64,000 bases of DNA from Smithella sp. (GCA_049517435.1 JBEKRZ010000003.1:82865-146864); one strand, 5' to 3'. Counted from the stretch's first letter, positions 1 through 64,000 are shown. A program made the numbers and translations. The notes: a model not told the origin generated them from the letters alone.

Positions 1-17
1 CGCGACCCGGGGTTATA

Positions 18-98
18 CTAGTGAGTCCCAAGTTTCAGAAGCGAAGCGCGCTGAAATTTGTTGGACGAACTATCCCCTGAGTGAAGCGAATGGGGATT
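18..98 (-). repeat. Family C two-hairpin mini-element
   Basis: Reverse complement reads ATCCCC..GGGGAT-AGTTCGTCCAAC-hairpin-GGGACTCACTA; first hairpin nearly identical to 63615-63642. Confidence 0.75.
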
Positions 99-165
99 AG
101 GGAATGCAATTGAAAGCTAGAGGGATAAAATTCTAAAACCGTTATTTTATTTTCAGGAGATTTAT

Positions 166-567
166 ATGCCGGAAAGAAAAATTCGTGTGATGGTTGCCAA
201 ACCTGGGCTGGATGGCCATGACCGAGGCGCCCGTATTCTCGCTCGTTGTTTCCGCGATGCCGGATTTGAAGTTGTTTATACGGGCTGTCATCAAACGCCG
301 GAGCAAATCGCGGCGGCCGCTATTCAGGAAGATGTTGATTTAGTAGGTTTGAGCTGTCTTTCCGGCGCTCACCGTGTGCTTTTCCCGAGGGTTGTGGAAC
401 TTTTGCGCGAAAAAGACGCTCAGGATATTACCGTCATCGGCGGCGGAATAATTCCCGAACAGGATTTTCCTGCGCTTTACTCCTCGGGCATTAAGGCTAT
501 TTTCACTCCCGGCGCATCCCTCGATTCCATTGTGGAATGGATTAAAACAAATATAAAACCACACTAA
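166..567 (+). CDS. Cobalamin-binding subunit of methylmalonyl/isobutyryl-CoA mutase
   Basis: [11 protein letters not shown]12-binding motif, SxLSGAH, GGGIIP; RBS AGGAG. Confidence 0.93.
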
Positions 568-594
568 AAGATCTTTTTAAACGGCAAAAAAGCT

Positions 595-1569
595 ATGGAA
601 TCTACTATAAAAAAAATCTGCGCGGGCGATGTCCGCTCGGCCTCTCGCCTCATCAGGGATATTGAAGATAAAATTCCCGAAGCCAAAGCTAAAATCAAAA
701 AACTTTACGCCTATACCGGCAAATCATTCATTATCGGGATAACCGGTGCACCGGGAGCGGGCAAGAGCACCTTGACTGACGCGCTGATCACCGAGTTGCG
801 AAAACAAAATAAAACTATCGGTGTGCTGGCCGTTGATCCGACCAGCCCTTTTACCGGCGGCGCGATTCTGGGTGATAGAATCCGCATGCAGCGCCATGCC
901 GAAGATCCCGGAGTTTTTGTCCGGTCGCTGGCCACACGCGGCGCATTGGGAGGCCTGTCCCAGGCCGTGGGCGATGCCATTCACGTCATGGAAGCAATGG
1001 GCAAAGATATAATTATTGTCGAAACCGTCGGCATCGGCCAGCAGGAAATTGACATCATCAATCACGCGCATAGCGTCGCAGTTGTTCTTGTTCCCGGAAT
1101 GGGCGATGAAATTCAAACTATGAAGGCCGGATTAATGGAAATAGCCGATATTTTCGTCATCAACAAAGCAAATCGCGCCGGCGCCAAACAACTACAAACG
1201 GAATTGACCTCGATGCTCAATTTATCGTCTAAAACCGCCGATGGCTGGAAGCCTCCAATTGTGATGATCGGCGATGCTTTCAAGCCGGATATTTTTATCG
1301 AAGATACCGCGAAGCTTACTAAAAAAATAGAAGAGCATCATGTTTACCTGCAACAAAGCGGCAAACTCACCGAAAGGATGCATCGCAAAGCGATGGCGGA
1401 AATAAAGGATGCGCTGAGTGCCTGCCTTCTGGAACCTGTTTTTGAATCGCTTACCACCAGCGGCGAGCTAAAGCGTTTCGCCGAAAAAATAAAATCCAGA
1501 AAAACCGATCCTTATTCCGTGGCGGAAGAAATTGCCCAAAGATTTTTCAAAAATAAGGAAGAAAAATGA
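595..1569 (+). CDS. meaB: MeaB/ArgK GTPase, mutase chaperone
   Basis: GITGAPGAGKST, AVDPTSPFTGGAILGDRIRM, ETVGIGQ, NKA motifs. Confidence 0.93.
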   Translation: MESTIKKICAGDVRSASRLIRDIEDKIPEAKAKIKKLYAYTGKSFIIGITGAPGAGKSTLTDALITELRKQNKTIGVLAVDPTSPFTGGAILGDRIRMQRHAEDPGVFVRSLATRGALGGLSQAVGDAIHVMEAMGKDIIIVETVGIGQQEIDIINHAHSVAVVLVPGMGDEIQTMKAGLMEIADIFVINKANRAGAKQLQTELTSMLNLSSKTADGWKPPIVMIGDAFKPDIFIEDTAKLTKKIEEHHVYLQQSGKLTERMHRKAMAEIKDALSACLLEPVFESLTTSGELKRFAEKIKSRKTDPYSVAEEIAQRFFKNKEEK

Positions 1570-2174
1570 AAATTGCAAAAAGCAAAAAAACACCTGTTTC
1601 CAAGACAATCACTAAAAAGAAATCTCCAGCCGTGAAAAAGCCTGTCATAAAAACAGCCAAAGGGTTGGTGATAGTAATTACAGGCAACGGCAAGGGAAAA
1701 ACAACCGCAGCTTTTGGCCAGGCTCTGCGCGCCATCGGTCAGGGCTACAAAGTTTTTGTTCTGCAATTTATGAAGGGAAGAAAATACGGCGAATTTATTG
1801 CTGCGGGAAAATATCTTCCCCGTTTAACCATACGCATGTCCGGTCTGGACAGCTTTGTCATGCGCGATAATCCCGCGGCCGTTGATATCGAATTGGCGCA
1901 AAAAGGATTGGCTGCGGCCCAAAAAGCAATCAACAGCGGGAAATATGACATGGTCATTCTCGACGAAATCAATGTGGCGCTGGATTTTAAACTCATTGAT
2001 TTACGCGAAGTAGTCAAGCTAATTAAAAACAAACCAGCAGGACTTGATCTCATCTTGACCGGCCGCTACGCGCCCAAGGAAATTATCAAACTTGCCGATA
2101 CCGTCAGCGAAGTTAAGGAAGTGAAACATCATTACAACGCGGGCATAAAGGACCGTGCGGGCATTGAGTATTAA
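1566..2174 (+). CDS. cobO: Cob(I)alamin adenosyltransferase CobO/BtuR
   Basis: TGNGKGKTTAAFG, QFMKG, LDEIN, LTGR, GIEY C-terminus. Confidence 0.92.
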   Translation: MKIAKSKKTPVSKTITKKKSPAVKKPVIKTAKGLVIVITGNGKGKTTAAFGQALRAIGQGYKVFVLQFMKGRKYGEFIAAGKYLPRLTIRMSGLDSFVMRDNPAAVDIELAQKGLAAAQKAINSGKYDMVILDEINVALDFKLIDLREVVKLIKNKPAGLDLILTGRYAPKEIIKLADTVSEVKEVKHHYNAGIKDRAGIEY

Positions 2175-2230
2175 TACCCGTTAGATTTGGTATTTTACGA
2201 ATTGATTAAAAAACTAAGGAGAATATAAAA

Positions 2231-2689
2231 ATGTTCGAACTAGTATCTGTAGAAAAGTTGAAACAAATGATCGGGTAGGACAATGGCATAAGCGATTGGG
2301 TGCTGATTGATCAGGAAAGAGTCAACCGCTTTGCCTATGCCACTGACGACCATCAGTGGATTCATGTGTACGTGGAGCAAGCAAAGAAAGGTCCCTTCGG
2401 CGGCACTATAGCGCACGGATTTTTAACCCTGTCCTTGATTCCCCTATTTGGCAGTTCTGGGAAATACCTGCCGGAAGGCATGAAGATGGTCGTAAATTAC
2501 GGCTTGAATAAAGTGCGTTTCATCGCTCCTGTTCTTGTCGGATCAAGAATACGTTCCAAGATGGTTATCTCCGGCGTTGAGGAAAAAGAACCTGGGCGAA
2601 TTCTTTTGACCACCACCCGCACAATAGAAATTGAAGGACAGGATAAGCCGGCTTGTGTTGCTGAATCACTGGCAATGTTCATAGTTTAA
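2231..2689 (+). pseudogene. MaoC-family dehydratase with in-frame TAG at codon 16
   Basis: RBS AAGGAG, ATG at 2231, TAG at 2276-2278, same frame continues into ATDDHQWIH and IAHGFLTLS MaoC motifs. Confidence 0.75.
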
Positions 2690-2708
2690 AAACTGAATAT
2701 AAAAAAAC

Positions 2709-2739
2709 ACCTCCGTTCCCTTTTTTCGAGAACGGAGGT
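2709..2739. terminator. Hairpin between convergent genes, probable terminator
   Basis: ACCTCCGTTC...GAACGGAGGT stem with A-run upstream. Confidence 0.55.
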
Positions 2740-2750
2740 TAAATTTTATT

Positions 2751-2889
2751 GTGAAACTCCAATTCTAATGAAACCCAGATATTACAAGCACAGCGAAGTA
2801 ATATCTGTAAGTTGAATTATCCCACGTGCGAAGCTAAGTGGGACTGCATATGATACCCTACAGCTTGCTGTGGGCTCATACCCGTGATT
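2751..2889 (-). repeat. Composite repeat: family C element plus family D palindrome
   Basis: 2751-2844 is a near-identical reverse complement of 12551-12644; 2852-2874 GATACCCTACAGCTTGCTGTGGG matches 52015-52037; 2876-2889 matches 12482-12495 inverted. Confidence 0.85.
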
Positions 2890-2906
2890 CAAACCAATCG
2901 TTGGTT

Positions 2907-3674
2907 TTATTCTCCCTTGAATTTCGGTTCGCGTTTTTCAAAGAATGCTGTCATTCCCTCTACTGCGTCAGCGCTCGTCTTTAGCTTTTCTATCCATTTC
3001 TTGTCAGAGGCAAGGCCTGCATCCATACCTTTTTCCAAACCAATAGCCATTCCCTCAAGAACCGCGCTCACAGCCAACGGAGGTCTTTTGGAAATCGCAA
3101 TCGCGTAATCCGTGGCTTCTTTCATTAAATTGGCGGCCGGGCAAACTTTATCAACAAGGCCAAGAGCCAGAGCTTCCGCTCCGTTGACTTTCTTGCTGAA
3201 AAAAATAAAATCCAAAGCTTTGGATTTGCCAATTATTTTCGGCATTCTCTGTACACCGCCCCAACCGGGGATAATGCCAAGATTAAGTTCCGGACATCCT
3301 ATAGCTGCTTTGGGGTTATCTGTCATGTAACGAAAATGGCAGGCCATTGCCAGTTCACAGCCACCGCCGAGAGCGTGTCCGTTTATAGCCGCGATAAAAG
3401 GCTTGGAGGAACGTTCGATTCGGTTATAAACATCAATGCCGTTGGGTCCTTTATCAATGTTCGCTATGTCAGAAACATCCATGCCCGCGCAAAAAGCCTT
3501 TTCCCCAGAACCGGTAATAATGACAACTCTGGTATCCTTGCTTTTCTCCACCTCAGTTACGAGCTGATCCAGTTCTTCGCGTATGCCCAGATTTACAGAG
3601 TTCATTGGCGGACGATTCAGTGTAACGGTAGTTACGAAATCTTTTGTTGAAACGGTAATGTTATTATAAGCCAT
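2907..3674 (-). CDS. Enoyl-CoA hydratase/crotonase
   Basis: AFCAGMD, GHALGGGCEL, PELNLGIIPGWGG; start placed at ATG after GGAGG. Confidence 0.92.
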   Translation of the reverse strand: MAYNNITVSTKDFVTTVTLNRPPMNSVNLGIREELDQLVTEVEKSKDTRVVIITGSGEKAFCAGMDVSDIANIDKGPNGIDVYNRIERSSKPFIAAINGHALGGGCELAMACHFRYMTDNPKAAIGCPELNLGIIPGWGGVQRMPKIIGKSKALDFIFFSKKVNGAEALALGLVDKVCPAANLMKEATDYAIAISKRPPLAVSAVLEGMAIGLEKGMDAGLASDKKWIEKLKTSADAVEGMTAFFEKREPKFKGE

Positions 3675-3808
3675 ATTTATCCTCCTATTTTTTATTTGCA
3701 ATAATGATGGTGAAATTATTGTTTATGTTTTCTTCTTTAACAAAAATACAAAACATGTCAAGTATAATCAAATGATTATCGAGCGGAATATTTCCATGGC
3801 GATGAATA

Positions 3809-5671
3809 TTACTTAATCTTTTCGGGTTTCACCGCACACACATTCTTATCGGTATTCTGTTCAAAGTACTCTTTGATCTTCAGCCGGACAGTTTCGGGGA
3901 TCTTGATGCCGATGTCTTTTATCCGGCTTTCATATTTTTTGAATGAACGGGTGTGCTGCGACGTATTGATGAATATCTGGAAATAGGAACGAATGCTTCC
4001 CTCAATCTCTGTTCTGAATTCTATGTCCTGATTTAGCAGATCCTCCACCGGAGCGATGAAGCGATAGTTGATAGGCCGACAGATGGAGCGGTAAGCAACA
4101 AAGCGCATCATCATTTCATCTTCATAATTCTTTTCCCTGATGGCTTTCTCCACAATATTGAGATCAATAGTGTCCAAAATCTGAAAAGCATACCGGGGGC
4201 TTAAGGTTTTCTCGATAATCTTTTCGGCATTTTTATATTGATTGCAGGTATTGATGTCTCCTTCAAAATCAGGATCACACCGAACATAGATCACAAAGTC
4301 AATATCGGAAGTGTTTTCACAAAGTCCCATATTTGTGGAACCCATTATATCCATTGCTATATCGGAGCCGCGGCTGAACTGCTGGTCGCAGGCCAGTCTA
4401 TTCAAGTTGCTTGTTCTGCCGCCGTAGGCGGTTGAGCGAGCGACTTTCAGACGCGGCTCCGTTCGTCCGACCGCGTATGCGGTCGGACGAACATCGTGAA
4501 TACCTTCTTCTATTAAATGAACAACCTCTTCGAGCTTGTTTAGACGTTCTTCTGTTTCTTCCGTTTGGAACATGCGGTAAAACTGTTTAATATCATTGTA
4601 GAGTCGTACTTCAGGAATATGAGAGTATTTTTCTGTTTTTGAATCGAAGTTTTCGCCCTGCTTGCGGGCTTTGTAACGTCCGGCATCAACAATCGTTTCT
4701 TGCCAATGTCCGTCGTTTTGAGGATAGTAATCGGCAATGTCATGGATACGATCTTCAACAAGCTTCTTGAAGATGATTTTAGAAATATTTCTGCCTTCCA
4801 TTTCGATAGTGTAGAAGAAGCCGCCTTCCGCAACACCGCCTGTCAGGGTTGTCACTTCTCCGAAATTAGATGGGTTTAAATAGATGGTTTCCTCGCTGAT
4901 CTGAAACCCCCAATCCATATGGACATGACCTGTCATACACAGAAGGACGGGATTGTTATCGCAGTAATGGCGTAGAGCCGGTGAGCCGGATGTTCCGAAT
5001 TGGTTTACCCGGTCATGAATACCGTGCGCCGGTTGATGGCTTACAATTATATCGGGCCTTACGGCTTTGAAAAAATTATACATTTCGTTGCGGCCGCTTT
5101 CAACATCCGCGCTTCCTCCATAAGGCACTACGTAACGTTCGGGAATCCCCGGAGTCCAGATGTTGGCTCCGCCGTAGCCGGCAACCCTTAAGCCGCGCAT
5201 GTCATGCCAGTGCAGGTGGAGGTCGCGTTCATGGAGCGACGTATATTTCAAATCCATGTCATAATTGCCGGGCAAGGCAAATATCTGGGACTTCTGTTTC
5301 ATTACCAAGATATTCTCCAAAACCTTGTATTTTTGTTGAAGTACCCGGCGAGCGCGAATTGTGTAGCGCTGATATTTTGTGCCTTTTTCTTCAATCTCTT
5401 CAGAATTTTTAGGCGTATTAATCAACTCATCCACAAAATCTTCGATGACCATACTTTCTTTTTGCATTCTGACACGCAAGCCGTGAAAATAGGATTGAAG
5501 CTCATGGTAATTGATTGCTGTACTCATGTTGTAGAAGGGGATATCAATGAGATCACCCGCAATGATATAGACATCCGCCACTGTTTCGGACAACAAAGTT
5601 TTAACACGGTCAAAGGCACCGTGAATATCAGCCACATAAATGATTCTCATATTTGAATACCGGGCACCCAT
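3809..5671 (-). CDS. Metallophosphoesterase fused to C-terminal Pol-beta-type nucleotidyltransferase domain
   Basis: DIHG, AGD, GNYD, SH, GHVH calcineurin-like motifs; MGS-x9-DID NTase motif; carries a 44-codon repeat insertion. Confidence 0.75.
   Translation of the reverse strand: MGARYSNMRIIYVADIHGAFDRVKTLLSETVADVYIIAGDLIDIPFYNMSTAINYHELQSYFHGLRVRMQKESMVIEDFVDELINTPKNSEEIEEKGTKYQRYTIRARRVLQQKYKVLENILVMKQKSQIFALPGNYDMDLKYTSLHERDLHLHWHDMRGLRVAGYGGANIWTPGIPERYVVPYGGSADVESGRNEMYNFFKAVRPDIIVSHQPAHGIHDRVNQFGTSGSPALRHYCDNNPVLLCMTGHVHMDWGFQISEETIYLNPSNFGEVTTLTGGVAEGGFFYTIEMEGRNISKIIFKKLVEDRIHDIADYYPQNDGHWQETIVDAGRYKARKQGENFDSKTEKYSHIPEVRLYNDIKQFYRMFQTEETEERLNKLEEVVHLIEEGIHDVRPTAYAVGRTEPRLKVARSTAYGGRTSNLNRLACDQQFSRGSDIAMDIMGSTNMGLCENTSDIDFVIYVRCDPDFEGDINTCNQYKNAEKIIEKTLSPRYAFQILDTIDLNIVEKAIREKNYEDEMMMRFVAYRSICRPINYRFIAPVEDLLNQDIEFRTEIEGSIRSYFQIFINTSQHTRSFKKYESRIKDIGIKIPETVRLKIKEYFEQNTDKNVCAVKPEKIK
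4365..4496. mobile_element. 132-bp palindromic element inserted in frame in a CDS
   Basis: ATCG direct repeats at 4361 and 4493; arms GGAGCCGCGGCTGAA/TTCAGACGCGGCTCC; second palindrome GTTCGTCCGACCGC-GTAT-GCGGTCGGACGAAC. Confidence 0.8.
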
Positions 5672-5861
5672 TTAAACATAAATGATATTTAATATTAATA
5701 TAGCAACTAGTAAGAAAATTTAAAAGGGGATATAAACTTCGTCTATAATGATAACACAGTTTCATCAATTCGGCGCTGATAATTTAAAATATCAAATTTT
5801 TGAAAATAGTATCTACTTTTAAGTAATAATTATTATCTTGCGGCGCATTCCGCCTTAAAGG

Positions 5862-5889
5862 TTGACATAAATTGTTGATGATATATAAT
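5862..5889 (+). promoter_or_regulatory. Sigma70-type promoter
   Basis: TTGACA-N16-TATAAT upstream of the USP gene. Confidence 0.6.
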
Positions 5890-5914
5890 TTCCGATAATT
5901 ATTCGGAGGTAGTT

Positions 5915-6325
5915 ATGCTGAATTTCAAGAATATTTTATATCCAATTGATCTGGATTCAAAAAATGTTTCTTCGGTAGTGAAGGCTTTAGAATTTGCGCA
6001 AACGCTTAAAAGCCCAATACATATCTTGTACGTCAACGACATGCAAGCCGGTTATCGCCATCCTGCTGATCATGAGGATGCGGTAGCCTTAAGAGTAAAA
6101 GAAATTGTTCCTGCTGAATTACTGGAAAACCAAAAAATCATATATGCCAGCTCCAAAGGCGCTTTGGATAAAGAAATCGTAAAATATTGCGAAAAAAATA
6201 ATATCGATTTGATAATAACCGGACACAAGCACAGAAACAAATTATATTCTATTTTTTTTGATAGTCCTGATGAAAATATTATTGACGCTATTAATTTGCC
6301 TGTTTTAATAATTCCCGAAAATTAG
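5915..6325 (+). CDS. Universal stress protein (USP)
   Basis: FKNILYPID start, EIVKY..IDLIITG, LPVLII end. Confidence 0.85.
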   Translation: MLNFKNILYPIDLDSKNVSSVVKALEFAQTLKSPIHILYVNDMQAGYRHPADHEDAVALRVKEIVPAELLENQKIIYASSKGALDKEIVKYCEKNNIDLIITGHKHRNKLYSIFFDSPDENIIDAINLPVLIIPEN

Positions 6326-6336
6326 AATAATAATAT

Positions 6337-7800
6337 ATGTGTAAAATTGAAAACAACCTCCAGAAAATATTTGGCCGCTTTTTATCCATAATATTAATTT
6401 TATTATTCCTTGTTCCGGCTACCGGCCTTGCCAATACGTCCGCGACAAATTTACCGGCCAGCGATATTGGCGCTCTTCTTCCATTCTGGTCTATGTTGCC
6501 ATTTGCCGGTATTTTATTTTCCATAGCATTAATTCCGTTATTTGCGCCCCATTTTTGGAGTCATCATTTCAAAAAAGTTTCGGCATTTTGGGGTTTGATT
6601 TTTGCAGTGCCGTTTTTGTATTTTTTCCGGGAAGTCGCCGTTCGTGAGATAGCGCGTATTATCATCATCGATTACATTCCCTTCATTTTGCTGCTATGGT
6701 CCTTATTTACCGTTTCCGGCGGTATTCATGTCAAAGGGACATTGAAAGGATCGCCCGGTGTTAATACGTTTATACTGTTGATCGGCACCATCCTGGCATC
6801 ATTCATCGGCACTACAGGCGCATCCATGTTAATGATCAGACCAATATTGCGCTCCAATGCTTGGCGTCAATATAAGGTTCATACGGTAGTATTTTTTATT
6901 TTTCTAGTCAGCAATATTGGCGGAGTTCTGACACCGCTGGGCGATCCGCCATTATTTCTTGGTTTTTTGCATGGCGTTCCCTTCTCCTGGACATTAAAAC
7001 TACTACCACAGATGATCTTTGCCTGTGTTATACTTCTGGGCATGTATTTTATTTTAGATACATTCTATTACAAAAAAGAAAATAAACCCACCATGCAAAG
7101 CCTGGAAGTAGAACCTTTGAAAATAAAAGGTGTCCACAATTTTGTATTTCTTACGGGAATAATCAGCGGAGTTTTATTCAGTGGCATGGTTAAACTTGGC
7201 GAAGTAAATATTTTCGGCATTCATCAATCCTTTGAAAACTTGATCAGAGATGCCATCTTGATCATTATGGGACTCTTATCGCTGGTTTCAACAAAAAAAG
7301 AAATCAGGCAAGATAATGAGTTTACCTGGGCCCCCATATTAGAAGTAACGTATCTCTTTGCGGGTATCTTTATGACCATTATCCCGGCACTAGCGATTCT
7401 GAAAGCAGGCGAAAAAGGAGCATTAGCATTATTTATAAAATCAATAAACACTCCGGCGCAATATTTCTGGGCTTCAGGTGTAATTTCAAGTTTCCTGGAT
7501 AATGCTCCCACATACTTGACCTTTTTAAATAGCGAGATCGGCAAGTTTTATCCGGGAATGCCGGAAACTCAGGCGGTTGCCCGGCTGATTGTAGAAAGAA
7601 TTAATTATCTTATGGCAGTATCAGCCGGAGCAGTCTTTATGGGAGCAAATACCTATATCGGCAATGCGCCCAATTTTATGGTCAAGTCTATCGCCGAAGA
7701 AGCCGGTGTGAAGATGCCGAGTTTCTTTGGATACATGTTTAAATACTCCATACCCATTTTAGTGGTTTTATTCATTATAATGACTTTTATATTCTTTTAA
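6337..7800 (+). CDS. Ion-transporter superfamily protein (putative Na+/H+ antiporter or citrate transporter)
   Basis: Many TM helices; SNIGGVLTPLGDPP, SSFLDNAPTY, TYIGNAPNFMV motifs. Confidence 0.8.
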   Translation: MCKIENNLQKIFGRFLSIILILLFLVPATGLANTSATNLPASDIGALLPFWSMLPFAGILFSIALIPLFAPHFWSHHFKKVSAFWGLIFAVPFLYFFREVAVREIARIIIIDYIPFILLLWSLFTVSGGIHVKGTLKGSPGVNTFILLIGTILASFIGTTGASMLMIRPILRSNAWRQYKVHTVVFFIFLVSNIGGVLTPLGDPPLFLGFLHGVPFSWTLKLLPQMIFACVILLGMYFILDTFYYKKENKPTMQSLEVEPLKIKGVHNFVFLTGIISGVLFSGMVKLGEVNIFGIHQSFENLIRDAILIIMGLLSLVSTKKEIRQDNEFTWAPILEVTYLFAGIFMTIIPALAILKAGEKGALALFIKSINTPAQYFWASGVISSFLDNAPTYLTFLNSEIGKFYPGMPETQAVARLIVERINYLMAVSAGAVFMGANTYIGNAPNFMVKSIAEEAGVKMPSFFGYMFKYSIPILVVLFIIMTFIFF

Positions 7801-7933
7801 CACTGTAAGACCTTGATTTTCTAAAAATAATTACTATTTTATCCATAAAGAAAATATTTCTTGAAGATACCCCGGAAAGCAGATATAGACCGCTTAACCG
7901 ACATATGGATATATGTTTTTGGAAGGAGTAAAT

Positions 7934-8785
7934 ATGGCCGCAACACTGCGTAAATCTTTGAAAACAATAGAGGATTACAAATCAGCCAATCCTCATTACA
8001 CTGAACTTTTAGATATAATGGCTGACATTTTAATTTTGCGGGAAGAATACCGCAATAGCATGAAAAATCCCATTTTTAGTGTGGAAGAAAATTTAATCAC
8101 TCAAAAAATGGAGGGGGGACTTCCCTTAATTGATTTTACGGGAAAGGAGTATGATTTAACGCGTCCCAAAGAATATTTTAATTCACTAATTTCCATTGCT
8201 GAAAAAAGAATGCCCGAAGTGGCGCAAAACATTATCGACATAATTAAAAATCATGAATTTGATTGGGAAAAAATGATTCGAGCTTCTTTCGACTGCAAAG
8301 TTGAAGAAACTGGTGCTCAAGAGTTACTGACAGGCCGAGAATCTGAAGAAAATATTGATTTAATTGATCTTTTCACCGAAGAAAGTTTAAGGCCGGAACT
8401 GGAAAGTATTGCTGAAAAATACGGGGAAATAGTAGAAAAATCGAACTGGTCGGAAGGATACTGTCCCATTTGCGGCAAAGAACCTAAAATTGGTGAAATC
8501 AGGGACGAGGAAGAAGGAAGGCGTTATTTGTTTTGTCATCAGTGCGGCTTTAAATGGCATTTCCACCGGATCAAATGTCCATTTTGCGGCAACGAAGAAC
8601 AGCATTCTCTCGCTTATTTTGAAGTGGAAGGTGAAGAGCGTTACCGGGTGGATGTCTGTAACAAGTGCCGGCGCTATATAAAAACCGTTGAATTTTCTAA
8701 GTCAAGCGAAGAACCAAACCTTGACGTTGAAGATATTGCTACTTTGCACCTAGATATGATTGCTTACGACGAAGGTTACAATTAA
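7934..8785 (+). CDS. fdhE: Formate dehydrogenase accessory protein FdhE
   Basis: CPICG, RYLFCHQC, CPFCGN, DVCNKCRRYIK, DIATLHLD. Confidence 0.88.
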   Translation: MAATLRKSLKTIEDYKSANPHYTELLDIMADILILREEYRNSMKNPIFSVEENLITQKMEGGLPLIDFTGKEYDLTRPKEYFNSLISIAEKRMPEVAQNIIDIIKNHEFDWEKMIRASFDCKVEETGAQELLTGRESEENIDLIDLFTEESLRPELESIAEKYGEIVEKSNWSEGYCPICGKEPKIGEIRDEEEGRRYLFCHQCGFKWHFHRIKCPFCGNEEQHSLAYFEVEGEERYRVDVCNKCRRYIKTVEFSKSSEEPNLDVEDIATLHLDMIAYDEGYN

Positions 8786-8900
8786 TCTTAAACCTACGCA
8801 GGCTATAACTTTGTTTAAGCATTTTAAGTTTCCCCTGATAACTTAAAAGCACAAAAACAATTGAAATATCTTTAATATAAATATTGTAATTGGCAGTTAA

Positions 8901-9081
8901 GTGGGGCACCCTCCGTAAGGAGCCTGAGGCTCCTTGCAATAATGAGACCCAATCTTCAGAAATAAAGTGCACTGAAGCTTGCAGGTCGAATTATCCCGCG
9001 AAGCAGAGGATAACGTAACCTCCCGCGGGTTAAGGCGCATTCTTCCTCAGGCTAGAGCAGGGGGATTCCAAGCCGCGGGAT
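8901..9081 (-). repeat. Family C element (8940-9010) flanked by two further hairpins
   Basis: 8967-9010 is the inverted match of 12499-12542; flanking stems AAGGAGCC/GGCTCCTT and TCCCGCGG/CCGCGGGA. Confidence 0.7.
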
Positions 9082-9180
9082 TAAAATATTCTTAATTACA
9101 CTACCGCCCGTCTTTTAGTATTAGCTCGCTCGTAATTAAACATCATCCTTAAAAAGATAAGAAAATTCAGCCTCCTGCCC

Positions 9181-9209
9181 TTGACAGTAGATAAACCCGT
9201 AAATATATT
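9181..9209 (+). promoter_or_regulatory. Sigma70-type promoter of gmhA-grpE-dnaK
   Basis: TTGACA-N17-TATATT. Confidence 0.55.
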
Positions 9210-9258
9210 AAAGCCACTTTGCTGGATATAATTTTGAAGGGACTCCGGATATGTAAAT

Positions 9259-9843
9259 ATGGAAGATCACATAATAAAAACTTTCAAGGAAAGCAGTCGC
9301 GTCAAAGATACTTTTATTAATGAAAATCTAAGCAAGTTGGTTAATGTTATCGAAGCACTGACTGCCGCGCTAAAAGCGGGCAATAAAATTTTGCTTTTCG
9401 GTAATGGTGGTTCGGCTGCCGACGCGCAGCATATTGCCGCGGAATTTGTGAATCGTTTCATAATAGAACGTCCACCTCTTCCTGCCATAGCCTTGACCAC
9501 CGATACTTCCGTAATTACCAGCATCGGCAACGACTATGATTTCTCCGAAATATTCAGCAAACAAATCAGGGCAATCGGTCAACCGGGAGATGTCGCCTGG
9601 GGTATTAGCACCAGCGGCAATTCCGCCAATGTTTTAAAAGGTCTGGAAATGGCCAAAAAGATGGGACTGATAACTGTCGCTTTTACCGGCAAGGACGGAG
9701 GGGACATTGCGAAGATGGTTGATTTTTCCATTCATGTGTCTTCCTCCAGTACTGCGCGTATTCAGGAAACGCATATTACAGCTGGTCATGCTATTTGTGA
9801 ATTAGTAGATATAAAACTTTTTCAAAAACCTGATTTGAAATAA
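9259..9843 (+). CDS. gmhA: Phosphoheptose isomerase
   Basis: GNGGSAADAQH, NDY, STSGNS, RIQETH. Confidence 0.95.
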   Translation: MEDHIIKTFKESSRVKDTFINENLSKLVNVIEALTAALKAGNKILLFGNGGSAADAQHIAAEFVNRFIIERPPLPAIALTTDTSVITSIGNDYDFSEIFSKQIRAIGQPGDVAWGISTSGNSANVLKGLEMAKKMGLITVAFTGKDGGDIAKMVDFSIHVSSSSTARIQETHITAGHAICELVDIKLFQKPDLK

Positions 9844-9867
9844 TAAGAACTTTTTTCAGAGGTAAGG

Positions 9868-10458
9868 GTGAAATTTAAAAAGGAACATGCTGATAAACAC
9901 GGTCAACCCGGCGATCCCGATGTAAACAAAGTTGTCGCGGGAGACCATCCTCAAGAAAATGAAGATTTAAAGAAAAAGCTGGAGGAAAAGGAAAAAGAGG
10001 CTACGGCCAACTACGATAAATATCTGCGCGCGGTTGCCGAATTGGATAATTACAGAAAGCGGGCAGCTAGGGAAAAAGCAGATATTATAAAATTTGGCAA
10101 TGAAGAGGTCATCCGCGATATTTTGCCGTTTGTCGACAGTCTGGATCGGGCTTTGGAGCACAGCAACGGCGATGTTCAGGCATTTAAAGATGGCGTTGCT
10201 CTAATTCAGGAACAGCTTTTAAGTTGTTTGAAAAAGCACGGTGTGGAAAGGATTGAAACCGCAGGCATGGATTTCGATCCGAATTTTCATGAAGCTTTAA
10301 TGCAGATAGAAAGCGACCAGCATGAAGATAACAAAATCGTCAGCGAAATGGGAAAGGGATATTTACTTAATGGCCGTCTTTTAAGACCTTCAAAGGTATG
10401 CGTCTGTAAAAACAAAGAAAATAATGTATGTGAAAAAAATGAGGATATAGAAGAATAA
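9868..10458 (+). CDS. grpE: Nucleotide exchange factor GrpE
   Basis: YLRAVAELDNYRKR, FDPNFHEA, GYLLNGRLLRP. Confidence 0.95.
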   Translation: MKFKKEHADKHGQPGDPDVNKVVAGDHPQENEDLKKKLEEKEKEATANYDKYLRAVAELDNYRKRAAREKADIIKFGNEEVIRDILPFVDSLDRALEHSNGDVQAFKDGVALIQEQLLSCLKKHGVERIETAGMDFDPNFHEALMQIESDQHEDNKIVSEMGKGYLLNGRLLRPSKVCVCKNKENNVCEKNEDIEE

Positions 10459-10470
10459 GGAGGAAGAAAA

Positions 10471-12396
10471 ATGGGAAAGATTATTGGAATTGATTTAGGA
10501 ACGACAAATTCGTGCGTAGCCATAATGGAAGGCGGAGACCCTGTTGTTATCGCCAATCAGGAAGGCAATCGCACCACACCGTCTATTGTGGCCATCTCGG
10601 AAAATGGTGAGAGACTGGTAGGCCAGGTGGCTAAAAGACAGGCCATTACCAACTCGGAAAATACAGTTTACGCCGTCAAGAGACTGATCGGCAGAAAATA
10701 TACATCCAAAGAAGTTCAGTATGATATCAAGATTATTCCTTATAAAATAACGGAAGCTTCCAACGGTGACGCGCAAGTTACCGTACGGGGCAAGAATTAT
10801 TCACCCGCAGAAATATCAGCTATGATTCTGACAAAAATGAAACAGACTGCCGAGGATTATCTGGGAGAGAAGGTAACCGACGCGGTTATTACCGTTCCGG
10901 CCTATTTTAACGATTCACAGCGTCAGGCGACCAAAGACGCGGGCAAGGTTGCCGGATTGAATGTTTTACGTATTATCAACGAACCCACCGCGGCGGCTCT
11001 GGCCTACGGTCTGGACAAGAAAAAAGACGAGAAAATAGCGGTCTTTGATTTGGGCGGTGGGACTTTTGATATTTCGATTCTGGAACTTGGCGATGGTGTA
11101 TTTGAAGTCAAATCGACCAATGGCGATACCCATCTGGGCGGTGAAGACTTCGATCAGCGCGTCATGGATTATCTAGTTGCTGAATTCAAGAAAGATCAGG
11201 GCATTGATCTGCGCAGCGATAAGATGGCGCTGCAGCGCCTGAAGGAAGCGGCGGAAAAAGCGAAGATGGAACTTTCCACTACTATGGAAACCGACATCAA
11301 TCTGCCGTTTGTCACGGCGGATGCTTCCGGGCCCAAACATATGAATATGAAACTCTCCAGAGCTAAACTGGAATCACTCGTGGAAGAGTTAATTAATAGA
11401 GTGGTCGGACCATGCCAGACAGCAATTAAAGATGCCAACTTATCAACAAAGGATATTGACGAAGTCATCCTTGTTGGCGGTATGACTCGTATGCCGCGCG
11501 TGCAACAGAAGGTCAAAGAACTTTTCGGCAGGGAGCCTCATAAGGGCGTCAATCCGGATGAAGTTGTAGCTGTCGGCGCCGCCATTCAGGGCGGTGTTCT
11601 GGCCGGCGATGTCAAAGACGTCTTGTTGCTGGATGTAACACCTCTGTCTTTAGGCATTGAAACTTTAGGCGGAGTTATGACCAGATTAATCGAGAAAAAC
11701 ACGACTATCCCCTGTAAAAAAAGCCAGATTTTCTCCACGGCCGCCGACAATCAGCCGGCAGTGAGCATTCATGTTCTACAGGGCGAACGCCAGATGGCTC
11801 CCGATAACAGAACGCTGGGACGCTTTGAGCTGGTGGGCATTCCGCCCGCGCCGCGCGGCGTGCCGCAAATTGAAGTTTCCTTTGATATTGATGCCAACGG
11901 AATTGTGCATGTGAATGCGAAAGATCTGGGCACAGGCAAGGAACAGAGTATTAAAATCACTGCTTCCAGCGGTTTATCCGAAGCTGAAATACAGAAGTTG
12001 GTCCGCGAAGCCGAAGCGCACGCGGAAGAAGACAAACGCCGCAAAGAGTTGATCGAAGCAAAAAATCACGCCGACTCTCTGGTTTACAGTGTGGAGAAAA
12101 ATGTCAAAGAGTTCGGCGATAAAGTTGATGCGGCGGAAAAGACCAAAATTGAAGAAGCGATAACTAAAACGAAAAAAGCTCTGGAAGGCGATGATATTGA
12201 GGCCATCAAGAAGGCTCAAGATGAATTGATGACTGTTTCGCATAAATTAGCGGAAGCCATGTATGCAAAGACAGCCGGCGGTCAAGGTGGGCCGGGGGCA
12301 GATGGTGGAGCACAGCAGCAGGCAAGTGATCAACAACAAGCATCAGGCAAAAAAAATGACGATGTGGTCGATGCCGACTTTGAAGAAGTAAAATAG
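10471..12396 (+). CDS. dnaK: Chaperone DnaK
   Basis: [35 protein letters not shown] end. Confidence 0.98.
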
Positions 12397-12411
12397 CAAA
12401 TATTTAACCCC

Positions 12412-12449
12412 AAAAGCCCGAAATGGCTCACGCTGTTTCGGGCTTTTTT
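12412..12449 (+). terminator. Rho-independent terminator after dnaK
   Basis: AAAAGCCCGAAA...TTTCGGGCTTTTTT. Confidence 0.8.
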
Positions 12450-12481
12450 ATGTCGACCAAAGCTGAAAAATATTATACAAT

Positions 12482-12644
12482 AATCACAGGTATGAAACCC
12501 TCCGCTTAGCGGGATAATTCGACCTGCAAGCTTCAGTGCACTATGTTATAGTCCCACTTAGCTTCGCACGTGGGATAATTCAACTTACAGATATTACGGT
12601 GCTGCCCTTGTAATATCTGAGTTTCATTAGAATTGGAGTTTCAC
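12482..12644 (+). repeat. Composite repeat with two family C modules
   Basis: Matches 2751-2889 and 8967-9010 in inverted orientation; two GGGATAATTC cores. Confidence 0.85.
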
Positions 12645-12666
12645 GAATAAAAAAGTTAGAGGAAAT

Positions 12667-13266
12667 ATGAGCAGATTTGATTCATGCAGGAAAAATGTTG
12701 TTGTCGTACTCTGCGGCTTAACGTTTTTGATTGTGGCATTATCACCAGCATTTGCCGAAGGAAAGCTCAATGCAGTTTACTCTGATCAGTCAACATGTCC
12801 GGCGATTCTTTTGACCAATGAAGATTACTTTCCTGCGTTGTTAAAGGCCATTGATGAAGCGCAAAGCGAAATCTTCATGTCGATTTTTTCTTTTAAAGCC
12901 GGTGTGCATAAGAATAGTTATCCTGATATAATTTTAGCACATCTGGCACGGGCAGTGAAAAAAGGAATAAAAGTCATTGTGATTCTGGAAAACACCGGCG
13001 GAAATGATTATAAACTTGATGCCGAAAACCAGCAGACAAAGAAACTTCTTGAAGAAAAAGGTGTCAAGGTCTATTTCGATTCACCTCGTCAAACAACACA
13101 TACAAAGCTTATTGTAATTGACGAGCGGATGATTCTTCTGGGCAGCCACAATCTTACGCAAGCGGCCTTGAAATATAATAATGAGATCTCTATTTTATTG
13201 GACAGACCTGATTTGGCTAAACGTGCCCGTAATTATATGCTGAAAATTATCAAGGAGGCAAAATGA
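12667..13266 (+). CDS. Exported phospholipase D-family protein (single HKD, Nuc-like)
   Basis: Signal peptide; HTKLIVID...GSHNLT. Confidence 0.85.
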   Translation: MSRFDSCRKNVVVVLCGLTFLIVALSPAFAEGKLNAVYSDQSTCPAILLTNEDYFPALLKAIDEAQSEIFMSIFSFKAGVHKNSYPDIILAHLARAVKKGIKVIVILENTGGNDYKLDAENQQTKKLLEEKGVKVYFDSPRQTTHTKLIVIDERMILLGSHNLTQAALKYNNEISILLDRPDLAKRARNYMLKIIKEAK

Positions 13267-14543
13267 ACTTTTACCGTATTTTCGACAAAATATTTATTTT
13301 GTTGCTGGTCATTTTTTCCCTCTCCTGTTCAACAATGGCAATTGATGCCAAAAAGCCTGTTCCGACTCCGTCTCCGGAAGTAAAAGTTTTGCCGGAAAAT
13401 CCGCCAGTGGTTGAACTTCCGGAAATTATACCTCCGGCTGTCAAGCTCAATCGCAATATTTTAGGATGTGTGCTTCCTCTGTCCGGTCAATATGCTGACT
13501 TGGGAAATAAAACGCAGGATGCAATCTCTCTGGCTACAGGGATGCTTGATGAAAAAAAGAAACCTTTATGGAAAGTTATTGTTGAAGATTCCCGTGGATT
13601 GCCGGAAGGAACAAAAGCAGCCATAGAACATTTGGCCAATGCTGAAAATGTTATGGCGATTATCGCCGTTACCGGAACCGCGGAGGCGATGGACGCGGCC
13701 CGCGAAGCAGATAAATGGAAAGTGCCGTTGATTTTAATAACACCCAAAGAAGGGGTGACTTCCATAGGCGAATCTGTCTTTCAGAATTTTCTGACCCCCA
13801 CACAGCAAATAAAAGCTTTAGTAAAATATTCCTTTGATGATTTGAATTGCGCAATATTTTCCGTCTTATATCCCCAGGATGATTATGGTGAGGAAATGGT
13901 GAAAATTTTTCGTGAGGAAGTAATGCGCATAGGCGGCAAGGTGGAGAAAGCAATTCCCTACAGCAGGAATCAAACAGATTTCAAGGCGGAGATCAATAAA
14001 TTAACCGGTACTATTGTTAATGCTCCACAAAAAAAACGCGGCGATCAAGCAGAAAATAAAACCGCAATATCCGTTGATTTCGAAGCTTTGTTTATTCCCG
14101 ATTCTGCTTCGCGGGTAAAACTGATTACTTCACAACTTGATTTTTATGATGTGAAAGGCTTTCAACTTTTGGGTACAAGTTTATGGCACTCGCCGGATTT
14201 GTTGAAAAATGGCACAGAATATCTGGAGGAAGCAATTTTTGCTGACAGTTTTTTTGCGAATAGTATTTATCCGGAAACTAACAACTTTGTTGATTTTTAT
14301 TACATAAAATATAACCGTGAGCCGGAGAATATTGAAGCGCTGGCTTATGATACAGCAGGAATAATCATTGGCGTTTTGGATAACATAGAAATTAAAACAC
14401 GCGCGCAATTTGCCGCAGCCCTGAAGAAAGTAGAAAATTACGATGGTGTTACAGGAAAGATATCTTTTGGTTCAGATAGAGTTGCTCAAAAGACTCCTTT
14501 TATATTGAAAGTTAATAAAGGGAAATTGAAGCAGGTAAAATAG
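13263..14543 (+). CDS. Lipoprotein, penicillin-binding protein activator (LppC/LpoA-like) periplasmic-binding fold
   Basis: Lipobox LSC; LPLSG, YPQDDYG, DFEALFIPD, ALAYD, GVTGKISF. Confidence 0.75.
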   Translation: MNFYRIFDKIFILLLVIFSLSCSTMAIDAKKPVPTPSPEVKVLPENPPVVELPEIIPPAVKLNRNILGCVLPLSGQYADLGNKTQDAISLATGMLDEKKKPLWKVIVEDSRGLPEGTKAAIEHLANAENVMAIIAVTGTAEAMDAAREADKWKVPLILITPKEGVTSIGESVFQNFLTPTQQIKALVKYSFDDLNCAIFSVLYPQDDYGEEMVKIFREEVMRIGGKVEKAIPYSRNQTDFKAEINKLTGTIVNAPQKKRGDQAENKTAISVDFEALFIPDSASRVKLITSQLDFYDVKGFQLLGTSLWHSPDLLKNGTEYLEEAIFADSFFANSIYPETNNFVDFYYIKYNREPENIEALAYDTAGIIIGVLDNIEIKTRAQFAAALKKVENYDGVTGKISFGSDRVAQKTPFILKVNKGKLKQVK

Positions 14544-14577
14544 GTTCAACGAAACAAGGCGAAAAGGAAAAAATTTA

Positions 14578-15345
14578 ATGCGATTTTTACTTACCAACGA
14601 TGATGGAATTTATGCCAAAGGATTAAGCGCGCTCTATCGGGAGCTTTCCAAAGAAGCTGATTGCCTGATTGTCGCGCCGGAAATTGAACAAAGCGCGGTA
14701 GGACATGCTATTACTATTTTTCGTCCCCTTATGGTACGCCGTGCCACTAAGAACGCTAATTTCTTGGGATACGCAGTCTGTGGCACACCGGCCGACTGCG
14801 TTAAAATAGGAATCAGGGAATTATCGGATAAGCCTGTGGATATGGTTGTTTCGGGAATCAACAGGGGAGGCAACGCCGGTGTCAACGTTCTTTATTCGGG
14901 AACCGTGTCCGCAGCGACCGAAGGGGCAATACTGGGCGTTCCCTCTATGGCCGTTTCTCTTGACACTCATAAAGAAGCTGATTTTACCTATGCCGCCAAA
15001 TTCGCCCGCAAAATGACCCGGCTAATCCTAAGCAATCCGGAACAGCTTAAAGGAAGCGCGATTAATGTTAATATTCCCTGCATTTCCCGTGAAAAAATCA
15101 AAGGGGTTGTGGTTGTCCGGCAGGCAAAAAGCAATATTGTCGAAACTTTTGAGAAGCGCGTAGACCCCAGAGAAAATATTTATTACTGGTTTGCCGGTGA
15201 ATCGCAATCCGCCCGTAAACAGAAAGATACCGATGTCGGCGCGCTGGCTGCAGGCTTCATAACGATTACACCGATTCACTCCGACTTGACCAGACACGAT
15301 TTACTCGACGCGCTCAAGGATGCTGTGAAGCAAAGCAATTTTTAG
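14578..15345 (+). CDS. surE: 5'/3'-nucleotidase SurE
   Basis: LLTNDDGI, GTPADCV, SGIN, YSGTVSAA. Confidence 0.95.
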   Translation: MRFLLTNDDGIYAKGLSALYRELSKEADCLIVAPEIEQSAVGHAITIFRPLMVRRATKNANFLGYAVCGTPADCVKIGIRELSDKPVDMVVSGINRGGNAGVNVLYSGTVSAATEGAILGVPSMAVSLDTHKEADFTYAAKFARKMTRLILSNPEQLKGSAINVNIPCISREKIKGVVVVRQAKSNIVETFEKRVDPRENIYYWFAGESQSARKQKDTDVGALAAGFITITPIHSDLTRHDLLDALKDAVKQSNF

Positions 15346-15421
15346 ATAAAAATACAGTAGATGGACAACTTAATTGTTAAATTTTTGTTAACTCTATTTT
15401 TGATTCAGCAGAACAAAAAAT

Positions 15422-16315
15422 CTAAACAATGGTAGATTCCACATGGTCGCCAGTAATTGGCGGCGACGTTACATGGTGATACCTGTGGTGAGAAATGGCC
15501 AGGAAAACTCCGCCAAAACCGATTGTGATGGCAACAGTCTTGATAATCATGCCAATGTAAAAAGGTATCCAGCCAATAACCCACAATAAAATCAAACCCA
15601 GCATGGTTTCCCCAACTAAAGATTTTTTATACCGGTGAAAAATATTTGTTAAGATAAAATTGCCCAGAAGTGCGCTTACGCCGATGAATCCAAACATAAA
15701 CGCCAATAATAGGGCGGCGAAAACAAATGGTATTAATGGAATACCAATAAAGGAGAACACCAGCAGCATAAAAAAAGGCGCTATCATCAGGGTTGCCAGA
15801 AAGCCCCAAAAAAATGATTTTGCCTTATTGCCTTGAATGGAATCAGTGATAGCATTTAATGGGCGGGGGAATAAAGCAGCCACTAATAATGCTAACATTA
15901 AGATCATAGCGAAAAAACAAAAATAAATAATATCGACAAGCCATGACCAGACGTCCATATCTCCGTAAAAAAAGGAAGCAACGGCAGTGGAAATGTTTGA
16001 TGAGTTCACTTCGGTGATGTTGCCGTAAACCTGGGCTCCATTTCCCTGAACAACAACACCGCCGATACAGATAACATTGCCACGGACGACTGCTTCGTTG
16101 GTCAGCACAACCGAACCTCCGACAGTCACAACATTATTTTCGACCAGCCCGTTAACTGTTATTTGACCGGCAATGGCAACTGCATTGTTTACTGTTTGAT
16201 CTTCGCCTATGTTGATATCTTTACCAACTTTGATAATATTTTTGGCATCAACTGAAGCCGCCGACAGAAAAATCAGCGTCAGAACAACGAAGGTGGCAAT
16301 AAATTTTCTTCTCAT
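15422..16315 (-). CDS. Membrane protein with N-terminal bactofilin/beta-helix-like repeats
   Basis: Signal peptide, repeated V-x-G-N-V-x-x-x-G-G units, then about 5 TM helices. Confidence 0.6.
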   Translation of the reverse strand: MRRKFIATFVVLTLIFLSAASVDAKNIIKVGKDINIGEDQTVNNAVAIAGQITVNGLVENNVVTVGGSVVLTNEAVVRGNVICIGGVVVQGNGAQVYGNITEVNSSNISTAVASFFYGDMDVWSWLVDIIYFCFFAMILMLALLVAALFPRPLNAITDSIQGNKAKSFFWGFLATLMIAPFFMLLVFSFIGIPLIPFVFAALLLAFMFGFIGVSALLGNFILTNIFHRYKKSLVGETMLGLILLWVIGWIPFYIGMIIKTVAITIGFGGVFLAISHHRYHHVTSPPITGDHVESTIV

Positions 16316-16329
16316 ATTTTTTCTTGTTT

Positions 16330-16983
16330 CTAACTTTTCTTTTTAGAAGTATTAAGCCGCTGCCGCCCGTATTCAAAAATACCCGGTAGAACGGAAATGA
16401 TGATAATTGTAATAATCACAATTGTAAAATTATTTTTCACAGAAGGTATGTTGCCGAAATAATAACCGCCCAGAAGAAAAAGGCAAACCCACGTGATGCA
16501 ACCGGTGACATTAAACAAAATAAATTTAGAATAAGTCATAGCGCCAACACCGGCCACGAAAGGAGCAAATGTCCGGATAATCGGCATGAATTGGGCGATT
16601 ATGATCGTTTTCCCGCCATGTTTTTCATAAAACTGATGCGTCCGCAAAAGATTTTCCTTTTTAAAAAAGCGGCTGTCCTGGTAATGAAAAACTTTGGGTC
16701 CGATAAAATGTCCTATCGAATAATTGACGGTATCTCCGGCAATGGCGGCAATACAAAGCGAAATCAATAAAATCTCAATATCTAAAGCCCCTTGGGCGGC
16801 AAAAGCTCCCAAGGCAAATAAAAGCGAATCTCCGGGCAAAACTGGTGTAACCACAAGACCGGTTTCACAGAAAATAACTAAAAAAATAATAACATATGCC
16901 CCGATACCAAAACTTTGGATAATTATCGGCAGATATTTGTCCAAGTGAATAAAAAAATCTATAAATTTAATGATTATATCCAT
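16330..16983 (-). CDS. dedA: DedA family membrane protein
   Basis: [32 protein letters not shown]. Confidence 0.92.
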
Positions 16984-17155
16984 AAATAATTATGTTATAT
17001 TAAAACACCAATTAAGAAATCTAAAATTTTCATGAGGTCAGCAAAATAATTGTATTTTGTATAGAGAAGAACTGGATGGATGTCAATGTGAAAAAGATTT
17101 TATAGGAATAAGAATTGATTTTTAAAATATTGGAGCTGCTGTAAAAGGCGGATTA

Positions 17156-19267
17156 ATGATTAAAGATCAAAATATAAAATATTTATTTGAGCCGCGGTCA
17201 ATTGCCATTATCGGAGCTTCCAACGATAAGGGCAAGATCGGCAACGCGGTAATCAGCAACATTATTAAAAGCGGTTACAAGAACAAGATTCTTCCGATCA
17301 ATCCCAGGGGCGGAGAAATTGAAGGCATTCAAGTATATAAAAGTGTTTTAGATGTTCCGGATGAAATTGATATCGCCTGTATTATAGTTCCAGCAAAATT
17401 TGTTCTGGAATCTATAAAAGAATGCGCGGCCAAAGGCGTAAAATACGCTATTGTGATAACTTCCGGTTTCTCCGAAATCGGTAAAATAGAAGAAGAAAGA
17501 AAACTGGTTGAAGCCGCCCATGAGAAAGGAATGCGCATTCTGGGACCAAATGTTTTCGGCATCTTCACGGCAGAGGTATCGTTAAACTCGACTTTTGCCG
17601 GCAGTGTTATTCCTTCCGGCCATCTGGGTATCATTACCCAGAGCGGCGCTTTAGGTCTGGCCATGATTGGACAAGCCACAGTCGGCAATATCGGCCTATC
17701 GGCAATTGTTTCCGTGGGAAATAAATCCGATGTTGATGAAGGTGATCTTTTAGAATACATGATCACGCAAGACCGGACAAAAGTTATCCTCATTTACATG
17801 GAAGGAGTGCACGAAGGAGAGCGGCTGGTCGAAACACTTAAGCGCGCCACCAAAATAAAACCAGTCGTTATAATCAAATCGGGACGGTCAACACGGGGAG
17901 CTATGGCGGCGGCATCGCACACCGGATCGCTGGCTGGTTCCGACACCGTGTTTGATGATGTAATCAAGCAATGCGGGGCGCTTCGGGCGGAAAACATGAC
18001 GGAAGCTTTTGAGTGGAGCAAGTTTCTCGCCAACAATCCTTTGCCGGCGGGTGAAAACACTGTCATTATTACCAATGGCGGCGGAGCCGGAGTTATGGCC
18101 ACTGACGCCTGCGAAAAGTATAATGTAAAATTATATGATGATTCCAACCATTTGAAAACAATTTTTTCGCCGGCCACACCGGAATTCGGCTCGACAAAAA
18201 ATCCGATAGATATAACCGGTCAGGCTAAAGCTGAAGATTACATAAAAGCTTTTGATGCGGCGCTGCATGATCCTGAAATTCATTCCGTAATCGGCGTGTT
18301 TTGTGAAAGTTCCCTTTTTACCAATAAAGATTTGGACATGGCCGTGGAACAAAACTACCGGCAATTTAAAGCTGCCGGCAAGCCCATTGTTTTTGGTTTA
18401 TTGGGAGGTGAAACAGTCGCTGAATATGCAAGCGAAGCGCGACGGAAAAATATTCCGGTTTATGAAGATGTTTATGCAGGCGTGGAATCTCTGGGCGCGA
18501 TGTATTCTTATAAAAGATATGTTGAAGAAAAAGAAGATGAAGTTGCCGATTTTAAATTTGATGTAGCGGCTGTTGACAATATTGTTGCAAATGCCCGCAA
18601 AGAAGGCCGGTCATTTTTACTTGCCCACGAAGGGCAAAAGGTGATGAGGGTTACCGGTATTTCTGTTCCTAAAAGCATGATTGCCGTGAATATCGAAAGC
18701 GCTGTCCAGAGTGCCGTGGCCATTGGTTATCCGGTAGTCATGAAAGTTGTTTCCAAAGATATTTTGCATAAAAGTGATGCCGGCGGCATCGCTCTTGATC
18801 TGGTAAATGACAAGGAAATAATTTCCGCCTACGAAGCGATTATGCGCAATTGCCGCGCTCATGTTCCCCACGCGGTCATTGAAGGCGTGGAAATATCGGA
18901 AATGGTCCAGCCCGGAACGGAAATGATTGTCGGGGCAAGAATCGATGGGTCTTTCGGCCCTACTGTAATGGTTGGCTTAGGCGGTATTTATGTGGAAGTA
19001 ATGAAGGATGTTTCTTTCCGTGCCACTCCTCTGGGAAGGCGGGAGATAATGGCGATGATCAAAGAAATTCGCTCTTATCCTTTACTTATGGGAGTACGCG
19101 GTGAGAAAACGCGAGATATAAACGCTCTCATGGATACGATAATCAAGATTGGAGCTGTAATTCGAGAATGTAAAGAAATTTCCGATATTGAAATTAATCC
19201 TCTTGTCCTTTATGAACAAGGTATGGGCGCAATGGCCGTGGACGTAAGAATAATACTTTCAAGATAG
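17156..19267 (+). CDS. Acyl-CoA synthetase (ADP-forming), fused alpha/beta
   Basis: IAIIGAS, GPN, QSGA, SHTGSLAG, NPID, HKSDAGG, EINPL. Confidence 0.9.
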   Translation: MIKDQNIKYLFEPRSIAIIGASNDKGKIGNAVISNIIKSGYKNKILPINPRGGEIEGIQVYKSVLDVPDEIDIACIIVPAKFVLESIKECAAKGVKYAIVITSGFSEIGKIEEERKLVEAAHEKGMRILGPNVFGIFTAEVSLNSTFAGSVIPSGHLGIITQSGALGLAMIGQATVGNIGLSAIVSVGNKSDVDEGDLLEYMITQDRTKVILIYMEGVHEGERLVETLKRATKIKPVVIIKSGRSTRGAMAAASHTGSLAGSDTVFDDVIKQCGALRAENMTEAFEWSKFLANNPLPAGENTVIITNGGGAGVMATDACEKYNVKLYDDSNHLKTIFSPATPEFGSTKNPIDITGQAKAEDYIKAFDAALHDPEIHSVIGVFCESSLFTNKDLDMAVEQNYRQFKAAGKPIVFGLLGGETVAEYASEARRKNIPVYEDVYAGVESLGAMYSYKRYVEEKEDEVADFKFDVAAVDNIVANARKEGRSFLLAHEGQKVMRVTGISVPKSMIAVNIESAVQSAVAIGYPVVMKVVSKDILHKSDAGGIALDLVNDKEIISAYEAIMRNCRAHVPHAVIEGVEISEMVQPGTEMIVGARIDGSFGPTVMVGLGGIYVEVMKDVSFRATPLGRREIMAMIKEIRSYPLLMGVRGEKTRDINALMDTIIKIGAVIRECKEISDIEINPLVLYEQGMGAMAVDVRIILSR

Positions 19268-19281
19268 GAGAGGTGAAATAA

Positions 19282-20325
19282 ATGGATAAGCTAGTTGTCA
19301 CATCAATGCGTCAGAGCGCTGGTAAAACCAGTGTCATTATTGGCTTGGCCAAGGCATTGAATAAAAAATCCGGATATATGAAGCCTTTCGGTGAAAGGCT
19401 GATTTACCGCAAAAAGAAGTTGTGGGATTACGATGCCGCTTTGATAGCCAATATCTTTGGAATGGAAGAAAGCGGCGAAACTTTGAGCATCGGTTTCCAT
19501 CCTGCCAAGCTTATGTCCATGCTGGACGAAGAAATGACCAAGCAAAAGTTATTTGAGCTTATGTCCAGTGCCGGCAATAAAAAAGACATTGTTTTTATCG
19601 AAGCGGGGAAAGATATCACATATGGCTCCTCCGTTTATCTTGATGCCCTCTCTTTGGCACAATATTTAGATGCCGGTTTACTAGTAGTGGCCAGCGGCAA
19701 TGAGGACACAATTTTCGACGACATTACCTTTTTAAAGAAACGTATCCAAATGGAGAAGGTAACACTGCGGGGCATCATCTTCAATAAAGTTACCAATATT
19801 AAAGAATTCAATGATATTTACCTGCCCAAAATAAAACAATTGGGCGTAAACGCGTTAGGCGTGATTCCCTATTATAAAGAATTACCTTTCTTTTCGGTGA
19901 ACTATCTGACTGAGCGGTTGTTTGCCAAAATTATTGCGGGAGAAAATAACTTAAACGGCATAGTGGAAAATGTCTTTATCGGCTCGGTTTCTGTAAGCGC
20001 CGCTTGCAAAGAACCTGAATTTCAAACGAAGAATAAAATTGTTATCACCAGCGGCGACCGCAGCGATATGATCCTTGCGGCGCTGGACAGCCAGTCGACA
20101 GCTGTTGTCCTGACGAATAACATTTTGCCGCCATCTAATATTATTGCCAAAGCCGAAAAGATGTCCATTCCCTTGCTTTTAGTTTCTCTGGATTCTTACC
20201 AGGCGGCCAAACAAATAGATGATCTGGAAGCGTTACCGACAAAAGATGATAAAGAAAAAATCGCCCTGATAGAGCAGATGATCAGCGAGCATGTGGATAT
20301 TAATAAACTTCAGTTGGAGAAATAA
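19282..20325 (+). CDS. Phosphotransacetylase N-terminal-like (BioD-like + DRTGG) protein
   Basis: AGKTS, YMKPFG, ITSGDRSD. Confidence 0.8.
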   Translation: MDKLVVTSMRQSAGKTSVIIGLAKALNKKSGYMKPFGERLIYRKKKLWDYDAALIANIFGMEESGETLSIGFHPAKLMSMLDEEMTKQKLFELMSSAGNKKDIVFIEAGKDITYGSSVYLDALSLAQYLDAGLLVVASGNEDTIFDDITFLKKRIQMEKVTLRGIIFNKVTNIKEFNDIYLPKIKQLGVNALGVIPYYKELPFFSVNYLTERLFAKIIAGENNLNGIVENVFIGSVSVSAACKEPEFQTKNKIVITSGDRSDMILAALDSQSTAVVLTNNILPPSNIIAKAEKMSIPLLLVSLDSYQAAKQIDDLEALPTKDDKEKIALIEQMISEHVDINKLQLEK

Positions 20326-20427
20326 TTCACCGCATAACAAAAAATCATCAGATTCAAAGGCAAGGTACGAAACAGAAAAAATAAACAAAGAGAATGTCTA
20401 TTTAATGTATCAACTCCATCGCTATTA

Positions 20428-21252
20428 TTAAAACTCTGTACTGCGTATGAAGTTTACCGCGTTGCGGAAAATTGCCAAACCTTGTCCTTCTTCGGGAAGA
20501 TTTTCACGTGTCCAGCGGGGATGATTAGTACGGTGCAGAAACGCTTCGGGATGAGGCATCAGACCGAAAAGCCTGCCTGTTTTATTACAAAGTCCGGCAA
20601 TGGCATGGATTGAACCGTTGGGATTGGCCGGATAATCCATTGTCGGCGCGCCTTCAGCAGTGCTGTATTGAAACGCGTGCAAATTTTTCTTTTCTATTTC
20701 TTCCAAAACGGCATTGTTCTCCGGAACGAACTTTCCTTCTCCATGCCTTACGGGATAATAGACAACATCAATGCCTTGGGTGAAAACACAGGGGCTTTTT
20801 GCGTTGGCTTTGAGATACACCCAGCGGTCTTCAAAACGTCCTGAATCGTTAAAGGTCAGTGTAGTGCATTGCTTAGTGAAGTTGCCATTAAGCGCAGGGA
20901 GCAATCCTAGCTTAACCATTAATTGAAAACCGTTGCAGACTCCCAGAATTAATTTTCCTTCAGAAATAAACTTAAGCAGTTCTTCAATGAGCATTTCATT
21001 TAAACCGGCAATGCGGGCATGCAAAAAGCGGTTGGCGCCAGCTTTAGCCGAACCAAGATCATCACCGTCCAAAAATCCGCCCGGCAAATTCAAAAAGTTA
21101 TAATCGGTCAAACGCTTTTCGCCGAAAAGCAATTCACTGACATGGACGATATCGATCACATCGGCCCCCGCCAGTTTGCAGGCATGCGCCATTTCCATTT
21201 CACAGTTGGTGCCGTTGCCGGTCAGCACTATTGCATTTACCTTGCTGGTCAT
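20428..21252 (-). CDS. purQ: FGAM synthase glutaminase subunit
   Basis: GTNCE, PGGFLDGD, GVCNGFQ, HGEG, MPHPE. Confidence 0.93.
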   Translation of the reverse strand: MTSKVNAIVLTGNGTNCEMEMAHACKLAGADVIDIVHVSELLFGEKRLTDYNFLNLPGGFLDGDDLGSAKAGANRFLHARIAGLNEMLIEELLKFISEGKLILGVCNGFQLMVKLGLLPALNGNFTKQCTTLTFNDSGRFEDRWVYLKANAKSPCVFTQGIDVVYYPVRHGEGKFVPENNAVLEEIEKKNLHAFQYSTAEGAPTMDYPANPNGSIHAIAGLCNKTGRLFGLMPHPEAFLHRTNHPRWTRENLPEEGQGLAIFRNAVNFIRSTEF

Positions 21253-21266
21253 AAATAAAATCCTGT

Positions 21267-24248
21267 CTAAAAATTAAGAGGCTTTTGCCACGCATCTTTG
21301 AGTTTGCTGATTTTTTCTTTGATGATCAGTTTGCCGGAAAGCCCCGTTATCTGGAAGAGTCCATCACTCGCGACAAAGCCGATTTCGCTGACAACATTCC
21401 CAGCCAAAATCTTTTCAAACTTTCCTTTATCCTTGGGATGGATGGTTACCACAAAACGGCTGGCCGTCTCCGAAAACAAGATATAATCGTTTCTTTTCTT
21501 GCCGCGGTAAGGAACATCCTTCAAATCGACATTCATACCGAAGCCCCCTGCAAACGCCGTTTCGATCAGCGCCACACCTAAACCTCCGTCGGAGCAATCG
21601 TGGCAGGAGGCGATAAGCCCCGCCTGAATCGCCTTGTGCAGGGCGCAGTATTTTTTGATGGCTTTTTTCACATTCACTTGCGGCACTTTATTGCCAATAG
21701 CTCCGTGTTCAGCGAACCATTCGGAGCCGCCCAGTTCATCAAGAGTTTCACCGATAACGTAAACCAGATCCTGTGGGCGTTTGGCATCCATCGTCACGGC
21801 TTTGCGCACATCCTTAATTTTGCCAATCACCGAATAAAGTAACGTTGGCGGCACGGATATTTTTGTAAGGCCTATGGAATAATCGTTTTTCATGCTGTCT
21901 TTGCCGGAGATGCAGGGCACGCCAAAGGCGGTAGTATAATCGTAAATTGCCATGTTCGAGCGAACGAGTTGAGCGAGTTTATATTCGCCGTCGGGTGTTT
22001 TTGCGGACTTCACGGGATCACACCAGCAGAAATTATCCAGCCCCGCCAGATGATCAAGATCAGCGCCGACGGCCACGGCATTGCGGATTGCTTCGTCAAT
22101 AGCGCAGGCTGTCATATGGTAGGTGTCGATATCGCTGTAGCGCGGGCAGATGCCGTGCGCCACCACCACGCCTTCCATGGAATCCAGAATCGGCCGCACA
22201 ATGCCCGCGTCCGACGGGCCGTCGTTTTGCGCGCCAACCATGGGTTTGATAACGGAGCCACCCTGAACTTCATGATCGTACTGGCGCACAACCGCTTCCT
22301 TGGAGCAGATATTCAATCGCGAAAGCATCTGGGCAAAGGCTTTGCCAAGAATTACCGGTTCTGCAAATGTCGGCTCGAAATTTTTCGGCGCCTTCCACTT
22401 GGCTGACAGTTTCATCTGTGGCACGCCATTGTGCAGAAATTCCATATCCAGATAGGCTACGGTTTTTTCACCGTATCGGGCATGAAATATCCCGGACTTG
22501 GTGAACTTGCCCATAGCTGTGGCTTCCACGCCCATCTTGCGGGCCAGTTCCATAAACGCATCCACTTTTTTCGGATCGACCGCGAGCGACATGCGCTCCT
22601 GCGCCTCCGAAACCAGAATTTCCCAGGGCTGAAGACCGGCGTATTTCAAGGGCGCTAAAGACAAATCAATTTCGCAGCCGCCGGAATAAGTGGCCATTTC
22701 GCCAACTGATGAAGACAGCCCGCCCGCGCCATTATCCGTGAGTGCGCGGTAAAGGCCGCGGTTTCTGGCTATAAGCAGGAAATCAGTCATTTTCTTTTGC
22801 GTGATTGGGTCGCCGATCTGCACAGCGGTGACTGGTGAGCCTTCGTGCAGTTCTTCCGAAGAAAAAGTTGCGCCGTGAATGCCGTCTTTGCCGATCCGGC
22901 CGCCGGTCATGATGATGACATCGCCAGGTTTGATTTCCTTGCCGTGGGTCGGCTTGCCATTGAGTTTCGCGGGCATGATGCCGGCGGTGCCGCAGTAAAC
23001 CAGAGGTTTGCCTAAATATCTTTCATCAAAAACGATACTGCCGTTGATTGTGGGAATGCCGCTTTTATTACCGCCGTGCTCCACGCCTTCGCGCACACCT
23101 TCATAAATCCGGCGCGGATGAAGAATGCGGGGCGGCAGTTTCTTTTTATAAAAGGGCGAGGCAAAGCAAAACACGTCGGTATTGAAAATAAGTTTTGCGC
23201 CGATGCCTGTGCCGAACGGATCACGATTGACACCGACAATGCCGGTGAGCGCTCCGCCGTAGGGATCAAGAGCGGAGGGTGAATTATGCGTTTCTACCTT
23301 GAAGACCAGATTGTGATCTTCATTGAATTTGATGACACCCGCGTTATCCACGAAAACAGAAAGGCAGAAATCCTTTTTGCCTTTTGCCTTGCGGATTTTG
23401 GCCGTAGAGCCTTTAATATATTTTTTGAAAAGCGAATCTATTTTTAATTTGTTGCGGCCGTCGGAATAATCAATCTTGCTGTTGAATATTTTATGTTTGC
23501 AGTGCTCCGACCATGTCTGCGCCAGACATTCCAGTTCCACATCGGTCGTGTTTTCATCAAGACCGAATTTCCTACGGGCTTTGAGAACGGCTGAATTCTG
23601 ATAATAAGCCTGAATCTTCTGCATCTCTTCCAGATTCAGGGCCAGAAGTTTTTCCTGGCTGATTTTCAAAAGTCCCTGCGCGTCAACGGCCGCCAGATTG
23701 ATTTGAGCTACCTGCGGTTCATCTTTGCCCATAACCTGCGGAACATAGGCAGGCATACCGGCATTGAAATCAAAGTTGTTTGATCCGACAACCTGATGGC
23801 GTTCGATTAGATCGTTTGCCAGCAAACCGGAGGCAATTTTTTCCGCATCAGCCTGTGATATTTTGCCGCTGATTAAAAATTGTCGGGATGTATAAACGCT
23901 GACTTTACGCGTCCCGATATTTTCGCCAAGTAGTAACGTGATGGCTTCGCGGGCGGTTTTGCCAACATTGTCGGTTACACCCGGGCGAAAGCCAACTTCA
24001 ATGAGCCAATCAAAGTTTTTCGCGAGCGGCTGATTAATGGAGAATTCCTGAATAACTGGATCAGAGAGCGGCCCTGCGGCGGCTTCCTGTAATTCGGCAG
24101 CCGTCAGCTCCCCGGCGATTGTATAAACTTCGATGGTGGCAACTTTTTCAACCGGCAACGCCAGATTATCGATAATGCGCTTTCTGGTCTTTTCACCGAG
24201 CGCGTCGCGAATGCCTTCTTTGAAACCAACTTCAATTCGAGCGGCCAT
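21267..24248 (-). CDS. purL: FGAM synthase PurL (with PurS-like N-terminus)
   Basis: QTWSEHCKHKIF, KVETHNSPS, DNGAGG, SEAQERM, HDCSDGG. Confidence 0.95.
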   Translation of the reverse strand: MAARIEVGFKEGIRDALGEKTRKRIIDNLALPVEKVATIEVYTIAGELTAAELQEAAAGPLSDPVIQEFSINQPLAKNFDWLIEVGFRPGVTDNVGKTAREAITLLLGENIGTRKVSVYTSRQFLISGKISQADAEKIASGLLANDLIERHQVVGSNNFDFNAGMPAYVPQVMGKDEPQVAQINLAAVDAQGLLKISQEKLLALNLEEMQKIQAYYQNSAVLKARRKFGLDENTTDVELECLAQTWSEHCKHKIFNSKIDYSDGRNKLKIDSLFKKYIKGSTAKIRKAKGKKDFCLSVFVDNAGVIKFNEDHNLVFKVETHNSPSALDPYGGALTGIVGVNRDPFGTGIGAKLIFNTDVFCFASPFYKKKLPPRILHPRRIYEGVREGVEHGGNKSGIPTINGSIVFDERYLGKPLVYCGTAGIMPAKLNGKPTHGKEIKPGDVIIMTGGRIGKDGIHGATFSSEELHEGSPVTAVQIGDPITQKKMTDFLLIARNRGLYRALTDNGAGGLSSSVGEMATYSGGCEIDLSLAPLKYAGLQPWEILVSEAQERMSLAVDPKKVDAFMELARKMGVEATAMGKFTKSGIFHARYGEKTVAYLDMEFLHNGVPQMKLSAKWKAPKNFEPTFAEPVILGKAFAQMLSRLNICSKEAVVRQYDHEVQGGSVIKPMVGAQNDGPSDAGIVRPILDSMEGVVVAHGICPRYSDIDTYHMTACAIDEAIRNAVAVGADLDHLAGLDNFCWCDPVKSAKTPDGEYKLAQLVRSNMAIYDYTTAFGVPCISGKDSMKNDYSIGLTKISVPPTLLYSVIGKIKDVRKAVTMDAKRPQDLVYVIGETLDELGGSEWFAEHGAIGNKVPQVNVKKAIKKYCALHKAIQAGLIASCHDCSDGGLGVALIETAFAGGFGMNVDLKDVPYRGKKRNDYILFSETASRFVVTIHPKDKGKFEKILAGNVVSEIGFVASDGLFQITGLSGKLIIKEKISKLKDAWQKPLNF

Positions 24249-24261
24249 GATTTACCCTATA

Positions 24262-24386
24262 GCGGCATCGTAAAAAGTCCATATGCTACGTTGCGCTGCA
24301 TCCTTCGTCATTGTAACGTACGCAAAAAGTACGTCTCATTCCTCAGGATTTGCGCGCCTTGCCTCTGGAACTTTTTACGAAGCCGC
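24262..24386. mobile_element. Family B MITE
   Basis: TIRs GCGGCATCGTAAAAAGT / ACTTTTTACGAAGCCGC; interior matches 35720-35810 inverted; spare end near 24408-24426. Confidence 0.75.
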
Positions 24387-24556
24387 TCCAAAGTGCATTG
24401 CTTTTAGACCTTTTTACGAGTTCATCTTTATTAAATTCTGTCTGATAAAGCAGACGGTGCGGTTATACCCAAAAGATCGCAATAAAGCAACTTACAAATA
24501 TGTGCTGGATAAGACGCATAAATGTTTACGACCAGTTGCCTTAGATTTACCAAATT

Positions 24557-24681
24557 ATACCATTTCTAAATCAAAGATGATATTGAGGCGGCTAGGCGGA
24601 GGCGACGAGGCGTATTATAGATACGTTGAGGAAGCCGACAACGACGCCAACAAAAATAGCGCTTTGATTTAGAATTGGTAT
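24557..24681. mobile_element. Family A MITE (simplest copy)
   Basis: TIRs ATACCATTTCTAAATCAAAG / CTTTGATTTAGAATTGGTAT; homologous to 37156, 46108, 34716, 46909. Confidence 0.85.
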
Positions 24682-24845
24682 TAATAATCATTTGATTTTA
24701 AATAGATATTTGTGTAGAAAATACATCATTCAAAGAACAGATTTTGTATCAAACTGGTATATAAGGTAATACGTGTATTAATTGTTGGGCAAAAAAATTA
24801 GAGTATAAATATAAAGATAGTCAATTTCCTTAAAGGAGAACCAAT

Positions 24846-25592
24846 ATGGATAATGAGTTTTGGGCTTTTGTTTCAAAAAAGGCAGAGGAAACATTTATTC
24901 GACCAAAAAGACTTTATCCTTGGGATTCGATTGTTCAAGGGGTTACTGTCTGTAAATCTGATGGTACTTCAGAGCGCATGTATGCTGTCGCAAAAAATAC
25001 ATGGCGAGCACATCACCGAAAAGACACCTCTCGAACAGGATCGAGTAAGATATTTATGGATTTTTTCAGTAATAATCAGAACAAAATGTTAAATGATTTG
25101 CAAGGAGTGAAAAATCGATCTAATCTGCATGAAGTTGCCAATTTCTGGGTGTCAGAAATAAGACCGAAATTAAGTAATGTAAAAACTCATATATTGAATT
25201 CATACAATAGCATCAGAAAACCAATAGATTTGTATTTTTATAATCTTGTTTCTATGGCGGTTGAAGTTCCCAATGAAACTCGGTTATTCTTGATTCCAAT
25301 TTTATTTTTACCAGTCGATAGTCAAATACTAGGCATATTCAGTTTAGAAAGGAATCAAGAATTTGGTATTTTTTCTTATAATCAACTTCGTATACTTGGG
25401 CTTACTCATCAATCTTCTTATGGGCACGTTAAAACTGAAAGTACATATAATAAGTTACAAGATATTATTACCATACGAGCAAAGGAACTTAGTGAATGCT
25501 GCTCAGCACCATTCTACCCTATTTATTTCGAGATGCTATGGAACGAAAGGTATAAGCGCACCGGCGGAAATATCTTTGAGTTAAATCCATAA
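24846..25592 (+). CDS. Hypothetical protein in an integron gene cassette
   Basis: AT-rich 248-aa ORF with AAGGAG RBS between core site GTTGGGC (24784) and attC. Confidence 0.75.
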   Translation: MDNEFWAFVSKKAEETFIRPKRLYPWDSIVQGVTVCKSDGTSERMYAVAKNTWRAHHRKDTSRTGSSKIFMDFFSNNQNKMLNDLQGVKNRSNLHEVANFWVSEIRPKLSNVKTHILNSYNSIRKPIDLYFYNLVSMAVEVPNETRLFLIPILFLPVDSQILGIFSLERNQEFGIFSYNQLRILGLTHQSSYGHVKTESTYNKLQDIITIRAKELSECCSAPFYPIYFEMLWNERYKRTGGNIFELNP

Positions 25593-25607
25593 AAAATGGA
25601 ATTGGCA

Positions 25608-25672
25608 ACCCAACAAAAAAATTCAGCCGATCGCCGGGCTGTGCCCGGCTCCGGCTGATTTCTTCGTTAAGC
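25608..25672 (+). other. Integron attC site
   Basis: R'' ACCCAAC-N5-L'' AATTCAGC (one extra base) ... L' GCTGATT-N5-R' GTTAAGC; internal stem GCCGGGC/GCCCGGC. Confidence 0.85.
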
Positions 25673-25690
25673 CCTTACCGCAAATATTGC

Positions 25691-26131
25691 TTATCCTTTT
25701 ATCGTGCCACACTTACGGCATTTTCTGGCCCCACGAAAAAGCTGTGTGCCGCAATTATCGCAGGAAAAAAGTTTTTCTTCGCCTTTAATAAACGCCTCTG
25801 TACCCAACTCTCTCCAGAGCGGAATAGCGCGCAGAATATTTTTCTTGCCTTCCGGCACCGGAAAATTATCGATCTTATCGCAGGGGAAGCTATCACATTG
25901 ATGGCAGCCGCTATATCCCTTTTCCTTCGTACAGCTTTTGATGGCGCAAACCGCGCAGTACCAGTAAACCGAATCAGAGCGACATCCCCGGCAATTAATT
26001 TTGTCCGGGGTGTCACCATAGGCTTTGGCCAGTTTTTCTTTTAAAGGCTGATCGCCACTAGCTGTTGCGCAATATATGCCGCAGACACCGCAATAAAGAC
26101 CGCATGGGGAAACCAATTCCTGATTAATCAT
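25691..26131 (-). CDS. Cys-rich DUF3795-like protein
   Basis: PCGLYCGVC, CRGC, CAIKSC, CHQCDSFPC, C-terminal CxxC-CxxC; RBS AGGAGG. Confidence 0.75.
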   Translation of the reverse strand: MINQELVSPCGLYCGVCGIYCATASGDQPLKEKLAKAYGDTPDKINCRGCRSDSVYWYCAVCAIKSCTKEKGYSGCHQCDSFPCDKIDNFPVPEGKKNILRAIPLWRELGTEAFIKGEEKLFSCDNCGTQLFRGARKCRKCGTIKG

Positions 26132-26196
26132 TTATTCCTCCTTTTTGTTGCGGGACATAACGCCCCGCATAGCCGGTTGCCAGACAAAAGACTCGG

Positions 26197-26379
26197 TTAC
26201 TCCTTGCCTCTATCGACGATTTTCGCTTCAATAACTACTCATCCCCACCCACCACATTTAAGTCCAACGTTATCACAATGGCCCCTGTAGAAAAATGAAC
26301 GAGGATCGAGACCTTCATACATCCTTTCTTGAATAACACACATCATTTGGGTCATCGCAGGCATCAAATGGAGGCACAC
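26197..26379 (-). pseudogene. C-terminal half of a split paralog of 26424-26864
   Basis: Translates VCLHLMPAM...YEGLDP...CDNVGLKCGGWG*VVIEAKIVDR, aligning with the intact copy. Confidence 0.75.
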
Positions 26380-26423
26380 TGACCTCAGATTTTCCAGAAA
26401 AGTCAAGAATAAAGATTTGATCC

Positions 26424-26864
26424 CTATTTTTCAGCTTTTTTTCGATCTTCAACTTTTACTTCCATAACGATATGTCCCCATCCGCCGCACCTTACTCCTA
26501 CATCCGGGCAGCCGAACCGTTTGAACCTCATTTTATTGGGATCGACACCGGCATAAAGAAGTTCAGCTAATGCGGGCATAGCAAGAGCAACCGAATGTAA
26601 AGCAAAAATACAAACTCTATTTGGAGAAAGTTTTGTTAAAAAACTAACACCACGACCATCGAAATAAAACTTATCACCGGCTTTATGCCCGCTGTCACAA
26701 CCATGTGATTCAATAACTTCCGCGATTATCGTTTTGTTGAGCATTAAAGCTGTTTTGGACAATGTGTCTTCATTTCTGGGATCTGCCCGAAATATCGTCA
26801 TTTCCTCATCGGTGTAACACAGGTGTTTCTGCACCATTTTCCATGTATCTTCACCAATTTTCAT
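26424..26864 (-). CDS. Conserved Cys-containing protein (TIGR04076-like pattern)
   Basis: RBS AGGAGG; GCDSGHKAGD, VC, CPDVGVRCGGWG; family name recalled from pattern only. Confidence 0.65.
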   Translation of the reverse strand: MKIGEDTWKMVQKHLCYTDEEMTIFRADPRNEDTLSKTALMLNKTIIAEVIESHGCDSGHKAGDKFYFDGRGVSFLTKLSPNRVCIFALHSVALAMPALAELLYAGVDPNKMRFKRFGCPDVGVRCGGWGHIVMEVKVEDRKKAEK

Positions 26865-26915
26865 TTTATCTCCTCCTTAGATTTATATGTTTGCTTTATG
26901 CCTATACAGTTGGGA

Positions 26916-27170
26916 TACTTTCTTAGGTCCTTTATGGGCGAACATGCATCCTTCCGGACTAAAAAAGAAACGATCACCAACCTTGTGCTCAACATTGCAC
27001 CCTTGCGATTCGTACACTTCAAAAACAATTGTTTTCTTCAGGAGATCATTAGATTTCTCCAAGATTCTCGATCAACGGTTGTCCTTCCTGAATATCTCCA
27101 TTTCTTCATTACTATAGCCCAAATGAGACTGAAAATTCTTCCATGCATTTTCGTCAATTTTCATTGTCAT
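26916..27170 (-). pseudogene. N-terminal half of a split paralog of 26424-26864
   Basis: MTMKIDENAWKNFQSHLGYSNEEMEIFRKDNR*SRILEK...SQGCNVEHKVGDRFFF...GPKKV; TGA at 27072-27074. Confidence 0.75.
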
Positions 27171-27177
27171 CTCCCTT

Positions 27178-28056
27178 TTATTGCAGCAAGATTTCATTGA
27201 TATTGCTTCTTTGTAATAAATCTTTCAGCCAGCTAACCATATCCGGCCCCTTGAAAAACGGCTGCTCCTGATAAAGTGTCAAAAATTCGGAATATGAATT
27301 TTCTATATCGGTGACAGTCTTTCCCAGAACGTCTCGTATTGTTCCCAGTGAGTCGTGTTTGATGTTCATATCGCCAGGCTTAATCATGCCCAATTGTATC
27401 AGGTAACTTACCTGCTCACTGCATTTGCAGGGATTATGCTCATCAAAAAGGCTGCAATTATTTTGAAAATAAGCGGCAACTTTTTTGCGCGACCGCGATA
27501 GAATCTGACGGAAGTTCGCCCTTGAAATATCGCAAATTTCCGCCCCGATTTTATCAGTGACATCAAATATTGCTCCGAGAATCAGCACCATCCGCTCCAT
27601 TCTGTTGAGGCACAGCAATATGCACAACGTGCAATAGTTTTTGGTTTCATCGATGATTTCTTTATCGCGCATCGGGGCAAGTTTTTTTGTGTCTGGTAAG
27701 TTGAGACCGAATATTAATAAATCTAAGCTTTCCGCGTGAGCGGCAAAGAACTGCTCTCTTTTACTCTCCTTGATGTTGATGACATGATTGGCGACAATCC
27801 GGTATAACCAGGTTCTAAATGCGGCCTTTTTCTGATCGTAAGTCGAAAGCTTGGCAATGGTTTTAATCAAAATCTCCTGTGTAATATCTTCCGCCCGGTG
27901 GATGTTTCCGGTCATATTCAGGGCGATATTAAAAATCCAGGACTGGTGCCGCAGGATGAGCGCCTCCAGAGCCGCGGCATCACCTTCCAGCGCCCGCTTT
28001 ATATAATCAACGTCGCTCTCGCGCTCTTCGATCTTTTCTTGAAAAGGGTTGTGCAT
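27178..28056 (-). CDS. ECF RNA polymerase sigma factor with Cys-rich C-terminal extension
   Basis: AEDITQEILIK, FRTWLYRI, region 4 with LSRSRKK, CSL...PCKC. Confidence 0.85.
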   Translation of the reverse strand: MHNPFQEKIEERESDVDYIKRALEGDAAALEALILRHQSWIFNIALNMTGNIHRAEDITQEILIKTIAKLSTYDQKKAAFRTWLYRIVANHVINIKESKREQFFAAHAESLDLLIFGLNLPDTKKLAPMRDKEIIDETKNYCTLCILLCLNRMERMVLILGAIFDVTDKIGAEICDISRANFRQILSRSRKKVAAYFQNNCSLFDEHNPCKCSEQVSYLIQLGMIKPGDMNIKHDSLGTIRDVLGKTVTDIENSYSEFLTLYQEQPFFKGPDMVSWLKDLLQRSNINEILLQ

Positions 28057-28312
28057 TCTTTTAACTCTTTAAAAAGTGAATTTCATTCATCTGCATCTTA
28101 TACAATTTTTCTATAAGAGTGTGACAGACCTTTTCGCTTCAAGATATTTCTCTTAAATTACAAAGCATTATACTCTGATTTGCCGATTATGCAGCTTTTT
28201 GTTTACCCTCATTTTACTTGACACTTCCATTTTTTTAACCGATATATTCAGCAATCATTATCAAAGTATTGGCAAGGCGTGATAAATTTATCCGACGGAT
28301 TGCGGAGAAAAC

Positions 28313-29560
28313 ATGGATTTAATTCTGATTATCATAATTCTCATCCTGCTGGTGATCGGTTTTGTTGTGCTGTATCTGCGGGCGGGGAGAGCTTCTGTTG
28401 ATCTTACGCCGCTTATCAACAAATTGGATATGTTGCAAAATTATCAGGAAAGAACGGACCGTTCTATCCGCGATGAAATATCCAAGTTTCGCGAGGAAAT
28501 GAAAACCGGCGCCCATCAGGAAAGAGCGGAATTAACCGTCTCACTCAAATCATTCAGTGATTCAGTGGAGCAGAAAATGACGGCTGTGGGTCAGCTGGTT
28601 GATGAAAAACTAAAGCAAATTCAGGAAGACAATACGCGTCAACTTGATCGCATGCGTGAAACAGTTGATGAAAAGCTGCACAGCACACTGGAAAAAAGAT
28701 TGGGTGAAGCTTTCAAGCAAGTCTCCGAACGGCTGGAACAGGTGCATCAGGGGTTGGGTGATATGCGTAATCTGGCCGCGGATGTTGGTGATTTGAGGAA
28801 AGTGCTGACCAATGTCAAGACACGCGGCACCTGGGGTGAAGTGCAATTAGGCGCGCTTCTGGAAGAAATCCTCTCGCCGGAACAATACGCCAAGAATGTG
28901 AAGATTAAAGAAAACAGCAGTGAACTTGTCGAATTTGCCATCAAACTTCCTGGAAAGGATGATTCGCCGGCAGATCACGTCCTGATTCCGGTGGACGCAA
29001 AATTTCCGGTGGAAGATTATCAGCGGCTGCTGGACGCGCAGGAAAAGGCGGATACAACTGCCGCCGATGATGCTGTCAGACAACTGGAAGCAAGTATTAA
29101 AAAAGCAGCCAAAGATATATCTCAAAAATATATTGCTCCACCCAAGACTACTGATTTCGGGATTATGTTTTTGCCTGCCGAAGGCCTTTATGCCGAAGTT
29201 ATCCGTAGGACTGCTCTGGTCCAGATGCTCCAGCGCGAATACCATATTGTCATTACAGGACCTACCACATTTGCCGCTCTTTTAAACAGCCTGCAAATGG
29301 GCTTCCGCGCCCTGGCCATCCAGAAGCGTTCCAGTGAAGTCTGGAAAGTGCTGGGTGAAGTAAAATCAGCCTTTGGGAGATTTGGCGATACTCTTGACGC
29401 TGTGCATAAGCGGCTGGAACAGGCCGCCAATTCCGTGGATGATGCCCGGAAGAAATCAAAAACCATTCAGAATAAATTACGCGCCGTGGAAATATTACCC
29501 GGCGCATCTGACGAAGCTTTGCTCGAGGATAAAACACCTGCCGAGCTGGAAGAGCCTTAA
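28313..29560 (+). CDS. rmuC: DNA recombination protein RmuC
   Basis: N-terminal TM, coiled coil, KTRGTWGE, VDAKFP, MFLPAEGLY, GPTT. Confidence 0.93.
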   Translation: MDLILIIIILILLVIGFVVLYLRAGRASVDLTPLINKLDMLQNYQERTDRSIRDEISKFREEMKTGAHQERAELTVSLKSFSDSVEQKMTAVGQLVDEKLKQIQEDNTRQLDRMRETVDEKLHSTLEKRLGEAFKQVSERLEQVHQGLGDMRNLAADVGDLRKVLTNVKTRGTWGEVQLGALLEEILSPEQYAKNVKIKENSSELVEFAIKLPGKDDSPADHVLIPVDAKFPVEDYQRLLDAQEKADTTAADDAVRQLEASIKKAAKDISQKYIAPPKTTDFGIMFLPAEGLYAEVIRRTALVQMLQREYHIVITGPTTFAALLNSLQMGFRALAIQKRSSEVWKVLGEVKSAFGRFGDTLDAVHKRLEQAANSVDDARKKSKTIQNKLRAVEILPGASDEALLEDKTPAELEEP

Positions 29561-29700
29561 CCGGACACCGATTATGTTTTGGTCAGGATATCTATTAGTA
29601 ATTGCTATGTCATTGTTCTTTCATTTTTTACCCCTATGTATGTTGTTAAGATAATAGACGTGTGGCTCAGTATTATCTATGAAATTATCCGGAGATATAA

Positions 29701-30372
29701 ATGAAAGAATTTGATCCCTTCGGGTGGTTGGAAAAGTTTTTTCCCGCACATTTTTTGCACCGGCTGATCCGGATCGGAATTATTGTTATTCTCATTATTT
29801 TTCTGGTTCACCGAATTAGCTTATACAGATACTATCTTGTAAAGCCTTTGTGGGTGACAGAAACACTTATCTACGTAGTTTTTCTCGTCAGCTATGCTAT
29901 TCGGATTGATCCTGTAGAGAGATCCCGAGGATTAAAGGAAATTATCATTCCGTTGATCGGAGGAGTTCTCCCTTTTGCCCTGCTTTCATCGCCGCCCAAC
30001 CCTTTAATGGACGGTAATTGGTTGATTAAATATATCATTTTTTACTGGATGACTGCTGCCATGGCACTTACAATCTGGGGTTTGTGGACGTTACGTTATT
30101 CTTTTAGTATTACCGTCGAGGCGCGTGCCTTAATAACTAACGGCCCCTATCGCTGGATCAGGCATCCTGTATATTTGGGAGAAATTCTTACTGCTCTCTC
30201 TGTTACTATCTGGCGGTTTTCCGTTCTCAATATAGTCATTTTTACATTATTTGTCATCATTCAGTTGCTTCGGGCGAAATGGGAGGAGGCTAAACTTGGC
30301 CAGGTTTTTGCGGCTTACAGCATTTATGCGGCTCATGTCAAATGGATATGTCCATACAAAAAGCCATCATGA
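29701..30372 (+). CDS. Isoprenylcysteine carboxyl methyltransferase family membrane protein
   Basis: LITNGPYRWIRHPVY, RAKWEE. Confidence 0.8.
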   Translation: MKEFDPFGWLEKFFPAHFLHRLIRIGIIVILIIFLVHRISLYRYYLVKPLWVTETLIYVVFLVSYAIRIDPVERSRGLKEIIIPLIGGVLPFALLSSPPNPLMDGNWLIKYIIFYWMTAAMALTIWGLWTLRYSFSITVEARALITNGPYRWIRHPVYLGEILTALSVTIWRFSVLNIVIFTLFVIIQLLRAKWEEAKLGQVFAAYSIYAAHVKWICPYKKPS

Positions 30373-30498
30373 TATCGTTTCCCAATCCATCCATTTTTCG
30401 TTTGACATGAAGTTTTATCTATGATTTATAAATCAGCAGAAATATTATGGAGTTTGCGGCAATTTGTTGGCGGAAGCATCTACAAGGTAAGCTGCCTA

Positions 30499-30558
30499 TT
30501 GAGCACTAACTGTTATGATTATTATTACATTGCCCTGTCTCGATCTGCTCATCGCTGA
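30499..30558 (+). CDS. Putative Tyr-rich attenuator leader peptide (MSTNCYDYYYIALSRSAHR)
   Basis: TTG start 10 nt after AAGGT; codons TAT GAT TAT TAT TAC; followed by a terminator. Confidence 0.55.
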   Translation: MSTNCYDYYYIALSRSAHR

Positions 30559-30582
30559 GACGACTCGGAAATAGATCGTGTT

Positions 30583-30622
30583 AAAAGCCACGGGCAGAAA
30601 TAAAAAAGTCCGTGGCTTTTTT
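30583..30622 (+). terminator. Attenuator terminator upstream of the ABC operon
   Basis: AAAAGCCACGGGC...GTCCGTGGCTTTTTT. Confidence 0.75.
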
Positions 30623-30640
30623 AATTTTTGAGATTTATTG

Positions 30641-30770
30641 TTGAAACTCCAATTCCGAAAGCGAAGCGTAGCGGAATTGATAAGTTGAACAATCCCCCGC
30701 AAAGCGGAGGATTTAATATCCAGCAGCTTGCTGCGGAATCTGTTTCCAAAGCTTGCTTTGGGGTTCCCGG
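30641..30770 (-). repeat. Family C element (30641-30712) plus family D palindromes
   Basis: Reverse complement ATCCTCCGC-TTT-GCGGGGGAT-TGTTCAACTTATC-hairpin-GGAGTTTCAA; CAGCAGCTTGCTGCGG and CCAAAGCTTGCTTTGG follow. Confidence 0.7.
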
Positions 30771-30804
30771 GATAAGTGACTAAACTTTGAAAATGGAGGT
30801 GTGT

Positions 30805-31947
30805 ATGTCAAAAAATATTTTTAGAATAGCTTTTGTTTTATTTTTTAGTGTATTAATGGCCGGAGTAGTCTTTGCCGCTCCCCCCCTGAAGATTGGCGCG
30901 TTATTTTCCGTGTCCGGACCCGCTTCATTTCTTGGTGAACCGGAACGCAATACGGCGGAAATGATGGTGGCCGATATAAACAAAGCCGGCGGAATAAAAG
31001 GGCACAAACTGGAACTTATAGTCTATGATACTCAGGGCGATGCCACCAAGGCAGTGCAGGCTGTTAACAAGCTGATTAAAGATGATAAAGTTGTCGCTAT
31101 TATCGGTCCCAGCACCACTGGCGATAGCATGGCCGTGATTCCCGTGGTCGAAAAGGCGGAAATACCTATGATTTCCTGCGCGGCGGGAATTAAAATAACC
31201 GATCCGGTAAAGAAATGGATATTTAAGACGGCGCAAAACGACGTTCTGGCCGTAATGAAAATTTACAAGTATTTGCAGAAACAAAAAATTTCTAAAATAG
31301 CTATACTTACTGTTTCGGATGGGTTCGGTTCTTCCGGCAGAGAGCAGCTTAAATTACAGTCTAAAGAATTCGGCATGCAGATAATTTCCGATGAAACATA
31401 TGGTCCGAAAGATGACGATATGACAATTCAATTAACAAAAATACGCGATAGCGAAGCTCAGGCAATTATCTGCTGGGGAACCAATCCCGGCCCGGCCAAA
31501 GTCGCCAGAAACGTCAAACAACTGGGCATCAAACTGCCTTTATTTATGAGTCATGGTGTTTCCTCTAAGAAATTTATTGAACTTGCCGGTGAGGGAGCAG
31601 AAGGAATCATTCTTCCTTCAGGGAAAGTCATCGTTGCCGATCAGTTGCCGAAGTCCGATCCGCAAAAGAAAGCGCTGATAAACTATGTAAACAAATATCG
31701 TGAGAAATATAAGGTGGAAGGCGATCATTTCGGCGGACATGCCTGTGACGCGATTATGCTTTTAAAGAGAGTTATCGAACAAGGAGCTTTCTCGTCCGCG
31801 GCAATTCGTGATCAGTTGGAGAAAACAAAAAACTTTGCCGGTATCGGAGGAACATTTACTTATTCTCCACAGGATCATGCCGGTTTGACCAGTGACGCCT
31901 TCGTTCTTGTACAGGTTAAGCAAGGCGAATGGAAATTGATTAAATAG
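30805..31947 (+). CDS. ABC transporter substrate-binding protein (LivK/aromatic-acid type)
   Basis: Signal peptide; KIGALFSVSGPASFLG, IIGPSTTG. Confidence 0.88.
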   Translation: MSKNIFRIAFVLFFSVLMAGVVFAAPPLKIGALFSVSGPASFLGEPERNTAEMMVADINKAGGIKGHKLELIVYDTQGDATKAVQAVNKLIKDDKVVAIIGPSTTGDSMAVIPVVEKAEIPMISCAAGIKITDPVKKWIFKTAQNDVLAVMKIYKYLQKQKISKIAILTVSDGFGSSGREQLKLQSKEFGMQIISDETYGPKDDDMTIQLTKIRDSEAQAIICWGTNPGPAKVARNVKQLGIKLPLFMSHGVSSKKFIELAGEGAEGIILPSGKVIVADQLPKSDPQKKALINYVNKYREKYKVEGDHFGGHACDAIMLLKRVIEQGAFSSAAIRDQLEKTKNFAGIGGTFTYSPQDHAGLTSDAFVLVQVKQGEWKLIK

Positions 31948-32047
31948 AAATCTCGTGAGATAAATTAATCAAACTGTATAAGCGGCGCGGGCAATAATAA
32001 TGCCTGCGCCGCATTAATATTTATCGAGGAATCATAACATAGATTAA

Positions 32048-32932
32048 ATGGACATCTCCCGGCAATTATTTCAATATATCTTATCCGGCCTTTCTAACGG
32101 CGCTATTTACGCCCTGATCGGTTTCGGCTTTGCCATGATTTACAACGCCACCGGGATCATCAACTTTGCGCAGGGCGAGTTTGTGATGCTCGGTGGAATG
32201 TTAGCGGTTTTTTTTCTTACCATTTTACATCTGCCAATCGTGCCGGCAATAGTCCTGGCCATTCTTATTTCGACAATTGTCGGCGTCTGTTTTGAACGTC
32301 TTGCCATCAGACCTCTGAAAAACGCGAAGCCGCTTAGCCTGATTATTATTACTATCGGTGCGAGTATTTTTATTCGCGGGGCGGCCATGCTTATCTGGGG
32401 AAAAGATACTCACGCTCTGCCGGCTTTTTCCAGCAATGAACCTCTTTATATCGCTGGAGCGACTATCCTTCCCCAACACCTCTGGATTTTTGCCGTAACT
32501 GTTTTAATCATTATTTTTAGCAGAATTTTTTTTAATTACAGCGTTACCGGTAAGGCTATGCGCGCCTGCGCATATAATTCCCAAGCTGCCGGGTTGGTCG
32601 GCATAAATGTCAAGAATATGGTTTTGCTCTCCTTTGTTATCAGTTCGGCCATTGGTTCGATGGCGGGAATAATTATCGCTCCGCTGACCATGACTTCTTA
32701 TGACGTCGGAGTCATGCTCGGTCTGAAAGGTTTTTGTGCGGTGATTATCGGCGGAATGAGCAGCGGGTTAAGCACTGTGATGGGCGGACTTCTGCTTGGG
32801 TTACTGGAATCTTTGGGTGCCGGTTTTATCTCTGCCAGCTACAAAGACGCAATTGCTTTTATAATTTTACTGTTGATACTTTTTGTCCGGCCGGAAGGTT
32901 TATTCAAGAAAAAAGAAACGGAAAGGTTTTAA
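32048..32932 (+). CDS. livH: LivH-type ABC permease
   Basis: GAIYALIGFG, INFAQGEF, GKAMRA, RPEGLF. Confidence 0.88.
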   Translation: MDISRQLFQYILSGLSNGAIYALIGFGFAMIYNATGIINFAQGEFVMLGGMLAVFFLTILHLPIVPAIVLAILISTIVGVCFERLAIRPLKNAKPLSLIIITIGASIFIRGAAMLIWGKDTHALPAFSSNEPLYIAGATILPQHLWIFAVTVLIIIFSRIFFNYSVTGKAMRACAYNSQAAGLVGINVKNMVLLSFVISSAIGSMAGIIIAPLTMTSYDVGVMLGLKGFCAVIIGGMSSGLSTVMGGLLLGLLESLGAGFISASYKDAIAFIILLLILFVRPEGLFKKKETERF

Positions 32933-32996
32933 CTCCAGGATTCCTGGTATTTTTCAGCAGAAAATGGTTCTGGTCTGAGAATTGAGATTAAATATC

Positions 32997-33977
32997 ATGA
33001 CGGGGAAAAAACGCCAAATACTGATTTTTTTAATTTTTGCGGCATCCGTACTGTTGGCGCCGCTTTTTTTAAAAGGCAATTATCTTTTAAATGTGTTTGT
33101 TTTTGTCGGCATCAACACCATGCTAGCCATAGCGTTGAATCTCTTGCTGGGATATGCCGGACAGATTTCCCTCGGGCATGCCGCTTTCTTCGGTTTGGGC
33201 GCGTATATTTCCGGTATAATAACGACAAGATTTCCGGTTGATCCTTTTTTTGTCATCATTCTGGCTGCTGTTTTTGCCGGAGCGCTGGCTTTTGTCATCG
33301 GCTTTCCTATTTTAAAGCTGAAGGGACATTATCTAGCGATGGCCACACTTGGTTTTGGTATTATCATGTACATTGTTTTCAACGAGACTGTTGAATTTAC
33401 CGGAGGTCCATCAGGGTTATCCGGCATACCTAATCTTCATATCGGTTCATTGATTTTTGACAATGATCTGAATAATTATTATTTGGTCTGGCTGTTTGCT
33501 CTGGCCGTCATGTTATTATCGATCAATTTATCCCAATCGAGAATCGGCCGGGCGCTGAGAGCCATTAATGATTCGGAGGTGGCTGCCCGTGTCATGGGCG
33601 TTAATGCCCGAATTATAAAAGTGCAGATTTTTACGGTTTCCGCCGTTATTTCCGCTATTGCCGGAAGCCTCTACGCCCATATCATGACTTTTATTGCTCC
33701 GTCATCTTTCGGTTTCAATTTTTCCGTGGAACTGCTGACAATGGTGGTTATCGGCGGCCTCGGCAGTATTTATGGATCATTTCTGGGCGCGGCAATTTTA
33801 ACGATGCTGCCGGAATTTCTGCGCGTTTTTCAGGATTTTGATATTGTTATTTACGGATTGATGCTGATTTTAATGACCATGTTCATGCCCGGCGGCTTGA
33901 TCAGCGGTATTCAAAAAATGACTGAATTTGCCGCCGCGAGAATGAAGAAAAAAAGGGATAGCGATGCTCAAGCTTAA
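32997..33977 (+). CDS. livM: LivM-type ABC permease
   Basis: GYAGQISLGHAAFFG, GHYLAMAT, TGGPSG, PGGL. Confidence 0.88.
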   Translation: MTGKKRQILIFLIFAASVLLAPLFLKGNYLLNVFVFVGINTMLAIALNLLLGYAGQISLGHAAFFGLGAYISGIITTRFPVDPFFVIILAAVFAGALAFVIGFPILKLKGHYLAMATLGFGIIMYIVFNETVEFTGGPSGLSGIPNLHIGSLIFDNDLNNYYLVWLFALAVMLLSINLSQSRIGRALRAINDSEVAARVMGVNARIIKVQIFTVSAVISAIAGSLYAHIMTFIAPSSFGFNFSVELLTMVVIGGLGSIYGSFLGAAILTMLPEFLRVFQDFDIVIYGLMLILMTMFMPGGLISGIQKMTEFAAARMKKKRDSDAQA

Positions 33978-34716
33978 CGGCATAACCAAAATATTCGGCG
34001 GGCTGACCGCGCTGGAAGATGTTTCTTTTTGCGTTGCCGATGGGTCAATAACCGGTGTTATCGGTCCTAACGGAGCTGGAAAGACTACGCTGTTCAATAT
34101 CATAACAGGCCTCTATACCCAGACAGCGGGAGAAGTTTATTTTGCTGAAAAGAATATTTCGTTTTTTCCGCCCGAGGCGCTTGCCGGACTTGGTTTGGTG
34201 CGTACATTCCAAAATGTGGAACTGTTCGGGCAAATGACAGTTCTGGAAAATGTTATGGTCGGGCTCCACACCAGGAGTAAGAGCGGTATTTTTTCCAGTG
34301 CTTTCAAACTGCCCGGTCAAATAAAAGAAGAAAGATATATTAAGGAAAAGAGCTTACAGTGGTTGGAATTTACCGGCCTGACGGATTTGGCAGGTGTTCA
34401 AGCCAGTAATTTACCTTTTGGAAAGGGAAGGATGTTGGAAATTTCCAGAGCGTTGGCCGTAGAACCAAGAGCTATTTTGATGGACGAGCCTGCGGCGGGG
34501 TTAAATAGCAGGGAAACAGCCGAACTTGCCCTGCTCATTCGCAGGATCAGAGAATCCGGCATAACTGTAACGCTTGTGGAGCACGATATGGAACTGGTAA
34601 TGGATATTTGTGATTCAATCATTGTTTTGAATCTGGGGAAAAAACTGGCGGAAGGAACGCCGCGGGAAATTCAGGAAAACCCGGAGGTAATATCGGCATA
34701 CTTAGGCGAGGACTGA
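33964..34716 (+). CDS. livG: LivG-type ABC ATPase
   Basis: GPNGAGKTT, RTFQN, DEPAAG, EHDM. Confidence 0.9.
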   Translation: MLKLNGITKIFGGLTALEDVSFCVADGSITGVIGPNGAGKTTLFNIITGLYTQTAGEVYFAEKNISFFPPEALAGLGLVRTFQNVELFGQMTVLENVMVGLHTRSKSGIFSSAFKLPGQIKEERYIKEKSLQWLEFTGLTDLAGVQASNLPFGKGRMLEISRALAVEPRAILMDEPAAGLNSRETAELALLIRRIRESGITVTLVEHDMELVMDICDSIIVLNLGKKLAEGTPREIQENPEVISAYLGED

Positions 34717-34838
34717 TACCGCTTCGCTTTCTTTGGCTAACTTTGTTGGCTGCGTCGTCGGCTTCCTCGACGGATTATTAATACGCCTGCGGAGCCTCCT
34801 CCTTGCCGCCGCGTTATCCTTTGAAATCGAAACGGTAT
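34716..34838. mobile_element. Family A MITE variant inside the operon
   Basis: TIRs ATACCGCTTCGCTTTC / GAAATCGAAACGGTAT; interior matches 37180-37265 and 47010-47197. Confidence 0.8.
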
Positions 34839-34880
34839 GACGGATGCTAAAGATAAATTAAATATGATAAAAAGAATATT

Positions 34881-35627
34881 ATGCTGAAAATAAAAAATAT
34901 CAACACCTATTACGGACAGGCGCAGGCGTTGAAAAACGTTTCTCTGCATCTGACTGAAGGAGAGATAGTCACTCTTATTGGCGCCAATGGTGCCGGGAAG
35001 ACGACGCTTCTTAATTCTTTGTCCGGAGTCGTGCCTCCTCGCAGCGGTCAAATTATTTTTAATAATATGCCCATAAATAATCTTGCTACGCATCGAATTG
35101 TCCAGATGGGGATTTCCCAGGTTCCGGAGGGAAGACAGGTTTTTAAACCTCTTTCTGTGGAGGATAACCTGGAATTAGGCGCCTACTTGCACTACAAGAT
35201 GTTGAGTGGCGGCAAAGCTGAAGTGAAAAAAACCAGCGAGATGGTTTATACTTTGTTTCCTATTCTACGAGAACGGCAGAAGCAGCTTGCCGGAACATTA
35301 TCGGGCGGTGAACAGCAAATGCTAGCCATCGGACGGGCGTTCATGGCCAGACCGAAATTGATGCTTCTCGACGAGCCTTCCATGGGGCTTGCGCCCATGG
35401 TGGCTCAGGAAATTTTTAGGGTTATTGAAAATTTATCCCGGGAGAAAAAAACGACAATTCTTCTGGTCGAACAAAATGCGCGGGCGGCCCTGAGGATGGC
35501 TAATCGCGGCTATGTGCTGGAAAACGGCCGATTGATTTTAGAAGGTACCGCCTCAGAATTGCTGGAAAATAAAGATGTTCAACGGGCATATCTCGGTAAA
35601 GATAAGAAGGAGATATGGGAGAGATAA
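34881..35627 (+). CDS. livF: LivF-type ABC ATPase
   Basis: GANGAGKTT, VPEGR, LSGGEQQM, DEPSMGL. Confidence 0.9.
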   Translation: MLKIKNINTYYGQAQALKNVSLHLTEGEIVTLIGANGAGKTTLLNSLSGVVPPRSGQIIFNNMPINNLATHRIVQMGISQVPEGRQVFKPLSVEDNLELGAYLHYKMLSGGKAEVKKTSEMVYTLFPILRERQKQLAGTLSGGEQQMLAIGRAFMARPKLMLLDEPSMGLAPMVAQEIFRVIENLSREKKTTILLVEQNARAALRMANRGYVLENGRLILEGTASELLENKDVQRAYLGKDKKEIWER

Positions 35628-35706
35628 TAAAGACAGAAATAAGAAAAAGTTTCGTAGGATGGAACAAGAGCAGCGGTTCCATCAGATAAAGAGTAAAAAT
35701 TTTATT

Positions 35707-35830
35707 AAGCTGTTCAAAAATAGCCAGATGCAAGGCGTGCAAGTCCTGAGGAGTGAAGCGTACTTTTTACGTACGTTGCAGCGACGAAGGACGCACCACA
35801 ACGAAGCAGATGGTTGTTTTTCAACAGCTT
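35707..35830. mobile_element. Family B-related MITE with different TIRs
   Basis: TIRs AAGCTGTTCAAAAA / TTTTTCAACAGCTT; interior is an inverted homolog of 24285-24368. Confidence 0.75.
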
Positions 35831-35844
35831 TCCAGGAGGTTTTT

Positions 35845-37146
35845 ATGAACATCTGGGATGCAACTCATGAGTGTATGTTACGGGATGAACTCGAGCAGCT
35901 GCAACTGGAAAGGCTTCAGGCAACAATCAATAGAGTTCACAAAAATGTTACCCATTACCGAAAAATATTTAATGAACTTGGTATTATCCCGGAAGATATT
36001 TGTTCTTTGTCGGATTTGACAAAACTTCCGCTTACCACCAAAGATGACTTAAATCACAACTATCCCTATGGTATGTTTGCCGTGCCTCTGCGGGAAGTTG
36101 TCCGTATTCATTCTTCATCGGGGACCACCAGCAAACCGATAGTAATGGGTTACACGAAAAATGATATAAAAATCTGGTCTAATTTGGTGGCGCGTTTTAT
36201 GACTGCCGCCGGTGTAACTCATGACGATGTAGTGCAAATAGCTTTCCGTTACGGTCTTTTCACCGGAGCTTTCGGCGTGCATTATGGCGCGGAAACCATT
36301 GGCGCGTCGGTGATTCCGATGGGCACGGGCAACACGGACAAGCAAATTATGATTATGCAGGATTATAAATCGACGGTATTGGTCAGCACGCCCAGCTATG
36401 CTGTTGCTCTGGCGGATCGTATAGAACAACTGGGCGTGGATCCTAAATCGCTTTCATTGAAAGTGGGGCTTTTCGGCGGAGAGTCCTGGTCGGAGAAGAT
36501 GCGCAACGAAATTGAAACCAGGCTGTTGTTGAGCGCGACCGACAATTACGGTCTTTCCGAAGTAATTGGCCCCGGTGTTGCCGGTGAATGTTCGTGTAAA
36601 CAAGGTTTGCATATTTATGAAGACGCGTTCATTCCGGAGATTATTGATCCCGAAACAGGCGCGGTATTGCCGTCCGGAAGCGAGGGTGAACTTGTGCTTA
36701 CTACACTTACCAAAGAAGCCTTTCCCATGATTCGCTACCGGACAGGGGATATTACCAGCCTCGACTATACTCAATGTGAATGCGGCAGAACTTTGGTGCG
36801 CATGAAAAAAATAATGCTGCGTTCCGACGATATGCTCATTATCAGAGGTGTAAATGTGTTTCCTTCGCAAATCGAAGATGCACTTTTCAATATCGCGCAG
36901 GGTGAGACACCTTATCAGCTTGTCGTGGAAAGAAACGGAGCAATGGACAGCCTGGAGGTTGTCATTGAAGTCACGGATAAAATCTTTTCTCTGGAGCTGC
37001 AAAAGCAGAGGTCTTTTCTGGAAGCGATTAAAAAGCGTATCGGATCGGTAACCGGCATTAATGTTGAGGTTAAATTGGTCGAATCCAAAAGTATTTTGCG
37101 GCAAAAAGGGAAAATTGCGAGAGTTGTGGATAAGAGACAAATATAA
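35845..37146 (+). CDS. paaK: Phenylacetate-CoA ligase family protein
   Basis: RIHSSSGTT, YGLFTG, DNYGLSE, IRYRTGD, IIRGVNVFPSQIE; start placed after AGGAGG. Confidence 0.9.
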   Translation: MNIWDATHECMLRDELEQLQLERLQATINRVHKNVTHYRKIFNELGIIPEDICSLSDLTKLPLTTKDDLNHNYPYGMFAVPLREVVRIHSSSGTTSKPIVMGYTKNDIKIWSNLVARFMTAAGVTHDDVVQIAFRYGLFTGAFGVHYGAETIGASVIPMGTGNTDKQIMIMQDYKSTVLVSTPSYAVALADRIEQLGVDPKSLSLKVGLFGGESWSEKMRNEIETRLLLSATDNYGLSEVIGPGVAGECSCKQGLHIYEDAFIPEIIDPETGAVLPSGSEGELVLTTLTKEAFPMIRYRTGDITSLDYTQCECGRTLVRMKKIMLRSDDMLIIRGVNVFPSQIEDALFNIAQGETPYQLVVERNGAMDSLEVVIEVTDKIFSLELQKQRSFLEAIKKRIGSVTGINVEVKLVESKSILRQKGKIARVVDKRQI

Positions 37147-37155
37147 CAACTATTA

Positions 37156-37448
37156 ATACCATTTCTAAATCAAAGCGCTATCTTTGTTGGCAGCGTCGTC
37201 GGTTTCCTCAACGTATAACCTGAAGGTCACGCGTGTACAATACGCCTCGTCGCCTCCTCCTTGCCCCGTTGAAGCGGGACAGTTTCCAATCCCGATATAT
37301 CGGGATTGGATAATTCAACTTACAAAATTCAGTTCACTTTGCTCCTGAAATTTGAGTCTCATTACAACTAACGAATTCCAGTTAACTGCGTAACTGTAAT
37401 TCGAGTTTCACTGCCGCCTCGATATCATCTTTGATTTAGAAATGGTAT
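37156..37448. mobile_element. Family A MITE carrying nested insertions
   Basis: 20-bp TIRs; 18-bp insert at ~37216; family C element 37266-37411 containing a second C element 37285-37364. Confidence 0.85.
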
Positions 37449-37521
37449 AAGTAAATGATTTAGCGCAAATTTTTGATTATAAATTTTAATTTGTCGAATG
37501 GTAGATAATTTCTTCCGCCTG

Positions 37522-38193
37522 TTATTTCTTTCTGCTTTTCAACATTTCCAGTATTTTATCGTGATAGTAATAGACTACTATAAAAATAATTATACCTGCT
37601 GCCGCAAGGCAGGTTAAAAAAAGATATTGTCCATTGCCGGCATAGTATCCGGTGAAAGAAAGCATTATGGTGCCGAGCAGGCGGCCGATCGTGGAAATTA
37701 TGATGAATGTCCATGTAGGGATAAGGCTGACACCCATGATGTAACATAAATAATCCTTGGGGAATCCCGGAACCAGAAAGAGAATTAACGATACCCCAAT
37801 GCCCTGATGTTCCATAAAGTGATCAAATTTTTCAAATACTTCTTTCTTGACTACGTTTTCCAGAAGCGGTTCACCGAAAAATCGCGCCAGCATGAAAGCT
37901 ATCCAGGAACCAAGCGTAAGTCCGATTGTCGAATAAACAGTTCCCCAAAAAGGTCCATAAAGCATACCACCGATTATTCCGGTAAATTCTCCCGGAATTG
38001 GAGCGGCTACAACTTGCAGTATCTGGAGAAAAATAAAGATGAATTCGTCGTAAGGGTGGTATGACTTGATAAAATTAGATAATTTGCTTTTATCTGTAAA
38101 AAACAGATACAGATCAAAGTGGATGAAGATATAAACTGATAAGATGATAAACAGGAGTAAGAAAAGAACCCTGAAAGTTAAACGTTTATTCAT
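37522..38193 (-). CDS. TVP38/TMEM64 (VTT domain) membrane protein
   Basis: QVVAAPIPGE, GGMLYG, PGFPKDYLCY. Confidence 0.85.
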   Translation of the reverse strand: MNKRLTFRVLFLLLFIILSVYIFIHFDLYLFFTDKSKLSNFIKSYHPYDEFIFIFLQILQVVAAPIPGEFTGIIGGMLYGPFWGTVYSTIGLTLGSWIAFMLARFFGEPLLENVVKKEVFEKFDHFMEHQGIGVSLILFLVPGFPKDYLCYIMGVSLIPTWTFIIISTIGRLLGTIMLSFTGYYAGNGQYLFLTCLAAAGIIIFIVVYYYHDKILEMLKSRKK

Positions 38194-38211
38194 TAAGGAA
38201 TCTAATTGGTC

Positions 38212-38409
38212 CTATTCTTTAGCTTTATTTTCAATCTTCTTTGCTTCATCTTCCGGTTTTTTCTCCGGTTCATTCATTGCCTGCTTAAACCCTTTGATTG
38301 CTTTGCCTATTGAAGCTCCTAATTCCGGCAGTTTACCGGGACCAAAGATAATCAAAACTATAATCAAGATCAATATGAGATGCATAGGTTGCAAAAGTCC
38401 TTCAAACAT
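38212..38409 (-). CDS. tatA: Twin-arginine translocase TatA/E
   Basis: [24 protein letters not shown]. Confidence 0.92.
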
Positions 38410-38705
38410 GGTGTTGCCTCCCTTAACTTTAACTGATACCAAACCTTTTGATAGTTTTCGTCACAATGGTGAAAACTATAAGTTTGGAACTTATTGCAAA
38501 TCGTATAATATAATTTTACCTGCGTCAACCTTATTGTTTTCTGTAGCTATCATTAGACGTTGGAGGTTTTATTGTAAATTTCCTCAATCAAAACAGTTGA
38601 CTTTAAAAATACTCTATGTAAAAAAACAAACGGGAATTTTTTCAGTCGTTTAATTTTACCACTAAATTATCATCAGAAGTAAAGTAAAAGGGGGATGGAA
38701 TTTGT

Positions 38706-40064
38706 ATGGCTAAAGTGCCACAGAAGTTGGAAAAAACAAGAGCAGAGATTTACAAGAACGCGCCAATTGCCAAGTTTGGTGAAAGAAAGCCTGATTTCAG
38801 TACAATGGGGCGAAAAATAAAAAATCCCCATAAAAAATTCCGGGAGGTTGTTTGTGTGGAAGCTTGCCGGACACCTTACGGCCGTTCGGGTGGAGCACTG
38901 AAAGATTTTTCAGCAATGGAGCTGGGCGCGATGGCGATCAAAGAAGTTCTGCGCCGCACCGAAGGCAAGGTGAAGCCTGCGGATGTTGACTATATATTTA
39001 TGGGGCAGGTGGTTCCAGCCGGCTGCGGCCAGATACCGGGGCGTCAAGCAACCATTCTGGCGGGAGTACCGGAATCCGTGCCTTCCATTACCATCAATAA
39101 AGTCTGCTCTTCCGGCATCAAGACGATTGATCTGGCTTTTCAAATGATCCTCCTGGGACGCGCTGATATCTGTATTGCCGGCGGTCAGGAAAGCATGAGC
39201 AATTGTCCGTTTGTTCTGCCGGATATGCGCTGGGGCGCGAAGATGGCTCTGCCCAACGGCCGCGTCATTGATTCGATGGTTTATGACGGCCTGTGGGACG
39301 CCTTTTATAACCGGCATATGGCGATTCACGGATCGGAAGTGGCCGATGAGTTCGGGTTTTCCCGGCAGGAACAAGATGAGTGGGCGCTCAATTCTCAGAT
39401 GAACGCGGTGCGCGCGATGAATGAAGGTAAACTCGATGATGAAATTTTCCCTGTGGAAGTCAAGCAGGGTAAAAAAATAATCATTTTTGATAAAGATGAA
39501 GGGCCACGGCCAGAGACTACACTCGAAGGGCTAGCAAAATTGCCGCCGGTTTTTAATCATCTAAGCACCGTGACCGGTCAGCCGGGAAGCGTCACCGCAG
39601 GGAACGCGCCGGGTGTCAATGACGGTGGTGATGTTTGTCTTTTGATGAGCAGAGAGAAAGCCGGTGAACTGGGTCTCAAGTCAATCTTTACCATAGTTGA
39701 TTATGCCGAAGTATCACAGCCGACCAAAGACATCGCGACCGTGCCGGGTTTAGCCATTAAAAAGATTCTGGAACAAAACGATATGACGCTCGGCCAGATG
39801 GATGTGATCGAAATCAACGAAGCCTTTGCTGTCGTAGCGCTGGTGAGTTGCCGCTCGATTCTGGGTATGACTAAAGAAGAGATGTTTAAAAAGGTGAATG
39901 TCAACGGCGGGGCGGTTGCTTTTGGGCATCCCATCGGTGCTACCGGCGCCAGAATCGCCATGACGTTAGGCTATGAATTGAAACGCCGTGGCGGCGGCTG
40001 GGGGGTCTGCGGCATTTGCTCAGGACATGCGCAGGGCGATGCGATGTTAATCCGCGTAGATTAA
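38706..40064 (+). CDS. Acetyl-CoA C-acyltransferase (thiolase) with N-terminal extension
   Basis: NKVCSSG, GGQESMS, EINEAF, GHPIGATG, CSGHAQG. Confidence 0.92.
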   Translation: MAKVPQKLEKTRAEIYKNAPIAKFGERKPDFSTMGRKIKNPHKKFREVVCVEACRTPYGRSGGALKDFSAMELGAMAIKEVLRRTEGKVKPADVDYIFMGQVVPAGCGQIPGRQATILAGVPESVPSITINKVCSSGIKTIDLAFQMILLGRADICIAGGQESMSNCPFVLPDMRWGAKMALPNGRVIDSMVYDGLWDAFYNRHMAIHGSEVADEFGFSRQEQDEWALNSQMNAVRAMNEGKLDDEIFPVEVKQGKKIIIFDKDEGPRPETTLEGLAKLPPVFNHLSTVTGQPGSVTAGNAPGVNDGGDVCLLMSREKAGELGLKSIFTIVDYAEVSQPTKDIATVPGLAIKKILEQNDMTLGQMDVIEINEAFAVVALVSCRSILGMTKEEMFKKVNVNGGAVAFGHPIGATGARIAMTLGYELKRRGGGWGVCGICSGHAQGDAMLIRVD

Positions 40065-40081
40065 AAAAAATTGTCTTCATG

Positions 40082-40187
40082 CGGCTACCTTTGCTGACAG
40101 CGTCGCCGGATCCCTCAATTTGCCGTGACGTAACTGTGTGGCCTCGTTCTTGTCTCCCTGATAGCATCTCTGATTTAGAAATGCTAT
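40082..40187. mobile_element. Degenerate family A MITE
   Basis: GCTACCTTTGCTGACAGCGTCGCCGG and end CATCTCTGATTTAGAAATGCTAT resemble 37177-37210 and 37426-37448. Confidence 0.55.
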
Positions 40188-40308
40188 TGACATTAAATAA
40201 TATTTTGGTGTTTATTAAAAGCAGTCAGTGAAATTACCTGTTTAGTCTGGCAGGGCGTGATGTTTTCATTATTAACAATGATCAAATATTAATTGAAAGG
40301 AGGAAGCC

Positions 40309-41202
40309 ATGTATATTGACAGAAGAGATTTTCTTAAGTTGACAGGTTTCGGCACTGCTATGTTCGTATTGGGCCAGGGCACTTCAGTCTTTGGCGCTGA
40401 CGAGAAAATGGGCAGGGAAGATTTTATGTTTGTCCAATTTTCGGACACCCATTGGGGCTTCAATGATCCCAAGATCAATCCTGATTTTGCCGGCACACTG
40501 AAGAAATCGATTGAGGCCGTCAACAGTATGAGATCCCAGCCGGACTTCGTCATGTTCACAGGTGACCTGACTCACACTACGGAAGACCCGAAAGAAAGGA
40601 GAAAACGGCTGACTGAATTTCGTGACATCATCAAGACGCTGAAGGTAAAAAATATTAAGTTCATGCCGGGAGAACATGATGCCGCTCTCGATAAAGCCGA
40701 AGCATATAAGGAAATTTTCGGCGAAACTCATTACACCTTCCAGCATAAGGGCGTCAATTTCATAGTCCTGGATAATGTTTCTGAGCCGGGTTCATCCATC
40801 GGAGATGGGCAGGTGCAATGGTTGACCGCAGAGCTTAAAAAACTAGATCATGATTCGCGTGTTATTGTATTTACGCATCGCCCGCTTTTTGATCTCTATC
40901 CGCAGTGGGACTGGTTTACCCGGGATGGCTCCAAGGCAATAGAACTATTTATGCCGTTCAAAAATCTTACCGTCCTTTACGGTCATATTCATCAGGAACA
41001 TCATTATTTTACCGGACATATTCCGCATCATGCTGCAAAAGGCATGATGTTTCCACTGCCAGCTCCGAGGTCAGTACCTAAAAAGGCGCCGGTTGCTTGG
41101 AACCTTTCGCAACCTTACAAAGGATTGGGGTATCGCAGACTAGATGCAAAAGCCCAAAAAGCGGAACTCGAAGTAACAGAATATTCTGTACAGGGGGTAT
41201 AG
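40309..41202 (+). CDS. Tat-exported metallophosphoesterase (Icc/CpdA-like)
   Basis: DRRDFLK Tat motif; SDTH, TGD, GEHD, TH, GHIH. Confidence 0.85.
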   Translation: MYIDRRDFLKLTGFGTAMFVLGQGTSVFGADEKMGREDFMFVQFSDTHWGFNDPKINPDFAGTLKKSIEAVNSMRSQPDFVMFTGDLTHTTEDPKERRKRLTEFRDIIKTLKVKNIKFMPGEHDAALDKAEAYKEIFGETHYTFQHKGVNFIVLDNVSEPGSSIGDGQVQWLTAELKKLDHDSRVIVFTHRPLFDLYPQWDWFTRDGSKAIELFMPFKNLTVLYGHIHQEHHYFTGHIPHHAAKGMMFPLPAPRSVPKKAPVAWNLSQPYKGLGYRRLDAKAQKAELEVTEYSVQGV

Positions 41203-41206
41203 AAAG

Positions 41207-41575
41207 ATGAAATCTCAAAGATGTTTTTTTGCGCTTATTGTCTTTTTTGTGATGTCGGCCTTGATTTTCACTTTCACATCTTCCTTTGCAGACCAGCCGG
41301 AACAGGTGATCAAGATTATGGCCAAGAAGTTCGAATATACTCCAAATGAGATCAGGGTAAAAAAAGGTGTGCCGGTGGTTCTGGAGCTGACGTCATTGGA
41401 TAGACTTCACGGATTTAATTGTCCGGAATTGGGTATTCGCTCCGATATCAATCCCGGCAAGATCGCCAGGGTGCGCTTCACCCCACCGCGTAGCGGTACT
41501 TTTGTGTTCTTCTGCGACATCTTTTGTGGTGAAGGACACGAAGATATGAGCGGAAAGATAATTGTGGAAAAATAA
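41207..41575 (+). CDS. Cupredoxin (CuA-like) domain protein
   Basis: Signal peptide; DRLHGF, CDIFCGEGHEDM. Confidence 0.85.
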   Translation: MKSQRCFFALIVFFVMSALIFTFTSSFADQPEQVIKIMAKKFEYTPNEIRVKKGVPVVLELTSLDRLHGFNCPELGIRSDINPGKIARVRFTPPRSGTFVFFCDIFCGEGHEDMSGKIIVEK

Positions 41576-41682
41576 ACTGCGGGAAGATTACTTGAGCATG
41601 GCAATGCCGATTTCGCGGCTTTCCCTGACCAAATTACTGAAAGTGTTGCCGTAAATAACCGCTAGATGGCTATCTTCAAGAG

Positions 41683-41724
41683 CACGCGCAGGGCGATACG
41701 ATGTTAATCCGCGTGGATAAAAAA
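41683..41724 (+). repeat. Duplicate of thiolase 3' tail (40026-40067)
   Basis: CACGCGCAGGGCGATACGATGTTAATCCGCGTGGATAA vs CATGCGCAGGGCGATGCGATGTTAATCCGCGTAGATTA. Confidence 0.8.
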
Positions 41725-41909
41725 TAAAGGATTATTGGGCAACGAGCCTTCAATGCGCTTATGAACTCGCTTGTTTCCTTTTAGTTTAACATTTTCTTTA
41801 CAGCATCCGCAGCGGCTTAGCTCTTTTTTCATAGCGGCCGACACTTGCAGGGTGGTGATCAAACCATAACTAGGTATGATGCTGTAAAAAAATTAAATGG
41901 CTGGAATCT

Positions 41910-42806
41910 TCACCGCCGCTGATCGCGCCGCTGATACGACGACATAAGTTCCGCGCAAAACAAAAAAATCAAGGCGACATAAAATGCCCAGATAACCAGG
42001 ATAACAATTGTTCCCAAAGAACCAAAAATTATATTATAACGGGTATAGTTGGTTATATACCAGGTGAATAATTGTTTGGCGATTTCCATAAGCAGTGCAA
42101 AGAGCGCGCTGCCGGCCAAGGCAACAGTAGAACGAATTTTGTCTGCGGGGATAATCCGATAAACGAAATAAAAGAAAATTACCGTGATTAAATAAGGAAC
42201 AGCATACTGCAGCAGCGCTCCCGACATGACGCCAAGAGAAATATCAAGCCCTTCGGCTATTTCCACGGATTGCTTCACCAGCAAAGCTGCCGCATAGCTG
42301 ATTACCAAACTGACGCTGCCTATAATCCATCCGGCCGGAATCATCGAGAACGCTAACAGTTTGGAAATAAAATAATTCCGTTTTTTCCGGGAACGAAAAA
42401 TAATATTCAGCGCCGTTTCCATGGAATTAAAAATCATGGACGAAAGACCTACCAGTCCCAGCACACCCGCCCAGCCCAGCAAATGTTTTTTTCTTCCAAT
42501 TTGCCCCAACTGGGCCAGAAGCCTTTCGGAGAAGTAAGGGTTAAATCCCCTGATGGCGTCTATTATATTTTCTGAAACATTAGGATATGAACTGAAGAAA
42601 TATCCCGCGACAATAATCGTCAGAATAAAAAGAGGAATCGTCGAAAGGATTGAATAGAAGGCCATTGCCGCCGCTTGATTGGCATCGCCATTGCTTTTGT
42701 AATTTCTTACCGCGTCGGCTAAAGTAGCCCAAACGCCGGCGACTTTCATTCTAAACGATTTGGAATTCCGAGCGTGTAATGATTTATTAGCCTTCTCTCT
42801 AACCAT
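41910..42806 (-). CDS. YihY/virulence factor BrkB family membrane protein
   Basis: AAAMAFYSILS..P, YNIIFGSLG, LFCAEL. Confidence 0.85.
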   Translation of the reverse strand: MVREKANKSLHARNSKSFRMKVAGVWATLADAVRNYKSNGDANQAAAMAFYSILSTIPLFILTIIVAGYFFSSYPNVSENIIDAIRGFNPYFSERLLAQLGQIGRKKHLLGWAGVLGLVGLSSMIFNSMETALNIIFRSRKKRNYFISKLLAFSMIPAGWIIGSVSLVISYAAALLVKQSVEIAEGLDISLGVMSGALLQYAVPYLITVIFFYFVYRIIPADKIRSTVALAGSALFALLMEIAKQLFTWYITNYTRYNIIFGSLGTIVILVIWAFYVALIFLFCAELMSSYQRRDQRR

Positions 42807-43063
42807 AAAAATAGTCCGATAATTTTTAATGAGACTTAATTTTTATAATCCCGCAGTATTGCGGGAGCAGCAAAAATTTTTAGTCCCGATGCGGCATCGG
42901 GATACCAAAGCGTATAGGGATAAAATCAACTTGGCATAAGATTAAATTCCAAATAGGGTCTTGGGTCTTGTCCAAGGGTAAAACACTTTTATAATATTAC
43001 CAAACACCGTACAATTTGTAAAATTTTATTGCAATGGTTTGATTACTGCGCTAATTTACTTTT

Positions 43064-44698
43064 ATGCGCGCATTTCGTTATTTATTTTTTTTATCTCTGA
43101 TCATCATATCTTTAACTGCCTGCGATAAAAAGCCCGCGGCAGATAAGGCACAACCTTTATCAGCCAAACAACCTGCTTATGGCGATATACTCGTCAGGGG
43201 CGAAATCGGCGATGCCAGCAACCTGATACCGCTTCTAGCTTCCGATTCGGCTTCCCACGAAATTGCCGGCATGGTTTACAACGGCCTCGTGAAATACGAC
43301 AAGGATATGAACATTGTCGGCAATTTAGCGGAATCATGGGATATAACTGCAAAAGGTTTGGTCATTACTTTTCATTTGCGCAAAGGCGTGAAATGGCACG
43401 ACGGCCAGCCGTTTACCGCCGCCGATGTTCTCTATACTTATCAGGTTACCGTTGACCCGAAAACGCCCACAGCTTACGCGGAAGACTTTAGAGCGGTAAA
43501 AAAAGCGGAGGTGCTTGACGATTACACTTTCCGGGTGACTTACGATAAACCTTTTGCCCCTGCCCTGATCAGTTGGAGCAGTTCCATCCTGCCCCGGCAT
43601 TTGCTTTCGGGTACGGATATTACCCAAAGCCTGCTTAAACGCCATCCCATCGGCACAGGACCTTACAAATTCAAGGAATGGGTGGCCGGACAAAAGATCG
43701 TTCTTGTTTCCAATCCCGATTACTTTGAAGGACGTCCCTATATTGATGGACAGATCACGCGAATTATTCCCGACACCGCCACCATGTTTTTGGAATTGCG
43801 CGCCCAGAACCTCGGTATGATGGGCCTGACACCCCTGCAATACACACGGCAGACGGAAAACAACTTGTTTAAAAATAATTTTAATAAATACCGATATCTC
43901 AGTTTTGCGTACACCTACCTTGGTTACAATCTGAAAAATCCGCTTTTCACCGACAAGAGAGTGCGGCAGGCAATTTCGTATGCCATTAACAAAGATGAAA
44001 TTATCAGCGGCGTACTGCTGGGACTGGGCAAACCGGCAACCGGCCCTTACAAGCCGGGCAGCTGGGCTTACAATGATAAAGTTCAAAACTACAATTACAA
44101 TCCGCAAAAGGCCCGCGAACTTCTACGCGAAGCAGGCTGGACAAAATTAAATAGCGATGGCGTTCTGGAAAAATACGGCAAGCCCTTTGTTTTTGAAATA
44201 GTCACCAATCAGGGCAATGAGACGCGGCAGAAATGCGCGGAAATCATTCAGCGGCAGCTCAAGGATATCGGCATCACGGTAAAAATACGAATTCTGGAAT
44301 GGTCGGCATTTGTGACAAACTTTATCAACAAACGCCGTTTTGACGCGGTGATTCTCGGCTGGACTATTCCGCTTGATCCTGATGCTTATGATGTCTGGCA
44401 CTCCAGCAAAACAAAGCCGGAAGAACTGAACTTTATTTCCTACAATAATCCGGAAGCGGACGAAATGCTGGTAAAAGGACGCAGCACCTTCGACCAGAAC
44501 CAAAGAAAAAAATATTACGACCGCTTTCAGGAAATCCTCGCGGAAGACCAACCCTATACTTTTCTCTACGTACCCGAAGCCCTGATAATCACCCACAACC
44601 GTTTCCGGGGCATCCAACCCGCGCCCATCGGTCTGGAATACAATTTCATCAAGTGGTACGTTCCCAAAGATGAACAAAAATACACCATGACCAGATAA
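43064..44698 (+). CDS. Peptide/nickel ABC transporter substrate-binding lipoprotein (OppA/AppA-like)
   Basis: Lipobox LTAC; LAESW, LRKGVKWHDG, PIGTGPYK, VRQAI. Confidence 0.92.
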   Translation: MRAFRYLFFLSLIIISLTACDKKPAADKAQPLSAKQPAYGDILVRGEIGDASNLIPLLASDSASHEIAGMVYNGLVKYDKDMNIVGNLAESWDITAKGLVITFHLRKGVKWHDGQPFTAADVLYTYQVTVDPKTPTAYAEDFRAVKKAEVLDDYTFRVTYDKPFAPALISWSSSILPRHLLSGTDITQSLLKRHPIGTGPYKFKEWVAGQKIVLVSNPDYFEGRPYIDGQITRIIPDTATMFLELRAQNLGMMGLTPLQYTRQTENNLFKNNFNKYRYLSFAYTYLGYNLKNPLFTDKRVRQAISYAINKDEIISGVLLGLGKPATGPYKPGSWAYNDKVQNYNYNPQKARELLREAGWTKLNSDGVLEKYGKPFVFEIVTNQGNETRQKCAEIIQRQLKDIGITVKIRILEWSAFVTNFINKRRFDAVILGWTIPLDPDAYDVWHSSKTKPEELNFISYNNPEADEMLVKGRSTFDQNQRKKYYDRFQEILAEDQPYTFLYVPEALIITHNRFRGIQPAPIGLEYNFIKWYVPKDEQKYTMTR

Positions 44699-44951
44699 GA
44701 GCTTTCAACTATTTCCGTAACATAAAAATGACATGATATGTAGAAACTTAAAAAACGTTGCAAATGAAATGTCAATGATTTATAAATCTACATCCTTAAT
44801 TTATTTAGCATACTCACATTAGTTAATAGATTATTCATTGGATAGACAGGGCATAAATTGTTTTGCGTAGAACCACGGCAGTTTTTATGAATTGTAGATC
44901 TATTAAGAAACGCTAGAATAACTTGTTTGGCATAGGCTGATAATAAAAACA

Positions 44952-45362
44952 ATGTTAACAAACTCATATCTTATAGCATTAGGGATACCATTAATACTGC
45001 TCCTGTGTGGAGCATTAGCCAAAAAAATAGTACGTGGTGGAGGTTGGAAATACTCGGATTTCTTTCTTGGTGTTGAGCTGACTTTGGCTGCGCTCGGTTC
45101 AGCTATGGTATTCTTCTATGATTTACAAAAGCTTGGTAATAGCGCAACGGCAAGTAGTATCTCTTTAGCCGATAAGATGGCTGCAACGGCATCTTTTCTA
45201 ATAATTGCATTTTTCTTACTACTTTGGGTGCTTTCAACACACCAAGATTGGGAGGGGCAAACACAAAATCCTAGAAGGCAAATTATGTGGTTAGGTTTAA
45301 TCTGCAATGCCATAGGTATCGCGCTTTTCGCAGCATTTGTAATGCTAGTAAAGGGTATTTAA
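44952..45362 (+). CDS. Hypothetical 4-TM membrane protein
   Basis: 136 aa, four hydrophobic segments, AT-rich, stop 1 nt before the TIR gene. Confidence 0.7.
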   Translation: MLTNSYLIALGIPLILLLCGALAKKIVRGGGWKYSDFFLGVELTLAALGSAMVFFYDLQKLGNSATASSISLADKMAATASFLIIAFFLLLWVLSTHQDWEGQTQNPRRQIMWLGLICNAIGIALFAAFVMLVKGI

Positions 45363-45363
45363 T

Positions 45364-45981
45364 ATGATGGATGACAAATTGAAGATCTTAATTAAAGACT
45401 TACTTAATATTGTTACTGTTGTTATTGCTGTTGGAGCACTTTCCTGGTCAATGTTCTCCGTAGAAAAATTTTCGGATAGACCTCATCTTTTGATAATTAT
45501 TTCTATAGCAGCCTCTGCCTACGCAGCAATTTTTTCTGTTTACTTGTCGCGTAAACGTGAGCGACGATTACGCCTGCGCCGCATTTTCATAATTTATAGT
45601 AATAAAGACCGGGAAACAGCGACCAAGATTGTGAAGCATTTACGCGATCTGGGTTACAATCCTTGGTTTGATGTAGATGAAATCTCTCCAGGTCAGAAGT
45701 GGGCTCAATCAGTAATGAAAGGAATATCAGAGAGTGCTGTGGCTCTGTTGCTAGTCTCCAAAAATCTCAATTTAGAAAAGAACTTTGCTTCAAAAGAGCT
45801 TGAGACAGCAATGTCTGTTATGAGATCGCGAAACGAATTGTTTAGTCCCATAATTCCAGTGCGGCTGGATGATTCGGAAGTCCCTAGAGATTTAAGTGAC
45901 GTCAACTGGGTTGATCTCCAAAGCAAAGATGGATTTGAACAACTTGAAAGAGGACTGAAAAGTGTTCTCGGCCAAGCTTAA
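45364..45981 (+). CDS. Membrane-anchored TIR-domain protein
   Basis: Two N-terminal TMs; IFIIYSNKD, PWFD..EISPG, KELE, IIPVRLD TIR_2-type boxes. Confidence 0.85.
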   Translation: MMDDKLKILIKDLLNIVTVVIAVGALSWSMFSVEKFSDRPHLLIIISIAASAYAAIFSVYLSRKRERRLRLRRIFIIYSNKDRETATKIVKHLRDLGYNPWFDVDEISPGQKWAQSVMKGISESAVALLLVSKNLNLEKNFASKELETAMSVMRSRNELFSPIIPVRLDDSEVPRDLSDVNWVDLQSKDGFEQLERGLKSVLGQA

Positions 45982-46033
45982 TCGGCGCATCCAGACGGAC
46001 GCGAACTAGCGCCGCTGATATCCGGCGTTGAGG
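45976..46033 (+). other. Degenerate attC site
   Basis: GCTTAAT (overlaps stop)-N5-CATCCAG...GCTGATA-N6-GTTGAGG. Confidence 0.6.
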
Positions 46034-46107
46034 CAGTCACAAAAGCAAATAAAGGGGTCAGGTCTGCCTTTGACTTTTGAAAAATAATGGCCGCCGGAGG
46101 AAAAATT

Positions 46108-46241
46108 ATACCATCTCTAAATCAAAGATGATATTGAGGCGGCTAGGCGTATTATACATACGTTGAGGAAACCGACAACGACCCAGGCATGCGCTGGGCT
46201 GCGCTGCCAACAAAAATAGCGTTTTGATTTAGAGATGGTAT
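46108..46241. mobile_element. Family A MITE
   Basis: TIRs ATACCATCTCTAAATCAAA / TTTGATTTAGAGATGGTAT with a compensatory change; ~23-bp hairpin insert. Confidence 0.85.
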
Positions 46242-46247
46242 TAACAT

Positions 46248-46901
46248 ATGAAAAATGGATTCTCCATAGCCTTAGTATGGTGCGGTGGTATTGGGATCAT
46301 CCTTCTTACCATCGTAATTATTCTATCATGGGAAAAGTGGCGAAAGCGTGCAATCATCGAGGCGGGGAAATCGTTGGGATTCCACCACTTGGCAGAAGGA
46401 GAAATATTGCCGGTCGTCTTGGTTCCGCTGATCAACCCTACCCAAAATAAATATTTTGTAATTCTGCGGGGAGAGATTAACGGATATGAGGCGGGATTTT
46501 TCGATCTTTTCATCGGGGCGGGGAAAAACTGGTTTTATCAATCCACGGTGATCGTGAAGAACCCGCAGGTAATGATGCCGAAGTTCCAATTGAAATCGTC
46601 CGACTGGTCGCACACGATCAGCCAGCGCACCTGCGGAGACGCATTGAAGATTCCGGGGCGTGAGAAAGATCTGGGCTCGCTTAGGTTATCCGCGGAAGAT
46701 CCTCAATGGGCACTGCAAACATTTTCCGGAGCTAATCCTCAATTTTTCCAGAAGCTGCAAAAAGGAAAATGGACCATCGAAGGCTTTCAGCATTCACTGG
46801 TAATCTATCGCTGGGGTCAAACAATTTCACCACGGAAACTTCAGGAATATGTAAATCAGGCGGCAGAGGTCGCGACGGAAATGTATTCGCTCTGTTCCTG
46901 A
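46248..46901 (+). CDS. Hypothetical protein with N-terminal TM anchor
   Basis: 217-aa ORF tightly bracketed by two family A elements. Confidence 0.65.
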   Translation: MKNGFSIALVWCGGIGIILLTIVIILSWEKWRKRAIIEAGKSLGFHHLAEGEILPVVLVPLINPTQNKYFVILRGEINGYEAGFFDLFIGAGKNWFYQSTVIVKNPQVMMPKFQLKSSDWSHTISQRTCGDALKIPGREKDLGSLRLSAEDPQWALQTFSGANPQFFQKLQKGKWTIEGFQHSLVIYRWGQTISPRKLQEYVNQAAEVATEMYSLCS

Positions 46902-46908
46902 TACCTTT

Positions 46909-47295
46909 ATACCATCTCGCTTGTAAGTTACCACCTTTCAGGCGGTAATTACCGGTAAGGTAAATTTTTAATTTGCTATGCGCTCCCATGTGGGATGCGC
47001 TCCCGGTCTTCGGCTAACTTTGTTAGCTGTGTCGTCGGTTTCCTCAACGTATAACCTGAAGGTCACACGTTAGTAGCGTTAGTAATACGCCTGCGGAGCC
47101 TCTTCCTTGCCCCACTGAAGTGGGACAGTTCAACTAACGAATTACAGTTTACTGCGTAACTGTAATTCGAGTTTCACTGCCGCCGCGTTATCCTTTGACC
47201 GGGTGCGCAACCAGTGGGCGCGCAATAAAAATAGAACTTTTTACCCTACCGGGAAGTGACGCCGAACAGGCAGCAGCTTCAAATCGAAATGGTAT
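46909..47295. mobile_element. Expanded family A MITE with symmetric arm insertions and a nested family C element
   Basis: Same ends and body as 34716-34838; extra ~84-bp blocks at ~46924-47007 and ~47199-47281 are inverted homologs; C element 47110-47178. Confidence 0.8.
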
Positions 47296-47299
47296 AATA

Positions 47300-47342
47300 A
47301 TTACCCACAATCGTTTCCGGGGCATTGAATCCGCTTCCATCG
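47300..47342 (+). repeat. Partial copy of the oppA-like 3' tail
   Basis: ATTACCCACAATCGTTTCCGGGGCATTGAATCCGCTTCCATCG matches 44588-44630 and 56797-56839. Confidence 0.75.
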
Positions 47343-47349
47343 AATAGCA

Positions 47350-47545
47350 AAGAGGTCGGGTCTGCCTCTGACTGCTGAGTACCGGGCTGCTGCCGCCCAG
47401 GAGCCGCAGCACCTTGACGTCGCGCATGATCTTCTCCACATAATAGTCGTGAATATAGCCGTAGCCGCCATGAATCTCCATGGCATCGAGTGCGATCTTC
47501 AGGGCGGCGTCGGTGCAGAAGACCTTGGCTGCACGGCCGTCGAGA
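47350..47545 (-). pseudogene. C-terminal fragment of an acyl-CoA dehydrogenase
   Basis: AAKVFCTDAALKIALDAMEIHGGYGYIHDYYVEKIMRDVK signature with no N-terminal part. Confidence 0.75.
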
Positions 47546-47784
47546 CGGGGTATCGGCTGTCCATCATCCTCGCGCGCAAACGCCCTCCTATAAACATAAG
47601 GACCAAGACTTCCTTGACATACAAGACCTGACTTCCTGCAGTTCAAGAACGAATAAACGATGTCTTATCAGAGATTTATTATAAAGAGGCCGCCTGAACG
47701 TTTTTTCTTGACAAATATTAGTTTTTAATATTAGTCATCAGACATGACGCGTCGGTTCCATAAAATACACAAAGGGGTGATATT

Positions 47785-48171
47785 ATGAAACTTTGGTCAA
47801 GAGGTTTGGGGAAACAAGAGATTCTCATGGATTTCAGGTATTGCAAAACCTTGAAGGATTCTGAAACGGGGAACATGCTCATCATAGGAAACATGCAAAG
47901 CCCGGTCACATGGGAGTTTAAAATTACATTTCATCCGGAAGATATCGGCGGCATCATGAAGGCTATTTTTTGCCCTTCCATGCTTTTTTTTGCCATTAAA
48001 AATTTACCCCAGTATTTGATCTATCTTATGAACAGGAATAAATTTAAACATGAAGGAAATCTCGTAGAAAAAGTTAACGCCGCGTATGAACAGTGCATGA
48101 CCGGCGGCAGGGTATATCACCGTGAGCCAGGGTCACTTTCTTCAAGCGCGGCTTTAGTGAAGGAGGTGTAA
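47785..48171 (+). CDS. Hypothetical protein, first gene of the flavoprotein operon
   Basis: 128 aa with RBS AAGGGG; stop 2 nt before the next start. Confidence 0.7.
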   Translation: MKLWSRGLGKQEILMDFRYCKTLKDSETGNMLIIGNMQSPVTWEFKITFHPEDIGGIMKAIFCPSMLFFAIKNLPQYLIYLMNRNKFKHEGNLVEKVNAAYEQCMTGGRVYHREPGSLSSSAALVKEV

Positions 48172-48173
48172 AC

Positions 48174-49889
48174 ATGCCCGATTATGATGTTATCGTTATA
48201 GGAGGCGGCATCAACGGCCTGTGTTGTTCCGCCTACCTGGGAAAGGCAGGCCTGAAGACCCTCGTCCTTGAAGCCAGAGGCGAATGCGGGGCCCATTGCG
48301 ACACCAGCGAACCGGGCATTCCGGGATTCCTTTATAATCTTCACGCGACAATGCTTGCCACCGGTTTCGGACCGCCTATGCAGGATCTGGAACTGGAAAA
48401 ATATGGACTTGAACTGAGGAACACATCCTATGTCTGGGGCAAGCCGTTTCTCGATGGCACCAATGCCCTCATCGCCTCCAACCCCTATGACACCATGGAA
48501 AACTGGGGAAAGTATTCTAAACAGGACCGTGCCCTTTTAGAAAATGCGCTGGATTTTCTGTACCCGCAGATGCTGGAGTTTACCGATATTGTACATCGGT
48601 TCATGTACACGGCCCCCACAGCCCAGACCATGCAGGATTTTTCCGATTTTATGGGACGCTTCTTCAAGCATCTGGGCAAAAATATGACCGGCGAGCAATT
48701 CATGAAAATGAACGGCTTTGAGGTCATGGATGCCATGTTTGAATCGGACCACATCAAGACTATGGTGCAGGCCATGGAATGGATCATTGGGTTTCCGCCC
48801 ATACATCCACAGATCGGCGCGATCGGTTCCCTGCTGGGGCTGCTTTCAGGATCCTTCTTCCCGCTCACCACGGCTAAGGGGGGCTCCCATGCTGTGACTC
48901 ATGCCCTCATCCAGGCGAACGTGGACAACGGTGTCAAGATCATGACCTGCTGCCCGGTGAAGAAGATCATCATGAAAAACGGGGAAGCGCAGGGGGTGAT
49001 ACTCCACGAAGACTCCATTTATCCCAACCAGGAAATCACGGCAGAGAAGATCGTCAGCAATATAACCGTTGTGCCAACATTCATCAACCTTATCGGTGAA
49101 GATCATATTTCCGACAAGAATCTGGTTAAAAGAATAAAGAACTTCAATTACCATGAGCAGACAATATTCACGGTACACTATGCCCTGAGCGGTCCGCCAC
49201 AATGGAGAACGGCCGATTATGATGAAGGCATCATGCGTTCATGGATGGGATATTTCGGCGGCGAAACCACCGACGAGATGAAAAAGTACTCACAGGCGAT
49301 CATCGACCAGGAGATCTACCCGGAAATATACGCGAACTGGTACCTTCCCACCCTTGCCGATCCTACTCAGGCCCCGAAAGGGTGCCATGTAACCCAGGCG
49401 TGGATTGACATACCGGGGGAACCCCTGAAATGGAAGCATGGGCAGCTCGGAGGCAAGAATTCGTTTCTGGATATTAAAAACGTCCTGGCCGACCAGATTA
49501 CCGATGCCTATGAACGCTACGCACCTGGTTTCAAAAAGCAGATTCTGAACCGCTACATCTATTCACCCCTTGAGCAGGAACGGAACAATCCCTCGGCGAT
49601 TCAGGGATGCTGGGCGGGCGGCAGCGTTATCCCGGAACAGTTCTACGACAAGCGACCTGTTGCCGGCGTGTGCGTCGGCGGCGGGTCTAGAACCTTCATG
49701 AAGAACCTTTACCTGTCCAATTCAATTCATCCCTTCGGAATTACGCCGCTGGGTTCAGGATACATCGCCGCCTGCGAGGTTGCCGAAGACATGGGTGTAC
49801 GCGAGCAGGGGTGGTGGACCAGCAAGGCGACCCACTGGTATCTTGAGAACGCCGCCAATATTCCACTCGATCTCGGTGTAGGGAGGTAA
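48174..49889 (+). CDS. Phytoene dehydrogenase-like FAD oxidoreductase (COG1233-like)
   Basis: YDVIVIGGGINGL Rossmann motif, LEARGECGAHCDT, KGGSHA, YSPLE, NLYL. Confidence 0.8.
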   Translation: MPDYDVIVIGGGINGLCCSAYLGKAGLKTLVLEARGECGAHCDTSEPGIPGFLYNLHATMLATGFGPPMQDLELEKYGLELRNTSYVWGKPFLDGTNALIASNPYDTMENWGKYSKQDRALLENALDFLYPQMLEFTDIVHRFMYTAPTAQTMQDFSDFMGRFFKHLGKNMTGEQFMKMNGFEVMDAMFESDHIKTMVQAMEWIIGFPPIHPQIGAIGSLLGLLSGSFFPLTTAKGGSHAVTHALIQANVDNGVKIMTCCPVKKIIMKNGEAQGVILHEDSIYPNQEITAEKIVSNITVVPTFINLIGEDHISDKNLVKRIKNFNYHEQTIFTVHYALSGPPQWRTADYDEGIMRSWMGYFGGETTDEMKKYSQAIIDQEIYPEIYANWYLPTLADPTQAPKGCHVTQAWIDIPGEPLKWKHGQLGGKNSFLDIKNVLADQITDAYERYAPGFKKQILNRYIYSPLEQERNNPSAIQGCWAGGSVIPEQFYDKRPVAGVCVGGGSRTFMKNLYLSNSIHPFGITPLGSGYIAACEVAEDMGVREQGWWTSKATHWYLENAANIPLDLGVGR

Positions 49890-49891
49890 TT

Positions 49892-51454
49892 ATGAAAAGC
49901 AAGGAATATGATGTAATAATAATAGGAGCCGGCCCCAACGGCCTCATCTGCGGCGCCTATCTGGCGCGGGCCGGACTCAAAGTGGCACTTATGGAGCGGA
50001 GGCATGAAACTGGGGGCGGCCTTGACACACTGGAGCTCGCCGGGTTTAAATACAATCCGCACGCCATCTATCACATGATGGGGGAATACATGCCTCCCTA
50101 CCGCGACTTCAACCTCGGTGAACGCGGGGTGAAGTATATTTATCCTGATGTCCAGGCCGCGTACATCGGGAAGAACCACAAGCCGGTTGTGTTATATCTC
50201 GACCCGAAAAAAACAGCGCAGTATCTTTCAGCGCACTTCAACAAAGAAGACGGCAAGCGGTATGAGCAAATGTATAGCGAGTTCAAGGAACTTTCCGAGA
50301 AAATCGTTATGCCCCTGACATATATGCCGGCTATGCCGGCGATGGAGCAGGTCCCGTCTTTCGCGATTGAGTACGGCGAGTTGGGCGAGAGATTCAATGA
50401 AATATCGGAAATGACACCGCTGGAAATACTGGAAGAACGTTACGGCTTTTCAGATCCGATGAAGGCGGCCCTGTACAATCTCTTTGCCATGTGGGGCCAT
50501 TCAAACTATGACGGACTGGGGTTTCTCTTTCCGCTCATTGTGTACCGCATGCTCAACGCAGCGCTGGTAAGCGGCGGCTCCCACCGGCTTTCATCGGCAT
50601 TGCACAAAGTGGTACTGGAGGCGGGAGGTGATATATGCGATTTGTCCGAGGTCACGAAAGTCCTCCTTACGGGGGGCAAGGTATCGGGTGTACGCCTCGC
50701 CGACGGAACCGAAGTTAAGTCGAAGATTGTTGCGTCCACCGTTGACACGAAGCAGAATTTCCTCGAGTTTTTTGAAGAGAGTCAGCTTCCTGCCGACCTC
50801 GTGCAGAGCGCCCGGCGGTGGGAGTGGGAAAAGGTGTCCTATTTCGGCATGCATCTTTCCCTCCGGTCGGCGCCCCGATATATCGGCACCGAAGGCATTG
50901 ACGACGCGAACAGAGCACTGATGACCCACCTGGGGGTCAGCGATACCGAAGAAGTACTGAAAAATTTCCATGATATGGAAGAGGGAAAGCTTCCCGGCCA
51001 TCCCCACGGCCATACCACGATAGCGTCCCTCTTTGACCCGATACAGGGATACGGAACATGCCATACCGCCCGGTGGGAATCTCTGGCTCCCTTTGACCAG
51101 GACTGGGACTTGATCAAAGACGATTACGCGAAGCAATGTATGGATGTATGGAAACAGTACGCCCCGAACCTTGATCCGCTGGATCCGATGAACACGCTCA
51201 TCTATCCCCCCACCTATATAGAAAAGAAATTCAAAAACATGGTGCGGGGCTCCATTAAGCAAGGATCGTACATGACCCTCCAGATGGGATATAACCGGCC
51301 CAATGACGCATGTTCCCGCGGCTATACTCCAATCGAAGGGTTTTATGTGTGCGGGGCCAGCACATATCCCGGAGGTATGATCATCGGCGGCCCCGGGTAT
51401 CTTGGCGCAAATATTATCGTCGAGGATCTAGGGGTGAAGAAGAACTGGAAGTAA
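49892..51454 (+). CDS. Second phytoene dehydrogenase-like FAD oxidoreductase
   Basis: IIGAGPNGL, ERRHETGGG, TPIEGFYVCGASTYPGG. Confidence 0.82.
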   Translation: MKSKEYDVIIIGAGPNGLICGAYLARAGLKVALMERRHETGGGLDTLELAGFKYNPHAIYHMMGEYMPPYRDFNLGERGVKYIYPDVQAAYIGKNHKPVVLYLDPKKTAQYLSAHFNKEDGKRYEQMYSEFKELSEKIVMPLTYMPAMPAMEQVPSFAIEYGELGERFNEISEMTPLEILEERYGFSDPMKAALYNLFAMWGHSNYDGLGFLFPLIVYRMLNAALVSGGSHRLSSALHKVVLEAGGDICDLSEVTKVLLTGGKVSGVRLADGTEVKSKIVASTVDTKQNFLEFFEESQLPADLVQSARRWEWEKVSYFGMHLSLRSAPRYIGTEGIDDANRALMTHLGVSDTEEVLKNFHDMEEGKLPGHPHGHTTIASLFDPIQGYGTCHTARWESLAPFDQDWDLIKDDYAKQCMDVWKQYAPNLDPLDPMNTLIYPPTYIEKKFKNMVRGSIKQGSYMTLQMGYNRPNDACSRGYTPIEGFYVCGASTYPGGMIIGGPGYLGANIIVEDLGVKKNWK

Positions 51455-51523
51455 CCTGGGCAAAATAAATGAGGTCTGTTCCGGTGTAAGATTATTCATA
51501 ACGTAACTATGCGGAGGTACAAT

Positions 51524-51922
51524 ATGGCAAATCTTTTTTTATCAGATACATGGTTTGATGAAGCTAATAAGATTTCCGAATCAATGGGCGCAATAAAACT
51601 CCCTGAAAAACTGGTAGGATTTATCCTTAATATGAACGTGACAGGAGGCCCTGAAGGTGATAAAAAAATTCATTTTACCGAGGGTAGATTTGTGAAGGGG
51701 CACCATAACGCCGCGACAACTATGCTGACTCTTCCCTATGAACTGTGCTACAAGGCGCTGTTGCAGAATGACACCAAGGAAGCCATGAAGGGATTTCTCA
51801 CAAGGAAGATCAGGGTCAAAGGTGATATGACCAAAATGCTCACTCTGGCAAGCATAAAGTCCGAGGGAGACCTTGAGTCCCTTAGGTTAAAAACGCTGGG
51901 AATGACAGAACCCGTTGATTGA
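51524..51922 (+). CDS. SCP2 sterol/lipid-binding domain protein
   Basis: FLSDTWF start, MKGFLTRKIRVKGDMTKM. Confidence 0.8.
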   Translation: MANLFLSDTWFDEANKISESMGAIKLPEKLVGFILNMNVTGGPEGDKKIHFTEGRFVKGHHNAATTMLTLPYELCYKALLQNDTKEAMKGFLTRKIRVKGDMTKMLTLASIKSEGDLESLRLKTLGMTEPVD

Positions 51923-51979
51923 AGATGTCCGGGAACAGAAATATGGAAAGCATAAAATAGTTAAATCTCTCCAGGGCAT

Positions 51980-52048
51980 GTTCCTCAAAGCTTGCATCGT
52001 TCCTTGCCGTCTGTGATACCCTGTAGCTTGCTGCGGGGTAGTTCATTG
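51980..52048 (-). repeat. Family D palindromic repeat
   Basis: GATACCCTGTAGCTTGCTGCGGGGTAGTTCAT; related to 2852-2874 and 30716-30765. Confidence 0.65.
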
Positions 52049-52107
52049 AAACTGTTGCAAATAGAACACTGCGATTATCTTAGCCATCGTCAAAAGGAGT
52101 CAGGGAG

Positions 52108-53190
52108 ATGAAAACGAGAATCACTGAACTGTTTGGGATACGATATCCCATCATATTGCCCGGAATGAGTTGGATTAGTGTTCCGGACCTTGTAGCGGCA
52201 GTATCGAACGCCGGCGGTCTGGGCGTACTTGCTACAGGCCCACTTTCACCTGAAGAGACAAGGACATCGATACGTGAGATCAGGAAGCAGACGGACAAGC
52301 CCTTTGGCGCGGGAGTTACCCTCATGATGCCGGGTGCCCGTGAAAATGCCGAGATTGTCATTGAAGAAAAGGTTCCTGTGGTTATATTTTCCCTCGGGAA
52401 AGATAAAAAACTTTTCCAGAAAATTCATGACTACGGCGGAAAAATCATATGCACAGTCACTACTGCCAAACACGCCCACGCCGCGGTCAATGTAGGCGCC
52501 GACGCCCTGAGTGTTATCGGATATGAAGCTGCCGGCCACGGGAGCCTCGTCTCCACTTTGGTGATGACGCCTTCCATTGTTGACGAGGTAAAGATCCCGG
52601 TCATAGCCGGCGGCGGTATCGGCGACGGCAGGGGACTGATAGCGGCCCTTGCCCTGGGAGCGGATGCTGTATACATGGGCACTCGTCTATCGATAACGAA
52701 AGAAAGCCCTGTTCATATCATTTCCAAGAACCTAACCATGCAGTACGGAATGGAAGATACCCTTTATTCCGACCGCTTCGACGGGCTGTTCTGCCGTGTG
52801 CTCAAAACGCCGCGGGCGGAAAAGGCTATCCGGCGGGGCATGAGTTTCCCCCGCGCCTTCCTAGCTTCTTTGAAGATTTCGCGAAAACTGAAGATGCCGT
52901 GGATAAAGGTCTTCATCGGTTCACTGCTGCAGGGAGGCCCCGGGCTCCTCATGAAACTTGCCCATTTTGTCATTGCCGTTGAAGCGATAGAAAAGATGAC
53001 CATTGGCGGCGACACCGAAAAGGGGATTCAGCTGACGGGTCAGGTCCAGGGCATAATTCATGATGTTCCCACAGTATCGGAGCTTATCGAAAGAATTGTG
53101 AAGGAAGCCGATGAAATATGCAGGATCATGCCGGAGAAAGTTTTCTTGTCCTCAAGCTCCGGCCTGGGAACATCGCAAGAAAGATTGTAG
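52108..53190 (+). CDS. Nitronate monooxygenase/FabK-like flavin oxidoreductase
   Basis: TELFGIRYPII, AVSNAGGLG, GYEAAGH, PVIAGGGIGDGRG, MGTR. Confidence 0.85.
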   Translation: MKTRITELFGIRYPIILPGMSWISVPDLVAAVSNAGGLGVLATGPLSPEETRTSIREIRKQTDKPFGAGVTLMMPGARENAEIVIEEKVPVVIFSLGKDKKLFQKIHDYGGKIICTVTTAKHAHAAVNVGADALSVIGYEAAGHGSLVSTLVMTPSIVDEVKIPVIAGGGIGDGRGLIAALALGADAVYMGTRLSITKESPVHIISKNLTMQYGMEDTLYSDRFDGLFCRVLKTPRAEKAIRRGMSFPRAFLASLKISRKLKMPWIKVFIGSLLQGGPGLLMKLAHFVIAVEAIEKMTIGGDTEKGIQLTGQVQGIIHDVPTVSELIERIVKEADEICRIMPEKVFLSSSSGLGTSQERL

Positions 53191-53538
53191 TTAAAGCGTC
53201 TATGGAGGGCCATCCAGCTTTTCCGGTTCTGCGATAACCACCACCCGCACGCTCCGATCCATCACGAACGCTTTTATCTTTTGCTCAAGTTCAGGCGGCC
53301 TTTATCCCCTTTCTGCGATACTCCTTCAACTGAATCGATAAGGGGTCCTGATAAATGCTCGACTGCTCAGAACAATGCTCCATATACAAACTGCATTCCA
53401 GACAAAGTTCCTTTTTTAGGTTCGTTCGAAAAGTTCATGCAGGTCTATACTTTTTCATTTGCCCATTAAACGAATATTTCAAAATTCTATGCTGAAACTC
53501 AAAGAGGTTAGAGACGCTAATTTTGTTCTGGTTTAGTT

Positions 53539-54447
53539 TCACTCATTTTTTTGATTAGACATTCTTTCGATGATATCGATATCCAGGGGTAATATTTGCC
53601 TTTCATTATCAAGATAAAGTGTCCTTGCCCCATTCGGGCAATGCTCGACGCACAGTTCGCACCCGACACATTCCTGACGGTTGTAGATAATCTTCCCCTC
53701 TATTATTTCATTTGCCTCAAACTGACATATCTTTACACATTTACCACAGAGTTTGCATTTACTCCTGTCAATCTTTACAGAGTAACCTGAGGAGGCCGTC
53801 TGGCTGAGATTTCTATCAGCCTTTTTAGCCACTTTTGTTCCCTTCAATGACGTGCAGCATATCTTGCAGCAGTTACATATTGCATAATTCTGACTGCGAG
53901 ATGATTTTTTTGCGAAAATCTGCTGGATGTGACCTGTTTCTCTGAGTTTCCGGATATGCTCCAAAGCCTCGTTTCTGGTCATTATCTTCGGATTATATTT
54001 CTGGCAGTGTTCGAGCCAGAAACTGGCAACAGGATCACCTATGGCCATGCACGCATTTAACGGTTTGCATGGTGCATTGCTTGCGATTTTGCACGGGCAG
54101 TCCATCGCGACAATAAGTCCAGGATTCTCAAAGATGATTTTGGTGGCATGGGAGAAAGGGAGTATTCTTTTACTTTCATCACTTGTAAGACTTAAATCGT
54201 GATCAAGAGTAATAATTTTTCTTGAGTCTTTCGGCGTAAGAACTTTTCCGTGGTACCTACTAAATATAAATCCAGCCGTAATTCTTACAATGGGCTTGCA
54301 CCAGGATAAATATCTGTCGACAAATCTTGTAGTGAATATCGCTATATTGACGTATGGAACATAAAAGACAAAATAAATGTATTCATGGATGAAAAGGTCG
54401 ATCCGCCATCCGTGCTTTTTCAGTATTTTGAGAGATGATTTCTTTAT
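53539..54447 (-). CDS. 4Fe-4S dicluster protein
   Basis: CPC, ICNCC..CC, two CxxCxxCxxxC motifs; frame stays open 114 codons upstream of ATG 54105 to an ATA after AGAGGA. Confidence 0.7.
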   Translation of the reverse strand: MKKSSLKILKKHGWRIDLFIHEYIYFVFYVPYVNIAIFTTRFVDRYLSWCKPIVRITAGFIFSRYHGKVLTPKDSRKIITLDHDLSLTSDESKRILPFSHATKIIFENPGLIVAMDCPCKIASNAPCKPLNACMAIGDPVASFWLEHCQKYNPKIMTRNEALEHIRKLRETGHIQQIFAKKSSRSQNYAICNCCKICCTSLKGTKVAKKADRNLSQTASSGYSVKIDRSKCKLCGKCVKICQFEANEIIEGKIIYNRQECVGCELCVEHCPNGARTLYLDNERQILPLDIDIIERMSNQKNE

Positions 54448-54539
54448 AAAGCGTTTCCTCTAATATTGAATATCGGCATTATCAATCAGAGCTTTTGTAG
54501 ATGCTCACTTGTATTCTCCACGCCCTTTATTATAATTTG

Positions 54540-55901
54540 TTATTCTATATTAAATTTTTCATTCAGGATTCTCTCCACACACCGCAAGCCGGAACGTGAG
54601 GCAAAATCCATTCCTACACCCCTGCTGCGTACAGTATCGCCGGCAAAATACAGACCTTCGATTCCCGGCGCCTTGTAATCAGGTCTGAAAATGCCCACGC
54701 AGCGGGGACGTCTGGCTATACCATCTATTCCCGTAAATGTTCCTTTAATGCCCCATTGCACACTTTTCCATATGCCGGGGAAAAGCTCTTCCAGATCTTC
54801 TTTGTGCAATGCTGCCTTCTCTTCCATTAATTCACGGTTCTTTGTGTCAAGTTCACAGGGACACCCCCCAATAAATAGATGGGTACCGGGAGGTGCAATA
54901 GACGGATCGATATTGGTGATCGGAAGGTATTGCATAGGTAGGCCCATGCGCTTAAGCTTGTACACAGCGTGATGGCAGAGACTGTCTGTTGCCGGCCTGT
55001 CCATGGCAAGGATCGCCCAGCCGACAGCCGATGTCGTATTTCCGGTAAATCCCTTGACCATCTTCACAAAAAAATCAGGAAATTTCTCAGCGGAAGCTAT
55101 TTTAAACAGATCCCATATCATCCCTGTATAAATGACAATAGGTGCTTCAATAAGTTCCTGCTCGGAAAGCATAAAATCAGTCATGAAAAATTCAGGGTCT
55201 TTCTTAATATCCAGCATGACGCCCGCTGTTTTCCCGTTATTGATTGCAATCTGGCCTACGCTTGTATTCAGCCTGATATCGCCCCCTTTTGAACGGATAA
55301 AGTCGGCAACCACCTCCCACATCCTGCTATAACCGCCTTCGGGTACTCCGGCAAACTTTCCCGTCTTTAATACGCGCGCAGTGGAAAAGATTACCTCTGA
55401 AGCTGCCATATCGTTGGCGTCGGGAAGTGTCGTGATAACCATTGCCATGCCGCGCATGAAGTCGAGGATATTATCTTTTGATGTGCGCTTTCTCAACCAA
55501 TCCTCGATAGACTGGTCGTCACACTGCACAAGTTCATCTTCGGACATTGCCATCATCTCAGCGGCTATATTACTGAATTCCGGGTCGTTAAGAGGTGCGA
55601 GATCCATCATGTCCTTCCATGCTCCATCAGTAAACACCTTGAGACCGGGTATTTGTTTCCAGTTAACATTGATATCCAGTTTTTTTAAAGTTTGCCCCAG
55701 TACGCCGTCGTCAGAGGTAATCATGAGGTGCATACCATAATCAAATGTGATCCCCTTGTACTGAAACCCGCATGCCCTGCCCCCCAGACGATCCATTTTA
55801 TCGAGCATGAGAACCCGCTTCCCTGAGTTAGAGAGCAGAGCACCGGCAACCATTCCCGCAGGGCCGCACCCGATAATGATGGCATCATATTTTTTTTCCA
55901 T
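54540..55901 (-). CDS. FAD-dependent oxidoreductase (phytoene desaturase-related)
   Basis: IIGCGPAG, LGGRA, FDYGMH, PEGG, GLYFAGD. Confidence 0.82.
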   Translation of the reverse strand: MEKKYDAIIIGCGPAGMVAGALLSNSGKRVLMLDKMDRLGGRACGFQYKGITFDYGMHLMITSDDGVLGQTLKKLDINVNWKQIPGLKVFTDGAWKDMMDLAPLNDPEFSNIAAEMMAMSEDELVQCDDQSIEDWLRKRTSKDNILDFMRGMAMVITTLPDANDMAASEVIFSTARVLKTGKFAGVPEGGYSRMWEVVADFIRSKGGDIRLNTSVGQIAINNGKTAGVMLDIKKDPEFFMTDFMLSEQELIEAPIVIYTGMIWDLFKIASAEKFPDFFVKMVKGFTGNTTSAVGWAILAMDRPATDSLCHHAVYKLKRMGLPMQYLPITNIDPSIAPPGTHLFIGGCPCELDTKNRELMEEKAALHKEDLEELFPGIWKSVQWGIKGTFTGIDGIARRPRCVGIFRPDYKAPGIEGLYFAGDTVRSRGVGMDFASRSGLRCVERILNEKFNIE

Positions 55902-55978
55902 TGTCTCATCCTCCTTCTCTGTTTTTATTGTACGGTAAGCTTTCTCACATCCAGTAGCCGGCCTTACTTAAAATATAA

Positions 55979-55994
55979 ACCTGACAAGTCAGGT
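55979..55994. promoter_or_regulatory. Putative TetR operator
   Basis: Palindrome ACCTGAC-AA-GTCAGGT between divergent genes; related site ACATGAC-GC-GTCGGTT at 47742. Confidence 0.55.
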
Positions 55995-56085
55995 CTAATT
56001 ATGTTATAAACACATGAAATAAAAATATCTTGAAGTCAAGATAAATTTATCATATTGTAAAAAAAATATTTGATTGGAAAGAAGC

Positions 56086-56682
56086 ATGAAGGGTGAGTTA
56101 AGAAAAAACCAGATTCTCGATGGGGCAAAAAAGCTTATCGCCCGAAATGGCTATTACCAAACCCATGTGGAAGATATCCTGCGGGAAGTAAAAATCGGGA
56201 AAGGTACCTTCTACCTGTATTTCAATAACAAGGAAGACTTGTTCATCGCGATTCTCGAAAGATTTCTCGAAGAGTGGGAGAGAACTGTTCTGGTCGCCTT
56301 GACAGACGCGGGTCAAAAAGATCTGCGAACCTACTTTCTTGCTTTGATCACCCGCAGCCTCCAGTTTTTTAAACAAAATGAAAATCTCTGCAATATTTAC
56401 CTGCGCATCGGGCCCGGTATCAGTGATATTTTCGAAACTTACATCGAAAGGTTCGAACAGAAACTGTTGAAATATGTGACTGATGAACTAAAAAAAGGGG
56501 TTGAGGCAGCCCTTTTTCGAAAAGATCTGGATATCGAAGTTATGGCCAACATTCTCGTCGGCGCACATCTGAGAACTGCATACTATTACTTCGTCGTGAA
56601 GAAGGGGAAACGAGGCAATCCAAGTATCGACCGTATAGCAGAAGAGTTCTTCAATCTGATTTTCAAGGGATTGTGTTCCTGA
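56086..56682 (+). CDS. TetR/AcrR family regulator
   Basis: GYYQTHVEDI...IGKGTFYLYFNNKEDL HTH. Confidence 0.92.
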   Translation: MKGELRKNQILDGAKKLIARNGYYQTHVEDILREVKIGKGTFYLYFNNKEDLFIAILERFLEEWERTVLVALTDAGQKDLRTYFLALITRSLQFFKQNENLCNIYLRIGPGISDIFETYIERFEQKLLKYVTDELKKGVEAALFRKDLDIEVMANILVGAHLRTAYYYFVVKKGKRGNPSIDRIAEEFFNLIFKGLCS

Positions 56683-56781
56683 ATTGACTTGAAGAAAATT
56701 TCTTCCCGGCTTCGCGGCGCGTTCACGGGAATCAGGCTGTCCGCGGTATTCCCATTGCCGACCTGACTGTTGCTGTTACTT

Positions 56782-56922
56782 CCCGATGCCCTGATCATCA
56801 CCCACAACCGTTTCCGGGGCATTGAACCCGCGCCCATCGGCCTGGAATACAATTTCATCAAATGGTACGTCCCCAAAGACGAACAGAAATACACCATGAC
56901 CAGATAAGAATTTTCAACTATT
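56782..56922 (+). repeat. Direct repeat of the oppA-like 3' tail (44573-44713)
   Basis: ~140 bp including the stop codon, roughly 90% identical by eye, mostly third-position differences. Confidence 0.9.
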
Positions 56923-57091
56923 ACTCCGGCAATTAAACATTTAAATATTTTGCCAGACAATTTCAAGTAGCTTAGTCTTAGCTTTACGCTATTACTGGAT
57001 TCCGGCCTCCGTAACCTGATAACCTGAAGGTCACGCTAGGTCATCTACGACCGGAATGACGGCGTTTAGATATTTTATTGCCGGAGCAATA
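56919..57091. mobile_element. Family E MITE containing a REP with nested mini-inserts
   Basis: 27-bp TIRs TATTACTCCGGCAATTAAACATTTAAA / TTTAGATATTTTATTGCCGGAGCAATA; REP at 56995-57060. Confidence 0.7.
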
Positions 57092-57133
57092 ATTATAAGG
57101 TATAATGTTAACAAATATGTAAAGAGGTTAATC

Positions 57134-57346
57134 ATGAATAAAGAATATAAAGCGATAATAAAGCAGGAAGGTGATTGGTGGATTGGCTGGATCGAGGAAG
57201 TGCCCGGTGTTAACTGTCAGGAACGAACCCATGATGAATTAATATCAAGCCTTCAGATTACTTTAAAAGAGGCTCTTGAATTTAACCGTCAAGATGCGCT
57301 TGCAGCAGTAGAAGCGGGATATCAGGAAGAAAAAATCGCCATATGA
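57134..57346 (+). CDS. hicB: HicB-like antitoxin
   Basis: YKAIIKQEGDWWIGWIEEVPGVNCQ..T..E. Confidence 0.85.
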   Translation: MNKEYKAIIKQEGDWWIGWIEEVPGVNCQERTHDELISSLQITLKEALEFNRQDALAAVEAGYQEEKIAI

Positions 57347-57531
57347 AACGAAATGACCTGCTGAAGTATTTGCGATCACAAGGATGTGAATTTCTCAGAG
57401 AAGGTGGCAGTCATTCGTGGTGGTGGAATCCGTCTCATAACAAACGCTCATCTGTGCCCCGGCATACGGAAATTAATGATAATCTCGCAAGAAAAATATG
57501 CAAAGACCTTGGCATAAAATCACTTAAGTAA
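57343..57531 (+). CDS. hicA: HicA-like toxin
   Basis: LREGGSHSWW, VPRH, ARKICKDLG; ATGA overlap with hicB. Confidence 0.88.
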   Translation: MKRNDLLKYLRSQGCEFLREGGSHSWWWNPSHNKRSSVPRHTEINDNLARKICKDLGIKSLK

Positions 57532-57532
57532 T

Positions 57533-57589
57533 CCCTAAAAATCAAATTCAGCGTACAGCTTTCAATTGCCGCTGATCAGCATGTTAAGC
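57533..57589 (+). other. attC site (R'' mutated)
   Basis: CCCTAAA-N5-AATTCAGC...GCTGATC-N5-GTTAAGC; L'' and R' identical to the attC at 25608. Confidence 0.7.
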
Positions 57590-57657
57590 CCATAAATAGA
57601 AAGCAAAGATGCAAAAGGATCGCCCTTTGACTGTTGAGAAATAATGGGGGGATTATA

Positions 57658-58227
57658 TCAGGCAAAACTATTCTCTAATGAACAAACATCAACAGAGCCC
57701 TTATCATTTACATTGGTCTTGAATTGTTGAATGCCCAGCGATACTTTCTGAAGATGGACGGGAGAAGTAACGATGCAAGCAGTCATGTTGGCGATTTTTT
57801 CTATGTCTGCGGATAGAAAATCAAAAATGCCGGTAACCATTGCTTCCACGATATTCGAAGTGACGAGACTGGAACGGTCTTCTCCACAAAGTTCAAAAGC
57901 AAAACTACGTAGAGACATTCCATAAACAGCTTCCGCAATGAGGTAAGCGGCATTATAAATCTTATCGTAATTTATATCATAACTATTTCCCAAGCCGAAA
58001 AGAAGCAGCATTTCTGCGCCAATGCGCTGGGGAAAGGGAATAACAATCTTTTCCTTAAATTCTCCGCTGATTCTTCCCTGCTTAATTTCACTGGAAATCA
58101 TGCCGTTGAGACGCCAGTCAATAAGACCGCAAATTCCGCGCGGCGGCTTTTCGTCCGCGAAAATACCCAACGCTAAACATTTATGTTTTGGAAGGTCTGG
58201 ATTTTCTGTCGAGATGGTTAGTTGCAT
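57658..58227 (-). CDS. Peptidase M17 N-terminal-like domain protein
   Basis: FADEKPPRGICGLIDWRLNG, LLFGLG. Confidence 0.65.
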   Translation of the reverse strand: MQLTISTENPDLPKHKCLALGIFADEKPPRGICGLIDWRLNGMISSEIKQGRISGEFKEKIVIPFPQRIGAEMLLLFGLGNSYDINYDKIYNAAYLIAEAVYGMSLRSFAFELCGEDRSSLVTSNIVEAMVTGIFDFLSADIEKIANMTACIVTSPVHLQKVSLGIQQFKTNVNDKGSVDVCSLENSFA

Positions 58228-58637
58228 TTTTTTTTGTTTAATTTCAGATTAAGGGCGTCCAATATGCCGTTAATAAAAGAGCCCGAATTTTCCGAACCAA
58301 AAGTCTTTCCCAGATCAACGGCTTCATTTAAAGTAACTTTCGGCGGAATATCATCACAGTAGAGAAACTCAAATACAGCCAGACGCAAAATATTTATATC
58401 TACTTTGGACATCCGTCCCAGCGACCAGTTATCCGAACAACCGGCAATAAGCTTATCCAGTTCATCCTTGTGTTCGCATGTGCCCTGCACCAGAAATGCC
58501 GCAAATTCTTTAGCCGCTTTTGGAGCAACAAAATTACTCCAAAAAAGATCTAAAGCCTTTTGCACATCAATATTCTCAAAATTAAGACCGTAAAGAACCT
58601 GTAAGGCAATTTCCCGTGCCTTTCTCCGCCCACGCAT
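58218..58637 (-). CDS. nusB: Transcription antitermination factor NusB
   Basis: RRKAREIALQ, WSLGRM..VD..ILR, NEAVDL, FINGILD. Confidence 0.95.
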   Translation of the reverse strand: MRGRRKAREIALQVLYGLNFENIDVQKALDLFWSNFVAPKAAKEFAAFLVQGTCEHKDELDKLIAGCSDNWSLGRMSKVDINILRLAVFEFLYCDDIPPKVTLNEAVDLGKTFGSENSGSFINGILDALNLKLNKKKCN

Positions 58638-58717
58638 CGAATTCTCAAACCTCAAAGAGCTGTCACTAGACTGTCATATTATTTTTACTCTTGCCATAAC
58701 TATATGGCAGTTAAAAA

Positions 58718-59182
58718 TTAAATCTTTTTGAATAAATCAACCATCTCTATTGCCGTCATAGCCGCATCGGCGCCTTTATTTCCTGACTTCGTTCCCGCGC
58801 GTTCAATCGCCTGTTCAATTGTATCCGTCGTCAACACACCGAAAATAACAGGGACTCCTGTTTCAAGACCAACGCTGGCGATGCCTTTGGATACTTCGGC
58901 GCTTATATACTCGAAATGCGGAGTCGCGCCGCGAATTATGGCGCCCAGACAAATTATGGCGTCAAAGCGAGCGCTTTCAGCCAATTTTTTCGCTACGAGC
59001 GGTAATTCAAAAGAACCTGGAACTTTATAGATCACGATATCTTTTTCTTCCGTGCCGGCTCTCATCAACGCATCGATGGTTCCTTCAATTAACCTGCCGC
59101 AAATAAAATCGTTAAAACGGCTGGCCACGATGCCAAACTTCATTCCCTTGGCGACGATTTTTCCTTCAATTATTTTCGGCAT
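58718..59182 (-). CDS. ribH: Lumazine synthase
   Basis: [24 protein letters not shown]. Confidence 0.96.
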
Positions 59183-59259
59183 TGTCTTTTACCATCCTTT
59201 ATATTTAATTTTATAACCATGTAACTTTCAATTTTTGCCCATTAAAACACTCTAAACAA

Positions 59260-59286
59260 CTGGATTCCCGCCTGCGCGGGAATGAC
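59260..59286. repeat. REP-like palindrome
   Basis: CTGGATTCCCGCCTGCGCGGGAATGAC; same family as the interrupted copy at 56995-57060. Confidence 0.7.
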
Positions 59287-59298
59287 AGATAGAACTTT

Positions 59299-60501
59299 TT
59301 ATATTTTCAAAAGATGTCCCATCTTCTTTTGTTTTGTTTTCATATACTTTATGTTGTCTTCGTTCGGATCTATTTCAATAGGGACTCGTTGAGTGATCTC
59401 GATTCCGTAACCTTCCAGTCCGACAATCTTCTTGGGGTTATTGGTCATTAATCGCATTTTGCGCACGCCCAGATCAACAAGGATTTGCGCTCCGATGCCG
59501 TAGTCTCTTAAATCCGCCTTAAATCCAAGGGCGATATTGGCCTCGACTGTGTCCTTGCCTTTTTCCTGCAAGGCGTAAGCTTTGATTTTGTTGACCAGGC
59601 CGATTCCCCGGCCTTCCTGTCGCATATAAACAATCACGCCTTTTCCTTCTTTTTCCACCATTCTCATTGCGCAATGGAGTTGATCTCCGCAGTCGCATCT
59701 CTTGGAACCAAAAAGATCGCCGGTGAGACATTCCGAATGAACGCGCACCAGCACTTCATCTTCTTCTGTAATTTCACCTTTAACCAAAGCAATGTGCTGC
59801 CAATCATCAGCATCATTTTCGTAAACGATAATTTTAAAATCTCCGCCGAAACTGGTAGGAATTGTCGCTTCCGCCATCCGTCTGATGAGAGATTCGTTTT
59901 GCATCCGGTAATCAATAAGATCGGCAATGGTGACAATTTTTATATTATGTTCATGGGCAAATATTTCCAAATCGGGCATCCGCGCCATTGTGCCATCATC
60001 TTTCATGATTTCACAGATTACACCGGCTTGCGTCAAACCGGCTATGCGGCATAAATCCACCGATCCTTCAGTTTGTCCGGTGCGTACTAAAACACCGCCC
60101 CGTTTGGCACGGATCGGAAATACATGGCCCGGACTCACTAAATCTTCCGGCTTGGACAGGGGATTAACAGCGGCATGAATTGTTGTCGCCCTGTCGGCAG
60201 CGGAGATGCCTGTGGTAACGCCGTGCCGCGCTTCGATGGAAACTGTAAACGCCGTTCCGAAACGCGCCTGATTGTCCTGAACCATTTGCTTCAGACGAAG
60301 TTTATCCGCTATTTCTTCGTTGAGCGTCAAACATATCAAACCACGGCCATAGCGGGCCATGAAGTTGATTGTTTCCGGCGAAATAAATTCCGCCGCCATG
60401 CAAAGATCGCCTTCATTTTCCCGGTCTTCGTCATCAACGAGAATTACCATTTTCCCGTTTTGAATATCTTCTATTGCTTCCTGAATTGTACTGATTGCCA
60501 T
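59299..60501 (-). CDS. ribBA: Bifunctional DHBP synthase/GTP cyclohydrolase II
   Basis: [31 protein letters not shown]. Confidence 0.96.
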
Positions 60502-60514
60502 TGCGTATTTATCC

Positions 60515-61153
60515 TTATTTATTTAAAAAACCGTGCTGGGCCAGGAAATCCTTATCTATTCCCGTAGGAGAATGCAATAATTTTTCCACATATTTTCCCA
60601 GAACATCAGTTTCGATATTGACCAAATCACCTTCTTTTTTCGTAAGCAAAATAGTATTTGCCGCCGTATGCGGAATTATATTAACATAAAACCGGCTTTT
60701 TTCAAGTTTGTTTACGGTAAGACTGATGCCGTCTATGGCCACCGAACCTTTTTCCACAATATAGCGTGACAGATTATCATTCATCTCCACAGCCAGAATC
60801 AGTGAGCCGGATTTTTGCGTTTGAGAAAGAATTCGACAGGCAGCATCAACATGGCCTAAAACAAAATGGCCTCCAATGAAACCTCCGACCCGTAATGATT
60901 TTTCCAAATTAACTTTGTGCCCGGCCTGTAAAAGTTTGAGTGTTGTTCTGGACAGCGTTTCGGCGGAAACATCAGCGTTGAAACTCTGTTGATTTTTGGA
61001 GGTGACGGTAAGACAAGCGCCGTTTACCGCAATACTATCGCCCATGGACACATCTGTTAAGTCGATTGCGGTTTCAATTTCTAAAACGGCATCGGCGCCT
61101 TTCATTGTCAGGCGTTTCACCTTGCCTAATCCTTCTACAATTCCGGTAAACAT
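60515..61153 (-). CDS. ribE: Riboflavin synthase
   Basis: [33 protein letters not shown]. Confidence 0.96.
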
Positions 61154-61156
61154 AAA

Positions 61157-61618
61157 TTATTTTTTACCCTTGCTCAGCAAATCTTTTAATTCGGACATGA
61201 ATTCTCCGACATCGCGAAATTGACGGTAAACCGAAGCAAACCGGACATAGGCAACGCCGTCGAACATTTTCAGTTCGTTCATTATCTTTTCTCCGATAAG
61301 TGTCGAAGAAATTTCTTCGGCTTGAACTTCCTGGCAGGCCTGCTCCACATTTTCAACGAGCTTATCTATCGCCTCCATGCTGATCGGACGCTTCTCACAA
61401 GCCTTTTTTATGCCTGTCATAATTTTTTGCCGGTCAAACTGTTCGCGGCGGCCGTCTTTTTTTACGACCATCGGCAATATATCTTCGACATATTCATAAG
61501 TGGTAAAGCGCTTCGTGCAACCCAAACATTCCCGGCGGCGGCGGACGGCTTTGCCGTCTTTGCTTATTCGCGAATCAATAACTTTATTTTCCGCATGACC
61601 GCAAAACGGGCACTTCAT
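61157..61618 (-). CDS. nrdR: Transcriptional repressor NrdR
   Basis: MKCPFC, RRRREC..C..RFTTYE, ATP cone, AYVRFASVY. Confidence 0.96.
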
Positions 61619-61651
61619 GATTTTGATTACCTTATTAATTTTTTCTATATT

Positions 61652-62137
61652 TTAGAGTTGTTTTACGCTGATTCCTGCTTCCTTGAGCATCTGTGCGGCT
61701 AACTTGTCGTGATAACCGTCACGAATAACGATACGGACAATTCCTGCATTGATAATCATTTTAGCGCAGATAACACAGGGATGATTGGTGCAATAAAGTG
61801 TTGATCCTTTGGTAATAACACCATGCATGGCGGCCTGAATAATCACATTTTGTTCCGCGTGCAGTCCACGGCATAATTCATGACGTTCACCCGAAGGAAC
61901 TTTGAGTTGTTCGCGCATACAGCCAATATCCAGACAGTGCTGAAGCTTGGAGGGGGCGCCATTATAACCAGTGGCCAGAATCCGGCGATCGCGCACCAAT
62001 CCGGATCCCACAGAGCGCCTGAGGCAAGTACTGCGCCTGGATACCAGTTCGACAATGTCCAGAAAATAAGTATCCCAATCGGGCCTCTTATTAATTTTCT
62101 CCGGCAGATTCGCTGAAGATACTTTTTTTGGGGCCAT
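61652..62137 (-). CDS. dCMP deaminase (ComEB-like)
   Basis: [27 protein letters not shown]. Confidence 0.9.
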
Positions 62138-62161
62138 AGCTACACGCTTTCACGAATTTGT

Positions 62162-63436
62162 TTACAGGCTTTTAATCCTTCGTTGATAAAGAGGAAACTG
62201 AGCACAAAGAGTTTTTATCTTTTCCGCAATAGCCTGAATATTTTTCTCATTATTTATATTTTCAATTACATCGGCGATATAGGAAGCGATTAAACGCATC
62301 TCGCCTTCCTTCATGCCTCTCGTAGTCACAGCGGGAGTACCAATTCTAATTCCGCTGGTTACCTGTGGTCCCTTGGTATCAAAAGGAATACCGTTTTTAT
62401 TGACAGTTATGGCAGCGCGGTCGAGCGCTTCCTGAGCGTCTTTTCCTGTAACGCCTTTGGCAGTTAAATCAACCAGCATCAAATGATTGTCGGTTCCTCC
62501 CGAAACAATCCGGAATCCCTGATTCTTTAGTTCATCCGCCATTGCCTGAGCGTTTCTAATTATCTGTTTCTGATATTCCTTGAATTCCGGCTGAAGCGCT
62601 TCCTGAAAAGCAACAGCCTTTGCGGCGATAACGTGCATTAATGGCCCGCCCTGCATGCCGGGGAAAACTCTGCTGTTCAATGTTTTGGCGTAAGCTTCTT
62701 TGCACATGACCAAACCACCGCGTGGTCCGCGCAAAGTTTTATGCGTTGTAGTCGTGACGTATTCACAAATGGGAACGGGGGAAGGATGCAATCCCGTGCA
62801 GACAAGCCCGGCGATATGGGCGATATCCGCCATAATTATAGCGCCGACTTCATCGGCAATATTTCGGAACCGTTGAAAATCAAGCACCCTAGGATAAGCG
62901 CTGGCGCCGACAATAATCATTTTAGGTTTATGTTCCTTGGCTAATTTTTCCACTTCATCAAAATCAATAGTTTCCGTATCTTTGCTGACTCCGTAAGGAA
63001 CAATCTTATATAGTTTACCCGAAAAATTGGCCGGGCTTCCATGAGACAAATGTCCACCATGAGACAGATTCATTCCCAAAACCGTATCACCCGGCTGCAC
63101 AGCAGCGAAGTACACGGCCATATTCGCTTGCGTGCCCGAATGTGGTTGTACATTGACATGATCTGCTCCAAAAAGCTGTTTACAGCGCTCAATCGCCAGA
63201 CTTTCCACAATGTCGACAAATTCGCAGCCGCCATAGTAACGTTTCCCCGGATATCCCTCAGCGTACTTATTGGTCATAACAGAGCCCTGTGCTTCCAATA
63301 CCGCTTCACTGACAAAATTCTCTGAAGCGATCAGCTCGATTTTTCCCGCTTGACGGCGTGTTTCCAGATCAATGGCCTGACTGACTTTCGGATCAACTTT
63401 TTCTAAAAAAGACATGGAATTTGTTCTCTCCTTCAT
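62162..63436 (-). CDS. glyA: Serine hydroxymethyltransferase
   Basis: [28 protein letters not shown]. Confidence 0.97.
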
Positions 63437-63467
63437 TCTTAATTTCTATATATCTCGGGTCTTAAAC

Positions 63468-63696
63468 CCCCCGCCTTTGGTGGAATAATTTCCAATAGCC
63501 TTTGGCTATTGGATAATTCGGCTAATAAACTTCAATGCGCATTGCTTTTGAAGTTTATGCCTCATTACAACTAACACTATAAATTAACTCCGTTCGTTTT
63601 CAATTGTATTTCACAATCCCCATTCGCTTCGCTCAGGGGATAATTCGACTGACGCTTCAGACTTCATCCCGACTCGTCGGGATTCGTTTTCAGCGA
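63468..63696 (+). repeat. Cluster of three family C elements, one nested
   Basis: Outer 63468-63614, inner 63491-63567, adjacent 63615-63696 carrying the mini-palindrome ATCCCGACTCGTCGGGAT. Confidence 0.8.
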
Positions 63697-64000
63697 GTCT
63701 CATTATATTTTTTAAATAATAAAACAGCGTTGACGCCGCCAAAACCAAAGGTGTTGGACATGGCTGTATTTATTTCTTTGTGCCGGGCGACTTTAGGCAC
63801 GTAATCAAGATCGCATTCCTCGCCGGGATTGTCCAGATTAATTGTGGGCGGGATGATGCCTTCCTGCAAAGCTTTGATCGCGAAAATGGCTTCCGCTCCT
63901 CCCGTCCCTCCCAGCATGTGTCCGGTCATAGACTTTGTAGAACTGACCATGAGCTTTTTGGCGTGTTCTCCAAAGAGAAATTTGATGGCTTGAGTTTCAT
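63690..64000 (-). CDS. fabF: 3-oxoacyl-ACP synthase II, C-terminal part (truncated by window edge)
   Basis: [29 protein letters not shown]. Confidence 0.93.

Follow-up and report, generated by a model that had tools for sequence, protein, structure and literature searches.

Two-hairpin mini-elements in Smithella genomes that insert into copies of their own family

A 64,000-nt stretch of Smithella sp. DNA (JBEKRZ010000003.1:82865-146864, GCA_049517435.1; the window) carries short two-hairpin repeats, some of which lie inside others of the same kind, and it raises the question of what these repeats are and how they came to be nested. An earlier note had grouped 12 intervals into one self-targeting family, here family C, and had proposed that it moves as single-stranded DNA under the action of an HUH enzyme encoded elsewhere. 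We followed the family through the window, through the window's own genome (G000, 3.1 Mb) and through other genomes of the genus (congeners; G001, G006, G007 and others). On balance, family C probably represents the central two-hairpin unit of a group of small mobile DNA elements in Smithellaceae that are directional and carry no genes.

Layout and fold of the family

All 12 intervals proved to be copies of one repeat family with the layout hairpin 1, core, hairpin 2, END. With elements taken to start at the T paired to the A of GGGA, copies lie at 19-96(-), 2766-2843(-), 12552-12629(+) and 63617-63705(+). Most of the ends first listed were retained and two were a few bases off; the last listed copy is real and ends at 63705, not 63696, with its END GAGTCTCATTA at 63695-63705. 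The features of the window are as follows.

19..96, minus strand: complete simple element with TCCCC hairpin 1, core GGGATAGTTCGTCCAAC, hairpin 2 and END GGGACTCACTA; TAGT/ACTA helix present
2751..2889, minus strand: composite element with left end AATCACGGGTATGAG and right end GGAGTTTCAC, containing the TCCCAC-type element 2766-2843; missing at the orthologous spacer of G007
8940..9010, minus strand: simple element of the AAGCTTCAG hairpin-2 type, with more hairpin modules after it to ~9110; missing at the orthologous spacer of G006
12484..12651, plus strand: composite downstream of dnaK, made of truncated copy 12499-12545, complete TCCCAC-type copy 12552-12629 and tail GAATTGGAGTTTCAC; wholly missing at 6/6 congener loci with both anchors aligned
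30639..30712, minus strand: GGGATTGTT / CAACA-type element with TTGT/ACAA pairing, part of a longer composite to ~30790; missing at the orthologous spacer of G006
37266..37413, plus strand: outer GGACAGTT-type element (37266-37284 and 37365-37413) interrupted by an inner element, within a ~300-bp repeat with terminal inverted repeats (37153-37451)
37285..37364, plus strand: inner TCCAAT-type element of 80 bp, inserted at GGGACAGTT|CAACTAAC; DNA fold z = -6.2
42827..42925, minus strand: degenerate thirteenth copy, outside the earlier list of 12
47110..47179, plus strand: uninterrupted paralogue of outer element 37266-37413, with the empty site at 47130|47131
63468..63614, plus strand: degenerate outer element (63468-63490 and 63568-63614)
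63491..63567, plus strand: inner TCCAAT-type element of 77 bp, inserted at GGAATAATT|CAACTAAC; at minimum energy, hairpin 1 folds directly next to the helix formed with the last 4 nt
63617..63705, plus strand: simple element whose hairpin-2 loop holds a 17-nt mini hairpin (63667-63683)

On the plus strand, the composite at 2751..2889 directly follows a terminator hairpin and TTTTATT. The region 37150-37460 had no match among 72,556 plasmids.

The family C unit is directional, with a conserved 17-nt core, an 11-nt END and two unlike hairpins, the first at the 5' end and the second ending 11 nt short of the 3' end; the ends, T-CCC... and ...TCAYTA, are not inverted repeats. We found a further, long-range helix, TART/AYTA plus GACT/AGTC, so that hairpin 1, which begins with a T paired to the A of GGGA, is followed by one long interrupted hairpin in the order TART, TC, GACT, AA, the 10-bp hairpin-2 stem, AGTC, TC, AYTA. 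The closing T..A pair adjoins TART in 168/198 parsed elements of G000 (the set also used for the hairpin-region, loop-motif and nearest-relative counts), and energy folding gave the same arrangement. The core of a single-stranded element, GGGA|TART, would thus bring its 5' and 3' ends next to each other.

As the earlier note had held, structure is conserved more than sequence. Across 76 sequences, 95.5% of cells paired compared to 75.3% after shuffling, a level reached in 0/500 shuffles; covariation was evident, with two-sided changes in 15/18 pairs, and shifting the partners by 1-3 columns lowered pairing to 20-43%. Among 261 unique segments, helices a and b were 96.6% Watson-Crick (79% shuffled) and hairpin 2, with 81 different arms, was 91% (48% shuffled). 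Folded as single-stranded DNA, 8/8 strands gave z values of -4.3 to -7.7, with 0/200 shuffles as stable. The loop motif, first given as GCGAAGC/GCTTCGC, was present in one sense only: reading from hairpin 1 to END, GCTTCGC occurred in 58/198 hairpin-1 and 18/198 hairpin-2 regions and GCGAAGC never, so the latter is always on the complementary strand.

Insertion into other copies

Inner copies had been described as sitting precisely in the core of their hosts with no target duplication, and this held genome-wide and in unrelated hosts. Elements 37266-37413 and 47110-47179 differ by exactly 37285-37364, and the empty site reported at 47126-47138 is present as GGGACAGTT|CAACTAAC at 47130|47131. 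In the flanks, the filled and empty copies match at 88% of 33 nt and 91% of 67 nt (families D20, D7), and the junction letters permit no shift of the boundary and contain no duplication. Across the genome, 29/35 TCCAAT-type copies lay at ARTT|CRNC, the TC internal loop of the core, also without duplication. No two of these 29 had the same left context, and their hosts had 25 distinct hairpin-2 arms.

A second sub-family, the TACCAC type, had a different target, GTTT|TCAG in the 3' arm of hairpin 2, which accounted for 10/24 loosely typed copies (about 14 by eye). Other copies lay directly behind the END of another element or in intergenic DNA rich in A and T. The self-targeting is genuine, and its site varies with the sub-family. 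Elements were missing at the examined orthologous spacers of congeners and, conversely, G006 carries copies where G000 has none. In the population data the assembled contigs break at the repeats, so that filled and empty alleles did not show.

Distribution, candidate enzymes and alternatives

The exact core (a degenerate pattern, with the same pattern reversed as control) occurred 123 times in the 3.1-Mb genome G000, and the reversed control matched nowhere in 36 genomes; allowing up to 3 mismatches gave 145 cores compared to 34 in a shuffled genome. Of 476 hairpin-2/END candidates in G000 that passed the core-right filter, 380 had a recognisable upstream context; 332 of these modules were intergenic and 48 lay inside ORF proxies, while such proxies cover ~83% of the genome. 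A covariance model built from the copies gave at least 158 matches in G000, a lower bound because just 150 of 1756 candidates were scored. Exact cores were present in 31/36 genomes of the genus (0-97 per genome), and the pattern occurred in 8/151 genomes sampled from the order, nearly all of them in the window's own family (6/10). A literature search for the motif letters returned only unrelated primer or aptamer papers, and neither Rfam nor the literature searched held a match. Family C is lineage-wide in Smithella-type bacteria (Smithellaceae) and apparently undescribed. Contigs of Smithella genomes end in family C elements.

We read family C most readily as REP/PATE-like mobile DNA that is non-autonomous and site-specific; its enzyme was not found. 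That it is non-autonomous, as proposed before, is borne out by the finding that no copy encloses a gene; in G000 there was no gene-enclosing copy longer than a few hundred bases and no long copy around an HUH/Y1 transposase or recombinase ORF. The moving form would be folded single-stranded DNA, cut and rejoined 3' of its hairpins by a strand transferase acting in trans, by analogy with REP/RAYT and IS200/IS605 systems; the cleavage site of any copy would then serve as a target and so account for self-targeting. The enzyme may be an unrecognised one of HUH type. Weighing against this explanation, copies are only moderately alike: a full-length nearest relative exists for 123/198 elements, mostly at 90-97% identity, with a single identical pair.

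We asked whether the enzyme could be a Y1 HUH protein (IS200/IS605 TnpA or RAYT) whose gene lies elsewhere in the genome or lineage and which acts on a PATE/REP-type family. Like such substrates, the elements have hairpins near their ends, lack terminal inverted repeats and insert without duplication on the 3' side of short AT-rich words, and RAYT-like genes are common in the genus, with Y1 matches in 28/36 genomes. REPs are preceded by GTAG, and a similar NTAG precedes the hairpin-1 arm in 18/42 TCCCAC-type copies. The last 4 nt (AYTA) also pair and covary with the tetranucleotide 5' of hairpin 2, which recalls the guide/cleavage-site rule of IS608 as outlined in PMC3201880. However, the presence of Y1 genes did not follow element copy number across genomes. 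G000 has two Y1_Tnp genes, both defective and neither flanked by family C: one is a 74-aa remnant of an IS200 TnpA, the other a RAYT-like gene that a TAA interrupts and that has different REPs on its flanks. The core was absent from 29/29 Y1 loci in 27 congeners, one of these loci having a distant END. When 199 elements were compared to 31 Y1 loci by blastn-short, one real overlap emerged, an incidental truncated copy beside a RAYT cassette with its own inverted repeats. Five genomes with 13-35 exact cores (G029, G027, G045, G035, G001) had no Y1 match at all, and orthologues of the G000 RAYT were found only in G008, G012 and G013, with 7-11 cores each. Core orientation had no replication-strand pattern along contig G006:C7 (2.09 Mb; 64 cores, 34+/30-, 32 runs vs 32.9 expected by chance), as judged by counts and runs along the contig itself. 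The Y1 enzyme put forward in the earlier note is thus not supported as the driver by any of the tests made, and we regard it as a doubtful candidate. Searches of G000 also gave no TnpB and no multi-copy transposase ORF, and a single Resolvase match, a large serine recombinase; a search for IS91 Y2 was blank, as was its control.

A bolder and rather improbable reading is that the elements are self-splinting single-stranded mobile DNA with a structural target in other copies, cutting and joining being left to host replication/repair enzymes or to an enzyme of no known transposase family. The core GGGA|TART would hold the first and last bases together, and the hairpins of each sub-family would specify the T|C step in the TC/TC internal loop of other copies. 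If true, this would make family C a new class of mobile DNA and not a decayed IS.

Site-specific recombination on a folded or cruciform core, by a resident tyrosine recombinase (Xer-like or small integrase) or an IS110-type DEDD enzyme, is also improbable. Insertion is precise, oriented and free of duplication, and G000 contains 12 Phage_integrase matches and two IS110-type genes, whose relatives are known to target repeats. Yet the circle junction ...CATTA|TCC... and the target ...AATT|CGA... have no identical core in common, both IS110-type genes are on small contigs without elements, and no recombinase gene is tied to family C.

It is highly improbable that the copies were spread or kept for the function of a structured RNA (a small RNA, a ribozyme or a terminator-like sequence), despite the conserved unpaired core with covarying helices, the intergenic location of most modules and the position of some copies immediately after stop codons or terminators. 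Elements in G000 were oriented with and against neighbouring genes alike (96 same, 92 opposite), and G.T pairs numbered 37, compared to 46 for A.C. Since G.T is not favoured over A.C and orientation is independent of transcription and replication, constraint appears to act on DNA rather than RNA, in line with the earlier proposal. Rfam had no match in the window at gathering score and none even at E <= 1 on two element-rich stretches, G000 lacked a reverse transcriptase in an RVT_1 search, and the nested DNA insertions are precise.

Equally remote is a history without transposition, in which nested forms spread by homologous recombination, gene conversion or segmental duplication: hosts do have the 9-nt and 8-nt core halves in common and copies are just 90-97% alike, but this homology is only 8-9 nt per side, the 29 nested copies are in diverse hosts, and where two inner elements are at least 90% alike (70 pairs), the host flanks are less than 60% alike in 64. 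Nor do the elements have the features of a MITE of a DDE transposon, since they lack terminal inverted repeats and target duplication.

Comparison with known systems

REPs, PATEs and SMRs populate the intergenic DNA of bacteria, and we know of no account of how most small hairpin repeats move. Copies of family C number in the hundreds, their junctions are exact, the fixed target differs between sub-families and the fold unites both ends, which makes sites of cutting and joining directly testable with oligonucleotides. The family represents hyperparasitism at the 80-bp scale, repeats living in repeats, and in Smithella genomes its elements interrupt assemblies and give rise to spurious ORFs.

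The PATEs (palindrome-associated transposable elements) of Haloquadratum walsbyi, as described in PMC3119063, resemble family C in having no genes, no terminal inverted repeats, palindromes near the ends and no target duplication. Their ends match resident IS605-type transposons, whereas no such parent was found for family C. SMR-A, a small mobile repeat of the same host, there given as ~110 bp with a mobilisation called enigmatic, makes no duplication and prefers to insert into palindromes close to the ends of PATEs and IS605-type elements. In contrast to family C, SMR-A has inverted terminal repeats by the same account (PMC3119063), and in family C invader and target are one family; the H. 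walsbyi host is archaeal and that of family C bacterial.

REPs, BIMEs and REPINs, as described in PMC6006769 (see also PMC3116915), are similarly short, intergenic, hairpin-forming and high-copy and form mosaic clusters, and the likeness extends to an enzyme in trans and persistence across a lineage (PMC6006769). REPINs, in these descriptions, are inverted doublets of one hairpin, whereas family C is directional with two unlike hairpins. A RAYT gene has its cognate repeats on its flanks and no RAYT gene was flanked by family C; the conserved 5' tetranucleotide of a REP unit has its counterpart only in the NTAG of those 18/42 copies.

IS200/IS605 elements (IS608, ISDra2) show comparable asymmetric hairpin ends and no duplication (PMC3201880, PMC3597680, PMC5027513), with insertion 3' of a short word and an end word that pairs with an internal tetranucleotide (PMC3201880). 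Unlike IS608 and ISDra2, which target the lagging-strand template in the treatment of PMC6006769, family C had no replication-strand bias on the one contig G006:C7, and a TnpA partner was not found. Because the first base of a family C element already belongs to hairpin 1, a 5' guide such as IS200/IS605 elements have would find no space, and no left-flank guide as in IS608 was found, the left flank having no complementarity to any fixed part of the element (best register 35%). What sets family C apart from IS200/IS605 is a structural target within other copies that is particular to each sub-family.

Copies and composites of family C

The family of small two-hairpin elements described in the earlier note (family C) was confirmed and extended. 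All 12 intervals listed there belong to the family and show its layout of hairpin 1, core, hairpin 2 and a conserved END; the last copy ends at 63705 and not at 63696, and 12499-12545 is truncated. One copy was absent from that list:

42827-42925, minus strand, degenerate 13th family C copy

In the genome as a whole (G000, 3.10 Mb in 61 contigs, 43% G+C; the window is C3:82865-146864), the degenerate core GGAYARTTCRRCTWAC gave 123 matches, and its reversed version matched 0 times in 36 genomes. Allowing up to 3 mismatches, the core matched 145 times in G000 compared to 34 times after the genome was shuffled. For a structural parse, 3999 candidates combining END and a hairpin were taken, and 476 of them had an octamer like the right part of the core; upstream of these stood ATARTT (336), directly another END (44) or some other context (96), and the last class mostly looks like chance matches. 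The covariance model that the earlier note had proposed, built on 76 sequences, returned at least 158 matches in G000, with 150 of 1756 candidates scored. Modules, the units of hairpin 2 and END, were intergenic in 332 of 380 cases when positioned against ORF proxies that cover ~83% of the genome. A full-length relative within G000 was found for 123 of 198 elements, the nearest one mostly at 90-97% identity and with one identical pair, so that very recent bursts are not evident. Multi-copy protein families with 12, 6 and 7 members at ≥60% identity also occur in G000 (e.g. C10:49540-50145, C13:75296-75589, C45:366-1130) and include ORFs that look HU/IHF-like and response-regulator-like by their first residues.

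Several copies in the window belong to larger composites whose left end is AATCACGGGTAT… and whose right end is …GGAGTTTCA(A)C, and which follow TTATT on the opposite strand (2751-2889, 30639-~30790, 12484-12651). Another repeat also carries a module:

37153-37451, further listed positions 24552-24698, 46103-46244, 47013-47192 and 34736-34807, ~300-bp repeat with terminal inverted repeats (TTAATACCATTTCTAAATCAAAG…) and a module of the GGACAGTT sub-family

The long form of this repeat has about 25 copies genome-wide in the core listing, and its short versions of ~145 bp lack the GGACAGTT module.

A fold that unites the element's ends

Two helices were found in addition to both hairpins. In the first, long-range helix the core TART pairs with the last four bases, AYTA (variants TAAT/ATTA, TAGT/ACTA, CAGT/ACTG and TTGT/ACAA), and in the second the core GACT pairs with AGTC of the END (AACT/AGTT and other variants); a C17-G48 pair extends hairpin 2. 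In a set of 76 sequences, taken from the window and from other genomes, 95.5% of cells paired compared to 75.3% in shuffles, none of 500 shuffles reaching the observed value, and 15 of 18 pairs had changed on both sides, while partners displaced by 1-3 columns paired at 20-43%. In 261 unique segments of 58 nt, both new helices were 96.6% Watson-Crick (79% shuffled) and hairpin 2, with 81 distinct arms, 91% (48% shuffled), and 94 segments of other genomes that had not been selected for pairing gave the same result. Minimum-energy DNA folds produced the same architecture, and for all 8 strands folded none of 200 shuffles reached the same stability. The earlier note's claim that structure is conserved more than sequence is therefore borne out, covariation included. 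In 168 of 198 parsed elements the closing T..A of hairpin 1 directly adjoins TART, and the first and last bases of the element thus abut on its own core.

A constraint on RNA from one strand would favour G.U pairs; G.T pairs (37) were no commoner than A.C pairs (46), and elements lay in the same (96) or opposite (92) orientation to co-directional neighbouring genes. Rfam gave family C no match, neither at the gathering score over the window nor at E ≤ 1 on two element-rich stretches, and the RVT_1 profile had 0 matches in G000. The loop word GCTTCGC always stands on the strand that reads from hairpin 1 to END, which places GCGAAGC always on the opposite strand; d(GCGAAGC) is an unusually stable mini-hairpin.

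Self-targeting and spread

The claim that family C targets itself was confirmed. The interval 37266-37413 equals 47110-47179 plus an 80-bp element at 37285-37364, a filled and an empty site whose junction letters permit no shift and which show no duplication. Genome-wide in G000, the right octamer of the core stood immediately after 77 of 918 loose END matches, a few of these 77 being chance matches. Among fully parsed elements of the TCCAAT type, 29 of 35 sit at ARTT|CRNC, the bar marking the insertion point, and the other 6 follow near variants of the core. This core site is the T|C step of the TC/TC internal loop that separates the two new helices. Duplication or long-tract conversion could not have produced this nesting, since the 29 nested copies are spread over hosts with 25 different hairpin-2 arms and have 29 different left contexts, and in 64 of 70 pairs of inner elements at least 90% alike the host flanks were less than 60% alike.

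Other sub-families have sites of their own. A second one (TACCACGGCGC…) lies inside the hairpin-2 3' arm of GCTTCAAAC-type hosts at CGTTT|TCAGCGAG in 10 of 24 loosely typed copies, or about 14 by eye. For the TCCCAC type, NTAG precedes 18 of 42 copies and (G)AATTGGAGTTTCA follows 18 of 42. Over all types, 28 elements stand directly behind another END. No fixed register of the element was complementary to the left flank, as a guide word would be, beyond sub-family effects. A 17-nt mini hairpin (TCCCGACTCGTCGGGAT) within the hairpin-2 loop of GCTTCAAAC-type elements (63667-63683 in the window, with many more in G000, G006 and G135) is a third layer of nesting. When four public DNA runs from peat or wetland were compared with 30001-50000, their unitig-like contigs ended at the repeats and the joints came from paralogous copies, so that they gave no readable filled and empty alleles.

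Comparison of congeners showed occupied and empty loci. In the spacer downstream of dnaK (11 loci compared), a ~170-nt composite was absent from all 6 congener loci in which both anchors aligned. Elements were missing from the spacers of congener G007 that are homologous to 2682-2907 and 1-164, and from those of congener G006 homologous to 8784-9152 and ~30400-30790; conversely, a core stands in G006 next to its orthologue of the gene at 6337-7800, where the window has none. The window also carries ~1 kb extra relative to G006 (29701-30372 and 30400-30790), including a 223-aa ORF and adjoining the element at 30639-30712.

Exact cores were present in 31 of 36 genus genomes. Several genera of the window's family share the same sub-families with identical hairpin-2 arms, and coding DNA among those congeners is only ~75-88% identical. 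In a sample of the order the core-to-END pattern occurred in 8 of 151 genomes. In the window's family 6 of the 10 genomes had it, in a second family 1 of 10, and in the remaining sampled families none. Searching public genomes with the pattern of the element found at least 125 loci, nearly all of those listed in metagenome-assembled genomes (MAGs) with Smithella, Syntrophaceae or delta proteobacterium in the title. Two Bacteroidota MAGs each have a single bona fide copy, with different hairpins. One (L188, G046:C104, local G+C 32%) has a conserved core and END and a 17-bp hairpin 2, lies immediately behind the stop codon of a glyoxalase-family gene and close to another gene that carries a T9SS sorting domain, and is a genuine presence in another phylum. 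An 'archaeon' bin with 9 copies, on small contigs, is probably misbinned. Viral contigs gave 3 matches, two of them (L184, L185) on one 46-kb contig, placed between its tail and head genes, where END overlaps the start codon of the next gene (CATTATG); the 21 ORFs scanned on this contig showed no nuclease or transposase domain. A collection of 72,556 plasmids gave no match to 37150-37460.

Candidate enzymes and known systems

The earlier note had suggested mobilization by an HUH (Y1) transposase and a search for long copies enclosing such a gene or a recombinase ORF. G000 had no long copy enclosing a gene and no multi-copy transposase ORF.

Profile searches in G000
Y1_Tnp: 2 matches, a 74-aa IS200 TnpA stump and a RAYT-like gene interrupted by a single TAA
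TnpB: 0 matches
IS91 Y2: 0 matches; the control also gave none anywhere
IS110: 2 matches, on small contigs without elements
Phage_integrase: 12 matches
Resolvase: 1 match
RVT_1: 0 matches

The surroundings of the stump lack family C features. The second Y1 locus is:

G000:C22 (L002 1330-1908), minus strand, RAYT-like gene with one TAA break, flanked by REPs of its own (GTAGT and a CGAACCTTTAGGTTCG-type hairpin), which are of another type than family C

A 22-nt insert in some family C hairpin-2 loops (CTATAGTGACCTTTAGGTTATT) resembles these REPs.

Y1 matches occurred in 28 of 36 genus genomes, and their presence did not track copy number: G029, G027, G045, G035 and G001 hold 13-35 exact cores with no Y1 match, and G006 has 65 narrower cores and one IS200-type gene only. 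Orthologues of the G000 RAYT (65-74% identity) turned up in just three genomes, G008, G012 and G013, with 7-11 cores each. Of 29 Y1 loci taken from 27 congeners, none contained a core and one contained a distant END. When 199 elements were compared by similarity with 31 Y1 loci, the single true overlap was a family composite that breaks off next to a RAYT cassette with inverted repeats of its own. On the 2.09-Mb contig of G006, 64 cores (34 plus, 30 minus) formed 32 runs against 32.9 expected by chance, with no replichore pattern. The 27 ORF proxies with modules on both sides look housekeeping by their first residues (deformylase-like, sigma-factor-like, RadC-like), and as none looks like a transposase, a REPtron-like arrangement was rejected. 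Several indirect tests of the putative HUH mechanism for family C were negative.

By eye, the core fits neither the attC word of integrons, GTTRRRY, nor the 11-6-11 dif layout of Xer sites. No description of family C was found in the published literature searched, and the main text of a 2026 Smithellaceae comparative paper contains none of hairpin, palindrom-, transpos- or intergenic (PMC13685792). The nearest described things are the PATEs and SMR-A repeats of Haloquadratum, the latter inserting without duplication, by an unknown route, into palindromes of PATEs and IS605-type elements (PMC3119063), and REP/BIME/REPIN with RAYT are also close (PMC6006769). Family C works like both, yet fails the membership tests run for each: unlike PATEs and IS605-type elements it lacks a parent IS and a replication bias, and unlike REPs and REPINs it lacks a cognate RAYT and the doublet structure. 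Family C belongs to the known kind of small hairpin mobile repeats and has an unusual fold, which brings the element's own ends together.
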